Shown here: positions 1 to 64,000 of the stretch, piece by piece
Layout of the letters: every line of letters starts with the position of its first letter
How positions within the stretch are numbered: the stretch's first letter is position 1
NCBI GenBank assembly: GCA_964016885.1
Contig: OZ024745.1
Coordinates: 117,366,001 to 117,430,000 of the forward strand
DNA from: Eledone cirrhosa
Lineage: Eukaryota
Direction: 5' to 3'
DNA: 64,000 nucleotides
Made by a program: the position numbers and the translations under genes
The notes under the pieces: model-generated
Database searches by the model: none
What the model was told of the DNA's origin: nothing
Seen by the model: only the letters and a program-made list of their open reading frames with translations

Positions 1-330
1 CGTCAGGAAAATGGCTGTGCTCCATATGTAGAAAAGGAATAGAGAAGAACTCCATACATGTACACAATGTAAAGCATGGGTACACAAAAGGTGTAATGAG
101 ATTATAGGAAGACTAACAGAAAAAGTAGACTTTATATGTAAGAGATGCATAGGGGTGGTTAGTTGTAAGAATTCCAGTGAACTAAACTTGTTCCAATCCC
201 AGGAAGGCTCTATAAAGATAGTTGATAGTTTCTGTTACCTAGGTGATTTCATCAGCAATAGAGGAGGTTGTTCTAAATACATAGTAGCTAGTATAAGCAT
301 GGAAAAGGGGACGTAAAAAGGATCATGATG
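1..330 (+). mobile_element. Decayed RTE LINE 3' fragment (PHD-containing family)
   Basis: Translates to SGKWLCSICRKG...VHKRC...CKRC...DSFCYLGD, matching 52850-53110; RTE-type tail remnant ggacgtaaaa. Confidence 0.8.
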
Positions 331-360
331 GATAGTAGAAATAAATTTTTACATCTTAAA

Positions 361-1480
361 ATAATAATAATAATAATAATGCTTTCTTTATTAACCACAA
401 GGGTTTACATAAAGTAGACATTAAGGACAGTACAGGACAATACAGGACGGTACAAATGGGCATATCTGCGTGTAAAAAAACAAAAAAAAACAGACAATGT
501 AATAAAAGAACAATGAAAAATTCCCCAATAGGGGGGAGACTTCCGAGGGCCATTGTGGAGAAAGCCCATTAAAAGAAACCATGGTGACCCTGACCACCAG
601 GGCAATTGTCCTCTCCCAGTTTTCCACCTTCAATTTACAGGCATATACTCAGAGTAGGTCCATTCACTCGGGCCATTCTTGCCTCTCTCACCCATCTTTC
701 AACAAAAAGCTTGGAAGAGAGCATCTCCCTCTCTACCCTCGTCTTCAGCCCTTTCAGACGCGTCCATCATACTATCTCTTTCGCCATGGCCACCAGACAG
801 ATAAAAACTGCCTGACCTTCCTGGCTAAAGGAAGAGGGCGGGGCAATCCTCACGATGGACTCAGCTGATAGTCGGATCCGTTCTACATGCGACAGCAGGT
901 GTTCGACATAAACCTACAAGTCAGCAATGCTCGGACACTGGACGAGTGCATGCAGGATGGTTTCGTTGCCCTGCGTGCATCTCGGACATGCCCGGCTGAC
1001 GGCACCTCCATGTCTGTAGAGTTTATCCCGAACTGGCAAAGCTCCTCGGTAGCACTGCCAGGCCAGGGATTTCTGGAAGTTGTCCATAGGCCCCGGCCCG
1101 AAAGTTCTTCCAAAGAGATTGGCTAGTTGATTTTCGTCGATGCCTAGAGTTTCCCCAAGTACGTTGTCGCTCTTCCCCTCCACTAATCCTCTATAGAACG
1201 CCAAGGTGGAGTTTCCACCGATCACATTGCCCGATTGGTCGAGGGCTGTGAGCACCTGAAGACATTCCAGTTTTCAAGCGCTCCCTCTCGGTCTTCGCTT
1301 GACCCAGGACTGCAGCTCCGTCAAGGAGATGAGCTGGGGAAAGACGCGTCTAGCAAACGGCGACCACACCTGATCACCGTCGAGGAAGAGGTGGAGATAT
1401 CGTAGCCTGAGCGCGTGTCTGTGCATCATTAGCCACGGCATGCCCAGCCCTCCATGTAGCGGGTGTTGACAGCATATGAT
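361..1480 (-). mobile_element. 5'-truncated L1-clade (Tx1-like) LINE: RT C-terminus, CCHC zinc finger, 3' UTR, (ATT)n tail
   Basis: ORF pieces CCQHPLHGGLGMP and LPVRDKLYRHG..CPRC...ETILHALVQC; AATAAA followed by (att)n on minus strand. Confidence 0.85.
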
Positions 1481-1639
1481 TGCTTGTGCTTGTTCTGGAT
1501 GTGTCTGCATTCAGATTTATGTATTTAATGGTCCTACTTGCTTATATATATATATCGACAGTCGATCGACTTTTGTCAAATCAGACCGAGGAAACAATGT
1601 TTCCGTTAGTCTTTCCAATTGCTAATACTATCTATTGGT

Positions 1640-1770
1640 CGCAACTCCAGGTAGAAGGAACAACGTGAAATAAAGTGTCTTGCTCAAAGACATAATGCAT
1701 CGCCCGGTCCAGGAATCAAACTCACAACCTCATGATTGCAAATCCAATTCTCTAACCACTCAGCCACATA
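1640..1770 (-). mobile_element. tRNA-derived SINE (family 2; other copy 36293-36430 +)
   Basis: A box tggctgagtggttag, B-box-like gagtttgattcc, conserved tgtctttgagcaagacacttt core. Confidence 0.75.
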
Positions 1771-2155
1771 CCTTAATATATATGTAGTGTATATATGTGT
1801 AGTGTGTGTGTGTATGTATATTTAGGGTAGTTATCGATGGTGAATAGACTGGTGGGATCATTAACAGTCTTTTTTACGTGTATATATGTGTAGTGTATGT
1901 GTAGACAAGTTTAAAAATAACACTACAACATCAGAAAATGCTGTAAATCAAATTGGAGAAGGAATGAATTGATAGGAAGTGGAACAAACAAACAATATTT
2001 AGTCTCCATGCATCCAAAGGATGTATAGTTTTTGGATCGTTTGTATTGTTTCATTCTATCTTCAATTTGATTTATATGTATGTTTGTGTGTGTAATTGCC
2101 CCAATGCTATCATTATGATAGCATGTTAGCACTAATTTTTTTTCTTTTTTTCCAG

Positions 2156-2220
2156 TGCAAGTCAGGAGGTGGACTTCCTGGAACCACAAATATATGGCAG
2201 ACCTTTCGTTTTGGTGATCG
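2156..2220 (+). CDS. Host gene internal exon A (CKSGGGLPGTTNIWQTFRFGDR); uncharacterised protein, 5' part outside window
   Basis: Strong polypyrimidine acceptor ttttttccag|, donor cg|gtatat; phase 0->2 joins exon at 8533 in frame. Confidence 0.75.
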
Positions 2221-3389
2221 GTATATCTCACATACCATTGACAATGAAAGACTGCCACTTCCATAGTTCCCTCACTTTTAAAGGCATGCAGAAGATGCAG
2301 TATTGGCAGGACCAGTCGTGATGCTCCAGTCATATGTGCGGCTGCATCCTACATTGAAGTGCTATCACTGTCTAGGAGGTGGGGTCTTAGGCTTGTCATA
2401 TTGGTGTGTTTTCAACATCTTGAAATTCATGACAGGGGGGGGGGGGGGCACAGCATCTTTGAAGAGAAAGAGGGAAGGGATGTAGAAGGTAGTTATTGCT
2501 TGCTAGTGAAGCAAGGGACACCTTAGCGTAATGGCTAACATATTCACCTGATATCTGAGAGATGTATGGTTCAAGTACTTGTAGGTGCTTCTGTCTCTTT
2601 TTTAAAAGCAGTGGATTGGACAAATACTTAGCAGTATTTGTTCTGGGTCTTTACTTTCTGAGTTTAAATCTCACCGGGGTCAACCTTTCATAATTTCGAG
2701 GGTGATAAGATAAAATACCACTATAAGCAACTTTCTCCTCTACATAAATTGCTGGCCTTGTGCCAAAGTTAGAAATCATTACTCACTAGTGAACTGATAT
2801 TCATTTTATGTGAACACGTATATGTATTTATGTATATGTGTATACATCACTGCAGAGTAATATAGATATTGTGTCAGTTCTGTATGTGCAAGACATGGTC
2901 ACCTGACCTAGCATTGCCCACAACAGGTCAGCTCGTCTAATCCATTGTAGTGTGGAAAAATGGACGTAAAACGGTGATGATGATGATGATGATGATGATG
3001 TAAAACGGCGGCCACAACCTGATGACGTCCATCACCCTCATAATAGTAAATGGTGTAGGTTGGTTGTTGTATTGCCAGGAGGGTTGGGGTATGGTTTTGA
3101 AGGAAGTGTTTGATTTTATCTTGTCTTGTGCTGTCTGGTGAGTAGGGTTGACTGATGGTTTATGGATTACATTAGTTTGTGGATGGCATTAGATCGATGT
3201 CTATGTGTTTACAGTTAAGTTAAGGCAATATGAAGGACATAGTTATGTATATGTATGTCAAAACCTTGGTACTGTGTGGATTGAGATCCCCGTTGACAGG
3301 CCTTTGTGATTGGTTGTTATAGCATTTGCTGGAGTTTATATATAGCATTATATTTCTTGTAGATTTCTTTATGTTCATGTTAAGGCAGT

Positions 3390-3392
<3 letters not shown>

Positions 3393-3457
<65 letters not shown>
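3393..3457. repeat. (CT)n microsatellite
   Basis: Visible directly. Confidence 0.95.
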
Positions 3458-3459
<2 letters not shown>

Positions 3460-3591
3460 ATGATATTAAATAAATGGAAACTATATTTATAAAACCATAT
3501 TTATTCTATTATATATATTTCAGTTATGAACATTTATATTTGTTGAATTACCAACAAATTGAATATCCCTTCTGCTTATATATATATGTAT

Positions 3592-4092
3592 ATCATCATC
3601 ATCAACATCACCGTTTTACGTCCGTTCTTCCATGCTAGCATGGGTTAGACGGGTTGTGCTGTTGTGGGCAGTGTCTGGTTGGCTGACCAAGCCTTTCTCA
3701 TACTGGAACTGATTTTGGCTTGATTTCTACAGCTGGATACCCTTCCTCACACCAACCTCATTTACAGTGAGTGCTGGGTGCTTTTTTCCGTGGCGCCTAC
3801 ACGTCCACTTTACAGTGTGGGCTGGGTGCTTTTTTGCCGTGGCACCTCCACGACCACTTTGCAGTGGGAGGGTGTGGGGGCATATTATCTATATGCTTCA
3901 GCTTGTACCCATGGGAGGTCGGGTACTCTGTATTACTGCGTGACGCCAGAGGTATATATTCTTTATTATTTATACCAGGATCAGTTCTGTACATGTGGGA
4001 CACAGTCTCCCGACCAATCTTTCCTGAAGTGGGACAAAACCCTCCAACCCATGCTAGCATGGAAGATGGACGTTAAACGATGATGATGATGA
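3592..4092. mobile_element. RTE-tailed SINE pieces in opposite orientations (similar pieces at 2880-3000, 25190-25350, 36540-37000, 38225-38441, 46170-46475)
   Basis: 3' end cccatgctagcatggaagatggacgttaaa(tga)n resembles the RTE 3' end at 53635-53700. Confidence 0.75.
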
Positions 4093-4278
4093 TGGCTAAG
4101 TAATGAGTCTTGTTATTCTGGAGTTTCACCTGTGAACTCAAAGGATCACCAAACAAGACTTATTATTTAGTCATAATAAAAAATATTTAAACATTACTTC
4201 AGAATTGAATACTCATTCTCATGTCCGTCAACACCATACATACACATACATGTGTATATGTGTTTGAGTGTATATATG

Positions 4279-4328
<50 letters not shown>

Positions 4329-4369
4329 ATATATATATATATATATGTATGTATATATACATACACATC

Positions 4370-6060
4370 CTCATCTTCATTTTATGTACAGTTTTCCATG
4401 TTTGTTAGGGACGGCGGGTCTTTCTGAGCACACTTTCCTTTCACTCGTTGCATTCCTTTGTCATCTCCTCTGTCAGGTTCAGAGATTTGAAGTCAACTCT
4501 CACCACTTCTACCTAGGTCTTCCTTTGTCTTTCTTTACTGTAGCTCCCTTTAACTGGAAACTTTTGGCATTTCTTCACCCGACAATCATCGTCCATATTC
4601 ATCACATATCCTTACCACCACAGTCTTCTCCTTTGCACATTACATTCTATTCTTCCCATACCCTGTTTCTTTCTCAGTTCATTCATTCTTCACTGTTCAT
4701 GCACATTAACACCACACATCCATTGGCGTATACTTGCTGCATTTTTCTCCAGCCTCCATATACCCTCAGTATTTAGTGCCAATGTTCATTCTCATGCAAC
4801 ATTGCACTTCATATGCATGCTTCAGCTATCCTTTTGTTCATAGGGAGAAATCTTTTTATTGCTAACAGTAGTAGTAGCTCCCTGAACTCTTCCCATCCTG
4901 TTCTTATTCTAGGTACTATGTTTTCAGAGCAACTTCTCTCAGACTCAGAAGCTCCCGCGTCTTGCGACGCATGAGGCAATCATAGTGTTCCATCACGTTC
5001 GGTCAGCAGCCAGTTTCACAGCGTCCCGCCATTGTCTGTTTGTTGCTCGCAGGTCCCTCTCAACTGTCTGGCGCCAGTTCATTTTGGGTCGCCCTCTCTG
5101 TCTGCTTCCCTGCGGGCGCCATTTAAGAACTTGGTTCGCCAGTCCCTCCAGGGGAAGTCTCAAAGCGTGTCCAAACCAGCCCAGGTGTCGCTTGCAGATG
5201 GTAGAAGAGACTAGCTGCTGATTGGTGCGGTTCCTGACTTCCTGGTTTGTTACATGGTCACTCCATTTAATCCCCAGGATCTTTCGCAGACATCTGGAAT
5301 CGAATGTGTCCAACTTCTTCTCTTGGCTGGTCTTAAGGTGCCATGTTTCACTTCTGTACAAGAGTGTGGACAGCACGTTGCTGTTGTAGAACTTCTTCTA
5401 CTACTAATTAATTCACCTAGGTAACAGAAGCTATCTATTACCTCTGTAGAGTCTTTCTCGGATTAGAAAAACTCTATTTTGCTGATATTTTTGCTAATGT
5501 CTTTGTACATTAGCCACATACTTTTTCTGTTAGTCTGCCTGCTAATTCAATACAATTCTTGTGTATTTGTGATTTACATTGTGTAACTCATATAGCATGC
5601 GTACCTACTTATTTTCAATATATCGAGCATGACCACTTCCCTGATGGGAACAGAGTCCTGTCTTTTTCCATACTTGGAAAAACTTTGGTTTTTGAAAAGT
5701 TTATTCTCAGCCCTCTTGAGTTTAAGTTCTGTTTCCAAAGCCAGAATATTCTTCTAGCTCTACCAACAATTCAGTTATATGAACCAGGTTGTCAGCATAC
5801 AAAATTGCCCAGAGGCTACCAGTCATAAACCCCTTTGTTATGGCCTGGAGAAGTATGATAAACAGGAGTTGGTTGATGACTGAGCCCCTACCTGTTCTTG
5901 AGTTCCTCACTAAACTCATGACCTACTCTCACTTTACTGATAGCGCCACTGTACATGGCTTGTATTTCTCTCACAAACCACTCATCTACTCCTAGTTTCC
6001 TTAAGGACCATCAGATGACATTGTAGTACCCTGTCAAAAGCCTTCTTCAGATCAACAAAA
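4370..6060 (-). mobile_element. Decayed PHD-RTE LINE fragment containing a nested second RTE
   Basis: LLFIILLQAITKGFMTGSLWAILYADNL and PSGKWSCSI motifs; many frameshifts. Confidence 0.8.
4938..5389 (-). mobile_element. Nested RTE-clade LINE 3' fragment (different family)
   Basis: ORF 4993..5376 STLLYRSETW...CLRKILGIKW...WFGHALR...RGRPK; flanked by aacttct repeats (4931-4937, 5390-5396). Confidence 0.85.
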
Positions 6061-6543
6061 AATTAAATATAGTGACTTACACCACGAACATACCATCTTT
6101 ATAACACTCTTGCTTTTCTCATCTTATTCCTTTTTTCTACCTTTCCTCCCACTCAATGTAACTCTTACCTGTCTACCCTGTATGATGATATGCTCACCAT
6201 ACTTATATAAAGTAAACGTATTGATATTCACATAATTACCCATTTGTGCTTTATACTGACGTCTGTTAACATGAGTGTGTGTATATATGTGAATGTGTAT
6301 ATTAATGTATATTGATGATATATTTGTAGTAGACAGACAAGCTTTCAATATTTTATTTACTTTCTTGTCTTCAACTTCAAAATTAAAAACGTTTTGTTCT
6401 CATTGTATATCTTTGGAGATTGTCTTATTTTTCATTTAAGGTGTTTTAGTTTGATTTCTCTTTCATTCACTGTTAATGCCATGTTGGAATAATTTTATTA
6501 TTAGTTTTATGTTTACCTAAGGGCATGAAATTTGGGTAATGAC

Positions 6544-6945
6544 CTCTGAAGGGTCTTTGGAGTAACATTATTTGATAAAATGAGTTCAAATCCCGCCGAG
6601 GTTAACTTTGCCTTTCATCCTTTCGAGGTCGATAAAATAAAGTACCAGTAATACACTGGGTTAATTGCTGGCCTTGTGCCAAAAGTAGAAACAATTATTT
6701 GATAAAATGTGTAGCTGTTACTTCTCTGAATTGAGAGACCACAGCTCTGGTATTATGGGAATGTGGTTAGAATGTCTCAAGAAAGAATCGGTGGAGAGAT
6801 TTTATGAGCAAAATCAACTGGCAGGAAACCCAGGAGTAAACCCCGAACAAAATGGTTGGATAACATCCATGAGCTCGGCTGGACCTGCTGGAAGGAGAGT
6901 TTGAGTACTCTTCCCCTATGACCCTCTCTGGAATAAGTAGGTGAA
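6544..6945 (+). mobile_element. RTE (Expander/Rex3-like) 3' fragment interrupted by a family 1 SINE at 6583-6693; sibling fragments at 12692-13017 (+) and 35790-36135 (-)
   Basis: Three copies align; LxIERSQLxxxGHVVRM...RP...PPRPS-like translation; SINE flanked by 16-bp TSD attatttgataaaatg. Confidence 0.7.
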
Positions 6946-7324
6946 GAAGTTTTATTTTTATCTTTATTCATCTCATGAGTAGTTTTTACTCTGGTGTGGC
7001 ATTGGTAAACAGTATATGATTCTTGAATGAATACTGTTGTTATATCATCCATAGATTTTCCTTTGAAATTTTGATACTTAATTTTATTAGGTGAAGATAA
7101 ATGTTTTTTAACCCTTTAAGCATTTACGTTACTCTATATTTAGTATTGTGTTTATGCTGTAAAGGCTTTACTTCAAATAATCATCTCACATAATATTGAA
7201 TCTGAGATTTTTATATTATTTATTTTGAGAATAATACTTTAACGTTGGTATGAGTGGCCGGTAACAGCTGGTTTGAACAAAAAGAGGTGAGAGAATTTTG
7301 GCTGGACATAGCTGGTTTAATAAC

Positions 7325-7565
7325 AGACTGGCTGATCAGTCAGATCTGCATATTAGCAGATCCACTGATCAGCCAGATTTGCATATCAGAAGACTGGCCA
7401 ATCGGTTCCCTGTATACGAGCGATAAATGGCCGATTTTGCCAAATTCAAATAAAAAAGAAAATTTTCGCTCTACATGGCTGAATACAATACATGTAATAT
7501 GAGTTTTTCGAATATTAATAATAATATTCGATTCGTTTGCAATTATGCAAACAAGCCTCAATTTT
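7325..7565 (-). mobile_element. Partial copy of the octamer/hammerhead element at 10146-10947 (ribozyme part missing)
   Basis: Near-identical to 10449-10688. Confidence 0.85.
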
Positions 7566-8532
7566 TACTTATAATATAATTTTTACTTTTTACTACTTAT
7601 CATGAATCTAGCTATTTGCTTTTGTGCATTTCCTGTTGCTTCCTCTAATTGAACTCACAGAAGGTTTTAAGCACTCCTAAGTTAGTTCTAATTTTTTTTT
7701 TTTTGCAATTTCCAGTGCAGCAGAATTGGTTGAACTTCAGATAAAATGTCATTGCAGTATTTATTTTTGCTCTTTATATTCTGAGTTCAAATCCCACTGA
7801 GGTTAACCTTACCTTTTATTTTTCCGTGGTTGATAAAATAAAGTACAAGTCAAGTACTGGGGTTGATTTAATCAACCTTGCCCTTCTCCTAACTTTGCTG
7901 GCATTGTGTCTAAATTAGAAATCAATATGCTGCAATCAATATGCACAAAAAATCTGTTTTTTACAAATTAAAAAATTTCCAGTATTTTGTTTTCTTTATC
8001 AATTCTATGCCAGAATGGAAAACAAACCTTAAAACATTGAGGAAATCAGATACATTGGTGATTTAATCAATATCATCATCATTGTTTTTATGTTAACTTT
8101 TCCATGCTGACTTGGTTTGAATGGGACTTTTTGAGGCAATGTTTCATTGTTGGATGCCTTTCCTGACACTCTTTTAGTCATTTTTTACAACATGCATCGA
8201 TATGGTCTACCATTAAAAATCAGACACTTTAGTGGAAAAGCTTACACTTGAGTTCATCAACCTTTAGAGATATGAAGTGTAATGCGTGTAAGATATAATA
8301 TACCATATGTTCACTCTTAACTATCTCTATGGGGGAAATTTGTAAATTAAAGATTTCTCGCTATGGTATTTCACAATGGTTTTCAATTTATTATGCTATT
8401 TCACAATATGATAAACATGTTTGATTTGCAACTCTACTAGTGACATAAATTAAATATTCACAAACTAATCTTTACTTAGTAGATGTCTTTTATATTGTTA
8501 ATTGCTAAGTCTAAATATTTTCTGTTTTGTAG

Positions 8533-8573
8533 GGCAAATTTGAAAGTTACTGAAAAATATGATAGAGCTGAAT
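8533..8573 (+). CDS. Host gene exon B (ANLKVTEKYDRAE)
   Basis: ttttgtag| acceptor, t|gtaagt donor; phase 2->1. Confidence 0.85.
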
Positions 8574-9210
8574 GTAAGTAAAATTTGTGTTTATCATATT
8601 ATTCAGAAATTATAAAATTGAAACAATTGCATAATTTAAAAATAATGATATTTGTAATAATTGTTTCTACATTCGACACAAGGCCAGCAATTATCACAGT
8701 GTATTACTGGTTCTTTATTTTATCGACCCCGTAAGGATGAAAGGCAAAGTTAGCCGTCAGTGTTATATATATATAGGAAAAGAGTCAGAACCCCGAGGGC
8801 TGAGAGCTCCGACCGTTTCGACAGCTAGATCCAAACTGTATACATACACGTGTGTGTGTGTGTGTAATGGTAGGGTTTCACACATGTTAAAAATTTCAAT
8901 TATCTGAGTTTATCTTTGCAATGACAAGACATAATTTCCCACTAGGGCTGTTTAAAATTTAAAAAGAGCTACAAGCAAGGGTGACAACTCTAACAATATC
9001 AGCTAATCCAAATATTTGAGAAATAAAGAGAATGTAGTTAGGAAATATATCTTGCCTTTAAAGTCAACTGGTTAAACCTAAGCACATGGTTTGATCTTGT
9101 CAGATCTCATCAGTAAAGATTATTCAGTCAGTTGACTAAGCTTAGAAATGATTATGTATATCAACAATTGGACAGGGAGATAACTCGGATAGTCTTCCGC
9201 ATGATATATA

Positions 9211-10123
9211 TCTATATATATAAAACTGAGGATGTCTGTCTGTGTGTGTGAGTTCGAATCCCTAAAACTCGAGAACCATCAAACCGACTGTTTTCAAACT
9301 TTACACATGTAATACTTATGTTTCAGGGAGTGTTCTGAGCAAAATAAAATTCAAATTTTCAATGCCCTAGAGACCACATTAGGCGATTTAGCGATCTCTC
9401 TATAATTCTTAGTCTTTCTCTTTTTAGATAGATACATACATATAACGTCGCGCCCTTATAATATCTGTCTGTATGTCTGACTGTCTGCATTACGTCGCTT
9501 CCCTGAGGATGTCTGTGTGTGTGTGAGTTTGAATCCCTAAAACTCGAGAAGTACCCAACCGATTTGTTTCAAACTTTACATGTGTATTACTTATGTTTAT
9601 GGGAGTGTTATGTGTTATGCATATAAACAAATTCAACTATTTTATCTCCTAGGGCCCGCATTAGGTGAAAAACTGTGGTTTTTAAACATTTTTAGGGTTT
9701 TTTTTAGGCGTTACGTCGGACCAATTTCCTTGAAATTGTAACTATGTATTAGTCAGTCTCTTTATACTGTGAGCAAAAAAAAAAATCCAACTTTCTTATC
9801 GCCTAGGGCCCGCATTAGGTGAAAAACTTCATTTTTTCAGCTTCCTAGGGCTTTTTGGAGGTGTTACGTCTAGCTGATTTTCCCGAAATTTCAAGGCATA
9901 TTATGCACATAAAAAAAATTCATTTTCATGATCCCCTAAGGCCCGCATTAGGTGAAAACCTGCATTTTTCCTGCTTCATCAAGGAAAATCTTACCAGCCA
10001 TCAGAGTATTTGGTTTATTTTCTTTACATATTGTCCAGGCATGCAGTTTTTCCACGATTAGGTCTGTTGGCGGCCCACATTCTAAAATACCTTATCCTGT
10101 GCAATGCTGGCTACCACTGCTAG
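9211..10123 (+). mobile_element. Non-autonomous Helitron
   Basis: A|TC 5' end, decayed subterminal hairpin, CTAG|T 3' end; internal duplications (cctagggcccgcattaggtgaaaa x3). Confidence 0.75.
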
Positions 10124-10305
10124 TATATATATATATATATATATAAAAGAAAATTTTCGGTCTACATGGCTGAATACAATAAATGTAATCTGAGTTTTTT
10201 TAATATTAATAATAACATTCGATTCTTTTGCAATTTGCAAACAAGCCTCAATTTTATAGCCATGTCAGTAGAATGAACCCTTCATTCTTGCTCTTGCGTT
10301 GGCAT

Positions 10306-10366
10306 GTGAACTACAGACACCAATGTTTCAGGGTGTCGCCCTTCATCAGTACAGCTCACTGTTCAC
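10306..10366 (-). ncRNA. Type I hammerhead ribozyme
   Basis: gagctgta-CTGATGA-aggg cgaca ccct-GAAA-ca ttgg tg-TC^-tgtagttc: intact core, stems I-III pair. Confidence 0.85.
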
Positions 10367-10754
10367 CTGCCAAACTGTCAGAGCTAGTGAAAATATATTC
10401 TATTTTCAAAAATACACAGTGACTGATCGGCCTGATTTGCATATTATCAGACTGGCTGATCAGTCAGATCTGCATATTAGCAGATCCACTGATCAGCCAG
10501 ATTTGCATATCAGCAGACTGGCCAATCAGTTCCCTGTATACGAGCGATAAATGGCCGGCTTTGCCAAATTCAAATAAAAGAGAAAACTTTCGCTCTATAT
10601 GGCTGAATACAATAAATGTAATCTGAGTTTTTCGAATATTAATAATAACATTCGATTCGTTAGCAATTATGCAAACAAGCCTCAATTTTATAGCCATGTC
10701 AGTAGAATGAACCCTTCATTCTTGCTCTTGTGTTGGCATGTGACAGTTTGGTAG

Positions 10755-10820
10755 GTGAACAGTCAGCTGTACTGATGAAGGGTGATACCCAGAAACATTA
10801 GTGTCTGCAGTTCTGTTCAC
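10755..10820 (+). ncRNA. Type I hammerhead ribozyme (inverted copy, sense to host intron)
   Basis: gtgaacag-tc-agctgta-CTGATGA-aggg tgata ccca-GAAA-ca ttag tg-TC^-tgcagtt-ctgttcac; 15-bp stem I with 2-nt bulge; A.A mismatch at base of stem II. Confidence 0.85.
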
Positions 10821-10957
10821 ATGGCAACACAAGAGCAAGAATGAAGGCTTCATTCTACTGACATGGCTATAAAATTGAGGCTTGTTTGCATAATTGCAAA
10901 CAAATCGAATGTTATTATTAAAATTCGAAAAACTCAAATTACATTTATATATATATA

Positions 10958-12248
10958 CAGGGTCCGGATGATATTTGTTCGCAAGATTACTGTCTAGGAA
11001 AAAATAACACAGTAGTTTTATTTATTAAGGTATATTTATCAAACTTGGGTCAGTTTGTCTTCATGACTTGTTCTTTCGATCTCACTCGATAAACCCTGCC
11101 ATTGGCTTTGATGACGGCCTCAAGGTGGCGTCGGAACCGGCTACAGGCCTTCGTCATGTCCCCCGACTTAGGCCCCTAAAGGCACTTGTGATCCTGGCCT
11201 TCAGATCGTCTTTCATATTGCAGCTAGATTTGTTGGTGTCTCGTTCCACTGTGCCCCACACAAAGAAGTCGAGGGGGTTGCAGTCAGCGAGCTGGGAGGC
11301 CAGATGTCAAGTGAAGTGTGGTCGACAAAGTTCTCTGACAGCCAGGCTTGGGTCTTTCGGCTGGTATGGCAGGGCGCTGAGTTTTTGCTGCCACATGTAC
11401 GGCCTACCTGCAACTACCTGGTCGATCCAGGGCTTTACTACCTCGCTCAGAACGTGGATGTAGCCATCGGTGTTCAGCTTGAGGCCCTCAGGGAAGAAGT
11501 GAGGTGGCATGACATCACCTTGACTGCTGACGACACCTAAGATCAATGTTGTCGCTGGAAACTTTGTCTGCATGACTCTGGGCACGTCTTTGGATGAGAC
11601 AGCGAGCCACCTGTTGTTCTGGGAGTTGATCTTCTGGTCTTGGCAGAAGTTTTTCTCGTCAGAGAAAAACCACAGCATGTCTGGCTCCAGTGGGTGTTTC
11701 AACTTGTTGATCAGCTTCTTTGCGTGCTTCAGTCGCTTTTCTTGTATCGCCTTTGACAGAAATTGTCCTTTCCTCATCTTGTATGAAACGTAGCGAATGT
11801 CTTCATGTACCTCCAGCCTAATGAGCTTTTCATCCACGCCTTTCTCTCTTGCAATGGCACACATCGACTTGTTAGGTTCATTGTTGATGATATCTTGAAC
11901 TTCAGCGACGAAGGCGTCAGATCGTCGATCATGTGTTTTCCTCTTTGATGTTGCTTCGTGTCGAATCCTGAATCTTCCAATTCCTTTCTGACCTTTTCCA
12001 CCATTCTCCTGCTGACGCTGAGAAAGTCTGAAATTTCCTTATTTGTCCTCCCGGCGCGGATTCCAAGAAGAACCCCGGGTCTCTTCCACAAATTTGGAGG
12101 TTCAAAATTATTCATAATCAATTATTCTGAAAATAAATAATGGAAATATAGTCACTGTTTTTATGAAGACAAGAGTGACAACGGAAGTAAAAACAATTTG
12201 CATAAAATTAGCAGTTGAAAATTGCGAAAAAATATTGTCCACACCCTG
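10958..12248 (-). mobile_element. Full-length but frameshifted Tc1/mariner-superfamily transposon, DD37D (maT) type
   Basis: Imperfect ~27-bp TIRs CAGGGT..GGA..ATATTT.TTCGCAA, TA flanks; WFFSDEKNF, WQQ[D]SAPCH, WPPSS[P]DCNPLD with 37 residues between D2 and D3 after frameshift repair. Confidence 0.9.
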
Positions 12249-14113
12249 TATATGTGCGTAAAAATTAATTGAAAAGGTTTGAAGCAATGATTGTATGTGA
12301 ATATTCGTAAAATTGGAGTATTCTCACAATGAGGGGTAGCTGTAAATGGCTGGATACTATATGTTTAGTAAAAAGTTTTTTGAGTTAAGATATAACCTCA
12401 AATCAAATGGAGAGTAGAAGAGAGAGGAAGAATGAGAATCTAAAGTATGATATGATGATGATTAGTAAAGTTGTAGTTATTCTCTTTGGTTTATGTAGGA
12501 TTCTATATAGAATTGTAGTATTATATTTTTCTATCTAATTTTGTTACATGTACTGTATAATAATGTGGTGGGATGACTTCTTGTAAATGATTCGTCAACC
12601 AATGAGCAAGTGTTGTACTTCTGTGCCTGATGTTTGAGTCGTGAAGGTCACAGCTTTTATGTTTACATAGAAATTAATATATTATATTAGTCATCTGAAG
12701 GGTCTTTGGAATAATGTTACTTGATTGAGTGCATAGATCAGAGAATTGCTCCCAGTAGAGCTGCTACTTTGAATTGAGAGATCACAGCTCCAGTAACAGG
12801 CATGTGGTTAGAATGTCTAAGGAAAGAATCACTGGACAGACCAGCTGGCATGAGACCCAGGAGTAGACCCCAAGTATGATGTTTGGATAACATCTATGAG
12901 CTTGGCTGGAGATCCAGCCAGATCAGTTGGAGACAGTTGCTCATAACAGGACCTGCTTGAAAGAGTGTTTGAGGACTCTGCCTCCACGACCCTCTCAGGA
13001 ATAAATGGGTGAAGCAAATCTGAAGTGTGTTGTGTGGTGCTGGTTGGTGGTTTTGTGTATTTTTTGTTTGTTTGTTTTGTAATATAACTGAGTTTGGGAT
13101 TAGGGGCAATACATGTGTTTTCTTTCATGAGTTTTTATGTGACATATTTATCCTTCTACTACTTGGGTGTATAAAATGTGTGGTTTGTGTATTTTTATTG
13201 GGTATTCTGTTATATGAGTGGGCGTAAATTTGTTGTATTGTTCTATGAAAAACCTTCTCTTCAATACACATGCCTCTTTCCTTTCTGTTTCACTATCTCT
13301 CCCACTCTTATTTTCAGTTTAACTCTCAATATTTATGTTTTATTTATATCTTTCCTTCACCTTATATTTATTTCTATTTAAAATCACATTTCTTTAATTT
13401 ATCTTTAACTTACTGTTGCATTGTTATTGTTTCTTACTGAAGAATTTCAGCTTACTGTATTCGGAGTTCAAATCTTTGTGTTGCCTACTTGAGTGGTGAA
13501 TTTAATCCATCACACAACACTGCCAATATAACCCTTGGCTGTCATAGAAGCAACTATCCTAGAATTATTAAGAAGAATGGTATTTTTCTCAAATACTCCT
13601 CTTTAAAAATAAATAATGAAAATCGTTTCAGGTTTAAACTGTTTTGAAAATAAAAATTCTTCAACAAAGTATTTTTCACTAGGACTGCAGTTTTTTAATC
13701 CATAAAGTCCTGCACCACATGAAACCACATTAGCAAGTCATTCTTGAAAGGACAGAACAGCACTATGAATACATCATATTAAAAATTATAGCCTTAAAAA
13801 TTATAGCCTGTTCAGTAGTAAAGATACTATAAACATTTTAATTAACAAACCCATTTTTAGACATTTTTATTATTATTGTTATTATTAAACTATTTTATTG
13901 GATTCAATGTATGGAGAACTTATATTTAGTATTTTGGGGACTTTTTTGAGTTTTATAATAATAGTTGTAACAATGCATATCATACTGAAATCATTAGTTT
14001 TTTCCTATTTTATCTGAAATACTCTCACTAATTGTTCTCCTATTGATAGTTAGTGTAATATAATTAATTCTATCTAAATATATTTTATAATATAATTTAT
14101 ATTTTTTTCTTAG

Positions 14114-14199
14114 TAAGAAATTACAATTATCATCATACAACTTCAAAAGATCTCCCTGAATACTCTTCCGGAGGAAAATACAATCCATCAGAATTGGAG
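14114..14199 (+). CDS. Host gene exon C (LRNYNYHHTTSKDLPEYSSGGKYNPSELE)
   Basis: ttttttcttag| acceptor, gag|gtaaag donor; phase 1->0, open frame. Confidence 0.85.
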
Positions 14200-14508
14200 G
14201 TAAAGATCTGATTTAAATTTTATTTAACTTAGGGTTTTCATCTTCATGCAAAAGGCATTGGATGTTGAAGATCTGCAGCAGCTTGAGAGAAATCTGTTGG
14301 GTACATGAGCACAGCTGGACTGAGAGGGTGACTGCATTGTAAAGAAGATGCATCTCAGGGGATTGGACTTGTGCAAATATATAATGAGTGCAAGATGAAC
14401 ATATCTGTGTGCTGCAAATAGTGGATAACACTGTGATATATTATTCTATTACATGTTCCAGCTGACAGGCTGAGGCCATTCTGGGGCACTGCCATTAGAA
14501 AAATTACC

Positions 14509-14601
14509 TGCCCTGAGTGAGGCTTGAACCTCTACATATCTTTCTACTTGTGGTTAACAAAAGTATAAATAGGGTGCCCTAATCGATTGTGCCAGCAGGG
14601 C
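14509..14601 (-). pseudogene. Intron-containing tRNA-Ile(TAT)-like pseudogene
   Basis: GCCCTGC-TGGCACAATCGATTAGGGC...TTTATA-[insert]...GGTTCAAGCCTCAC-TCAGGGC-A followed by TTTTT; D-loop GG mutated, anticodon stem imperfect. Confidence 0.6.
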
Positions 14602-15059
14602 AGTTATTGATAAAAATATAAAAGTTGGCATAGGTAATAGGGTTTCATGCAAATTCTCTTTAAACAATTCTTAAAGAAGCTATTAAATTGTATTGTATTT
14701 TAATTAATTCATAGTACACCATTCTTTGTCCTGAGGTCAAACATTTTGAGGATAAAGAAACTTTGAAATTGAGTATAAGTAAATAAAAAATGTTGAAACA
14801 ATTATGCTAATTTTGTGGCTAGGACGACATTTTGAAGAAATACATCTCTAATATTAACCAATCTTAATTTACAAATGACCATGTTATTAAAAATGAATTA
14901 CATTGACCAAATATATAAAGTATTAACTTCTATGTTAGAATTGTGAATATTATTTACCTGATAGTTGGTTCAGTTGTTGGCCACTAAACTACAGTTTGAC
15001 AGGTATCCTTTTATATAGAACAGAATTAATATTTATGTTCATTATTTGATAAATATTTA

Positions 15060-15247
15060 GGGCGATGGATTGGCAGTATCGGTAGAGGGTCTGACGCCAT
15101 GCTTTGCAGCAAAGAGTTATGGCCCTTTATGATCTGAGTTCAAATCCCACCAAGGTTAACTTTGCCTTTCATCCTTATGGGGTCGATAAAATAAAGTACC
15201 AGTAATACACTGGAATAATTGCTGGCCTTGTGCCAAAAATAGAAACA
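15060..15247 (+). mobile_element. tRNA-derived SINE family 1 (about 18 copies, e.g. 2608, 7718, 8661-, 23640-, 24067, 35152-, 36140-, 39600-, 40638-, 42103, 46717, 48953, 58933, 59135, 59244)
   Basis: ggattggcagtatcggtaga...gagttcaaatcc...gcctttcatccttacggggtcgataaaataaagtaccag...gtagaaacaatt; 19-bp TSD attatttgataaatattta. Confidence 0.9.
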
Positions 15248-15605
15248 ATTATTTGATAAATATTTACAATTACATTTTTAAAGAATAGTTCAGTGTGATA
15301 TTGTTTTTTCAGTTTCTGTAAAAATGTCCAGAAAATAATTATGTAAATATATGAAATGTTCTCTATTAAAAAAACCCTGAAACAAAATTGGACTAAACAA
15401 CAATTATAACCTTTTTCTTATCAAAAATATTATTTTCCAAAATTTCAAGTAATTTGTATTTTTCTATTGCACCACTTTCAGATTAGGCATTAAAATAAGT
15501 TTGTCTTTATTACTTGTCATCTTTCTTTTCATCTTTCTTCCTCCTCTTCCCTTTCATATTTCCTCTTCTCTTCTTCCTTATTGTGATAATCCTTTCTTTA
15601 TTAGA

Positions 15606-15781
15606 CACACACACATACATACACACTCACACATACATACATACACATACACACATACATACATACATACATACATACATACATACATACATACATACAT
15701 ACATACATACATGCATGCATGCATGCATGCATGCATGCATGCATGCATGCATGCATGCATACATACATGCATGCATGCATC
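15606..15781. repeat. Compound (CATA)n/(CATG)n microsatellite
   Basis: Visible directly. Confidence 0.95.
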
Positions 15782-15879
15782 CACACTTTCTCTCTCACAC
15801 ACTCACACAAATAGACATACATATAAACAAAATGATTATGAACAAACATGTTGGGAGAAAGACAAAAATATAATATAAC

Positions 15880-17960
15880 AAAGAAAAAAAGTATCTGGCT
15901 ATATGAAAGAATAGCCCTGCTACTTAGGGAAGATCTTGGCATCCGAAGATATTGAACATATTCCAGTCTGGGTACTTGAAATCTCCAGGAAATATTCAAG
16001 TACTGACCTGCTTACATATACCTGTCTTATAACTTATGCCCACCTTTCAGCAAATTTGCTAGAAGGCAGCACTCACTTTTCAAAACTCTCCTACTTCAAA
16101 TGAAATTGATGGAAGTTTTCAAACATATCCTTCATGCAACCTCTTTTATCATAACCACCAAACAGGAAAATTGACCCTCCTTGGCAAAGCAGAGCAGTGG
16201 GGAATCTTTAGATATGTTTTGGCCAACAACCAGATTCATCCTATTTGCGATAACAGCTGTTTGATGATTAAATCTTGAATGAGTGAATGAAGAATAGATT
16301 TGTCACCCTTTGCACATTTTGGACAAACAAACATTTTTGAATGCTGTCCATATTCACTAGACTAAAACCCCTCATACATAGTCTACATAGTTGGTTTTCA
16401 GTGGTGCTCAGGGTTTCCTGATTATATTGTCACTTATGCTCCCCACTAACCCACTATAAAATGCTAGTGTACACATTCTATTAACCACATTTCCCAGCTA
16501 GTAGAAAACTGTGTTACTTAACAATGTTCCAGATGCTAAGCATGTAATCTTGGTTTAGGCTTAACCGAGGGCTACAATTCCTACACTATAAGGTCGATGT
16601 CATCCCAGCTAAACAGGATACCTTCAACATCTCTACCTCCTGCAACAATGTCTTAGGAGCCAAAAGCTACAGAAACAATGACAGCATGAGCATGTAATAC
16701 CAAATGGTACCTACGTAATATCAAGATACCCCATCACCTTCACCACCTACTGCTGTCACTTCTGCATATCTGGTATTTACAAAAGTGCACATGACTATTG
16801 CTGGTGTTGAGTAAAGCACAAATCTTTATACATAAATTGTATATAAGGCTTGTATCAGGGTTTTTATTAAAAGTCTATCCTCTAAGTGTTCTCTGAAATT
16901 GACTTATCTTCTCAATTATCAGATTGTTCTCTTCCTTTTTCTTTCTTAAACATATCCATCAATTCATCATTGCCAATTCAAATTACTGTGAATCTCATAC
17001 AGTCCTAATTGTATGCAGTTAGAGGAACATATTTTCTGTGTTTTTATTTAACTTTTTGGGGCTGTTCTTTAAGTTTCCCATGCCTCTCCAGCCTCTATTT
17101 TCTCTCCATTGTTACAAGATGATGGAATGTTACTATTGGTTGTAGCATCCCACCAGCACTGTACTCGAGGAGGGGACTGCTCAAATTATTGGTGCTCTAC
17201 CTGGTTATCAATTTCTGGCACTGATGATTAGGTGATCCCCCCCCCCCCCTCCCCTTACTATACTCAAGCAGAACTACTGTTGTTGACTGCTCTCTTTCCA
17301 CCCCTGCTTATTCTTCTCCAGGTAGAAAACCCTCAAGTGGGTCTTGTTCTGACATGTCTAAGAGCTGGCCTCTCTGGCCTGCACCACCAGTCTGATTACC
17401 ACAATGGGGTACAACTCTGGAACAGTTTTGTGGTCTCAAGGAGTCATCAGAAATTCATATTCCTGCAAATTCTACCTGAATACGTGTGATATGTTACCTC
17501 TCTGGTCACCATTTACCTTTACTGTTCCACAAAAGTGATGAGCCAAAGGTCAAGATTCATACCAATGTCCTTCATGGTGATTTTTGTATTTTGACCTCTT
17601 ATATATTGCTAAAACTCTAAGCTGGTGTATGGCACATCAATTCTACTTGCTTTCTGTTAAACACCAGGCACATACTTCCATATTCCCTGCATTAGCTGAT
17701 GAATCAGACATTGTGTCACACATCAACTAGGATTTCCTCTAACTGCCCCATCATGGGTATATGGGAACCTGCTCTGTTTTGCCCCAAATCATCAAACATA
17801 TATCTCCCACATTGTTCGTTTTTTTCAGAAGCTGGCCTATGTTTATTATTTTCATTCTGGCTTGCAATCTTTGTAAAAGATCTGTCTTCATTGCTTAAAA
17901 TTTGTATCGTTGTGTGTGTGTTTGCAAATCTGTTTCTCTCTACATGTCATTTCCTCCCAA
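15880..17960 (-). mobile_element. Highly decayed LINE remnant
   Basis: FKY-like and QG-like codon remnants and purine-rich minus strand; no continuous ORF. Confidence 0.3.
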
Positions 17961-18269
17961 TTTACTCTTCGTTTAATGTACTTTTCTCAACATTTTCAAA
18001 ATATATTTTTTGGTGGGTTTGTTGCTATTACTTTTTTCACTCCTCAAGATGAAGCGATATTACATTTGTGTATCTTAAAGAAAATGTTATTTTTTATGAA
18101 AGATTCAGTAAGATTCTCCTTGAATAACAATATATTTGACTTAAATTGTTAGCTTCTTTTTATTTTGATTAATGTTGATAGACGTTGCAGAAATGGTTGA
18201 CCTATTCTTTAATGTGTTTTAGCATTAGCCTAAATTAATTAGCCTATATTAATCCCTCTAAGGCCATTT

Positions 18270-19600
18270 TCCCTGCTAAAGGAGGGGTTAGCATTTTGGG
18301 CCTCATACCAAGCTTTGTCATTTTACTCTATCTTCTGCATTTCCATCACTTTGGCTTTCATTTCCTCCTCCCTCGTTCAGCCATGCCATTCTTGGTTTTG
18401 TCTGCCTCTATTTCATTCCATATTCATTTTCATCACTTATCTCAACCACTGACTTTCATCCTTCCTCAACACATGACCAAGCCATATCATTCTGTTTCTC
18501 TTTGCAACATTCATCAGTGGCTCTATTCCCATCATCCTATGCAATTTATTGTTTGTCCTCCTTTCTCATCCACCAAACGATTCTCATATTTATTTTTTCC
18601 AGCCTTTCCTGCTGGTCCATACTTATCACCCATGTCTTGTTCCCATAAATCATAGCATTTCTCACACAAGCAGCATGTACATTTACCTTCAGTTTCAGTA
18701 ACACACTCCTCCACATTAGCACACCACTCAGTTACATCTCATTCTAGCCATTGTCACCAAGTTTGATCCACCTTCTCCATTCAGCATGTCTCCTAGGTAA
18801 CAACCATTTTTCCTCTCTTCTATTTTCACTGTTTCCATGATCCAGCCCAACATGCTCTCCATCTGCAGCTCTCACCATAAACACCTTACACTTAAATGTA
18901 GATTCTATATTATTGAATAATCTCTTCAAACCATTACATTTTTTATGGACCCACCCAGTGCATATCATACATTTAATAGAGTTCATTCTAACACCCTTCC
19001 TGCACACTGCATACAGCCACCTCGCTGTTCTTTCTACCTCATTAATATACTTTACTACTTGCCATTGCTTTCGTCATTCTGATATTCATCTTCATACCTT
19101 TTGCCTACATACATTCCTTTCATTTTTCATCTTCTCCCTAACTCCATCCATACTCTCTGCTATTAAAATCAAATGATCTATGTACAAAATTCCATGGTAA
19201 ATCTTTTTATATACTTCAGGCCAATACCTCCATCACGACTACAGTAGTAGTGGACTTAATACTAACATTGATGTACTCCATCATTTATTTCCAACTTGTC
19301 ACTGTTTTTGTCCTTCATCCTTACAAATATATGTGCTCTCTCATACATTGTCATTCTGCTAACCACCCATTCCTTCACTCCTAACTCCCTTGGTGCCCAT
19401 ATCAGAACGTCACATATCTCCCAGTTGAAAGCATTCCCCAAATTAATAAACCCCCAAAACTATTTTTTCCTTTTGTCCTTGTATTTCTCTTGTAATTGGC
19501 TCACAATAAAAGTTTCATCAGGATAAATCCAAACAGCATTTCATCAATCTTCACTGTTTTTCCTCATTCCTTTCTCTAACATTCTTTCCAATAGCATAAT
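18270..19600 (-). mobile_element. Decayed PHD-RTE LINE fragment
   Basis: CRKGVRMNSIKCMICTGWVHKKC...CKV motif (ORF 18744..19007). Confidence 0.75.
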
Positions 19601-19822
19601 TCATCTACATTCTAAGATCATATACTCAGAGTATAAAAAGATGGAATTAATGCTGAAAGGCAGGTTAAATTTTGATTTCACTTCTTGAAGATAATGAAGT
19701 ATGAACTAGTTATGTGCTAGATTTTAATTTAAAAGACTTTACTTCATTCCATCAAGTTTGTAGCCTTCAAGAAATCTTTATCTTGGACACATTTTTAGTA
19801 TTTTAAATTAATTTCTTTGCAG

Positions 19823-19921
19823 GCATATGGTACACCTTTAACATTAGGCCGAGTATTGAATGTAAAAGAAATTTGGCACCTTGTACAAGAAGAAGTAGAA
19901 AAAAAATATTTAGGGGATCAA
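19823..19921 (+). CDS. Host gene exon D (AYGTPLTLGRVLNVKEIWHLVQEEVEKKYLGDQ)
   Basis: ttctttgcag| acceptor, caa|gtaaga donor; 99 nt, phase 0->0. Confidence 0.85.
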
Positions 19922-20023
19922 GTAAGAACATATTTGGTTTTTGTCGTTATTTAAACTTTTATAATTTTAAAACATTATGTAATGTATTTAAGTAAATATT
20001 AAAAACAAAATTCTCATTGATAA

Positions 20024-20270
20024 CACTGGTCAACACTCTTTTTGCTGACTTAGGTTTTGTTGTTTTTAGCTAATTTTGAGGTGCTGATTTGAAATATGGT
20101 ATCCATTTTTTCCTAACACACTAGGTTTTCATGTTTGTCTTTTGCTAGTGAAAACTTGACATCATAGAAAAACAGTATTGTCATTTTTAAGCTCAGGAGC
20201 CCAAATTACTCAAGAACAGGTCTCAAACTTTGGTCAGCAGGAAAAAAAAGCAAAACTTTGTTGACCAGTG
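20024..20270. mobile_element. MITE with 12-bp TIR CACTGGTCAACA; partial duplicate at ~20337-20428
   Basis: cactggtcaaca at 20024 and tgttgaccagtg at 20259-20270. Confidence 0.6.
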
Positions 20271-20679
20271 TGCTATCTGTTGTAGCATCTGTTGTAGCTA
20301 TGGGTTGGCACAATATGGACCAGCCCATAGATAAAAAAAAACTTGATGTGATAGAAAAACAGTATTGTCATTTTTAAACTCATGAGCCCAAAATTACTCA
20401 AGAACAGGTCTCAAACTTTGGTCAGCTGAAAAATTGTTGAAATATAACTTTCTATATTATTCTTGTCATATTTCAATGTTTGTATTTCTATACTGAATAA
20501 TTTTAGTAAATCTCTCAAAATTCTTCATTAATTAATTGAAATAGCATGTATTTTCATTAGAAATATGGTCACGAAAGGGTTAAATATATTCATCTGCATT
20601 ATAACGGAAATTGTTTAGTAAAGTGATGTTTTATATTGAAAAAAGTATTTTTAATATTTAGACCATTTTCAATTTTTAG

Positions 20680-20784
20680 AAAGAACTTTCAAATTCTACT
20701 GAGCTATGGAAAGATGAAATTGGTGAAGAAATTGATGGCCTACAGCAAAAACTTTACAGGAAACAAGCTGTGTTTTCGGCTTTA
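20680..20784 (+). CDS. Host gene exon E (KELSNSTELWKDEIGEEIDGLQQKLYRKQAVFSAL)
   Basis: tttttag| acceptor, tta|gtaagt donor; 105 nt, phase 0->0. Confidence 0.85.
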
Positions 20785-21677
20785 GTAAGTTTATTTTGTG
20801 CTGTTTAGCTTCAGTTAATTATATATTGATTTCTAATATAGATACAAATCTATAGATTTTGTGGGCTTTCAAAACTAATAGGGAAATTGGAAATTTTAAA
20901 AATGTTTCTCATTTTTTCCCCATGCATTGATGCAATTTGATACTATGAATATTATAAATTACATTGTTTGTCATCAAATAAGATTAGTACAAAAATTAGA
21001 ATATATTAAGAATAACAAATCATCACCATCATCATAATTTTTATGTCTACTTTTCCATACTTGTATGCATTGGCTGGAATATTTGAGACAATTTTACAGC
21101 CAGATGCTCTTCCTGATGGTGACCATTTTAGTCACCTCTTATGACATGCACTGATTCAGTGTACCTATTCTGAGGATTTTAGTATATGAAAGTATATTCA
21201 ATATTTCTAAAATTAATTTGTTTAACGCATATTTAGCCTGCCATGATAATATTGAGGTCATACTTCAGATATTTGGCAAGAAAATGAATGCCAAATAACA
21301 TGAAGATTGTTTTTACAAGACTAGATATGCAGTTTGTCATAAACATGAAACATGCTTTCACTTACTGAAACAATTGGTAAAGTTACTACATAATTATTCT
21401 ATTTTATAATGAATACATACAATGAACTTCAGATACATCATCATCATCATCAACATCATTATTTAATGTCCACTTTCCCTGTTAGCAAGGGTTGTCTACA
21501 TAGACCAAGTCAAAACTGAAGTGGGTCCACTAACGCCTCAGACAGGCCGAGAAGGTCTGTATCCCGCTTATATACAGTCATTATCAAGTGCAGAGGAGAA
21601 GTCATGTCTTTTGACACAAACTGAAGGATCCTCCTAACCACTTGTTTGGCAAGCTTTCTACAGCTGGATGTCTTTTT

Positions 21678-23150
21678 TATCATCATCATCATTATCGATT
21701 TTACGTCTGCTTTTCCATGCTTGCATGGATTGGACAGGTCCTTCTCAGCACGGCATCTCTCCACTTATCGTGCTCCTTCATCATCTCCGCTGCCAGTTTT
21801 AGCGATTTGAGGTCCACTCTCACAACCTCTTCTCCAGTCTTTTTGGTCGTCCTCTATTGTGACTTCCTTCCACTGGGATTTCCTGGCATTTCTTCATCCA
21901 TGTGCATCACATGCCCATACCAACACAGTCTTCTCTTGCACACCATCTCAGATTCCCCTTAAACCCAGCTTCTCCCTCAGCTCATCCAAGTTCTGCCTTT
22001 CTCTCACATTTACATTGCAAATCCAACAAAACATGGTTACTTCATTTCTCTCCAGTCTATGTATGTCTTCTATGACCACAGCCCATTTTTCGCTACCATG
22101 CAGCATCGCACACTGCACACAGGTGTCATACAGCCTCACTTTTGTACAAAGGGAGTAAACTTTTGTTGTCAGCAGTTGGAAGAGTTCTCTAAACTTCTTC
22201 TATCCTATCCTTATTCTAGCTATTATAATCATGGCACACCTTCGTCTGCTGTTAATTAGATCACCTAGATAGCAGAAGCTATCAAGCACATTTATGTATC
22301 ATTCCTGTGACTGGAAAATGTTTATATCATCAGCACTCTTCCTCTCAATTTCTCCTGTGCATCTTCTACATGCAAAGTTCTCCTTTCCTGTTAGTCTACT
22401 CATTATCCCACTACATTTTTGTGTACCCAAGATTTACAGCAGTGGCTAAGAACTGAACCTTGCGTAAGTTGGGGGTAGTTTCTCTTCTGCCTATTCATTC
22501 TCTACATTCATCAATCTCTCATGGTAATATTTCCAAGCCTCTTTCTTTTGGGCATCAGTGGTGCTAAGTGCACCAGCATCATTTCTAACTCGTTTTCCCC
22601 ACCAAAACATCTCAATTCACACTAACACACTGCTTTGCATTATGGAACACTTCACGTCTCTGGTCCTCATGTATCAAGACATTGGCAAATTTACTTTCTT
22701 TAGTCTCTCATAATAAGCTGTGTATACCTGTCACCTAGCTTCTTTCTTAGCTACCTGGTACTAGTCTCTTCTATCCCCATTTTCAGTGTTTCCATGCCTG
22801 TCTTTTGGCTTTAATGGCTGTATCTACTGTGCTGTTCCACCACCAGTTCACCCTCTGTTTAGCTGGTACTTTACTCCAGCTGAAAGCCTCACCAGTAGTT
22901 CGCAAAAGGTTGTAGCGTAAGAATGTCCAGTTGTCCTCTACATTGTATGTTTCTAGCTCATCATCCCTCTCATTAAGTGCATCACGTAGGGCCTTTCTAA
23001 ACCTATATTTAACTGAAAGGTCCTTTAGCTTCCACACCGTTGGTCTTCCTATTTTCCTATGTGTCTTGTTCTGTCTTTTGTTTATTTTGATGTCACTAAT
23101 AACCTACTTGTGCTGGGCAGTACATTCTTCCCCAGTTAGTTATTAGGTTT
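21678..23150 (-). mobile_element. Internally deleted PHD-RTE LINE
   Basis: RLYDTCVQCAMLHGSEKW...LERNE and WWWNSTVDTAIKAKRQAWK motifs; (gat)n tail at ~21678-21693. Confidence 0.85.
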
Positions 23151-23258
23151 TGTACATTACTTGTTTACATATGGATGTCTGTCTGTCACTCTCTCTGCTG
23201 ACATCAGAAAGCTGTTGTCCTGCTATCTAATTAAAATGATGGGAAACATTTCGTCAAA

Positions 23259-23332
23259 AGCTCCTTAGCTTAATGGTTAAAGTGTCTAGCCAGTTTCTGG
23301 AAGATATGGAGTTCAATTCCTCATAGCAGCCG
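23259..23332 (+). pseudogene. tRNA-Thr(AGT)-like pseudogene
   Basis: A box tagcttaatggttaaag, anticodon arm tctag-ccAGTtt-ctgga, B box gagttcaattcc, downstream T run; acceptor stem poor. Confidence 0.55.
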
Positions 23333-23925
23333 ATGGCAACTTCTTTTTCCGTCTTTTAAGGGTGTTCACCCTATTTTCTAAGCTATTTTTATAGCATTTC
23401 TGCACTTGAGCACTTTCTTTATACTTATGTTATTATGTTTCCTCCCGTTGAATTGCTGTATTGCTGTAATGTAAACATTACAGCAATAACAAGTAGTTTC
23501 CACATGATGAGCAATTGTTTTGATTGGGTAGTCTCCCTTACAACACAGCAGTCCAACCAGCTATACATTTGACCTGCATTTCACCAAATTCCAAAATGGC
23601 AAAAACCAATGACCGATGACTGTGTAAGCAGCTCATTACATTTCATCCTTCCAAGGTTGACAAAATAGATACCAGTCAAATACTGGGGTTGATATACTTG
23701 ACATTCCCCCTTCCTTTCAAAATTGCTGGCCTTGTGCCAAAAATAGAAATCATTATTAAAAATGTTCACTTCTAATTTACACAAAAAACAAATTTTTCTT
23801 GAATTAGAACTCTGAAGTATAAACTTTAAAATGTAGTGTATTCATACATTTGAAATATGTTTCACTATTTATAACATTAGAAATTGTTTTTATAAATCTA
23901 TTCTAAATTATTTTTGTTGTCATAG

Positions 23926-24013
23926 AATTCTGGCAAAGTAGCTCATCCATGGCCATATTACCAGAGGTTATGTTCTTGTCAAGCTAGATCTCCTTGCCCA
24001 ACTCCACTTGTTG
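23926..24013 (+). CDS. Host gene exon F (NSGKVAHPWPYYQRLCSCQARSPCPTPLV)
   Basis: ttgtcatag| acceptor, g|gtaagt donor; phase 0->1. Confidence 0.85.
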
Positions 24014-25384
24014 GTAAGTATACATTATTTACAATTATTTATTTTATATCTATTATTTTGAGAGTTGTGGATTGGCAGTATCGGTAAAGCATCGGAGAAC
24101 ATGCTTTGCGGCATATAGTTACGATCCTTTATGTTCCGAGTTCAAATCCTGCTGAGGTTAGCTCTAAATATCTTGCTGCATTCAATTTTGAATCTCTTAC
24201 TACTGACATTAAAGGTCTTTAGATGATCAAGTTAGTAGAATGTCAACTTGTCTTTTTAAAAATTCACATTTTGTATACCATCGCTAGGACTGTTGTACCC
24301 TCCCCAAATACGATAATTTCTAATGACCCAGATCACCCAACTCCAGATATGTGTTGCATGAAAGCATCACCAATAGTTGTAGGCATCACTCTGTAATTAG
24401 TGTTTCATTACCTTTAATCATCATTGTCATTATAGTCATCATATTCATTAATTTCCATGCTGACCTGAGTCTGATACTTCTGCAGCATGTTACCATTTTT
24501 CTTGATCTTCTGTCATCTTGTTTAGAATGTTTGGCATCCATATATTTAACCTCAATTTCTTCCTATGATTTCTTTGTTCCTTTTATTTCAAGGGCATTTG
24601 TCATTATCTGCACATGACCACCACACTCCATTATCCTGCCTACATTGGCTGGTAATTTTAATCTCTTCAGTGTCATAGATGAGATAACTCATCCTAACAT
24701 GTATGCATTCCATGCCACAGACGAGATAACTTTTCCTGATATGTTTGAACTCTTTTCCAACAGTTCATAACTTCAAAGTTGTGTTGTTAATTGATGTTTG
24801 TTTAAAAAAATAGTCATTTTACTGAAAAAAAACCTGGCACAGCAACTGTAGCCGTGTAAAATATAAGTGGCAGTCAACAGGTTAATGTCTAGCCATTCTT
24901 TCAGCTCACTTTTGTTCTGATAGTCATGCAAATTAATGTGAATCTGCCTCCAGTTTCTCCAGTTTTCATCCAGTACTTATTTCTCACTGTCATACAACAT
25001 CACACTTCTTAGACATACTTTATAGGATCTGGTTTTGACACTGTTGGCAAACTTCTTACTCTTGCTACTTTTATTTCAACCACTTTCAGTTCTAACTGTT
25101 GTTGCTGAATCTGCTCTAATTTAGCAGATCTATGATCAAAGGCATTCCAGTTAGTCTTTTTTTTTTCAAGCATAGTTTACTTACATCATGATCATCATCA
25201 CTTTTTAATGTCCATTTTTCATGTCAGCATGAGTTAAACGAGTTGTTCTATTGTGAGACAAGCCAGGTCAGATGACCATGTCTTGCTCATACAGAACTGA
25301 TTTTGACTTGGTTTCTAAGGCTGGATGCCCTTTCTATTACCAGCCACATTTACAACTACCTTACTTGAATATCTATACCTAAGT

Positions 25385-25530
25385 GCAGAACTAGCTGTGT
25401 TGTTAAGATGTTTGTTTCACAACTATGTGGTTATAAGTTTAATTTTGTTGCACAGCACCTTAAGTAAGTATTTTCACTGATTAATACTTTGTTAATAGAC
25501 TTTTGTCAAGGCAAATTAGAAGCCTGTCGT
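25385..25530 (+). mobile_element. Old tRNA-derived SINE (family 3), decayed
   Basis: gctgtgttgttaagatgtttg...cagcaccttaagtaagtattttc...agaagcctgtcgtat. Confidence 0.5.
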
Positions 25531-25847
25531 ATCTACACATAAGTGTGTGTGTGATTGAACATGTTGGTGTAATTTGGTGCATTAAATTTCATCTCAAGGT
25601 ATCAGAGAGATTCAGTAAATAGAAATCGACAAAATAAATTTTCAACTGAAATAAAATATATCAGCATGACTACAGTCTAATGACTAAGGCTTAGGAATGT
25701 GTTAGTAACTTTTTAATGTAACAATTTCAAATTTTGTCACAATTTTAATGCCATACCCATTAATAGGCAAAGTTCAAGTATCAGCTCTAAAAAATAGGAA
25801 TATTTTATAACCTAACTGGTAAATCTCTATTCTATTTTTATTTTTAG

Positions 25848-26799
25848 ATGCATTAACTATTGAACGCTTTGATAATGGTCCCTTGACTCAAAGAAGTAAT
25901 AAAACAGAAGTTTTGAGGGATTGTAATATCCAAGAGTCTTACAATAAAGATCATGCTGCTTCATGCCCAGCATTAGATGAAAAATGTAACTTTGTTGCTA
26001 GTGCCACTCAGACAGATCATTCAGCTTACCAACCATTATATGGCCATCTTAATTCTTCAAACAGCTCTAGTACAAGTGGAGTTATTGATGTAGACTTCAG
26101 TTCAAGTAGCTCTCGCAGCCAAGATGGTCAGAAAAAACGCAAAAATTTTATATGCAGTTCACATAAATTTGAAACTGATAGTCAGACATCCCAAAGCATG
26201 GAGACCAATCCTGAAACTGGAACCTCTCTTGCAAGGCAAAGAAGTCCTAGCTTTAGAGCTGCTATTGAAAGTCATTCAAATGTACATTTACTACCAGCTG
26301 GAGACGATGCACAAACTAGTCGAAAAAACTCTAATTATTTGGCTGTTACACAATACCAGGGCAGTAATCATGATGAACAGATACAATGCTCACGCAACAG
26401 AAGTCTGAGTTTTCAGGCTGCTATTGAAGATGGACAACATAGTCCAATTGATACCCGTGAAACTGATGCCATATCGTCTTGTGCGGATACAACATTGGAT
26501 AATCCAAATCTTGCAGAAGGATTTACACTTGACCCATATGGAAAAATGATATTACCATCTGTGCAAACTGATTCAAGAAGTGTAAACTTTCAGTTAAATA
26601 CCATTGACACTGATATTGGGAATGAACCATTAATGTTAGGAAACATTTCACAGTCTCTGAAATCCTCTGATGATTATTATTCCGGTCATAGTTCACATTT
26701 CAAATCAGATGAATGGAAGAAATCTCATCGAATTGCTTTGAACCAAGAAGTAGAAGTATCTGTAACATATGCTTCACCTTCAGTGTCACTGGATAGCAG
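25848..26799 (+). CDS. Host gene exon G, large Ser-rich probably disordered segment (contains ORF 25883..26803)
   Basis: tttttag| acceptor in phase 1 puts it in the frame of the 306-aa ORF; cag|gtaaga donor, phase 2. Confidence 0.9.
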
Positions 26800-26857
26800 G
26801 TAAGATATTTGTAGAGAATTCTTTAAAAAAAAATTTGCATTAATTTCATTTATTTTT

Positions 26858-27693
<836 letters not shown>

Positions 27694-28170
27694 ATTCAGT
27701 AAATATTCGACAGTTTCTACCAAAATATGTTTTAAATATATTGCAGTAAAAAGGATGAACCTCGGGGAAGACACTGTTAAGTTCTCAGCAATATAGCATG
27801 AGTATTGAAGGGTTTTTGTTTATGATGTTTTCAAAAGTCCCGCTGAAGGTTTGATTAACTCTGTTGTCATAATGAATTACTAATATGACAACCCAGTATA
27901 AATAGTTTTAAAAAATCAGTATACTGTAAAACTTTTATCTATTTAGAATTTAACTTAAGTGTAGGCTTTTGGTAACATAGCATGAGTAGAAAACTAATTG
28001 CATAGTGCAGAAATTTTTAAATGCCAATTAAAATTTCATTAACTCTGTTGGGATTCTAAGTATTCGTTTTATAGCCATTGGGAAATTACTATAACACCAA
28101 TACAGGGAATGTATCAAAAGTCTGCAGTTGATAGGTATTATATTTGTTTCTAATTTTGAATTTTTTTCAG

Positions 28171-28246
28171 ATTTCAGAATGATTATATATTTGCATCGAT
28201 AAAATGGGACAATTTTGTGGAACTAGGGGTCTTGCTGGAAATATAA
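28171..28246 (+). CDS. Possible alternative terminal or poison exon (RFQNDYIFASIKWDNFVELGVLLEI*)
   Basis: Strong acceptor tttttttcag|; read in exon G's phase it stops at 28244-28246; possible donor at 28284, AATAAA at 28851. Confidence 0.35.
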
Positions 28247-28883
28247 GGGTCAGTGATGTTATGGGGACGTCATGTAATGTAAAGTAAGAAGTAGCAGGAG
28301 TGGCATATGCCCTCTTTCACTATCGTTCAGTTTGGAAGAAGCACGTGTTTTTGCTCCGTGTGCTGGGGTCATATGTTTATACGTTCTGGCCAGAGGGTTT
28401 TGGCAGGCAGAGCATTCACTGACACGGATATATCCCATTCTGGACAAGATCAACCAGTGAGACATCCATGAAGTATGTGAGCTATGCCATCCCACCTTCC
28501 TCCCTGTACAAAGGATTTCATGAGTTCCATTCCTACACAAAGATGGTGCACTACAAACATCAAATAACTTTGGGTAGGTTCTTCACCCCTCAAACAGAAG
28601 TAGATGATAAAGAGTCAGAATATAGTACCCCTAATCCTTCCAGTAACTTCCATTGCACTACCTCCCCTGACACAGCAGTCAATATCTTTTGTGGTGAAAC
28701 TGTATCTTATGATATTATGATAATTATTTACTCCCTAATGTATTTTTCTTTAAATGTTTTTAAGTATCATATATGTACTGTACTATGTGTGCTTAGAGTT
28801 ATTGTCATGCAGAAATGTGGTTGTATTACTTATCTTAAATTTTTCTTTGAAATAAAAAGAAAGAAATTCTATGAATGGGAAAT

Positions 28884-30470
28884 AGTGGACAGTATTGACA
28901 ATGAACTGTATTGCCAGATGACACTATTGACAATAGACAGTATTGCCAGTTGACAGTATTGCCAGTGGACAGTATTGCCAGTTGACATTATTGCCAGTTG
29001 ACATTATTGCCAGTTGACAGTATAGACAGTGGACAGTATTGCCAGTTGACAGTATTGACAGCAGACAATATTGCCAGTGGACAGTAATGCTGGTGGACAG
29101 TATTGCCAGTTGACATTATTGCCAGTTGACAGTATAGACAGTGGACAGTATTGGAATGGAACAGTGTTGACAGTATTGTAAGTTGAGAGTATTGCCAGTT
29201 GACAATGGAGAGTATTGCCAGTTGACAGTATTGACAATGGACTGTATTGCAAGTTGACAGTGGACAGTATTGCAAATTGAGAGTATTGTAAGTTGACAGT
29301 ATTGCCAGTTGACAGCATTGCCAGTGGACTGTATTGGCAGTGGACAGCATTGCCAGTTGACAGTATTGGCAGTGGAAAGTATTGCCAGTTGACTGTATTG
29401 ACTGTGGACAGTATTGGCAGTTGACAGTATTACCAGTTGACAGTGTTGACAGTATTGCTAGTTGACAGTATTGGAAGTGAACAGTATTGACAGTGGACAG
29501 TATTACCAGTTGACAGTGTTGACAGTATTGCTAGTTGACAGTATTGGCAGTGGACAGTATTGCCAGTGGAAAGTATTGCCAGTTGACAGTGGACAGTAGT
29601 GCTAGTTGACGGTATTCACAGTGGACAGTATTGTTAATGGACAGTATTGGCAGTTGACAGTATTGTCAATGGATAGTATTTGTCAGTTGACAGTATTGAC
29701 AGTGGACAGTATTGCCAGGGGACAGTTTTGTTAGTTGACAGTATTAGCAGTGGACAGTATTGCCAGTTGACAGTATTGCTAGCAGACAGTATTGCCAGTT
29801 GACAGTATTTCCAGTTAACAGTATTGGCAACGGATAGTATTGCCAGTTGACAGTATTGCAAGTTGGCAGTATTGCCAGTTGACACTATTGCTAATGGACA
29901 GTATTGTCAGTTGACAGTAATGCCAGTTGACAGTATTGCAAGTGGGCAGTAATGCCAGTTGACAGTATTGCCAGTTGACAGTATTGCCAGTTGACAGTAT
30001 TACCAGTTGACTGTATTGCCAGTGGACAGTATTGCCCGTTGACAGTGGACAGCATTGCCAGTTGACAGTATTGACAGTGGACAGTATTGCCAGTTGAAGT
30101 ATTGTCAATTGACAGTATTGCCAGTTGACCGTATTGCCAGTTGACAGTATTGCCAGTTGACAGTGGCCATTAGTGACAGTAGACAGTATTGCCAGTTGAC
30201 AGTATTGCCAGTCTACAGTATTGCCAGTTGACAGTATTGCCAGTTTTCAGTATTGCCAGTGACAGTATTGGCAATGGACAGTATTGCCAGTGGACAGTAT
30301 TGCCAGTTGACAGTATTTCAGTGAACAGTATTGCCAGTTGACAATATTGCCAGTGGACAGTATTGCCAGTTGACAATATTGCCAGTTGACAATATTGCCA
30401 GTGGACAGTATTGCCAGCTGACAGTATTGCCAGCTGACAGTATTGCCAGCTGACAGTATTGACAATGGAC
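28884..30470. repeat. Minisatellite of 16-bp unit GACAGTATTGCCAGTT (~100 units, with variants)
   Basis: Visible directly; source of the spurious LAILSTGNTVNWQYCQ ORFs. Confidence 0.95.
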
Positions 30471-31464
30471 TCAATAAGGATAAATATATATCAAATATAT
30501 AAGAACCGTAGAGCAAATATTTATTAAAATAACAGATTAAAGTTTAAGCAAAGAATCGCTACTTTCACCCTTAACGGGATCTTCTGAAACTGAAAAAGTC
30601 AATCTGTGAACGCAGAAGTAAATATTTCAAAAAATGTTGCAACCGAAGGAATACAGGAAGACGATACTTTGGTTCGTGGAAATGTTCCCTGGCGAAGAAA
30701 GAAAAAAAACGAAGATAATACGTCATTATTTGGAGTGATGAGAACAATTACACGCAAAGACAAAACCACGTAAATGGTATAACTGAAGTCGTAGACTAAA
30801 ATTCTATTTAGGAAACCGAATGATTCTCGGCTACAGAGTTAAGAATAAAGTAAATAAAATACAGATGTAATTGAAAATAAATATATACATACACACATCC
30901 AAATACGTACATACACAAGCATACGCGAAAACACTCGGCATGGGTATGCAAATACAAGCACGTACACAAAAAAACACGCACGCACATACAGAACCCATGC
31001 AACGCCAGTATCCGCACACATAGGAACGTATACACCAAATACACATAAAAATATATGTGTGTGTGTGTGCGTGTATACATATAATTAAATAAACGTCTAT
31101 AAATATACACACATAAATACGTATATAACGTGCACACATACCTACATGTAAATACACATATGTTTGCAGATGTACGTCAACCAAAACACAAAGTACTCAT
31201 ATACACACCCTACATACGTACGAACCCGCATACTCAACAGACGCAAAACTCACGTATACACATAACCAAATGCACATGTACCAGTATATATAATATATAT
31301 GCCATAACATATACAAGAAAATATGCGTACGAGAAAGTATACGTACCTTCACAAAACATACAGGTAATATATACTCACCTATGCAAATAAGTAATGGTAT
31401 AAACATAACATATACTTAGCTACCACATCAAGACATAAAATATCCACGTATAGTTCGTACTATC

Positions 31465-33170
31465 CATTAGGGTATAATGTGGGGCTGTAATACAGGAAAG
31501 TTTTGTGCAATTTATGTTTACAAGCCGAAATTGCCTCAGATTTTTTGTTTAAGATGTGGTCTTTGGCGTAGAGTATTTCCAGGGCCTCAGCGGTGCAGAG
31601 GTCACATGGTCTTTTATTTCCGTTATACGATCTAGCCTAAGCTAGGATCTCCCAGTGTAACTTATATTGGGTGTAGTTGTCTTTTAGACTCCAGATATAA
31701 GCTGAAAGTGACATCATATTCCTTCTTAAAGGGTTAAGAAAAGAATGGGTATGCATGTAAAGACGCTGCTTGAATCTATTGGCGGTTAACCCTATGTAGG
31801 CCCTACAGGACGTGGGTGTTTCAACCTTACATTTGTAGACAATGTTACTAGAGAGGCATTTCCTGGATAGGGGGCAGTCAACCCGATTCCTACAATTACA
31901 GTTAGTACTAGCTACAGGGTTACACGTGTTCCTACGGCTAGGTAGTTCAGCTAAATTTGAAGCTGTGATGTTTTGTGCAAAGTTAGGAGTCGTAGAGTAA
32001 GAGATTTTAATGGTATTTCTATTAAAAATGTTACTATATTTATGTGCTGGGGGGAAATGCTTCATAATAAGGGAGAGAAAGATCTCAGCTAATGGTGTGG
32101 CCACCTCCATATTATATGGTGGGTTATACCATATAATGCGTCGGGATCTATTTTTCCTAGGTCTATTCTCGTACTCTGTATAAGCTACCTTATCGACAAA
32201 TCCACTCCAAGCAAGAGCTTCATTGTAATATGTGGAATGGTCGTTGAAAATATGCTCGTTTGTGGATAGACAGGAAAGCCTCAAAGAAACGTTTCTTACC
32301 AGGTTCTTGGTTATGTTGGTAGGATGGTTAGAATGCTTACTTATGTAATTAAGTGTATCATTCGGCTTTCTATACGGGTTGCAAGCCATTCGGCAAATTG
32401 AGGGTAACATCAAGGTAATTATCGACCGAGAGGTTGGCCTCAACCTGTATGGAGAGGTTGAAGCCTTTAAAGAAGGCTGTGAGTTCTTTTCTGAACCTGT
32501 CGCAAGCACGTGGGCTGCACTTTGTCATGGTCAAAAGACCATCATCACGGTACAAACCACTGCCCACGCTGGGGAATTATTCCTTGATAGAGAAATGAAG
32601 GAAAAAGCCGATAAGATCAGTAACCTCTGCAGAATCGCTGGCGCCCATACTCACGTCGAATAGGGTACTTTTTTAAATCCAAATAGAGTCGTCGAAATTA
32701 ATCACCGACTTCCGGGCATTGAGGATGACATCAACTTCGAAATCCTTAACCACTGTGAGTGGTTTAGCGAAATTGATAGCTCTAAGAAGAAGTGGTAAAG
32801 TGATAGAGGAGTAGTAATTATTGATGTTGAATTGGTTAAAACAGCAATGTTCCTTGTTGCATATGCCGTTGAACCAATCAATCACCGCGAAAGAATTGTT
32901 CCACAGTACAAGAGGGGCCAAACTTCTAATTTCAGGTATAATTCTATCTAAAATCCTTTTACTAAGTCTACCTAAATCGGACTTCATAGGGTTAATAAAC
33001 CAAATAGAGGGGTTGTTCAGGAAATTGGATTTGTGATCCTTCAGGGTAAAGTGGGGAGAAATAGGGTCCAGAGGTTCAGTCCGGTCCAGGATGTTGAGAT
33101 CAGAGGTCATTTTAAACCCAGCATCGTTGATTTCATTAATGACGCTGCGATTAGTTTTACGGTAATCCTT
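31465..33170 (-). mobile_element. 5'-truncated Penelope-like retroelement (RT + GIY-YIG endonuclease), frameshifted
   Basis: TLKDHKSNF..NP..INPMKSDLG, MGASDSAEVTDL, GLYRDDGL, YISKHSNHP, WYNPPY, CNCR...CPL..KCL..NIVYKC...YIGLT..FKQR. Confidence 0.92.
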
Positions 33171-33589
33171 AGATATATATATAGTTATGTAATAAACAGC
33201 ATAAGATAATTATTTCATTTACCAATGGGTTCTTGGAGACAGATACTTATGTTTGTCTTCATTCATCAGAAAAAATATTTATTATGGAATAGTGATATGG
33301 ATTTGAAAACAGAGTTTAGGATAAATGAAAGTGAGACTGAAATAAAATAACGGGCATAAGTTGAGGGGAAAAAATATATAAATATCCAAATACATAAACA
33401 TACATATACACAAACTCACGCATATATGTAATAGTATGTAAACATATATATATTCACACATAGTATATGTGCGTCTGCATGGAAATACAAATACACACAT
33501 ATACGTGCGATCTTTCGCTCACATATGTGCACGCACAGTCACGCAATCACACACGTACTCAATATTAACGTATAAATATATATACACAC

Positions 33590-34680
<1,091 letters not shown>

Positions 34681-34694
34681 TAATATAAAAAAAG

Positions 34695-34949
34695 AGATGT
34701 TTGTTTGGTGGTAGTTTGTCATCACCCCTCCTTACTCAGTCGATGCCATCACCCCTTCCTTCCTCAGTCGACGTCATCATCCCTTCCTTCCTCAGTCGAC
34801 GTAATCATCCCTTCCTTCCTCAGTCGATGTCATCACCCCTCCCTCAGTTGATGTCATCACTCTTTCCTTCCTCAATCGATGTAATCACCCCTTCCTTAGT
34901 CATCTCTAGTGTGTGACGGACAAATACACAAGCCTTTTATATTAGTAGA
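34695..34949 (-). mobile_element. Helitron-like 5' end with ~28-bp minisatellite (cctcagtcgatgtcatcaccccttcctt)
   Basis: A|TCTACTAATATAAAA start on minus strand, like other Helitron ends here; about 6 repeat units. Confidence 0.5.
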
Positions 34950-35428
34950 TCATTTTTCAGTATCTGTTTTTGTTTTTCTGTAAAGAAAACTCTCCTTCAA
35001 AAGTTTTACTTAATAAATTCACAAAATTTCATATACAACATTTAATTTACAGAAGTTACTCTAGATTCAAAAACAATTTTGGAACTGCAAATGAATGATT
35101 TGCTGGTAAATGCTGCAAAAGAGATTAGATTTGATAAACCTAACTAGAAATAATTGTTTCTACTTTAGGCACAAGGCCAGCAATTATCCAGTACATTACT
35201 GGTACTTTATTTTATCGACCCCGTAAGGATGAAAGGCAAAGTAACCTAATTAGAAATAATAATTCTTCATAAGGAAAACATTCCTTAATTGATAGTATAC
35301 TTCAAATTTCATTAAAATACTTCTATATTTATGTAAGTATATGCGTGTAAGTTTAAGAACATTTATGTCAGAATAAACTAAAAAAATTACTGTAAATGCT
35401 ATAATGTAATATTTTTGTTGTATTTCAG

Positions 35429-35750
35429 TAGTTCTGATGTTCCCCAAAAGTCATGTATTCGTGACAGTAATCTTCTAAGAAGTGGATCAAATACTGAAGG
35501 GATCCAAATTATTAATAACAGTGAAATGTCATTAAAGACTAATAAAGCTCCTGAAGTTGAATCAGAAATGTCATCTACAAGCCATGTTCAGTTAAGAAAC
35601 ATACGAAAATTAGGCGTTCATTCCATGGAATTTCCTAAAGAAGCTCTACTTCAAGATGAAAATGTTGGCTCAAATTCTTTAAAGCTAGCCAATAACAAAG
35701 AGGTAACAATTTGCACACAGAAGCAACAGGAAATAAACTCTACACCAAAG
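35429..35750 (+). CDS. Host gene exon H (SSDVPQKSCIRDSN...INSTPK)
   Basis: tatttcag| acceptor in phase 2 matches exon G; aag|gttagt donor phase 0 (alternative in-frame donor gag|gtaaca at 35703). Confidence 0.8.
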
Positions 35751-36637
35751 GTTAGTATAATGAGTGCTTCTTCTTCCACTTGTTCTTCACTCACATATTC
35801 CTGAGAGGGTCGTGGAGACAGAGTCCTCAAGTACTCCTTTCAGTATGTCCTGTCAGAAGCAACCATTTCTAATTGATCCAACTGGATCCCCACGCGAGAC
35901 TAGCCAAGTTCATGGATGTTATCCAACCATCTTGCTTGAGGTTTACCCCTGGGTCTCCTGCCGGTTGGTTTTGCCCATAAAATCTGTCCAGTGATTCCCT
36001 CCTCAGACATTCTAACTACATGGCCATACTATTGGAGCTATGATCTCTCAATTTGGAGCAGTAGTGGCTCTACCTGGAGTGACTTTCTGACCTCCGGGTT
36101 ATGCACTCTATCAAGTAACTTACTTCGAAGACCCTTTACCGGGTTGGTAATTTCTTTGTTGACCTTGAAAGGATGAAAGGCAAAATAGACCGTAGCAGGA
36201 TTTTAACTCAGAACAGTGACCCAGAACAAATGCCCAACACTCTTATGACTGCCAAATCGACACTCTTAACACTTGTGAATATATATATGGAAGTGTGTGG
36301 CCTAGTGGTAAGGGTGTTGGACTTACGACCATAACGTTGTTGGTTCAATTGGACTGGGTTGTGTGTTGTGTTCTTGAGCAAAACACTTCATTTCATGTTG
36401 CTCCAGTATACTCAACTGAAAATGAGTACCAACAATAGCTGGGAGTATTGTACTCTCAGTCGCTTAACGCCATGGAAACCGGGATAAGCACCGGCCTGAT
36501 GAGCCTCCGGGCTCGAGATGGGCTTTAGACTTTGTGAGATAAACATCGTCCTCTGACCTGATTCTCTCCCTAAGGGTCTGCCCATCCTACCCATGCTAGC
36601 ATGGAAGATGGACTTTAAATGATGATGATGATGATGA

Positions 36638-36673
<36 letters not shown>

Positions 36674-36999
36674 TCATCATTTAACGTCTGGCTTCCACGC
36701 TAGCATGGGTTAGATGGGTTTGTCTCATTAAAGGCAAGTTGGGTCTCGCTCTTATAGGACTGTTTCTGGCTGGTTTTCTACAGCTGGATGCCCTTCCTAA
36801 TACCAAACACTTTACAGTGTGCGCTGGGCACTTTTTGCCGTGTCACCATTATGACCACTTTACAGTGGGGGCTGGGGGCTTCGCTGGATGCATTTACTTT
36901 AGCCTGTCCTCATGGGGGTGTATGGGAGGGTATGTTCGGACATACTGTATATATGCTTCAGCTTGTGCCTGTGAGAAGTGGGGTCTTCTGTATTACTGC

Positions 37000-37720
37000 C
37001 TATCACCAGTTATCACAATGTTGTCCAACATGACCATTAAGGTCGCCAGCAATAATTATGTAGTCACTGTCGGTTATTTGGGAGGTAATGCGCATTAGCA
37101 TGTCTTTTATAACGTTTGGTAGTCCAGATTGGGGTGCATAAGCAGATATTATTGACACAACTCTCCTATTTAGAACTAGTCTTATTTTAATTATTCTGCC
37201 ATTCACTCTATTTATGGCAATTTCTGCTAACATAATTCCTACAGCATCCAGCCCGCAATCACATCCCATTCAGAAAAGCATATAGCATCATTTCTTGCCT
37301 AAAATGAATCTAGCAGACTCACCCCTCCATCTGCTCTCTTGAACACAATAAACATGAACTTCTGTACAATCAAGCATCTCTACAACCTCATTTGAGCGAG
37401 CTTTCAATGTACCTACATTCATAGTACCAACTCTGAAGGTTTGGAGTTCGCTGGGAGGGAAGAAGGGATGGGATCGGAGCACAGGGAGGGGTGTGGGAGA
37501 CGGAATTACGTTGGTCTTGGTCTTCCATGTCTGAAATAAAGACGAGTGCTTCCATGCTTTGCCCGGAGACAGGAGGTGAATTTATCTTTGTCATTGTCAG
37601 TGCTCAGACTCTCCAACTCTGTAGTCCATTTATCATAGTAAACAACAACCAGGTCTAATCTTAAGGAGTAGAAGCTTTGAGATAGAGATTAGTATTAGAA
37701 ACCTTACTATAAAACCACTG
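37000..37720 (-). mobile_element. RTE LINE 5' portion with AP-endonuclease domain
   Basis: RVGTMNVGTL...CVQESRW, AVGIML...SIISAYAPQ, IAGDLNGHVG motifs. Confidence 0.9.
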
Positions 37721-38442
37721 AGTTTTGATTGGACCAAATAACTATGGTGGTGGGTGGGTGTTAGGGAAACGGGTAACTTTTGGAGACAATGTACTTAATG
37801 AACGTAGGAGAGATTGAAAAACAAAAACAAAAATAGGTAAACATAACGGATTTCCTAACTAGAAAACTTAATTCTAGAACGAAATGACTAAATGGACGGA
37901 GAGGTAGGAGAGAATATTGAAAAATTTACATTACAGAATCCACTACAGTGTAGGAAAACCCAGATAAAATCCTCTTTGGTTATACAACTAAAGTATACTC
38001 TACATCTGCGTTCAGTGGGGGGGGGGGGGTGTTCAATGTCATGGAGACAACATACTTAACCAAAGTGTGAGAGATTGAAAAACAAAAACAACAACAATAG
38101 GTAAACATAACGCATTTTCTTATCAGAAAACTTAATTCTAGAACCAAATGACTAAATAAACTTTTGGAGAGGTACTTTATATATATATATATATCTCTCT
38201 CTATATATATATATAAAAAAAACACACAGTCCACGCTGTAATGTGGCCGTGTAGGTAACACGGTAAAAACCTCCCAGTCCACACTGTAAACGTGGTTGGT
38301 GTTAAGAAGGGCATCCAGCCGTAGAAAACCCGCCAGACAGTCCTATGCGAGCAAGACAACCACTCTTGCCTCAAGTGGGAAAACTCCCGTCCAAACCCAT
38401 GCAAGCGTGGAAGATGGACGTTAAACGGTGATGATGATGATG

Positions 38443-41100
38443 GTATAAATGCAAGTTTACGATTCTGTGTGTCCACCTAAAACTAGCAAACTACCGGACC
38501 AAACTCCTCAAAATTACATGTACATATTCACTATACATTCGGACAGGTAACGGTTGAAAAAGTTTTACTTTGCAAAGCAAGGAATTCATTTAAATTCAAT
38601 TTATCTTATTTTCTAATGAATATCAAAAGAGATCCATTTTGTTTTTTTATGTTCTCCAGTCTGTAGATAAGAGAGGCAGGGATGGGAGAGAGAAAGAGAT
38701 AGAGAGTAAGGGATGAGAGAGAGAGAGAGATAGTGAGTGGATGGGAGAGAGAGTAAGGCGATGTGAGAGAGAAATAAAGAGAGTAAGGGATGAGAGAGAG
38801 AGTGGGAGTAAGGGGATGTGAAAGAGAAAGAAAGAGAGTAAGGGGATGAGAGAGAAAGACGATGAAAGAGAGAGAGGGAAAGTAACCAGCGTTCTTAACT
38901 TTCATTTATTTATTATTTTTACACACTTTTTAACTCTTCCGCTTCCTTAACGTTATTTATCTTTTCTTTATTTTTTGTTCTCTCTTCCGTAGAGAGAGGG
39001 GGATGTGAGAGAGAAAAAGAGAGAGAGAGAGTAATGGGATGGGAGAGAGAGAGGGAAAGCAGCTAGCGTTCATTAACTTTAATTTATTTATTATTTTTAC
39101 ACACTTCTTAACTCTCCCAATGTTATATTTTATTTATTTTTTGTTTGCTATATGGTAGAGGATGAGAGAGAAAGAAAGAGAGGAGATGAGAAAGAGAAAG
39201 AGAGTGAGGCGGATGGGGAGAGAAAGACAATAAGAAAAGAGAAAAGATGGGAGAGAGAAAAAAAGTAAAGAGGCAGGAGAGAGAAAGGGTGGTTGGTGGG
39301 ATTATTTACCGAACGAACGTGTGTCCGCATTTATATATATATTTACACACACATATGTGTGTTAGCAGACGATATATCATACCATCAAAGCTTATTTTAT
39401 ACATATGTCTAAAGAAATCACAGATGCTTTTATAGAAGTTGTATATATGTATGTATTTAATAGACAAAAAAAAAAAAATACATGTCTAAAATTAATTACA
39501 CCTAATATGCATTCATATAAAGAGATCATTTAAAACAACTTTACTGAGTGAACAATACATTCTATAGTTGTTTCTATTTCGGAAAGAGTGTGGTGTATAA
39601 TAATTGTTTCTACTTTTGGCACAAGGCCAGCAATTATTCCAGTGCATTACTGGTACTTTATTTTATCGTGTGGTGTGTAATAATATCACTTGAAATGCCT
39701 AGAAAACGTTCAAGATCATTATATGGAAGGTCATCTTCAGAGGCTAAGAGAAAGAAAACACACCGATCTGAAGAAAGTGAAGAAGTTCGGCATGCCCGTC
39801 TAGCTGCTAACAGAGCCCAAACAGCTTTAGCATGAGCACACCATTTGGATGAAAGGGAACAAAGGACTGCTGCTACACAAGAACAACAAATTAAGGAACA
39901 GCAGCAAATCAGACGAAATGCTAATCAAGCACATCGTTCTACTACCCGAGCAGGAAAACAAGCCACAAGTAAAATGAACTGGCTGATGGGTGCTTTTTCT
40001 TATGACCCCAAAAGGACTACAGCAGTAATCCACGAATCAACATTGGGAAAAAGAACAAATGCTGCCAGTATTGTGGTGCCAAGAAGTGGGCAGCAGAAAC
40101 ACCATGTCTATGCTGCTCAAAAGGCAAAGTGAGCCTTAAAACAATCCAAGAACCTCCTGAATTTCTGAAGAATCTGCTCCTTCAGCATACACCAGAAGCA
40201 CGACACTTCAATAAATACATCATAAAATATAATTCTGCCTTTCAAATGACATCTTTTGGGGCTGACAGGAATGTGACTGACTTTAGATTCTGTACAACTT
40301 ATAAAATTCAGGGATAGAGTTACCACTTAATGGGTGGCTCTCTGCCACTTTCACAGAAGCCTCATAAATTTGTGCAGGTTAACTTCATGGGTGGAAATGA
40401 AACACAGGCACAACAAAGATGTACCAATGTCCATGGTGGATTGCAGTTCTATATAGTCATAAAGTTACAAGAAATGCTTCACCAACATCACATGTACGTC
40501 AGTGTATTTAAATATGCACTGGAGCATATGAACAACACCAGGGATCGTAAAATCATCATTAGGGCAGACAAACGCCCAGCTTCAGAACATGAATGCAGAT
40601 TCAATGCACCTGTCACTGATGAAGTTGCATTCATAATTGTTTCTACTTTAGGCACAAGGTCAGCAATTACCCAGTGCATTACTGGTACTTTATTTTATCG
40701 ACCCCGTAAGGATGAAAGGCAAAGTCAACCTCAGCGGGATTTGAACTCAGATCATAAAGGGACGTAACTATGCTGGAAAGCATGGCGTCCGACCCTCTAC
40801 CGATACTGCCAATCCACCGCTTGCAATCATAATGGTTGATGAACAGCATGAACGACGTGACATTGTTTTGCAAAAACGAAGTGGACATTTGGAGCAAATT
40901 TGTAAAACTCATAGAGCCTATGATTCACTCCAATATCCACTCATCTTTTGGAATGGTCAAGATGGATATCATTTTCAGCTACGGCAGATCAGCCCTGGAT
41001 CGGGACAAGAAACTGGCCAATCAAACAGCTGCAAAGAATTCTATGCTTAACATTTCATGGTATGTGATCACTTCAACAAAGTTCTGCAATTCAAAGAATT
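38443..41100 (+). mobile_element. Helitron remnant with disrupted RepHel N-terminal region (39695-41100), interrupted by SINEs
   Basis: CQYCGAKKW..E..LCCSKGKV, KYNSAFQMTSFGA, HECRFNAPVTDEVA, HRAYDSLQYPLIFWNGQDGYH; SINE 40638-40820 has 13-bp TSD (40625-37/40821-33). Confidence 0.88.
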
Positions 41101-41278
41101 ATAGAGAGAGATCGCTAAATCGCCTGATGCGGTCCCTAGGCCATTGAAAATTTGAAATTTTTTTTGCTCAAAACACCCACAGGACCATAAGTATTACATG
41201 TGTAAAGTTTGTAAACAATCGGTTGGGTGGTTCTGGAGCTGACAGACAGAGAGACATTCTCTGTTTTAGATATATAGA
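41101..41278 (-). mobile_element. 5' end of a non-autonomous Helitron related to 9211-9400
   Basis: Reverse-complement similarity to 9211-9400; A|TC terminus. Confidence 0.7.
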
Positions 41279-41466
41279 TATATATAGTTTTTTTCATTGC
41301 TTTGGTGCTGTAGCTAGGCTTACCTGCCCAGTTTTCAATTTTTCTTGCTATCTAATGCATATTATAACTCTGAGCTCCAGCCTCATCGAGTGCGTGGCTG
41401 CAGATTCTTAATTGTATATCGTTAGCTTGGCCACGGCCTAAACTTCGATCTTACTAAACTTCCATT

Positions 41467-41502
<36 letters not shown>

Positions 41503-41664
41503 ACAATAAATAAACAGAGACCAACTCCATCTCACTCAACAAACATTAGGATACACCTAATTATTTTCCCAATTTAGTGTTTGGGGTGCTAACTAATCAG
41601 TATTTCATGGATAGCTGGTTATATTATTTTATATGAGACATAATTAAATAAATATCTCTTTCCT

Positions 41665-41788
41665 TCCAGACGGCCGTTTCGTTATAAGATTTCTACAATT
41701 TGGGTTAAATAATTTCCAGGTTATGTAGAAACTTGTATATAATCCATAGTTTTATACACAAGCGGGCTCTTATAAACTCATCAGTGGA
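41665..41788 (-). ncRNA. Type I hammerhead ribozyme with a 97-nt branched stem II
   Basis: tcca-CTGATGA-gtttataaga...tcttataac-GAAA-c ggcc g-TC^-tgga; two internal hairpins in stem II. Confidence 0.8.
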
Positions 41789-42865
41789 TGCCCAAATAAT
41801 ATCGATATAAGAATTATATCGACATTAATAGATTAGTGATGGTCTCCCTCAGCACTAAGAAGAGACTGGTAGATTAGAAAATCAAGCAGTCCTCCCAAAG
41901 ATAAAATACACGCTGTCCCCAAGAGGGTAAGGGGAGGTCATCTTAAAATAAAACAATATACACGCTGGTCATTTAAATCTGTTAGGTATTAACCACGTGT
42001 ATAAGAACTCAATTGGATATTAAAAGAATAACTATATGTATACACATATATATTACTCTTTTTCCTTTTCTGCCTGAAGCCATGCTGGGGCACTGCCATT
42101 GAGTGGCTTGGCAGTATTGGTAGAGGGTCGGACGCCATGCTTTGACGCATAGAGTTACGGCCCTTGCCATTCTGAGTTCAAATCCTGCCGAGGTTAACTT
42201 TGCCTTTCATCCTTACGGGGGTCGATAAAATAAAGTACCAGTAATGCCCTGGGTAATTGCTGGCCTTGTGCCAAAAGTAGAAACAATTATATATATATAT
42301 AAGTATGGATATGTACACACATATATATATGTACACACATATATATACATATATATATATATATATTTCGTTTCTGAATTTGTTTAGCAAGATTCTTTAT
42401 CTGAAAACATGTGTGGAATAGCATCATCACAACTTACAATTAAGGACAAAATGAAAACACACACATAGAACAAACAACCAACCAGTAACATGTAAATAAA
42501 CAAATATAAACACACACAGACACCCGGATGTAACACATGCGCAAACTAAGCACACAACACACACAAAAACAAGATGGCAAAGGACAGAACAAAGGAGAGG
42601 CAGAAAAACAAAGAAAAGAATCCCCAGTCACTGAAGAGGTCACAGAATGTGTGGCGAAAGAACTTTGACAATATATGAACAATCGTCTGGTTGTGGAACC
42701 AACCAACCAACCGGAAATTTATAAATTTAATTTATAATAAATTGAAGTGAAAGCAATTGGTGCGTGTGATTCTTATTGGCAACATGACCCTCCCAAAGCA
42801 TAACAATATATATATATATATATACACACACATATATACATATACATATGTACGCATGGATTATA

Positions 42866-43245
42866 TCGAATATTAATAATAATATTCAATTCGTTTGTAA
42901 ACAAATGGTCCAATTAGCAGCTGTGCCGTGCTGACAACCAATCGTCACCTGTTTGTTCAACACTGGCTTTGAGGAACAATCAACGTCTCTGGGTCATTAC
43001 CCTTCTTTAGGACTGTATGCCTCTGCCAATCTGTTGAATGGTTGAAAATATATAGTATTTTCTTAAGTATATATCGACTGAGTAGCCTCATTTGCATACT
43101 GAGCGAGTTACAGCTGGCCTTGCCGAAAATTAAAAATAAAATTAGAATTTAATTTCTCACCCTAGCACAGCTGATACATAAATGTAAGTATGCATACGTA
43201 TATATGTACTGTGCTAGGGCGAGAAATAAAATTCTAATTTTATTT
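42866..43245 (-). mobile_element. Octamer/hammerhead element, decayed core, with short terminal inversion
   Basis: ctaaaga-agggtaatgaccca-gaga (decayed core); ATTTGCAT at 43090; about 43135-43170 inverted at 43208-43245. Confidence 0.7.
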
Positions 43246-44018
43246 ATATATATATATTATAAACCTCACCCTTGCACAATCTGTGGATTTGCTGGAAAAT
43301 CCCTATCATGCCCAATATAAACATCCAAACTGGATGAAATCGACGTGAGAGTCCATCATACTATAATATTTATTCTTATATTATTATTTTGTAGCACAGT
43401 TTCATTTCATTATAAAACAGCTTGCTTTCAGTTAGAAATCTTCTTGGAAAAGGTTAGGCTATCACAGATGTTATTTCTCCCTCTCTTTGGTTTCATGTCT
43501 GAGTTAGAAATAAATTTATACTATTTCGAAAGTTATGTGTCATTGATTATGTTACTATGATAACAGAATCACATATCTTTTTATATCTAAATTGAGAAGC
43601 AATTTGGAATGCTTAAAATGCAACATGCACATATTCACTTGCACATTTCACTCGCATCAAATGAATCATATTCCACCTACTTACTATTTACTGTAATTTG
43701 TATTCAATGCTACTTATTATGCATCTGACATTTTTCTGTTGTTAAAGTAGTGATTCAGTTTGAATATACACTTGAAGCAAGATACTCCTGAATCACAATC
43801 AGTGCACTAGCAATTATGATTGCTGTTAAAAGACCTTTTGTGTATTGAGCTATGAGACATTAAAACATAGACAGATTGCATTGTGTTCATTTCAGTGAAT
43901 GGTCATTTCTGGATCTTAACAAGATAATTACATGGAAGAAAATACTGTATATTATCTCATAACTTATCTGAGTGTTTCTTGAAATTTCTGTTATAGTTTA
44001 TATATTTCTATTTTCCAG

Positions 44019-44153
44019 ACTGCTGAAGAAACTACTGTTAAGATATCAGGCTCTGGGAACATAGATGTAGCTAAACATTCTAAACCTGATGATATTTCTA
44101 ATCATAGTCTTGGAACATCAGATAACACATCGCAGCTTTCTAAGTTGAGAGAG
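44019..44153 (+). CDS. Host gene exon I (TAEETTVKISGSGN...LSKLRE)
   Basis: ttttccag| acceptor, gag|gtaggt donor; 135 nt open, phase 0->0. Confidence 0.8.
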
Positions 44154-45047
44154 GTAGGTAATATTGTTTGGTTTCAACTTTTATTTTATTGCTGTTTGGA
44201 ATTGAAGATTTTCAAATTTGAGATTATTGCATTACAAAATGTTATTGTATTTATTGAAGGGGTGGGTGGGTAAATTTTCCTTTCTTAAATATTTTGTATT
44301 ATTTTACTTTAACTCCTATTTATTTAGTTTTCATTGAAATTTATCTTTTAATATTTAGTTAGCAGTTGTCAAAAACGATCTATTATCTACAATATCAGTA
44401 TTCTTGCAGAGAATTTTGGTTTAGAATATTGATTTGGACTTGTTAGAACATCAAATAGAATGCTTTGCAGTATTTGTTCTGGCTTTCTGTGCTCTGAGTT
44501 CAAATCTCACCAAGGTCTCTCTTGTGCTGGGGTCAATTCTTCTACTATGCCTCTCTCACATTCTCTTCACTCACTCCCTTTCTTTAACTCACCCACTCTC
44601 TCCCTTCCTTTAACTCACCCACTCTCTCATTTCCTATTTCACTTTCTTTCTCTGGAAGAAACCAGCTGTGTTAAGGGCCAAAGGAAAGGATTGATATATG
44701 AAAATCCATTTGTTTTTAATTATGATAAATATCAGACAACCACAATTCTTAATTGTAATTTTTCTCACTATTAAAAAAGGAAAAGAAATCATGATATATT
44801 TAGAAGTGGAAATATTTATTTACTTTTTTTACTTAATTTTTATTAAAACATTGAATTTACTTTAAAGGTGTAATTATGAATTTAGAATTTTTATATTATG
44901 TTTAAATATATTTAAAAACTCTTTTTAAAAGTTAGTTTAAAATTTTTTTAAGTTGATTAAGATATATATATTTCTTCTGATTTTGTTCATCATCATCGTT
45001 TAACATCTGTTTTCCCTGCAAGCAAGAGTTGGATGGGTGTGTTTTAT

Positions 45048-45360
45048 AGTGGCACAGAAGCCAAGCTCTCCAAGTACCGGTCGCTCTCCGACAGGTTCGC
45101 GGTCGTGCCCTTGGCAGTAGAGACTTCTGGTGTCCTTGGCCCTAGGGCTACCTCCCTATTCACCACCATAGGTGCTGAGCTGGCCAGCCGCAGGTGTGAG
45201 CTTCGCAAGTTGGAATGGCTCTTCCAGTGCATCTCCCTTACCATCCTCCGGGGAAACGCCTTCTCCATTCTGTCCATCAGGGCTGTGGGGAGGCCAGCAC
45301 GTGGTACCCCATTTGCTTACCAAATGGATTAATGCAAATAAACCAAAAAAAAACAAAAAA
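45048..45360 (+). mobile_element. 3' fragment of an RLE-type non-LTR element (CRE-like) with A-rich tail, inside an RTE-tailed SINE
   Basis: EAKLSKYRSL..FAVVPLAVETSGVLG...LFQCISLTILRGNAFSIL. Confidence 0.75.
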
Positions 45361-45474
45361 ACTAAAGTGGTTGTCATTCTTTGATACAACTGAAAAGTTT
45401 TCTCAACCTTTTGATTAGTAAGCTTTTTATGACTGGATGCCGTTCCTATCACTAACCATTTTACAGCTGCATAC

Positions 45475-46140
45475 AAACTTTATCTTCTCTGTTAACCTGC
45501 CAGACTATATCCAACTACATCTCTTGTGCATACATAGACAATACTGTGTATCTTATGGAATTTCTCCCTACTCCTTTTCAACAAGGCCACTTCTGTCTTC
45601 TTTCCTATTTATGGAGACTTTAGTCTTCGCTAAGTCCTTTTGCTTTTAGGTTTTTCTTTTATGTCTGGAATTTCACCTCTAACTCTTTCACTGATTTGAC
45701 TGTAAAGATAAGATCATCATCATACAGGAGTTCCGATGCAGTGCCAGTTTTAAATTCCTCTGTTATGGCCTGGAGAACAACAATAAACAGAAGTGGACTG
45801 AACACTGAACACTGGTAGATCTCAACCTGCACTTCAAATTCATAACTGTACTCATTGCCAACTCTCACTTTGCTAGTTGTACCTCTCTATACATGGTTTA
45901 CTCGGCCCTCATGAAGTATTTGTCTACACCTAGCTACCTTAACACCCACCAGATTACAGAACAGAAGACTCTGTAAAGGCCTTCTCCAGATCCACAAATA
46001 TCAGGTACAGAGGTTTACTCTTAGCTAAATACTTCAGCAGTGGTCTCATAAGGAAAGAAACATCAGTAGTAGCTAGCATAAAGCTGAATTGTATGTTATC
46101 TAGCTTCTGTTCTTAGTCTGTCAACTTGACCCACTTTCCC
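45475..46140 (-). mobile_element. Decayed RTE RT fragment
   Basis: VRVGNEYSYEFEVQV..QCSVFSPLLFIVVLQAITEEFKTG..ELLYDDDL. Confidence 0.85.
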
Positions 46141-46486
46141 ACTCCTGTCAATGCCAGTGATGGTGCTATGATAAAAATATACCCAGCTCACTCTGTAATG
46201 TGGTAGTGCTGGTGTCATGGTAGTGCCGAAATCACAATAAGTGTTCCCACTATACGCTGTAAAGTGGTTGGTGTTGGGAAGGGTATCCAGCCATAGAAAG
46301 CATGCTTCCAGTACAAGCTGTAAAGTTGTTGGCATTAGGAAAGGTATCCAGCCATAGAAACCAAGCAAAAAGGAAAGTATGAGCAAGACATGGTCACCTG
46401 ACTAATCTAGCTTCAAAATATGACAACCTATCTAACCCATAGAAAATAGATGTTAAATGGTGATGATAATGATGATACACGCGTGT

Positions 46487-46521
<35 letters not shown>

Positions 46522-47977
46522 TTGGATGCCTTGCATACAATTATATAAATTTTATTTCTCTTTATTTTTCTTTTAAAATACTTATAACATCTACTTTAAA
46601 TGTCTTCAATTTTCATAACCTATGGGAAAGGTGTAAACAAAAGGAAGCATCATTTTTTGCATTTTTTCATTTGCTTAACTTGGTTACTCCTCCATATTAG
46701 GCATCCATTATTTTAGGTGGATTGGCAGTATCGGTAGAGTGTCGGACGCCATGCTTTCCAGCATAGTTACGTCCCTTTACGATCTGAGTTCAAATCCCGC
46801 CGAGGTTGACTTTGCCTTTCATCCTTACGGGGTCGATAAAATAAAAGTACCAGTAATGCACTGGGTAATTGCTGGCCTTGTGCCTAAAGTAGAAACAATT
46901 ATTTTAGCCAAACCTTGATTGATTTAAATTACAACGTAGTCTTTAATTCTTGACATCCTGTAAAGATGTAGCAGAAGATATCTGAAAACAAGTCTGTTAA
47001 TTCATATGTTTATAATATAGTATCTCTATTAGTGGACAGATCATTGTGAAATTTTGCAGTGTTAGTGTAAAGACTTTAATTTTTAATATCACAGTCAAAG
47101 TGCTGCTTTATAGTTTTCAAGAATGTGTTGCTAATGTAGTTTCATGTAGTGATATTAAGAGTTAATTAACTACAGCAGTACCTGTCAAATATGATGAAGT
47201 TTATTTCTGTCACTTTTCAGAAATGTCTTTCTGCTTTATGTTTTGCTCCATTTTCTGGTATTTTGTTTTGTCTTCTTTCAGTTATTCATGACTTTTCCTT
47301 AGGACTTGCTTAAGTTTCTTATCGTTTTGCAACATCTCTTTCCAATTCGCATCAAGCATTGACTTTTTCTTATGATAATATCTGTCTTTTTTTTCTGTAG
47401 TTTAGAGTCAAACAGTTTATCTTTCACTGAGAATTTCTTTGTCTCTTTGACTTGCAATTACTTTTTGTATATTTGAAAAGTCCTCTCATCTCTTATGTCT
47501 CACCCTTCATTGTTCTCATTGAATCATTATTTATTCCCTTCTTCTCTCTCTATATATAGTTCCCATTCTCTCTCAGTTAACATCTACCTCCACTGTTTCT
47601 CTTCATTTCTCAATCTCTTCCCCACCACTTACACACTTTGATATCATACATAAATCACTTCCACTTCTCTCTCTTATTCACTCACTCTTTATATCTCTGC
47701 TATTTTTTTTTGGCGGAGCTCTCTTTTGTAAAGCTCTCTTTTTTTTCTTTCTGCCTCTTCTCTCTTATTTGTGCTACCTCTTCCTCTTTCGCTTTCTTAT
47801 ATCCCTCTTTATATTTCATTTGCCTTCTCACTTGACTGCCTGTTCTACCAGCATTTCTGCTGCTGACTGGTAGTTATATCTCTCCCTCCCAGCTATCTCT
47901 ACCTCTCTTTATAATATTTTCACTCTCTTCCATGTCTCTCAGAACAGTCACTATTTTCCCTGCCTACATTTCTATAG

Positions 47978-48007
47978 CATGACAGAAAGCCGGAAACCTG
48001 CAAATAA
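47978..48007 (+). CDS. Putative last coding exon (HDRKPETCK*) followed by AT-rich 3' UTR
   Basis: Long pyrimidine tract then tctatag|; phase 0; TAA stop; AATAAA at ~48303 and ~48543. Confidence 0.5.
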   Translation, partial: HDRKPETCK

Positions 48008-49599
48008 AAAAGGCATTTTACAATATTAATTAAATTTTGCTATAAAATAATTCATGAAGAGATAGTGAAAGGAATGAATTCTCAGAAATTTAATACAGCT
48101 TCTCTTAGATGATTTATGAAAAGGAACATAACTGAAAAATCATGTGGTGTTAAAAAATTTGAAGAATAATTAATAATGAAGTCACTAATATTATGACTTG
48201 TGAAAAGAAAAACAAAGAAGATAAATCACTTGCAACTAAAGGAACTATTCTGTCTTCAACTGTGTAGATATACAGATATGTTGTTGATAAGATTGTAGTT
48301 GGAATAAATATAAGTTTTTAATTTCTTAATTCATAAAACACATTTCATATGTACCCAAAAGATATTTAGAGGAATTTAATAGATTAACTAACCTTTTCAT
48401 TAGTAAGCTGATATTTAGAACATTACTTAACAAAAATTGATAAAATTATGATGGGAGGATTTAATATAAGGATAAATATTTAAAAATTAGCAGCTTTATA
48501 TTAATCCTTGCAGTTTCCAGTGATTCAAAAGGGTTAAATAAAAATAAAAATAAAAATAAATAAAAATAATATTAAATAGAATATTTTTCTCAATATTTCT
48601 CAAAAATGTTGAGCTTATGTGAGAATTTGTTTAGACAATTCAGGTTTCTAAAATGTAATATAAAAAAATCATAGCTTTTTTATAATTTAATCTCTCTTTT
48701 CCTTTTGAAATATATTAAATTATATTAAACATAATAATAGTTTCATTTCATATATTATATATATTAAAAAGAAACATTTTCATTCATTCATTCATTCATA
48801 TTCCATATTTTAATACATTTAAATAATGTATTTGATTGTGAAATAGTTTTCTGTGACATTGGCATAGCTTCTGATATATAGATATATATCCTCATTTAGA
48901 GGGAAAGAATTTTATAAGCTAAATTTAATAGTAATATTAAATTGTAAAACAAGGTGATGGATTGGTAGTATTGGTAGAACATCAGACTCATGTTTTATGG
49001 CGATCTGAGTTCTAATCCTGCCAAGATTAGCTTTACCTTTCATCCTTATGGGGGGTCGATAAAATAAAGTACCAGTAATGCCCTGGAGTCAATTTAATCG
49101 ACTTTCCTCTCCCCAAAAATTGTTGTCCTTGTGCCTAAATCTGAAACCAATATTGAATTGTAGAATTAGGGAACAAAATCTAATCTATTTTGATATAAGT
49201 GTACATGTAAAATTTTTATTCCTCCATATGTGAAGTCATTATCATTGAAATAAAAAAGTCACATAAAAAATAACTCATTATTAGACTTGTGATTCAAAGG
49301 ATAAAGTGGTTTCCCATTACATTCTTCAGACCCATGAATTTTTTACTGCCACTACAGTCTTGTCTACTTAATTTGTAATTCACCAGCACTTAATGTCACA
49401 TAATCATGTGTCAGTATTTAACATATGACAGCAAAATATCAAATCTTGGTTCAATGTATTGATGAGAAATAACCCTGAAAATATAAGTTACAAATTAATT
49501 GGTGATATTTTTCAATCAATATGAAACATAACTTTTTTATGAAATTGAAACAGTGCAATAATCAGATATTTATACCTGATTTGAAAGAGAAGTGATGCC

Positions 49600-50095
49600 A
49601 ACTTTGTGTTGTGTAATCAGTAAGGAAATAACCCTGCAAGTAATTGAGATGTTGTCCAAGTCTTAAAAAAAAAATGAGACTTTGCAGATTTGAAATATAC
49701 ATATACATGTATATGCCATAATTTCTCTAGCCCCTGAACAATCTTCCTGACTTCAGAGATTGGTGTTGATATCACTGTGAGGTCATCAATAAAGGTTCTG
49801 ATTGGTGATTGCTTTAAATCTGACTTGTTGAGTGGTCCCTGGTACATTTTCTCTACTGATTTGATCAGTATATTCATAGCCTGAGTGAAGACAGTCACTG
49901 AGATAATGTACCCAGTGATTATCCCTACTTCCAGCTGGTAGTAGGAGACCCTCAAATTGAACTTACTGATGAGATCATTCACCTTGTGGTACATAATGTC
50001 TCTTCGACTCAACCTCGACCAGTTTGTGAGGTATTCAGTTGTATGTGATGGACAGATCCACGCAGAGCTCTACCAGGTTGCATTTGCCTTTGAGT
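49600..50095 (-). mobile_element. Decayed non-LTR RT fragment (Hero/RLE-group-like)
   Basis: LEVGIITGYIISVTVFTQAMN...GPLNKS..QSPIRTFIDDLTV. Confidence 0.65.
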
Positions 50096-50347
50096 GCTGA
50101 AAGCTCTAAATTGCTGCACAGGGTTACTTCATTTCAATACCTGGGTATCATCAGTTACCGTTGATTGTATATATATATATATAATTGGGATTTAGCTTCA
50201 TGCATAGCTGTATGCAGATATGTATTGGAATTTTGTATTTCTAAAGAAATACTGTATGTTTATAGATAAACATTTAGAAAGTCGTAGCTATGCAAAACAC
50301 CGGAGCTATCACCCTCCGGTGGTGTCCAGCAGAAGTAAGGGAGGACA

Positions 50348-50391
50348 ACTGTCAATGCATTTCGAACTTAACTGGTCCTCATCAGGATGAC
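50348..50391 (-). ncRNA. Minimal type I hammerhead ribozyme (stem I decayed)
   Basis: gtcatc-CTGATGA-ggac cagttaa gttc-GAAA-tgca-TT^-gacagt. Confidence 0.7.
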
Positions 50392-50672
50392 CCCCCTACT
50401 CTTGCAACTGCTGGACTTGAAAACAGGTGAGAATATATGGTTTTCTCGTCTGTGTAAATAAGGTGGTTAATCTCATTTGCATATGAAGTTGCATAAGTTG
50501 GCTTAATTAATAATAGAATAGAATTAGGATTTAGCTTCATGCATAGCTGTATACAAGTTGAGCCAACTTATGCAGCTTCATATGCAAATGAGATTAATCA
50601 CCTCATTTACACAGACGAGAAAACCATATATTCTCGCCTGTTTTCAATCCAGCAGTTGCAAGAGTGGGAGGG

Positions 50673-50716
50673 ATCGTCCTGATGAGAACCAGTTAAATCT
50701 GAAATGCATCGACGAT
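50673..50716 (+). ncRNA. Minimal type I hammerhead ribozyme (stem II weakened)
   Basis: atcgtc-CTGATGA-gaaccagttaaatct-GAAA-tgca-TC^-gacgat; perfect 6-bp stem I; palindromic ATGCAT stem III. Confidence 0.8.
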
Positions 50717-51419
50717 TATCCTCCTCGCTTCTGCTGGACACCACCAGAGGGCGATAGTTGCGGTGTTTTGCATAGCTACGACTTTCTAAATGTTTATCTA
50801 TAAACATTTAGAAAGTCGTTTGGAAATACGAAATTCCAATACATACCTATATATGATAGTAAAAAAGAAAAAACAGTAGAAAATGCTAATGGGATTTTCT
50901 CATAGAATAACAGCAAAACATTTATTTACAAAAAAAGGAATTTATCGTACTGGTTTCAGCCACGTGGGTGTCTTCATGCCACAGAAGAGGATAATAAAAT
51001 TTATAATCGAGTTTAGTTGTATATTAATAAGAATATGGTATAAAATAACATGCTTTACATATGTGTATATATAGAAGAGTTCACATTTTTTTTATCGCTT
51101 TCTTTCTTTGGTGGTGCTGACTATAACTGCAGCAGTGGTAGTGAAAGTAGCAGAGGACTAGCTTGTTCTATGTTCTTGGTGTTGACCTTAACTGTAGTTG
51201 TAGTGGTTGTAGCAGTAGAGGGGGAGAAGGGGAAGAAAAAGAGGAGGGGTAGAAGAAGTAGAGGAGGAAGAAGAGGAAGGGAGGGGATGAGGTGTGGTAG
51301 TAATAAAAGAGTTATGGCAAAGAAGGAAGGGAAAGATGAAGAAGGGGTGGGCGAAGCAGAAGGGGACGACGGGAAGGTTTAGTAGTAATAGTATCACTAT
51401 TATTAGTAGTAAATGGAGC

Positions 51420-52470
51420 TGTCCGTGGGATTGACTTAAATGATTGAGTGACCTTAGAGTTGATTGAGGAATTGTTTCTTAATATATCTATCTTGGTATT
51501 TTTGTCGGTAATGCTGGCACTCTTAGTTTGTCCGGTGGTGTTAAAAATTGACCTGCAGTGTGATTGTTTCTAAAGATATCGATCTCCCTTAATTTGTCCA
51601 TTGGTGTTAATGTTAGGTGCTCGTTGCAATTTCGTCTGCAGCGGAAGCATTTAAAAGGGGTTCGTATTTTGTGATAAATTGTGATTTTTTTTTAATGCTG
51701 TGAATGTAGAAAGCGTTGTCTTTAGATTTGTTGAGGGAAAAAATTCTGAAGTTGGGTTGTTCATTAGAGGCACAGGTGGCAATGTCTTCACTCAATGCTA
51801 TTTTTCTGTATTCTTGTATTTTAATTTGGGATCTATGAACGGTCATATGTTGATGAAGACTGTTAGTAATCTCTCCTATGTAGTGCTCTCGACAGCCTGA
51901 GCAAGTTAACACATCAATCGGGTTTTCTGATGCGCATGTGAAATTGTATTTCACTGTAAAGTGTTGCCCTTGTTTGAAGCAGAACTCCAATCCCTCTATT
52001 AGGTTGACGCATATACCACAATTGGGTCTTCTGCATTTTTTTTACTGTTGGTTTCGTTGTTGTGGAAAGACTTATTGAATTTAAAGCACTTCTAAAGAGA
52101 CTTAACACAAACATTCAATTCATGGTGGAATACAGCCACCAGCAACTCCCTTTCTATGACATCCTTATTAAGAAAGTTAACAACAAAATAGAGACAGACA
52201 TATACTTTAAGCCCACACACTCCAAGCAATATCTTCCATTCAACTTATGCCATCCAAGACACACTAAAATGAATATCCCTTACAACCTAGCCAAAAGGAT
52301 CTGTACAAGAGTTTCTGATAGTAACACCTGTTACATACGACTACAAGGACTAAAGGACACACACTCATTAACAGGAATTACCCACCATCCCTAATTAATA
52401 ATGTATTCCAATGTGCCGTAAAACTCAGAATCCAGGATCTTAGACAACCAAACTAAAGAATGAATCGAAA
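51420..52470. mobile_element. Penelope-like element with 5' inversion: GIY-YIG part on minus, RT thumb part on plus
   Basis: Minus: CRRPNCGIC...FTCASEN..VLTCSGCREHYIGE; plus: LNTNIQF..E....LPFYD...TDIYFKPTHSKQYLPFNLCHP. Confidence 0.88.
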
Positions 52471-52588
52471 CTGTATATATAATAACAACAAAGTGGAAGT
52501 GTTACATCAAAAATTTATTGATCAGACCTAGTTACAACTGTTTCACAAACAGTCAGCTCATGATCCAGGTTAATATTCAAAACCAGAT

Positions 52589-53700
52589 ACAAGTAGGAGT
52601 ACATCAGGGTTCGGTCCTCAGCCCGCTCTTGTTCATTATAGTCCTCCAAGCCATAACAGAGGAGTTTAAGACTGGCTGTCCATGGGAACTTCTCTATGCT
52701 GACGATCTGGCTCTTATAGCAGAATCAGTAGAGGAGCTAGAGAATAAATTCCAGCTATGGAAACAGCAGTTGGAAGCAAGAGGACTGAGAGTAAATCTAG
52801 CTAAGACAAAAGTGTTGATGAGTAGAAAAGAGGACAAAACCCTGATTCCGTCAGGGAAATGGCCATGTTCGATATGCAGAAAAGGAACTGGCATAAATTC
52901 TATAAAATGCACACAATGCAGGTCCTGGGTACACAAGAGATGTAGCGGGATAGCAGGCAAACTAACAGGTAGGGAGAAATATGTATGCAGTAGATGTACA
53001 GGGAAATTAGACAGTAGAAGTCGCACTGATAGACACATTTTTCAAATGCGAGAGGGCGCTATAGAAGTGGTGGATAGCTTCCGGTACCTAGGAGATCAGA
53101 TTAGCATGGGAGGAGGGTGTTCCGAGGCCATAGTATCTAGAATAAGGACGGGTTGGAAGAAGTTTAGGGAGCTGCTTCCTCTGTTGACGAAGAAGGGTTT
53201 CTCCCTGCATACGAAAGGCCGGTTGTATGATGCCTGTGTGAGGAGCGCGATGCTGCATGGTAGTGAGACATGGGCAGCAACCGCAGAGGATATGCGACGG
53301 CTGGAGAGAAATGAGGCAAGCATGCTCCGTTGGATGTGCAGTGTAAATGTGCGTGAACGACCCAGCATAAATGTGTTGAGAGAGAAACTGTGTCTGAGAG
53401 GGATAGAATGTAGTGTACGGGAGAGGAGACTGAGGTGGTATGGACATGTGATGCGCATGGAGGATGACCGATGGGTGAAGAAGTGCCAGGAAATGCCAGT
53501 TGAAGGAAGATGTGGTAGAGGTAGACCACGAAAAACATGGGCGGAGGTGGTGAGAACAGACCTCAGATCATTGAAGCTCACGGTGGAGATGACGAGGGAC
53601 CGTGACGAGTGGAGAGATGCTGTGCTGAATAAGACCCGTCCCACCCTTGCAAGCAGGGAAAAGCGGACGTAAAATGATGATGATGATGATGATGATGATT
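52589..53700 (+). mobile_element. Young 5'-truncated RTE LINE, open frame, PHD finger inside RT, (GAT)n tail
   Basis: GVHQGSVLSPLLF, LLYADDL, KTKVL, C4HC3 finger, FRYLG, RLRWYGHV, GRGRPRKTW; 6-bp TSD ccagat (52583-88/53701-06). Confidence 0.95.
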
Positions 53701-53785
53701 CCAGATCTGGATGATCCTCAGACCAGGACTGTCAGAACAAAATCCACATCAGATTTACTGAATCTTCTACTCATATATATATATA

Positions 53786-54394
53786 CTAGTAAACTACCCG
53801 TCCTTTGGACGGTTCAAGTAGCTTTCGATGTAGCTCATTAAACTAAACAAAGTAAATTTGAATACATAGAAGAAAAACGTACTTTATGTAAACATGAAAA
53901 CCTTAGGCACTATTCCAGCGAAATAATTTTAGATAAATTTAAGCATAATATTGTAAAAGTTATGACATCATTTAATGTATGAACATCAAGCTTGACACGA
54001 TAAATTATACAATGTCAAATCTATAACTTAACTTAGTAATCTGTTAGAAATTGCTGGTTGTGAAATATAAAAAAATGATATTGTTAATCTCTTTCTTTCA
54101 AGTACAAAGAGTAAATTAAAATCTGAATGAGCCGAATTACGAAAGATAACTCTTGTCTTACTTAATCACGAAAATTCACACAAATAACCAAAACTTTTTT
54201 AATGTCTCCAAAGGCCCCAATATCGATTTTTGAAAGCCTTTCTAGATCATGTACAGGTTTTGTGCAAGGAGAAGCTCTGTAAAAAATTTCAAAGAGATCG
54301 CATGAATGGTTTAGAATATATGAGCCCTCATTAAAAATTGTCCACACACATATACACATACATACAGAAAACTACAGATTTATATATATACAGA
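53786..54394 (-). mobile_element. Non-autonomous Helitron
   Basis: A|TC at 54394, hairpin ccgtcc-ttt-ggacgg at 53798-53812, CTAG|T at 53786. Confidence 0.8.
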
Positions 54395-54611
54395 TATATA
54401 TATATATATATATACACACACATATATATATATACATGCACTTACACACATACATATACATATATATATGTGTGTATGTATGTATATATATATCTATATC
54501 TATATATATATATATATAAGTATGTATACATACATACATATATGTATACAGACGTACAGTAGTATGTATATACATACATACATGCACACATATATATGTA
54601 CGTATGGGTTT

Positions 54612-54908
54612 ACCGAATATTTATTATAATGTTCAGTTTGTTTGTAAACAAACAGCCCGAATTAGGCCGTACAGTGTTCGGCAACCATTGTTGCGCTTTT
54701 TTTCAACACTGACAAAGGAACGATGAACTAGTTTCTAGCTTATTAGCTGTCATCAGCACCGTATACCTTCCTGTCAGTCGATTGAATGTTTGAAAGTATA
54801 TACTTTCTTTATGCATATTAATGGCTGAGCAGCCTAATTTGCATATCGTGTGAGTTAGTCGGCCAATTCTAATTTTCAATTTCTGCTTGACCAGCAACCG
54901 CTCTGTAT
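54612..54908 (-). mobile_element. Octamer/hammerhead element, single unit
   Basis: Collinear with 42866-43170; ATTTGCAT at 54837; TATA-like gtatatac; intact HHR core. Confidence 0.8.
54720..54762 (-). ncRNA. Minimal type I hammerhead ribozyme
   Basis: acggtg-CTGATGA-c agct aata agct a-GAAA-c ta g-TT^-catcgt; palindromic ACTAGT stem III. Confidence 0.8.
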
Positions 54909-55606
54909 AATCAGTTCCTGATTATTACTAGAAATTCTATAAGAATCAAACATTCATGATTTTCAGCAAACAGGTGGAGTACTTGGCTTTGATAAGTACC
55001 AATCAGTACGAAACATAGCTCTGTCAGCTTTATCTCCCCTGTTTGCTGAAAATTTGAAGTAAGTGAGACTGTCACTACTCTGAAACAATAGCATAAGGTC
55101 TTCGAAATACTTTTAATTAAGCATACAGTGTATTGCAAAATACACTATATATACATTCATATATGTATATATATATATATATATATATAGTGTTGAGAAG
55201 ACCCTTCAGCAGTTTCAAAGCCACAATGACCCTTGTGCTAGTGGCACAATAAAATGCATGCATATATATATATATATATATACTTATATGTTGGCTGCAA
55301 CTCGATTTTGAGTATTACTATCACTTGATACTTAAGCATGAGCATCATGGACGTGGCTTTTTAGTCCTGCTAGGGACTTGCTTATGGCCAGCAATACCAT
55401 ACATTGCAAAAAATGTCACATATCAAGTGAGGAAAGGCTTTGCATGAGGCGAATCCCACTCTCTGAACATCGAATGCATTTACCCAACAAGTAGAACTGG
55501 TCTACATCATTGGATACAAATGCAGGTTTTATATCAGAGTGACCTTCTCTTAGAGAGATGTCTTAATAAAGACTAGAAGTCTCTTGCTAAAAAAAAAAAA
55601 AATAAA

Positions 55607-55643
<37 letters not shown>

Positions 55644-55647
<4 letters not shown>

Positions 55648-57056
55648 ACGAACGATGGATATTAGTGGTGGTTGTTAGATGAAATAACAAGAATAGCTGA
55701 TTTACTTTATATATAAAAAGGTTTACTTCACTTCAGTCAAAAAGAACAATAAACAAGTTACCACGAGTCGCGAAGGTTGACGATATTATTTTGTTGTTGG
55801 TTCATGAGGCTGGTGTATGGTTGGCTGAACATTGGGGTTACGGTATCGGATTACGATATAACACAGGACTATTTCTCTCGATGTATCATCATACGTAAGA
55901 TGCTTTTCCAATAAGTCAAGGTTTACGCTATGACATGAGTGTGTGTAATTTTGAGTTGCGTGCCTGAGTGAGTCCAGGCGTGTAGTCCCCGTGGGTGTTT
56001 CTCATGTGTTTAATAGCTGTTGTCGTACCTCGACCAGTTGAAAAGTGATCTCCCAGAATCCCCACCGAATCCAGAACATACCATAGACAAAAACATGTTG
56101 GTGTGTGGCAAAGAAAATGATGTGTGTTTGATGCAGTAAAAAAAATAAAAAAATAAAATGAACGTTCATATATAACCTGTAAAAAAGTTTTTTTTAAATT
56201 TATATAATTGTTCTTTACAAAAAAGTAGTTTTTCTCTTCTTTATGTTACCGTTTTCTTGCTAGGAAGCTAGTAGTATTGTCTGTTGTTGCTGTTGTTGTT
56301 GGAGATTACGAAGCACGTGGTGAAGAGTTTGGTAATGAAATGAAACATCAAAGCGAAGTCTCTATAAATATTCCGTAGAATCAAAGTTTGGTGAATAATT
56401 TGAAGTGAAGTTTTATCATATCGTACCATATATATGAGAAGCTTCGTAATTTTAGATAGCTGAGAAAGCTGCTGTTGAGAAAGTTGTTGATGTTGGCAAT
56501 GGAAACCATGATTAGAAAGCTGCGTGTGGTTTTCTTTTTTAAAATACCACATCGTATTTTTTTTTTAGGAGGAATCTGTTCATTCCCGCGTGTGATTCAC
56601 CAATGTAACGATGGATATTAGTGGTGGTTGTTAGATGAAATAACAAGAATAGCTGATTTACTTTATATATAAAAAGGTTTACTTCACTTCAGTCAAAAAG
56701 AACAATAAACAAGTTACCATGAGTCGCGAAGGTTGACAATGTTATTTTGTTGTTGGTTCATGAGGCTGGTGTAGTCTGAGACCAGGAAAGAGAGAGAGTA
56801 ATGCTCTGTGGTTGTCTGTAGACCTCTGCGGCCTGTATATTGCGGTGAATCTTTACATAGCTTGTCTATAGAGTATGGCTCTGATCTCTCTGTGTATAAA
56901 CGTGGGATGATACAGGCTTTATATACCTGTTGCTTTCTGTCTCCCACCTTGAGGGATCTCCCACGCATGAACCGATCCACGCCGGAAAGGATGGTGACCT
57001 AGAATTTGACTCTTTGGTGTCACCCAGGGTTCAAGGCGTGGACAGATTTCGCTACA
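55644..57056 (-). mobile_element. Internally deleted LTR retrotransposon in a (TA)n tract
   Basis: 453-bp TGT...ACA LTR at 56604-57056, TGG-initiated PBS-like sequence beside it, partial second LTR at 55644-55817; TATA flanks. Confidence 0.8.
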
Positions 57057-57480
57057 TATACATATATATATATATGCTTACATAAAGACATAGATGTATA
57101 TGTATATGCGTTTTCATTTATACTTATATAAGTATGAGTGCATTTATATTTGTGTATGTCCATACCAATTTGTCATTTATGCACTAAAAAAATATTAAAA
57201 ATATTCTTGTGGATGTCTGTTGTATGTAAATATTTCTTTATGTAATATAAAGTATATATCTAATCTCCAGTAATGTAAGGAATCTTTCTGTGAACCCTTT
57301 TGGTCTTTGTGAAATGCAACTTGAAACTCAAAAATCATTTAATATCATTAATTACCACACATAAAGATGTATGTACATGTGAGTGAGTTTGTCTGTATTT
57401 CTTGCAATTAAGTATATATACATACTGGATATCGATCTAAACCCTTATTGTTATTGTTATTATTATTATTATTATTATTA

Positions 57481-58892
57481 TTTTATTGTTCTTTAAGTCT
57501 CAGTCATTGATGTTAGGTAACTGGAAAGTTTGTTGAAATGAATATCAAGCCACTACCTGCAGCCTCAGATATTCAGGACGTATCGGAGGGTTCTTGCTGT
57601 TCCCAGCAAGCATGCCTTTTGAAGCGTTCCAAAAAGCGTGGTGGGGCCAATTTTCTTTAACCATCCCTGGAAACTTTTTGAGATAGTACCTAGTGCGCCT
57701 ATGACAATCGAGACCACTTTGACTTCATGGCAGTTCCAAATCCTTTTTACCTCCCACTTTAAGTCCTGGTATCGGTTAATTTTCTCCCTCTCCTTCTCTT
57801 GCACTCTCGTGTCGAATGGGCAGGCCACATCCACAATCAGGCGCGATCTTTTTTCCTTGTCCAAAACCACCAGGTCAGGTCTATTGTGTTCCAGTTTCTT
57901 GTCTGTCTGTATCCTAAAATCCCACAGCACCTTCACCTGATCGTTTTCTATCACCGACTCTGGTTTATGCTCATACCACTTCTCAGAATGTGGTAAATTG
58001 TTTACTTTGCATAGGTGCCAGTGGATCACCCTGCCCATCATGTCTCCAGCCCTTATAGTGAGTCTGGGCTAGGTGTTTACACTCGGATACAATGTGAGCC
58101 ACAATCTCCTCTCTCTCTCCACAGATCCTGCACAGTGGGTTAGCCTCCTCCTTGTAAATATGGTATTTCAACCACTTCGTTTTGAGGGCCTGCTCTTGCG
58201 CAGCCATTAGCATTCCTTCTGTAGCCTTTTTAAGGTCTCCTTTTTCAACCAGTTCCATGTCTGTGGATTTCTGAATTCAGTTTTCTCAAAGAAGGTACTA
58301 TGAAGGGATTTTTCATGAAGGCTGCTCTTTATCCTTGTTGTTATTTCCTCCTTGTACATCTCCTGGTCTATTGTCCTCTCCTTCAGTACAATTCTGTGCA
58401 TTGGCTCCTTACCATCAGTCACGTATTTGTGTAGGTTGTTTTTCTCCTCTATGCTGATAAGACCTCTTCCACCTTCAGATCTCCTTAAGTAGAGTCTATC
58501 GACATCACTCCTCTTGTGGAACATGTTGTAGATAGTCAATAGCTTCCTAGTCTTCCTATCCATTTCTTTTTGTTCAGCAACATTCCATCTCAGAATTCCC
58601 GCACTGTACCTAATAATAGACACAGCTCGGGAATTTACTGCACTTATGGCATTCCTACTGTTCAGATGTGACTTTAATATGCTCCTTACTCTCCGAATGT
58701 ATTCAGATCTTATCAATTCCTTCATTTTTTTATTCTTGATGTCATCAGCCTCCAGAACACCCAAATACTTGTATCCTTCTTCAGTGTCAATTTCCTTTAT
58801 CATCTCACCTGTTGGTACCTGGATTCCGTTGCTTCTGCTCAATTTACCCCTCTTCATCACAAGGACTCCACACTTACTAATACTAAATTGCA

Positions 58893-58893
<1 letters not shown>
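57481..58893 (-). mobile_element. 5'-truncated R4/Dong-clade non-LTR element (RT C-terminus, CCHC finger, restriction-like endonuclease)
   Basis: YKYLGV, DVDRLYLRRSEGGRGL, CRIC...HIVSEC...RHD, LWDFRIQTD...NRPDLVV...IVDVACP...EKINRY; (TAA)n on both sides. Confidence 0.92.
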
Positions 58894-58932
<39 letters not shown>

Positions 58933-59587
58933 AGGGTGGTGGATTGGCAGTATTGGTAGAGAGTCGGACGCCATGCTTTCCAGCATAGTTACGTCCCTTT
59001 ACGGTCTGAGTTCAAATCCCGCCGAGGTTAACTTTGCCTTTCATCCTTATGGGGTCGATAAAATAAAGTACCAGTAATGTACTGGGTAATTGCTGGCCTT
59101 GTGCCTAAAGTAGAAACAATTATTATTATACTTTATTTTATCGACCCTTTACGGGCTCGATAAAATAAAGTACCAGTAATGCACTGGGTAATTGCTGACC
59201 TTGTGCCAAACGTAGAAACAATTATTATTATTATTATTATTATAAGGGCGGTGGATTGGCAGTATCGGTAGAGGCTCGGACGCCATGCTTTGACACATAG
59301 AGTTACGGCCCTTGCCATTCTGAGTTCAAATCCCGCCGAGGTTAACTTTGCCTTTCATCCTTACGGGGTCGATAAAATAAAGTACCAGTAATACACTGGG
59401 TTATTGCTGGCCTTGTGCCAAAAGTAGAAACAATTATTATTATTATTACACACACACATAATTTAAATCAACTGACAAAGAAGATACTTCAAATAATTTT
59501 TACTAATATCTACATGTGTTTCAACTTCAATATTACCAGGTAACACTAAAGCATTGTCAGGACAATAATTTATATATATATATATCA

Positions 59588-59616
<29 letters not shown>

Positions 59617-59618
<2 letters not shown>

Positions 59619-59855
59619 AATGTACATATAATATATTTAACAATATACTGTGTGTTTATTTTAAAACATTTTGAAGGCCATTTGCTATGAATTTTTAAGT
59701 AGTGACTAACGTCGCACACCTAGTCTCAGCAAAAGCATCTTGCCGAGACTAGGTATGCGACGTTAGTCACTACTTAAAAATTCATAGCAAATGGCCTTCA
59801 AAATGTTTTAAAATAAACACACAGTATATTGTTAAATATATTATATGTACATTCA
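59617..59855. repeat. Near-perfect palindrome, 116-bp arms, 7-nt loop
   Basis: Arms 59617-59732 and 59740-59855 differ at 2 positions. Confidence 0.95.
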
Positions 59856-59899
59856 TATATACAACGCTATTTCAGAGCACCAATACTAATATATATATA

Positions 59900-60425
59900 T
59901 ATAAGTAGTTCCACAACAGTTAATTCACTATTTCCGAGAACAATTTGTTTCACCTTAGACGGATCATCAGCTCGGTTTAAATGAGATAATACAGAACAGG
60001 AAAACGATTACACGAATAGACATGCGCAGAAGTCCTTCTCAAAGGGGTAACAACTCATGTTAGATCGATGAAGGGGAGGTAACCGCAAAAGATCAGAATA
60101 CAATAGATTATTCATGATATTCAATCTAGAAGTGTTGTGTCCAATAGTCAGTCTGGGGCTTTAAAATTACGTAATAGATGTTTTGAAACATGGGGACAAC
60201 GTGAGTAGAACTCAGATATTCTGTTTAGACAAGCGCTAATGCACCTCCTCAGGATATTGATTCTTTCTTCAATGCACAGCCCACAAGACAGATTCCCACT
60301 TCATTATGGCTTAGACTTGGTTATAACTTTCCATTGGATGAGGTAATCCATGCTTGCGTCCTTGAGGGACCATATGTGGTTTGCGAGCTTTGTGGACGAT
60401 CATTTGTCTAAATGTCGACAGATGA
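59900..60425 (-). mobile_element. Penelope-like element 3' end (GIY-YIG C-terminus + pLTR region)
   Basis: STKLANHIWSLKD...IQWKVI...CGLCIEERINIL...LNRISEFYSRCPH, homologous to 31500-31710. Confidence 0.85.
59934..59975 (-). ncRNA. Type I hammerhead ribozyme in PLE 3' region
   Basis: ccgag-CTGATGA-tcc gtctaa ggt-GAAA-ca aat tg-TT^-ctcgg. Confidence 0.8.
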
Positions 60426-60595
60426 TTAAGTAGGTACTGAGCAGAGTCTGAGGTAACCACAGTAAATAAGCTATTCAATACATGTGTAGAGTGAAGACAG
60501 AAGTTTATATAGAAAAGGCTTCTACAGGACTAGTACTGTTTCATTTGTATGAAATCATCATGGCATTCCTGATGATTTCATATGAATGAAACAGT

Positions 60596-61353
60596 TGGCC
60601 TTAACTCTATAGAATGTACACAATGCAGATATTGCGTACACAAGAGGTATAGTGAGCAGGTAAACTAACAGGAAAGGAATACTTCATATGTTCAGAGAAA
60701 TTTGACAGTAGAAGTCTCAGTGATAGGCACATTTTTCAAATGCAGGTAGGATCTATAGAGGTGGTTGATAGCTTCTGATATCTAGGTGATCAGATTAGCA
60801 AGGGAGAAAGATGCTCTGAGGCCATAGTATCTAGAATAAGGATAGGATGGAAGAAGTTTAGGGAGCTGTTTCCTCTGTTGATAATGAAGGTTTTCTCACT
60901 ACAAATGAAAGGTCGGTTATATGATGCCTGTGTGAGGTGCGCGATGCTGCATGGTAGTAAGACATGGGCAGTAACTGCGGCGAATATGAAACAGCTGGAG
61001 AGAAATGAAGCAAGCATACTCCGATGGATGTGCAATGTCAATGTGCGTGAGCAACCAAGCATAGATGAGTTGAGAGAGAAACTGTGTATAAGAGGGATAA
61101 ACTGTAGTGTACGGGAGAGAAGACTACGTTGGTATGGCCATATGATGCGCATAGAAGGTGATCGCTGGGTAAAGAAGTGCCAAGAAATCTCAGTGGAAGG
61201 AAGACGCAGTAGAGGAAGACCACGAAAAACATGGGCGGAGGTGGTGAGATCTGATCTCAGATCACTGTGATGAACGGAGAGATGCTGTGCTGAATAGGAC
61301 CCGTCCCACCCTTGAAAGCAAGGAAAAGTGGACGTAACATGATGATGATGATA
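60596..61353 (+). mobile_element. 5'-truncated PHD-RTE LINE copy
   Basis: Aligns with 52889-53700; (gat)n tail; 7-bp TSD aaacagt (60589-95/61354-60). Confidence 0.92.
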
Positions 61354-64000
61354 AAACAGTACTAGTGCTCCAGAAGCCTTTTCTATATAAATTTATATAT
61401 ATGTATATGCATATATGCGCGCACGTACACACACACACATATATATGTAGTATAATTAAAATTCCATACACTTATCATGTATGTGCAACCTAGGGTTTCG
61501 GTGTCCTTATAAATATATATATATTCAAAGTAGAGAGCACACACGGTAAATACAATGGAAAAAACAGTAGAAAGATGGACAGTCCCATCTCCTCAGCCAA
61601 CCTCTGGAAATCACTTTCAGTTTCAGTACATTAAGGTTGATACTAATCATTCCAGTACACATTGGGACATAAAACAGGTAGAGACAAGTTATGCTTTTAG
61701 GCAAATTACACAAATATAGATGAAAAAGTATCCTAAGTGTGTCAACTGACAAAGAATGGAGAGAACTATGTGTGGGGGCTTATAAATATATATATGTGTG
61801 CGTGTGTGTAACACAGACATGGCTACACACATGCACATTACACATGGATTAAGTTAACCATGGTCTGTGTTGTTAGCAACTATCTAATGCTATATATAAC
61901 ACACAGACATGGCTACACACATGCACATTACACATGGATTAAGTAAAGGAATATTTTTTGCTTTCAAGTCCAATATTTTGTTTCTTTCTACTATTTCATT
62001 CTACTATGGAGAATGTTTTATATTCAATGAATATTTGTGTTACTTTTCTAGAATTCCTTTTTAGCTGAGAACTTAAAAAAAGAAAGATAACAAATTAATT
62101 TTGAATCATATCCAAAATACATTTTCTGCTGTCTATCATTTTATAGAAACTTTGATTCTATGTTGTGTATAACAATAATGGACAGTTGTTATGTGATGTA
62201 AAGAAATAAATCTTATAACAGTTGTTATTTGCTTACATCATTTCTGCTAATAATATTCATCCATTCTTATTAAAAACAGTTTGTACATTATCTTGTCCTC
62301 TCTGTGTTAAAGACTAACTAATAATTAAAAAAAAATAGCTTATCATGTTTGTCGAGCAATAGGAGTAATATTTTGACCAATAATTTAATATTTGTATTGA
62401 AGAATCTGTTAAACTTTTTATTTACTTTATAGCCATCTTGTTTGACATCTAATGAAACAAACAGCAATTTATGTCTCAAGGTCTTAAGGAAAAAAGATGT
62501 AAGTAAGAAATAACTTGCACACGAATTGAAGTATGCATTGAGTGCAATTTTGACCATATGTTATTGTAGCATGGCATATTGTAATGACCTGATTGTGAAA
62601 TCACATCAGAGCTTTTCAAACTTGTGCAAAAGATTCCTTCATGTCTTTATATAGCAACTTACTTTTAAAGCATTATATGTATATATACATTTCATATATT
62701 TGTAGTCAAACCTTCACCCATGCAAAGAAATATTATGTATATTATCACACTAAATTAGTACTCACCATCCTGCCTGCATCTTATTTTGTTATTTACGTGC
62801 ACATTTTGTTGAAATAAACTAGTAATTATCTACATCATTATGTCATTTACATTATATTATAAGTACATACTTTACTCTTTATGTCCTATAAAAGCTGATA
62901 TATATATAATGTGAAGAAATGGATATTACTGAAGTTTATACTGTACATGATTAAATGTAAAATGTTAGTATATTTAAAAAAATAATCATGGAAGTTAATT
63001 ACTTGGACACCATTGGCATGAAATGTAATAGTTTACTCAGTGTTAACACATTCAATGTGGCAAGCATAAAAAATCTAATCATAAATACTTATGCATTGGA
63101 AAAAATATAACACCTTAGTTGCCAAAATATTTTGTTTTTAAATATGCTTATTTTTTTCATACTTATTCATGTACAGTATCATATGCTGACTTAATACATC
63201 TCTCATGAATACTTCAGGAAGTATTAGTGAAGTTTAAAATTCGTTGAGGAGGATGTCTAATTATAGCAAAACATCTACCTTCACATACTGCAGCAATCAA
63301 AATAATGTTGGTCATTAAGTCCATGTCTTTTTCTCATCTTACCACACAAGTCTCTTTAAATATGTTTATGCTCACCACATTGAATATATTTGCACTAACT
63401 TAATCTATATACTATATTCTTTTCTTTAGATTTATAGCATTCTTTCATTTTATTTTTACAATTCTGTTGAATATTATAATATAAAGTTATATCTTCGATT
63501 TGCTTTATATACAAAATGTTCTATCAAAATATTTGCTGCAGTAAAAAATATCCATTTTGTAATACCACTCTCAGCTTTTATAAATTTTAGTAAATTTCCT
63601 GCCATATGTGCAGCCATCTGTTAGATACATGCATTCAAAGAATTTAGTTCAAGAATAACCAACATCAATATAGATATTACATTAGATCTTAACACAAAGA
63701 AATATTTCCCCTGTATGAAACCCACTGAGAAATTTGATATATTGATAAACCTTCCATATTGCCTATCATAGTCTTAAAAATCTCATAAATCACATTACTT
63801 GCTGCATCTCAAACATATCATTAGATGAAAGAATTTCTAAATGTGCAGTGCCATATTATAACACTTTGAAAGAGAGTGGTTTTCTTGAAAAAATACAGTA
63901 CATATCACTTCGTGTCAAAGTCATGCAGGCACAGCATTATCTGGTTTAGCCTCCTGTTAATGTAGAAGTAGCTTTTAGTATTTCCAAAGCATTTCTACAC

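Follow-up and report, generated by a model that had tools for sequence, protein, structure and literature searches.

The 64-kb stretch of DNA analyzed here (the window) contains, at the four loci singled out in an earlier note, copies of four related families of hammerhead tandem repeats, A, B1, B4, and C, which by their sequence are non-LTR retrozymes. Family A is represented by a long arm of ~1.4 units on the reverse strand (10141–10743; family unit 438 nt), whose T-run end lies against (TA)n. It carries three octamers in 33-nt repeats (10435–10508), exact at 10508–10501 and 10442–10435 and with one mismatch in the middle repeat, followed by a TATA-like box inside a hairpin (10391–10399), for which the host TATA position of −30 would place the start at ~10369, and by an intact type I hammerhead core (10316–10349) with a predicted cut after 10316. 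The inverted short arm on the forward strand (10741–10948) has an intact hammerhead (core 10772) and no promoter boxes; it stops ~35 nt before the long-arm end and has no tail. A further family A fragment on the reverse strand (7318–7565; exact octamer 7384–7377), consisting of tail, T-run, and octamer repeats without TATA box or ribozyme, is a 94.8% identical copy of 10442–10689. The family B4 copy (42815–43248, reverse strand) has an octamer at 43097–43090, a TATA box at 43054, a core that is broken at 43010 and intact in 11 of 20 sister loci, and a short inverted arm reaching 43248. Family C forms a left arm on the reverse strand (50187–50530; octamer 50482–50475, TATA 50439, core 50385, mismatched in helix I) and a right arm on the forward strand (50552–50848; octamer 50582–50589, TATA 50625, core 50679 with a broken helix II). 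The family B1 copy (54563–54857, reverse strand) has an octamer at 54844–54837, a TATA box at 54802, and an intact core at 54756, with a predicted start at ~54772 and a predicted cut after 54726. Head to head with it lies a fifth copy, the octamer-less sister element H2 (54863–55170, forward strand), with a TCAGT box at 54911, TATAAG at 54938, a variant-core hammerhead at 54989, and a distal-box-like motif at 55029–55041. Isolated exon-like frames, two of which gave no match in Pfam, suggest that the window copies are located within introns of a host gene; most of these copies are decayed end products. Only one 101-codon stop-to-stop frame overlaps any of them.

The order proposed in the earlier note, octamer, TATA-like box, and hammerhead on the ribozyme strand, was confirmed, with an exact ATGCAAAT upstream and a TATA-like box in between. 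Octamer and core are separated by 86 nt in family A (10435 to 10349), 80 nt in B4 (43090 to 43010), and 81 nt in B1 (54837 to 54756), all on the reverse strand, and by 90 nt in both arms of family C (50475 to 50385, reverse; 50589 to 50679, forward). The four loci share this layout in their octamer-bearing arms but not in the forward arm at 10772, which is 5′-truncated and lacks the octamer. The octamer-to-core distance ranges from 73 to 93 nt; the constant distance is that from octamer to TATA, 42–45 nt across lineages, as against 38–57 nt from TATA to core. Full units measure 339–484 nt rather than the 290–430 suggested before, and each reads promoter boxes, then hammerhead, structured body, and T-run.

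Three of the six window cores (10349, 10772, and 54756) pass a structural descriptor that allows a mismatch at the helix II base, present in families A and B, and an Rfam scan of the window gave no hammerhead match at E ≤ 1. Across nine consensuses, the pairing of helices I and II is kept with different bases, and a palindromic helix III insert is found in eight. With a helix I of 6–8 bp plus an extension, a helix II of 4 bp, and a palindromic loop III, the motifs are type I hammerheads of canonical rather than minimal form in which helix I is extended. They fit the canonical type of PMC4209133, unlike the minimal hammerhead of Penelope-like elements (PLEs) in the same paper, which has no or a reduced helix III, a short helix I, and a long helix II. 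The units are non-coding, with a GC content of 0.34–0.40 (retrozymes being characterized by values below 45–50%), and are predicted to form highly self-paired circles, the modeled folds of five circular monomers giving z values of −4.8 to −10.7 (30 shuffles). Elsewhere in the genome, dimers or arrays were found for A (locus L009), B1 (L079), B2, D, and E, and arrays of about 30 near-identical units exist; none was found in the window and none was seen for B4 or C1. Monomer release by cleavage of tandem transcripts, as proposed earlier, could not take place from the window copies themselves, which lack two ribozymes in direct tandem. Family D was also found as 466-periodic contigs in two sequencing runs (X4 and X5, from organisms B and C) whose RNA or DNA kind is not on record, so that they show neither RNA nor circles; no RNA run was listed among the runs matching this family.

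The 9-mer TATGCAAAT is the only one common to A, B1, B4, C1, and D, which are 42–76% identical, and it exceeds in length the 7-mer shared at the catalytic core; a run of at least nine invariant columns arose in 8 of 200,000 shuffles. Because the lineages are related, this conservation reflects one origin. Genome-wide, the octamer-plus-core pattern has 35,843 matches (18,439 + 17,404) versus 24 (11 + 13) for a reversed-pattern control, but such counts measure copy number rather than independent evidence, and we therefore rely on comparisons between lineages and with the host. In an unselected 800 kb, the exact octamer lies 81–93 nt upstream in 34 of 37 hammerheads of these families (12 of 15 insertions) and in 0 of 24 other hammerheads. 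The layout thus stands well above chance expectation. In the same 800 kb, the 12-mer plus TATA occurs 36 times; 35 of these occurrences precede a ribozyme core and the remaining one belongs to a damaged copy. A TATA-like word follows unrelated octamers by chance in 11 of 67 cases, and of 65 octamers that lie outside the elements only three have both flanks (T before, NAG after). Much of the genome's stock of octamers comes from the elements, 44 of 109 in this sample (a single array accounting for about 18), and they may therefore be a means by which POU sites are widely dispersed.

Alternatively, the units might have no working promoter and be cut from host-gene read-through transcripts, in which case the octamer and TATA would persist either for a role in the RNA, such as forming hairpins or binding proteins, or as relics of descent. 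Both words sit in hairpins of the predicted RNA fold, the window copies appear intronic, and read-through is proposed in PMC7761336. The 5′ ends of copies are scattered, without a peak at the predicted start, as this explanation would have it, or at the cut site. However, the hairpin partner arm of the octamer differs between families, often leaving a mismatch within the octamer, so that pairing does not explain why the octamer itself is invariant; moreover, the octamer is triplicated at 33-nt spacing in family A, and a relic would not persist through 40–58% divergence. The octamer flanks and the position relative to TATA also mirror host promoters, and the octamer-less sister families E and H mirror another host class (see below), which together make the absence of a working promoter quite improbable.

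The comparison with the host concerns its own small-RNA genes. The extended octamer box followed by TATA is also the hallmark of the host Pol III promoters of U6 and RNase MRP, an observation that is new here: in three U6 promoter types and RNase MRP, that is, all four Pol III types of a small sample, the box lies at −76 to −78 and TATA at −30, and the extended box is found in none of the nine Pol II types (U1/U2) sampled and in none of 14 promoterless U6 retrocopies. The latter are additional U6 matches excluded from the promoter set on account of unrelated flanks, several being 5′-truncated and some having only approximate starts; five of 10 copies of a U6 array were left out because an insertion displaces the octamer box. 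A matrix built on these four boxes of the host gives each of the seven octamer units examined a score at p ≤ 0.0004. The octamer-TATA spacing is 4–5 nt shorter in the repeats (42–45 nt) than in host U6/MRP (46–48 nt). Host U1/U2 promoters, on the other hand, show AATT at about −91, TCAGT at about −57, TATA at −30, and a distal box at about −260. By matrix score, the U1/U2-type TCAGT box is significant only in A (p = 0.009) and in one H copy (p = 0.04) and not in B, C, D, or E, and among A–D the distal box scores only in C1. The DNA neighboring the snRNA genes contained no further small-RNA genes. This comparison outlines the U6, MRP, U1, and U2 promoter elements of this animal, for which no earlier description was found in a search covering mostly literature outside subscription, and is of use for small-RNA expression tools.

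The idea that each unit carries its own promoter agrees with this match to U6/MRP but cannot be tied to the octamer in general, which families E and H lack. Instead, these sister families match the three-box layout of U1/U2, which was found at 8 of 9,199 TATA anchors, four of the eight being E or H copies. In E, an exact host distal box lies at −258 from the predicted start of the next unit, at the edge of the host range (−258 to −289), a placement seen in 0 of 5,000 random stretches. A broader interpretation, which we offer tentatively and rate somewhat below even, is that one retrozyme lineage captured host small-RNA promoters, with the A–D branch carrying the U6/MRP octamer module and the E/H branch the U1/U2 module. 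In E, the distal box would double as the 3′ strand of ribozyme helix I, the 310-nt unit placing it at the host position of −258 for the next unit. The tandem-plus-ribozyme design would let an upstream promoter travel through RNA, and the 4–5-nt shift of the octamer may have switched transcription from Pol III to Pol II, allowing read-through of the elements' own T-runs.

The ends of the copies bear on how they were inserted. PLE insertions are described as partial tandems with an inverted 5′-truncated arm, a tail of 30–40 nt at one end, and a microsatellite target (PMC8557442). The repeats show the same marks, two fixed ends 35–50 nt apart against (TA)n (the tail thus being 35–50 nt here) together with inverted arms. 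Counts at the two positions were 10 and 22 of 34 ends in A, 20 and 18 of 42 in B1, and 16 and 18 of 37 in C1, for loci selected by queries ending near those same sites. A U6 retrocopy joined to an exact cut site was found in one of 14 cases, solely for an unrelated G-type ribozyme. Both the retrozyme reading and PLE-type insertion are well supported at the level of sequence. As to the PLEs themselves, tblastn with three PLE queries recovered two coding remnants in the window rather than the three elements reported before, and three window PLE fragments gave no match in Pfam. A young Neptune-like PLE related to 51640–52450 was considered but could not be upheld as a parent, since apart from (TA)n its sequence shows no similarity to the units and it contains no canonical hammerhead.

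Such ends raise the possibility, in part named in the earlier note, that each unit is no more than a pseudo-LTR end, solo or in tandem, of a coding PLE and that the boxes are the PLE's promoter. Precedents exist, in that 24 of 57 Xenopus retrozyme families match transposable elements, almost all of them PLE ends, in a 2026 preprint (bioRxiv 10.64898/2026.07.22.740005), and PLE pseudo-LTRs contain promoters according to PMC6765202. In a neighbor count made with three protein queries and mostly 1.5-kb flanks, however, PLE coding sequence lay within 2.5 kb upstream on the same strand in 0 of 118 A–D and 0 of 13 E/H hammerhead contexts, the corresponding figures being 2 of 11 for the G type and 3 of 29 for the F type. 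Long pure arrays exist, and the pseudo-LTR of the young PLE has neither an octamer nor any similarity to the units. By this neighbor search and this one young PLE family, none of the four families is tied to a coding PLE, and we consider it very improbable that they are mere PLE ends.

Taken as a whole, the explanation we favor, with confidence about evenly balanced, is that the octamer and TATA boxes, which match host U6/RNase MRP promoters, drive the elements' own transcription and that the self-cut RNA is re-inserted by Penelope-like enzymes. A POU-type factor and TBP would probably start transcription ~30 nt past TATA, just before the ribozyme. Given such a start, the polymerase would be somewhat more plausibly Pol II, passing the T-run and the promoter of the next unit. 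Judging from the structure of the arrays and from related elements, paired hammerheads would then very likely excise a unit-length RNA, possibly circularized, that holds the promoter of the following unit, and in this way an upstream promoter would survive retrotransposition. The insertion marks suggest that PLE reverse transcriptase and endonuclease in all likelihood insert copies of this RNA into (TA)n, either as a single arm or as two that face in opposite directions. Alternatively, the same borrowed promoter could be used by Pol III as in a U6-type gene, each unit yielding an RNA of 230–360 nt ending at the T-run, with rare read-through or host Pol II transcripts supplying the promoter-containing templates. 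Among the host genes sampled, the octamer marks only those of Pol III, an argument against Pol II. In A, B1, B2, B4, and D, furthermore, T4 runs are absent from the 220 nt that follow the predicted start and a T5–T7 run stands just before the next promoter, and the long ends of A, B4, and D coincide with the T-run. The depletion of T-runs, however, is non-significant in each unit (p = 0.27–0.42), although the pattern recurs in five of six octamer units; C1 has a T4 at +113 and no T5; B1 and B2 end 3–8 nt past the run and D at a second T5; and C1 and E, which lack a T-run, have two ends arranged in the same way. Copies start ahead of the T-run and continue through it into the promoter, and this, together with the octamer-TATA spacing 4–5 nt below that of the host, favors Pol II and makes Pol III transcription unlikely. 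In human, the distance from PSE to start is shorter in genes read by Pol II than in those read by Pol III (PMC3499247).

Self-promoted Pol II transcription, our preferred reading, bears on how animal retrozymes reach such abundant transcription: one review, from the group that described metazoan retrozymes, states that they do not seem to harbor promoters (PMC7761336), and only newt and Schistosoma suggest otherwise. In the present case, comparison with genes of the host itself defines the candidate boxes, their spacing, and the start site. The metazoan non-LTR retrozymes of Cervera and de la Pena 2020 (PMC7229834) and Li, Clavereau and Pollet 2026 (bioRxiv 10.64898/2026.07.22.740005) are, in the accessible portions of both, likewise tandem repeats whose non-coding, low-GC units are a few hundred bases long and contain a type I hammerhead in which helix III is short and palindromic; they range from monomers to long arrays, and PLEs are proposed to mobilize them. 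Unlike for the repeats here, no promoter elements are described in those portions; that of the preprint mentions no promoter, octamer, TATA, snRNA, or mollusc, and that of PMC7229834 no cephalopod or octopus. Our literature search found no description of these families or of the promoter match, although the preprint supplements and Repbase may list them.

Repeats combining a promoter with a hammerhead are already known from newt and Schistosoma. The snRNA-type promoter of newt satellite 2 reportedly includes an octamer. This satellite is a 330-bp hammerhead repeat with reported Pol II transcription from an snRNA-type promoter within the unit (PMC2220036, PMC6765202, PMC2114352); what differs here is that the host promoter class matched is not the same in the two sister clades, and that there are a TATA box and a proximal octamer. 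In the Schistosoma Sm-alpha SINE-like repeats, promoter and hammerhead follow each other in tandem and the promoter comes to lie at the 3′ end of the cut monomer, as here, but it is described as an internal Pol III promoter (PMC6765202, PMC2220036), whereas the boxes in these repeats match the upstream promoters of U6/MRP and U1/U2. Promoters of type 3 Pol III genes and of Pol II snRNA genes, as outlined in PMC3499247, likewise combine an octamer with a TATA box near −30 and a distal box resembling an enhancer. In contrast to those, the host octamer is proximal (−77) and found only in the sampled Pol III genes, host U1/U2 also have TATA at −30, and the octamer of the repeats lies 4–5 nt closer to TATA. 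SINEU (PMC4494074) is an snRNA-linked retroposon that keeps the snRNA body without the promoter, the reverse of the repeats described here. The plant retrozyme NbRZ1 (PMC12029980) has a Pol II promoter that was mapped upstream of its ribozyme, but it belongs to the LTR elements and carries a type III hammerhead.

Of the 15 exact octamers (the POU/Oct-type word upstream of a TATA-like box and a hammerhead core) in the window, 5 are followed on their own strand by a hammerhead core at a distance of 80-90 nt, reproducing the octamer-to-core distances claimed in the earlier note. All four loci with this layout are members of large dispersed families in the 3.0-Gb genome (1,796 contigs): family A (10141-10948, best copies 91-94% identical), family B4 (42815-43248, 86-89%), family C (50187-50848, 86-93%), and family B1 (54563-54857, 94-96%), these identities being the best among 40 candidates scored, from about 2,800-4,600 candidates per family. 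Genome-wide, the pattern of octamer, 65-95 nt, core, and GAAA gave 35,843 matches versus 24 for the reversed control, among them near-identical arrays of about 30 units belonging to two further octamer families, D (466 nt) and B2 (484 nt). In a sample of four 200-kb blocks, picked regardless of content, the A-D families account for 37 of 61 hammerhead motifs, and an exact octamer lies 81-93 nt upstream of 34 of these 37 (12 of 15 insertions) but of none of the 24 other hammerheads. The octamer-hammerhead arrangement is a genuine feature.

The octamer itself is conserved as sequence. One 9-mer, TATGCAAAT, is common to the five lineages A, B1, B4, C1 (a family C unit), and D, which are 42-76% identical, and it exceeds in length the catalytic 7-mer that they also share. 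An invariant run of at least nine columns was obtained in 8 of 200,000 shuffles (59 of 278 ungapped columns are invariant), a figure that, because the lineages are related, reflects one origin kept through long divergence. The octamer lies within one arm of a hairpin whose opposite arm varies by family and is often mismatched inside the octamer; family A has three octamers with 33-nt spacing. ATGCTAAT is presumably a tolerated POU variant. Octamer-to-TATA distances are 42-45 nt in all families and TATA-to-core distances 38-57, with the TATA word, always inside a hairpin, weak when taken alone (found after 11 of 67 unrelated octamers).

The strongest evidence for reading these boxes as a promoter comes from the small-RNA genes of Eledone cirrhosa itself. 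The extended box TATGC(A/T)AAT(G/T)AG occurs in three independent U6 promoter types and in the one RNase MRP gene, where TATA stands at -30 and the octamer at -76 to -78; the U1 promoters (five types), the U2 promoters (four types), and all 14 U6 retrocopies lack the box. In the U6 array, the box is displaced by an insertion in 5 of 10 sampled copies; this insertion (L197, L198, L200-L202) is SINE-like and lies between the octamer box and TATA, the box having moved to -270. With a matrix built from the four host boxes, each of the seven octamer units examined scored at p<=0.0004, and p did not fall below 0.05 for any U1/U2 promoter. Both octamer flanks, which we take to be typical of high-affinity POU sites, are present at only 3 of 65 octamers outside repeats, and among 36 occurrences of the 12-mer plus TATA in 800 kb, 35 precede a ribozyme core and 1 lies in a damaged B copy. 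On this sequence evidence, the boxes of A-D are likely to be a promoter.

No octamer is present in the two sister families E (310 nt) and H (313 nt), whose identity to A-D is 38-48%; they carry AATT near -91, (T/C)CAGT near -57, and TATA at -30, as in U1/U2. The host U1 and U2 promoters (L203-L217, L232-L254) have AATT near -91, TCAGT near -57, and a TATA-like box at about -30, whereas in human the TATA box is confined to the Pol III class (PMC3499247). This U1/U2-type layout was found at 8 of 9,199 TATA anchors, 4 of the 8 being E/H copies. Of 13 host promoters, 10 have in common a distal box located between -258 and -289, and E bears the exact host distal box as the strand just 3' of its cut site, at -258 from the predicted start of the next unit (0 of 5,000 random stretches). 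The distal box also scored in C1 (p=0.013) and in the window copy of the H2 subfamily (54863-55170; p=0.004), which was missing from the earlier list of loci; it did not score in A, B, D, or the H unit chosen. This H2 copy lies head to head with B1 at 54857-54863, an arrangement also seen at locus L090, which may reflect template switching from one retrozyme RNA to another during a single insertion.

Transcription of A-D units by Pol III would fit the octamer box, a marker of the host Pol III class, and the bodies of A, B1, B2, B4, and D, which contain no T4 run and are separated from the next promoter by a T5-T7 run, although this depletion reaches only p 0.27-0.42 in each case and C1 fails the pattern. 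On the other hand, copies start upstream of the T-run and continue through it into the promoter, which favors Pol II, because a Pol III transcript ending at the run could not have served as their template; B1 and B2 have ends beyond the T-run, and C1 and E share the end geometry without a T-run. The octamer also lies 4-5 nt nearer to TATA than it does in U6/MRP, and human PSEs are reported to be shifted in this direction in Pol II relative to Pol III genes (PMC3499247); TCAG stands at the U1/U2 position in A and B, of which only A scores. Given a promoter, we lean toward Pol II as the polymerase. No clustering of copy 5' ends is seen at the predicted start. In sequencing runs X4 and X5, from two other organisms and of unrecorded kind, family D takes up between one and three contigs bearing a 466-base return joint (L119:1050-1620).

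The hammerheads, previously labeled minimal type I, are better described as canonical type I by the form of their three helices. Helix I has 6-8 pairs and extends beyond internal loops, helix II has four pairs, often with a mismatch beneath, and in 8 of 9 consensuses helix III is a single pair closed by a palindromic insert of four bases, pairing being preserved between families despite differing bases. Such a form is the canonical metazoan type, working as a dimer, in PMC4209133, and an axolotl retrozyme in PMC7229834 has U opposite U at the base of helix II. An Rfam scan of the window returned no hammerhead match, and only three of six window cores passed a structural descriptor; for B4, the window core is broken, but 11 of 20 sister loci retain an intact one. 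No two window ribozymes stand in direct tandem, so these copies are end products, and natural monomers are predicted to fold into a branched circle (z -4.8 to -10.7). In each of the three H2 copies (window 54989-54995, L343, L346), the core carries U3 and A8, which we take to be a tolerated swap of the C3-G8 pair; a literature search found no mention of such a swap. In 1 of 14 U6 retrocopies (L218, G000:C10:48072600-48073300), U6 is fused, within a two-armed insertion, to the base that directly follows the predicted cut in a G-type hammerhead, which is a PLE-end hammerhead. This joint probably preserves an event of cleavage and RNA ligation in vivo, with U6/LINE-1 chimeras as a reported comparison case (PMC6789731), and it indicates that hammerhead cutting occurs in Eledone cirrhosa, the A-D families not being concerned. 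Loci L221 and L228 may be like joints with another ribozyme variant known from L153. Genome-wide, long-helix-II hammerhead-like motifs number 111,182 (control, 4,166) and short-type motifs 70,405 (control, 1,555), the two patterns partially overlapping; another short family, with palindromic helix III and without an upstream octamer, is found at L293:1207.

Copies consist of 1.2-1.4 units or of arrays, often with a second arm that is inverted and 5'-truncated, and their ends abut (TA)n at either of two constant positions, separated by 35-50 nt (10 + 22 of 34 for A, 20 + 18 of 42 for B1, and 16 + 18 of 37 for C1, in loci selected by queries that end near those sites). The insertions bear Penelope-type marks, partial tandem, inverted copy, and one-sided tail being likewise described for Penelope-type insertion (PMC8557442). 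This enzyme class is available from a young Neptune-like PLE (L151-L156), in which a 455-codon frame precedes an intact 784-aa frame for RT and GIY-YIG. Its terminal repeat lacks a canonical hammerhead, octamer, or similarity to the units, and carries repeated CCAAT-containing units. The units show no sign of being ends of coding PLEs: with three protein queries and mostly 1.5-kb flanks, PLE coding sequence was found <=2.5 kb upstream in 0 of 118 A-D and 0 of 13 E/H contexts, compared with 2 of 11 G-type and 3 of 29 F-type ribozyme contexts, which speaks against the possibility, raised in the earlier note, that they are only solo ends of such elements. Where three PLEs had been counted in the window, the three-query search finds two coding remnants. 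Other ribozyme-family remnants in the window are an I-type end adjoining a PLE fragment (33170-33290), a decayed F-type end (42631-42660), an H-like palindrome made of two 3' ends (59570-59904), and a G-type inverted pair (60521-60595). The window also holds a 1.6-kb minisatellite (28883-30470) and, at 26850-27215 and 40006-41147, putative Helitron-like coding fragments, so named from their motifs.

In sequence, the A-D elements match the non-LTR retrozymes described in the accessible parts of PMC7229834 and bioRxiv 10.64898/2026.07.22.740005, which treat neither promoters nor cephalopods; according to PMC7761336, retrozymes seem to lack promoters. Our literature search found no description of this retrozyme lineage and no match of two retrozyme branches to two host promoter classes. 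The promoter-then-hammerhead design is not new, because the same order is known in the tandem units of Schistosoma (Pol III) and newt satellite 2 (Pol II, snRNA type) (PMC2220036, PMC6765202) and in the plant retrozyme NbRZ1 (PMC12029980). As far as this search shows, what the Eledone cirrhosa elements add to these systems is the lineage itself and its two branches, each matching one of two host promoter classes.

Follow-up and report, generated by a model that had tools for sequence, protein, structure and literature searches.

A probable PLE-mobilised hammerhead retroelement of the non-LTR retrozyme type in the genome of Eledone cirrhosa

We describe here an element, A, that in our estimate (probability about 0.83) represents a single insertion of a non-autonomous hammerhead retroelement of the non-LTR retrozyme type, written into a (TA)n microsatellite by the enzyme of a Penelope-like element (PLE) acting in trans. 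The evidence base is one 64-kb window, i.e., a stretch of 64,000 nt of the Eledone cirrhosa genome (contig OZ024745.1, positions 117,366,001 to 117,430,000), to which all coordinates below refer. The element class and the tandem-plus-inversion architecture are already known, and the layout alone is ordinary for PLEs. What the present analysis adds is a tail signature common to divergent families and a conserved octamer-to-ribozyme module, neither of which was found in print; as judged from listings, the open-licence literature yielded no description of cephalopod or octamer-bearing retrozymes, or of tails in retrozymes.

Layout and target site of element A

The unit of A has a period of 433/434 nt, positions 10141-10309 recurring at 10574-10743 (170 nt, 93.5%), while 10741-10948 repeats 10179-10380 in reverse-complement orientation (208 nt, 89.4%; E 2e-75 in a comparison of the window with itself). 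The element, 1.39 units in total, consists of a full non-coding unit of 433 nt (10141-10573, minus strand, which is the RNA sense; GC 0.37; no frame of at least 120 aa), a partial tandem unit of 170 nt (10574-10743, minus strand) that ends 6-9 nt before the next ribozyme cut site, and an inverted copy (10741-10948, plus strand) that spans -64 to +137 relative to the cut, with a microhomology of 3 nt (10741-10743) where the tandem part meets the inverted one. The sequence-only reading had given this layout as ~430, ~165 and ~205 bp, figures that we now recognize as lengths without the TA microhomology, and had rightly placed a second hammerhead in the inverted segment, where a type I core is found on the plus strand (10772-10805, cut after 10805). 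It had also claimed that the two orientations differ by many substitutions and a 5-nt indel, and indeed we counted 16 substitutions in 202 sites, proportionally no more than separate this element from another copy at 7318-7565 (13/248; Fisher p 0.25), in addition to the 5-nt indel, a duplication immediately 3' of the cut in the inverted copy, and another indel of 1 nt.

A is inserted in (TA)n, with a Helitron-like element on one side and a Tc1/mariner element on the other. The left flank is a (TA)11 microsatellite (10124-10145), the last 3-5 nt of which are microhomologous to the element end, and the right flank is a (TA)n stretch (10949-10957) directly followed by the Tc1/mariner element; both outer ends of A enter (TA)n with 3-5 nt of microhomology, and no target-site duplication is readable in the repeat. 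TA at both sides and long inverted arms (89-95%) could also belong to a MITE or foldback DNA transposon with a TA target duplication. However, the arms are not terminal, as the left one begins 38 nt inside and the termini match at 10-11 of 30 positions, so that the TIR-bearing termini of a DNA transposon, named by the sequence-only reading as a finding that would overturn it, are not what we observe. Moreover, relative B and the 7318-7565 fragment (see below) have no inverted arm, the arm lengths vary widely (208, ~290 and 38 nt) and the ribozyme is conserved. We regard this reading as largely refuted, its residual probability being minimal.

The Tc1/mariner element (10958-12248) is near-complete, with 30-nt TIRs (23/30), TA on both sides, a frameshifted transposase and DDE homologs; a PDB sequence search with its frame gave no match, and the octamer that it contains at 12196 is probably a chance occurrence. 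The non-autonomous Helitron-like element (9210-10123) has a 5' TC, internal repeats of 133-275 nt and a 3' hairpin with CTAG, these being the sequence features from which we take the repeat ending at 10123 to be Helitron-like, and a relative of it lies at 41094-41285. A dispersed SINE-like repeat of ~190 nt is abundant (88-97% identity, 5'-truncated copies included), with copies at 6581, 8655, 15059, 35149, 40633, 42103, 46716, 58909 and 59221. A long degenerate minisatellite array with a short AT-rich unit occupies 28884-30470, and several related LINE remnants of the RTE type, in which the RT is accompanied by a PHD-like finger, are found at 52464-53672, 60596-61359 and 21679-22432. The window also contains an exon of a host MRVI1/IRAG-family gene (25823-26800, plus strand; 78% identical to an Octopus bimaculoides protein and 65% to the Argonauta counterpart), which marks the host as an octopod; 35382-35804 (plus strand) possibly belongs to the gene as well. 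Pfam matched one of eight proteins (RVT_1/PHD in a LINE), with no match in six transposon or host frames, nor in four PLE-like homologs.

Relatives and insertion ends

Family A has a further fragment of 248 nt at 7318-7565 (minus strand, 94.8%), which crosses the unit-unit junction and carries no ribozyme. Three other families are represented in the window, all on the minus strand. Relative B (54590-54870) is a single 5'-truncated copy with a hammerhead (54756-54726) and an octamer at 54837. Relative C (42830-43246) comprises ~1.02-1.06 units of 356 nt, with a decayed hammerhead core at 43010, an octamer at 43090 and an inverted tail copy of 38 nt at 43209-43246. Relative D (50179-50848) comprises a 339-nt unit with a 38-nt repeat (50179-50555), i.e., 1.11 units, followed by an inverted copy of ~290 nt (about 50556-50848), and has two hammerheads and octamers at 50475 and 50582. 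B and C were found by BLAST, their alignments to A scoring 162 and 183 against maxima of 110 and 101 in 300 shuffles, and the two arms of D were picked up by a profile built from A, B and C (E 1e-5); the pairwise link between A and D is weak (109 against a shuffle maximum of 103; 47% identity), and pairwise identity among the four families ranges from 47 to 72%. Octamers at 30946 and 31381, which lie in unrelated TA/CA-rich sequence, were rejected as relatives.

Tandem-plus-inversion is present in three of the five copies (A, C and D), and the ends of the copies share positions. Counted from the ribozyme cut, with the ribozyme strand as the RNA sense, A is joined to its target at +137 (inverted part, site 1) and at +170 to +175 (tandem part, site 2), and D at +138 and +175; were ends distributed uniformly, the chance of both D ends falling within 5 nt of those of A would be about 0.001. 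The interval between the two sites forms a tail of 38 nt in A (10141-10178, minus strand, at the left end only) and in D, and of about 44 nt in C by homology. Altogether, seven of the eight target-joined ends of the five copies lie at or near the two sites: the tandem ends of A and D and the inverted end of C at site 2, and the inverted ends of A and D, the end of B (+130 to +136) and, loosely, the tandem end of C at site 1. The last stops 8-24 nt short of the site 1 homolog, in low-complexity sequence, and the 7318-7565 fragment ends at +307, away from both sites. TA microhomology by itself does not account for the shared ends, as TAT occurs at 16 sites in the unit.

The PLE literature describes a typical insertion as a partial tandem with an adjacent inverted 5' copy and a tail (PMC8557442), and an RT that starts at two internal RNA sites, which bound an optional genomic tail of 30-40 bp (PMC11167929); the purified Anolis PLE protein is described as cleaving and extending both strands and as preferring AT-rich DNA (PMC11167929). 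A, C and D have the partial tandem with the adjacent inverted 5' copy, and the segment between the two presumed RT start sites has the length of such a tail. Hence, the PLE-type insertion proposed by the sequence-only reading is supported, and further strengthened by the 38-nt tail signature, which that reading did not contain. A rearrangement at the DNA level, in which break repair duplicated a satellite monomer or a dispersed copy locally and inverted it by fold-back, independently of PLEs, would agree with the junction microhomology, with the TA-rich flanks between two other transposons and with the equal divergence of the copies, but it leaves unexplained that one layout recurs in three elements, each of a different family, and that their ends coincide at two homologous positions, and repair would not choose ends by their distance from a ribozyme; we hold such an origin to be highly unlikely.

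PLE-like ORF remnants of the RT/GIY-YIG type are present in the window at 31637-33209 (minus strand) and 51613-52394, both broken; the latter consists of two pieces in opposite orientation and thereby shows a 5' inversion too. Octamer-less PLE-type minimal hammerhead remnants at 42631-42806 (plus strand) and ~50855-50990 (minus strand) directly adjoin relatives C and D, and a decayed hammerhead-like core (50090-50165, minus strand) lies immediately left of D. This adjacency, with D located at the apparent 3' end of the 51613-52394 remnant, suggests either that the elements insert into PLE ends or that both use the same (TA)n target. The four-family profile matches none of the pLTRs of the PLE ORF remnants in the window, and an autonomous partner with a matching pLTR was not found there.

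Given that architecture and ribozyme type are identical to those of autonomous PLE insertions, and that retrozymes and pLTRs are described as close kin (bioRxiv 10.64898/2026.07.22.740005), the elements could be 5'-truncated ends (pLTRs) of an autonomous PLE, with the junction produced by template jumping at insertion and the 433-nt "unit" being no monomer. However, A has no ORF, and junctions made at insertion would vary each time, whereas the unit-unit junction, when compared from site 1 through the tail, site 2 and the linker as far as the octamer, proves homologous in three family pairs (A and C, 0/1000 shuffles; A and D, 3/1000; C and D, 1/1000). The 7318-7565 fragment likewise has the same junction and none of the private changes of the A copies, although it lies merely 2.6 kb from A and may not be independent. 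The sequence upstream of B does not resemble the A or the C junction, equally high scores being reached by 627 and 601 of 1000 shuffles, respectively. Since the junction is homologous between families, it is a family property, and the RNA template included it; truncated pLTRs thus appear to us an unlikely explanation.

Hammerhead ribozymes and octamer module

A motif scan detected two type I hammerhead cores in A, one on the minus strand (10349-10316, within the hammerhead 10306-10359 of the full unit; predicted cut between 10316 and 10315) and one on the plus strand, in the inverted copy. Strict and relaxed scans yielded only three hammerheads, a pair in A and a single one in B; the decayed hammerheads of C and D escaped these scans and were recovered by alignment. 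Rfam reported no hammerhead, either over the whole window at the gathering score or within 9900-11200 at E<=10 (ten sub-threshold matches at E<=10 were chance matches, none of them to a hammerhead), and the isolated hammerhead motifs of A fold weakly better than shuffles (z -1.6); hence, the ribozyme call needed comparative support. The putative ribozyme of A is thus called from its complete core, its stems and covariation with the relatives. In a structure comprising hammerhead stems I and II, the hairpin of the ATATA element described below and two hairpins before site 1, 88% of 135 cells were paired and 12 of the 27 pairs showed two-sided changes (0/500 shuffles; 35-47% paired in slid controls), in a test of five sequences, two of them from one family, with the structure chosen from the same alignment. 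The two adjacent short hairpins (10199-10244, minus strand) lie just upstream of end site 1, show compensatory changes across all four families and may represent an RT recognition signal.

Helix III is self-complementary in all four families, all 10 nt pairing as a dimer in A, and the minimum-energy fold of both A motifs is inactive, 7-10 kcal/mol below the active fold. The self-pairing helix III and the inactive monomer fold suggest that the hammerhead of A is of the dimer-dependent type of metazoan repeats and PLEs, whose type I hammerheads are described as dimer-dependent with a self-complementary helix III (PMC4209133). No tandem carrying two complete ribozymes is present in the window; the tandem part of A has a single one, hence monomer release is impossible and A is probably a dead end. 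Folded as a circle, the A unit reaches z -6.9 against 60 shuffles, and that of relative D -4.2.

The sequence-only reading had emphasized a triplicated octamer at 33-bp spacing. The three octamers are present at 10435 (ATTTGCAT), 10468 (ATCTGCAT, a one-base variant) and 10501 (ATTTGCAT), but their triplication is restricted to family A, being common to the 7318-7565 fragment with the variant middle octamer included, and it matters less than the single octamer conserved in all four families. In A, a 33-nt array of 3.2 copies (10423-10529, minus strand) includes the three octamers and a CCAAT at 10522 in a long hairpin, the triplicated block folding as one hairpin of 138 nt (z -8.7). A CCAAT box 15-20 nt upstream of the (distal) octamer was seen in A (10522) and B (54863) and is absent from C and D. 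In the four-family alignment 75 of 301 columns are invariant, and the longest invariant run is TATGCAAAT, a 9-nt extended octamer (permutation P 0.0004). Downstream of the octamer, all four families have an AT-rich element of consensus ATATA(T/C)T(T/C)TC at 43-44 nt and the ribozyme core at 87-97 nt; in A the element (10389-10407, minus strand, 44 nt downstream) combines a TATA-like run with the 3' arm of a hairpin or palindrome. Seven of the 15 octamers of the window sit in these elements, 6.5 being expected in all.

On these sequence features, the octamer is likely to act as a POU-factor promoter element, and the octamer-bearing region is probably an internal promoter. A PSE reading at 10422-10400 was rejected, as it is not conserved in B, C and D. 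Alternatively, octamer and ATATA might be conserved as features of the RNA, i.e., a protein-binding site and a hairpin, with the triplication retained since a long hairpin stabilizes a rod-like circle. In accordance with this, ATATA forms the 3' arm of a hairpin (92% paired cells, one two-sided change), the variant base of the middle octamer pairs inside the strongly folding triplicated block, the octamer-to-ATATA spacer is poorly conserved across families with no demonstrable PSE, and the description of the D. virilis Penelope promoter in PMC2377424 presents it as TATA-less and downstream and mentions no octamer. On the other hand, the octamer matches the POU consensus at 8/8 positions in all four families without covariation and keeps a constant 43-44 nt from the AT-rich element, and newt satellite 2, described as having an internal snRNA-type promoter (PMC2220036), provides a precedent. 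Taken together, we consider conservation at the RNA level a doubtful, minority explanation.

RNA template, proposed origin and known systems

The sequence-only reading had argued that a longer-than-unit copy needs a circular or multimeric template, and lengths of 1.39, 1.11 and 1.02-1.06 units in three elements, together with the homologous junction, uphold this. It had further proposed that circularly permuted copies would support a circle; mapped on the copies of the window, however, the ends are fixed at two sites and not permuted, and they thus neither support nor exclude it. Among four copies of family A, 78 four-way columns contain nine private, one multi-state and no shared splits. Hence, the differences between orientations are uninformative on the template type. 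Moreover, since these differences are private and the divergence does not exceed that from the separate fragment, decay after insertion from like templates would suffice, and the substitutions between the A copies fit it. Different templates for the two orientations were rejected as unsupported (0 shared columns of 78; p 0.25), and so was a ligation scar as the source of the 5-nt indel, a local duplication several nt 3' of the cut.

We give a circular template a chance approaching even and a linear multimer a somewhat smaller one, whereas an in-register jump between cut monomers seems rather unlikely. In D, the first cDNA extends as far as site 1 in the unit upstream, the point from which the second cDNA starts, as twin priming on a dimer predicts, and this junction leans toward a linear template. 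So does the stop of the first cDNA of A 6-9 nt from the next cut site, although, with about seven free cDNA ends in all, a single stop at such a position may be coincidental. The copies seem to keep the presumed promoter upstream of the presumed start, which leans toward a circle, since in each generation a linear transcript would come out one promoter short, a loss to be made good by a circle, a template jump or an unequal crossover.

We propose that a master tandem elsewhere would have been transcribed into more-than-unit RNA, probably from the internal octamer-bearing promoter. The hammerheads would cut mainly as dimers via the self-complementary helix III, a structure that we observe and an activity that we presume, and some junctions would remain uncut or be re-ligated into circles. 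The RT/GIY-YIG enzyme of a PLE, to which the tail signature points, would then nick both (TA)n strands, and two cDNAs would begin inside the RNA at the fixed positions seen as ends, site 2 (+175) and site 1 (+137), each via 3-5 nt of TA microhomology. The first cDNA would have run 603 nt across one ribozyme junction and the second 208 nt, and joining of their free ends by the 3-nt microhomology seen at the junction would have created the tandem-plus-inversion. About 3% neutral decay per copy would have followed, in keeping with the observed star pattern.

More broadly, and tentatively, we speculate that these families may form an old cephalopod retrozyme superfamily with a fixed module of POU octamer, AT-rich element, dimer-dependent hammerhead, twin hairpins and RT start sites 38 nt apart. 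The module might then contain its own complete promoter, either related to the one in newt satellite 2 or convergent with it, combined with a docking site for PLE RT, and internal priming at two sites, using both strands of the target and a circular RNA, might regenerate the promoter in every cycle. If true, the insertions would provide direct genomic evidence for PLE RT mobilizing retrozymes; the Discussions of PMC7229834 and bioRxiv 10.64898/2026.07.22.740005 treat enzyme, template and transcription of animal retrozymes as open questions. The end signature offers a cheap genome-wide test of PLE mobilization that is independent of phylogeny, and it delimits a cis cassette of ~300 nt. If true, a mobile POU-octamer promoter would be one candidate for the origin of POU sites scattered over cephalopod genomes.

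L1 twin priming produces 5' inversions from two primed cDNAs joined by microhomology, and in D the tandem part likewise stops where the inverted part starts on the template. Unlike L1 insertions, A and its relatives show no poly(A), no readable TSD and fixed internal cDNA starts, and the two cDNAs of A overlap by 132 nt. The promoter of newt satellite 2 holds an octamer and a PSE; A has the octamer, whereas no PSE is demonstrable in it. Satellite 2 is described as a hammerhead repeat of ~330 nt whose snRNA-type Pol II promoter lies inside the repeat (PMC2220036; PMC7229834). Its ribozyme works as a dimer, as is predicted for A, but within the window A and its relatives occur as dispersed short copies and not as arrays.

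Non-LTR retrozymes have been reported in the mussel, in coral and in axolotl, and PLEs have been put forward as their helpers (Cervera and de la Pena 2020, PMC7229834), those of mussel being 350-390 nt long with a ribozyme likewise predicted to be blocked by self-pairing (PMC7229834). Like metazoan non-LTR retrozymes, A has a non-coding, highly self-paired head-to-tail unit within the 150-450 nt range (433 nt, GC 37%, 1.39 units) with a type I hammerhead of complete catalytic core. No LTR-type direct terminal repeats with fixed ends were seen in A. It does not contain the run of at least two successive units with a complete ribozyme in every unit by which an "active" copy is defined (Li et al. 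2026); hence, it falls among the monomers of that scheme, and we class it as an offspring copy and not as an active master. A differs from the described retrozymes in its cephalopod host and, with its relatives, in the dispersed copies of 1.0-1.4 units, the 5' inversion, the 38-nt tail and the conserved octamer module. For vertebrate retrozymes, Li, Clavereau and Pollet (2026, bioRxiv 10.64898/2026.07.22.740005) support a PLE origin by co-occurrence and pLTR phylogeny, and the link as presented there and in PMC7229834 rests on co-occurrence, a shared ribozyme and pLTR phylogeny, not on insertion ends.

With EN+ PLEs (Penelope/Poseidon, Neptune; PAc of Anolis), A shares the partial tandem, the inverted 5' copy and the 30-40 bp tail at one end, as well as a hammerhead upstream of the RT start sites and an AT-rich or microsatellite target, as these are described in PMC11167929 and by Craig et al. 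(2021, PMC8557442), and relative D matches the Penelope form described as a body flanked by direct tail repeats (PMC2377424). Unlike them, A has no ORF for a telomerase-like RT and GIY-YIG endonuclease, and it is a unit-length repeat, not pLTR-ORF-pLTR. D. virilis Penelope is described as having an internal TATA-less promoter (PMC2377424), and its Inr/DPE type contrasts with the upstream-type octamer of A. In its workings, A is like a PLE-mobilised non-LTR retrozyme, an offspring copy and not an autonomous PLE.
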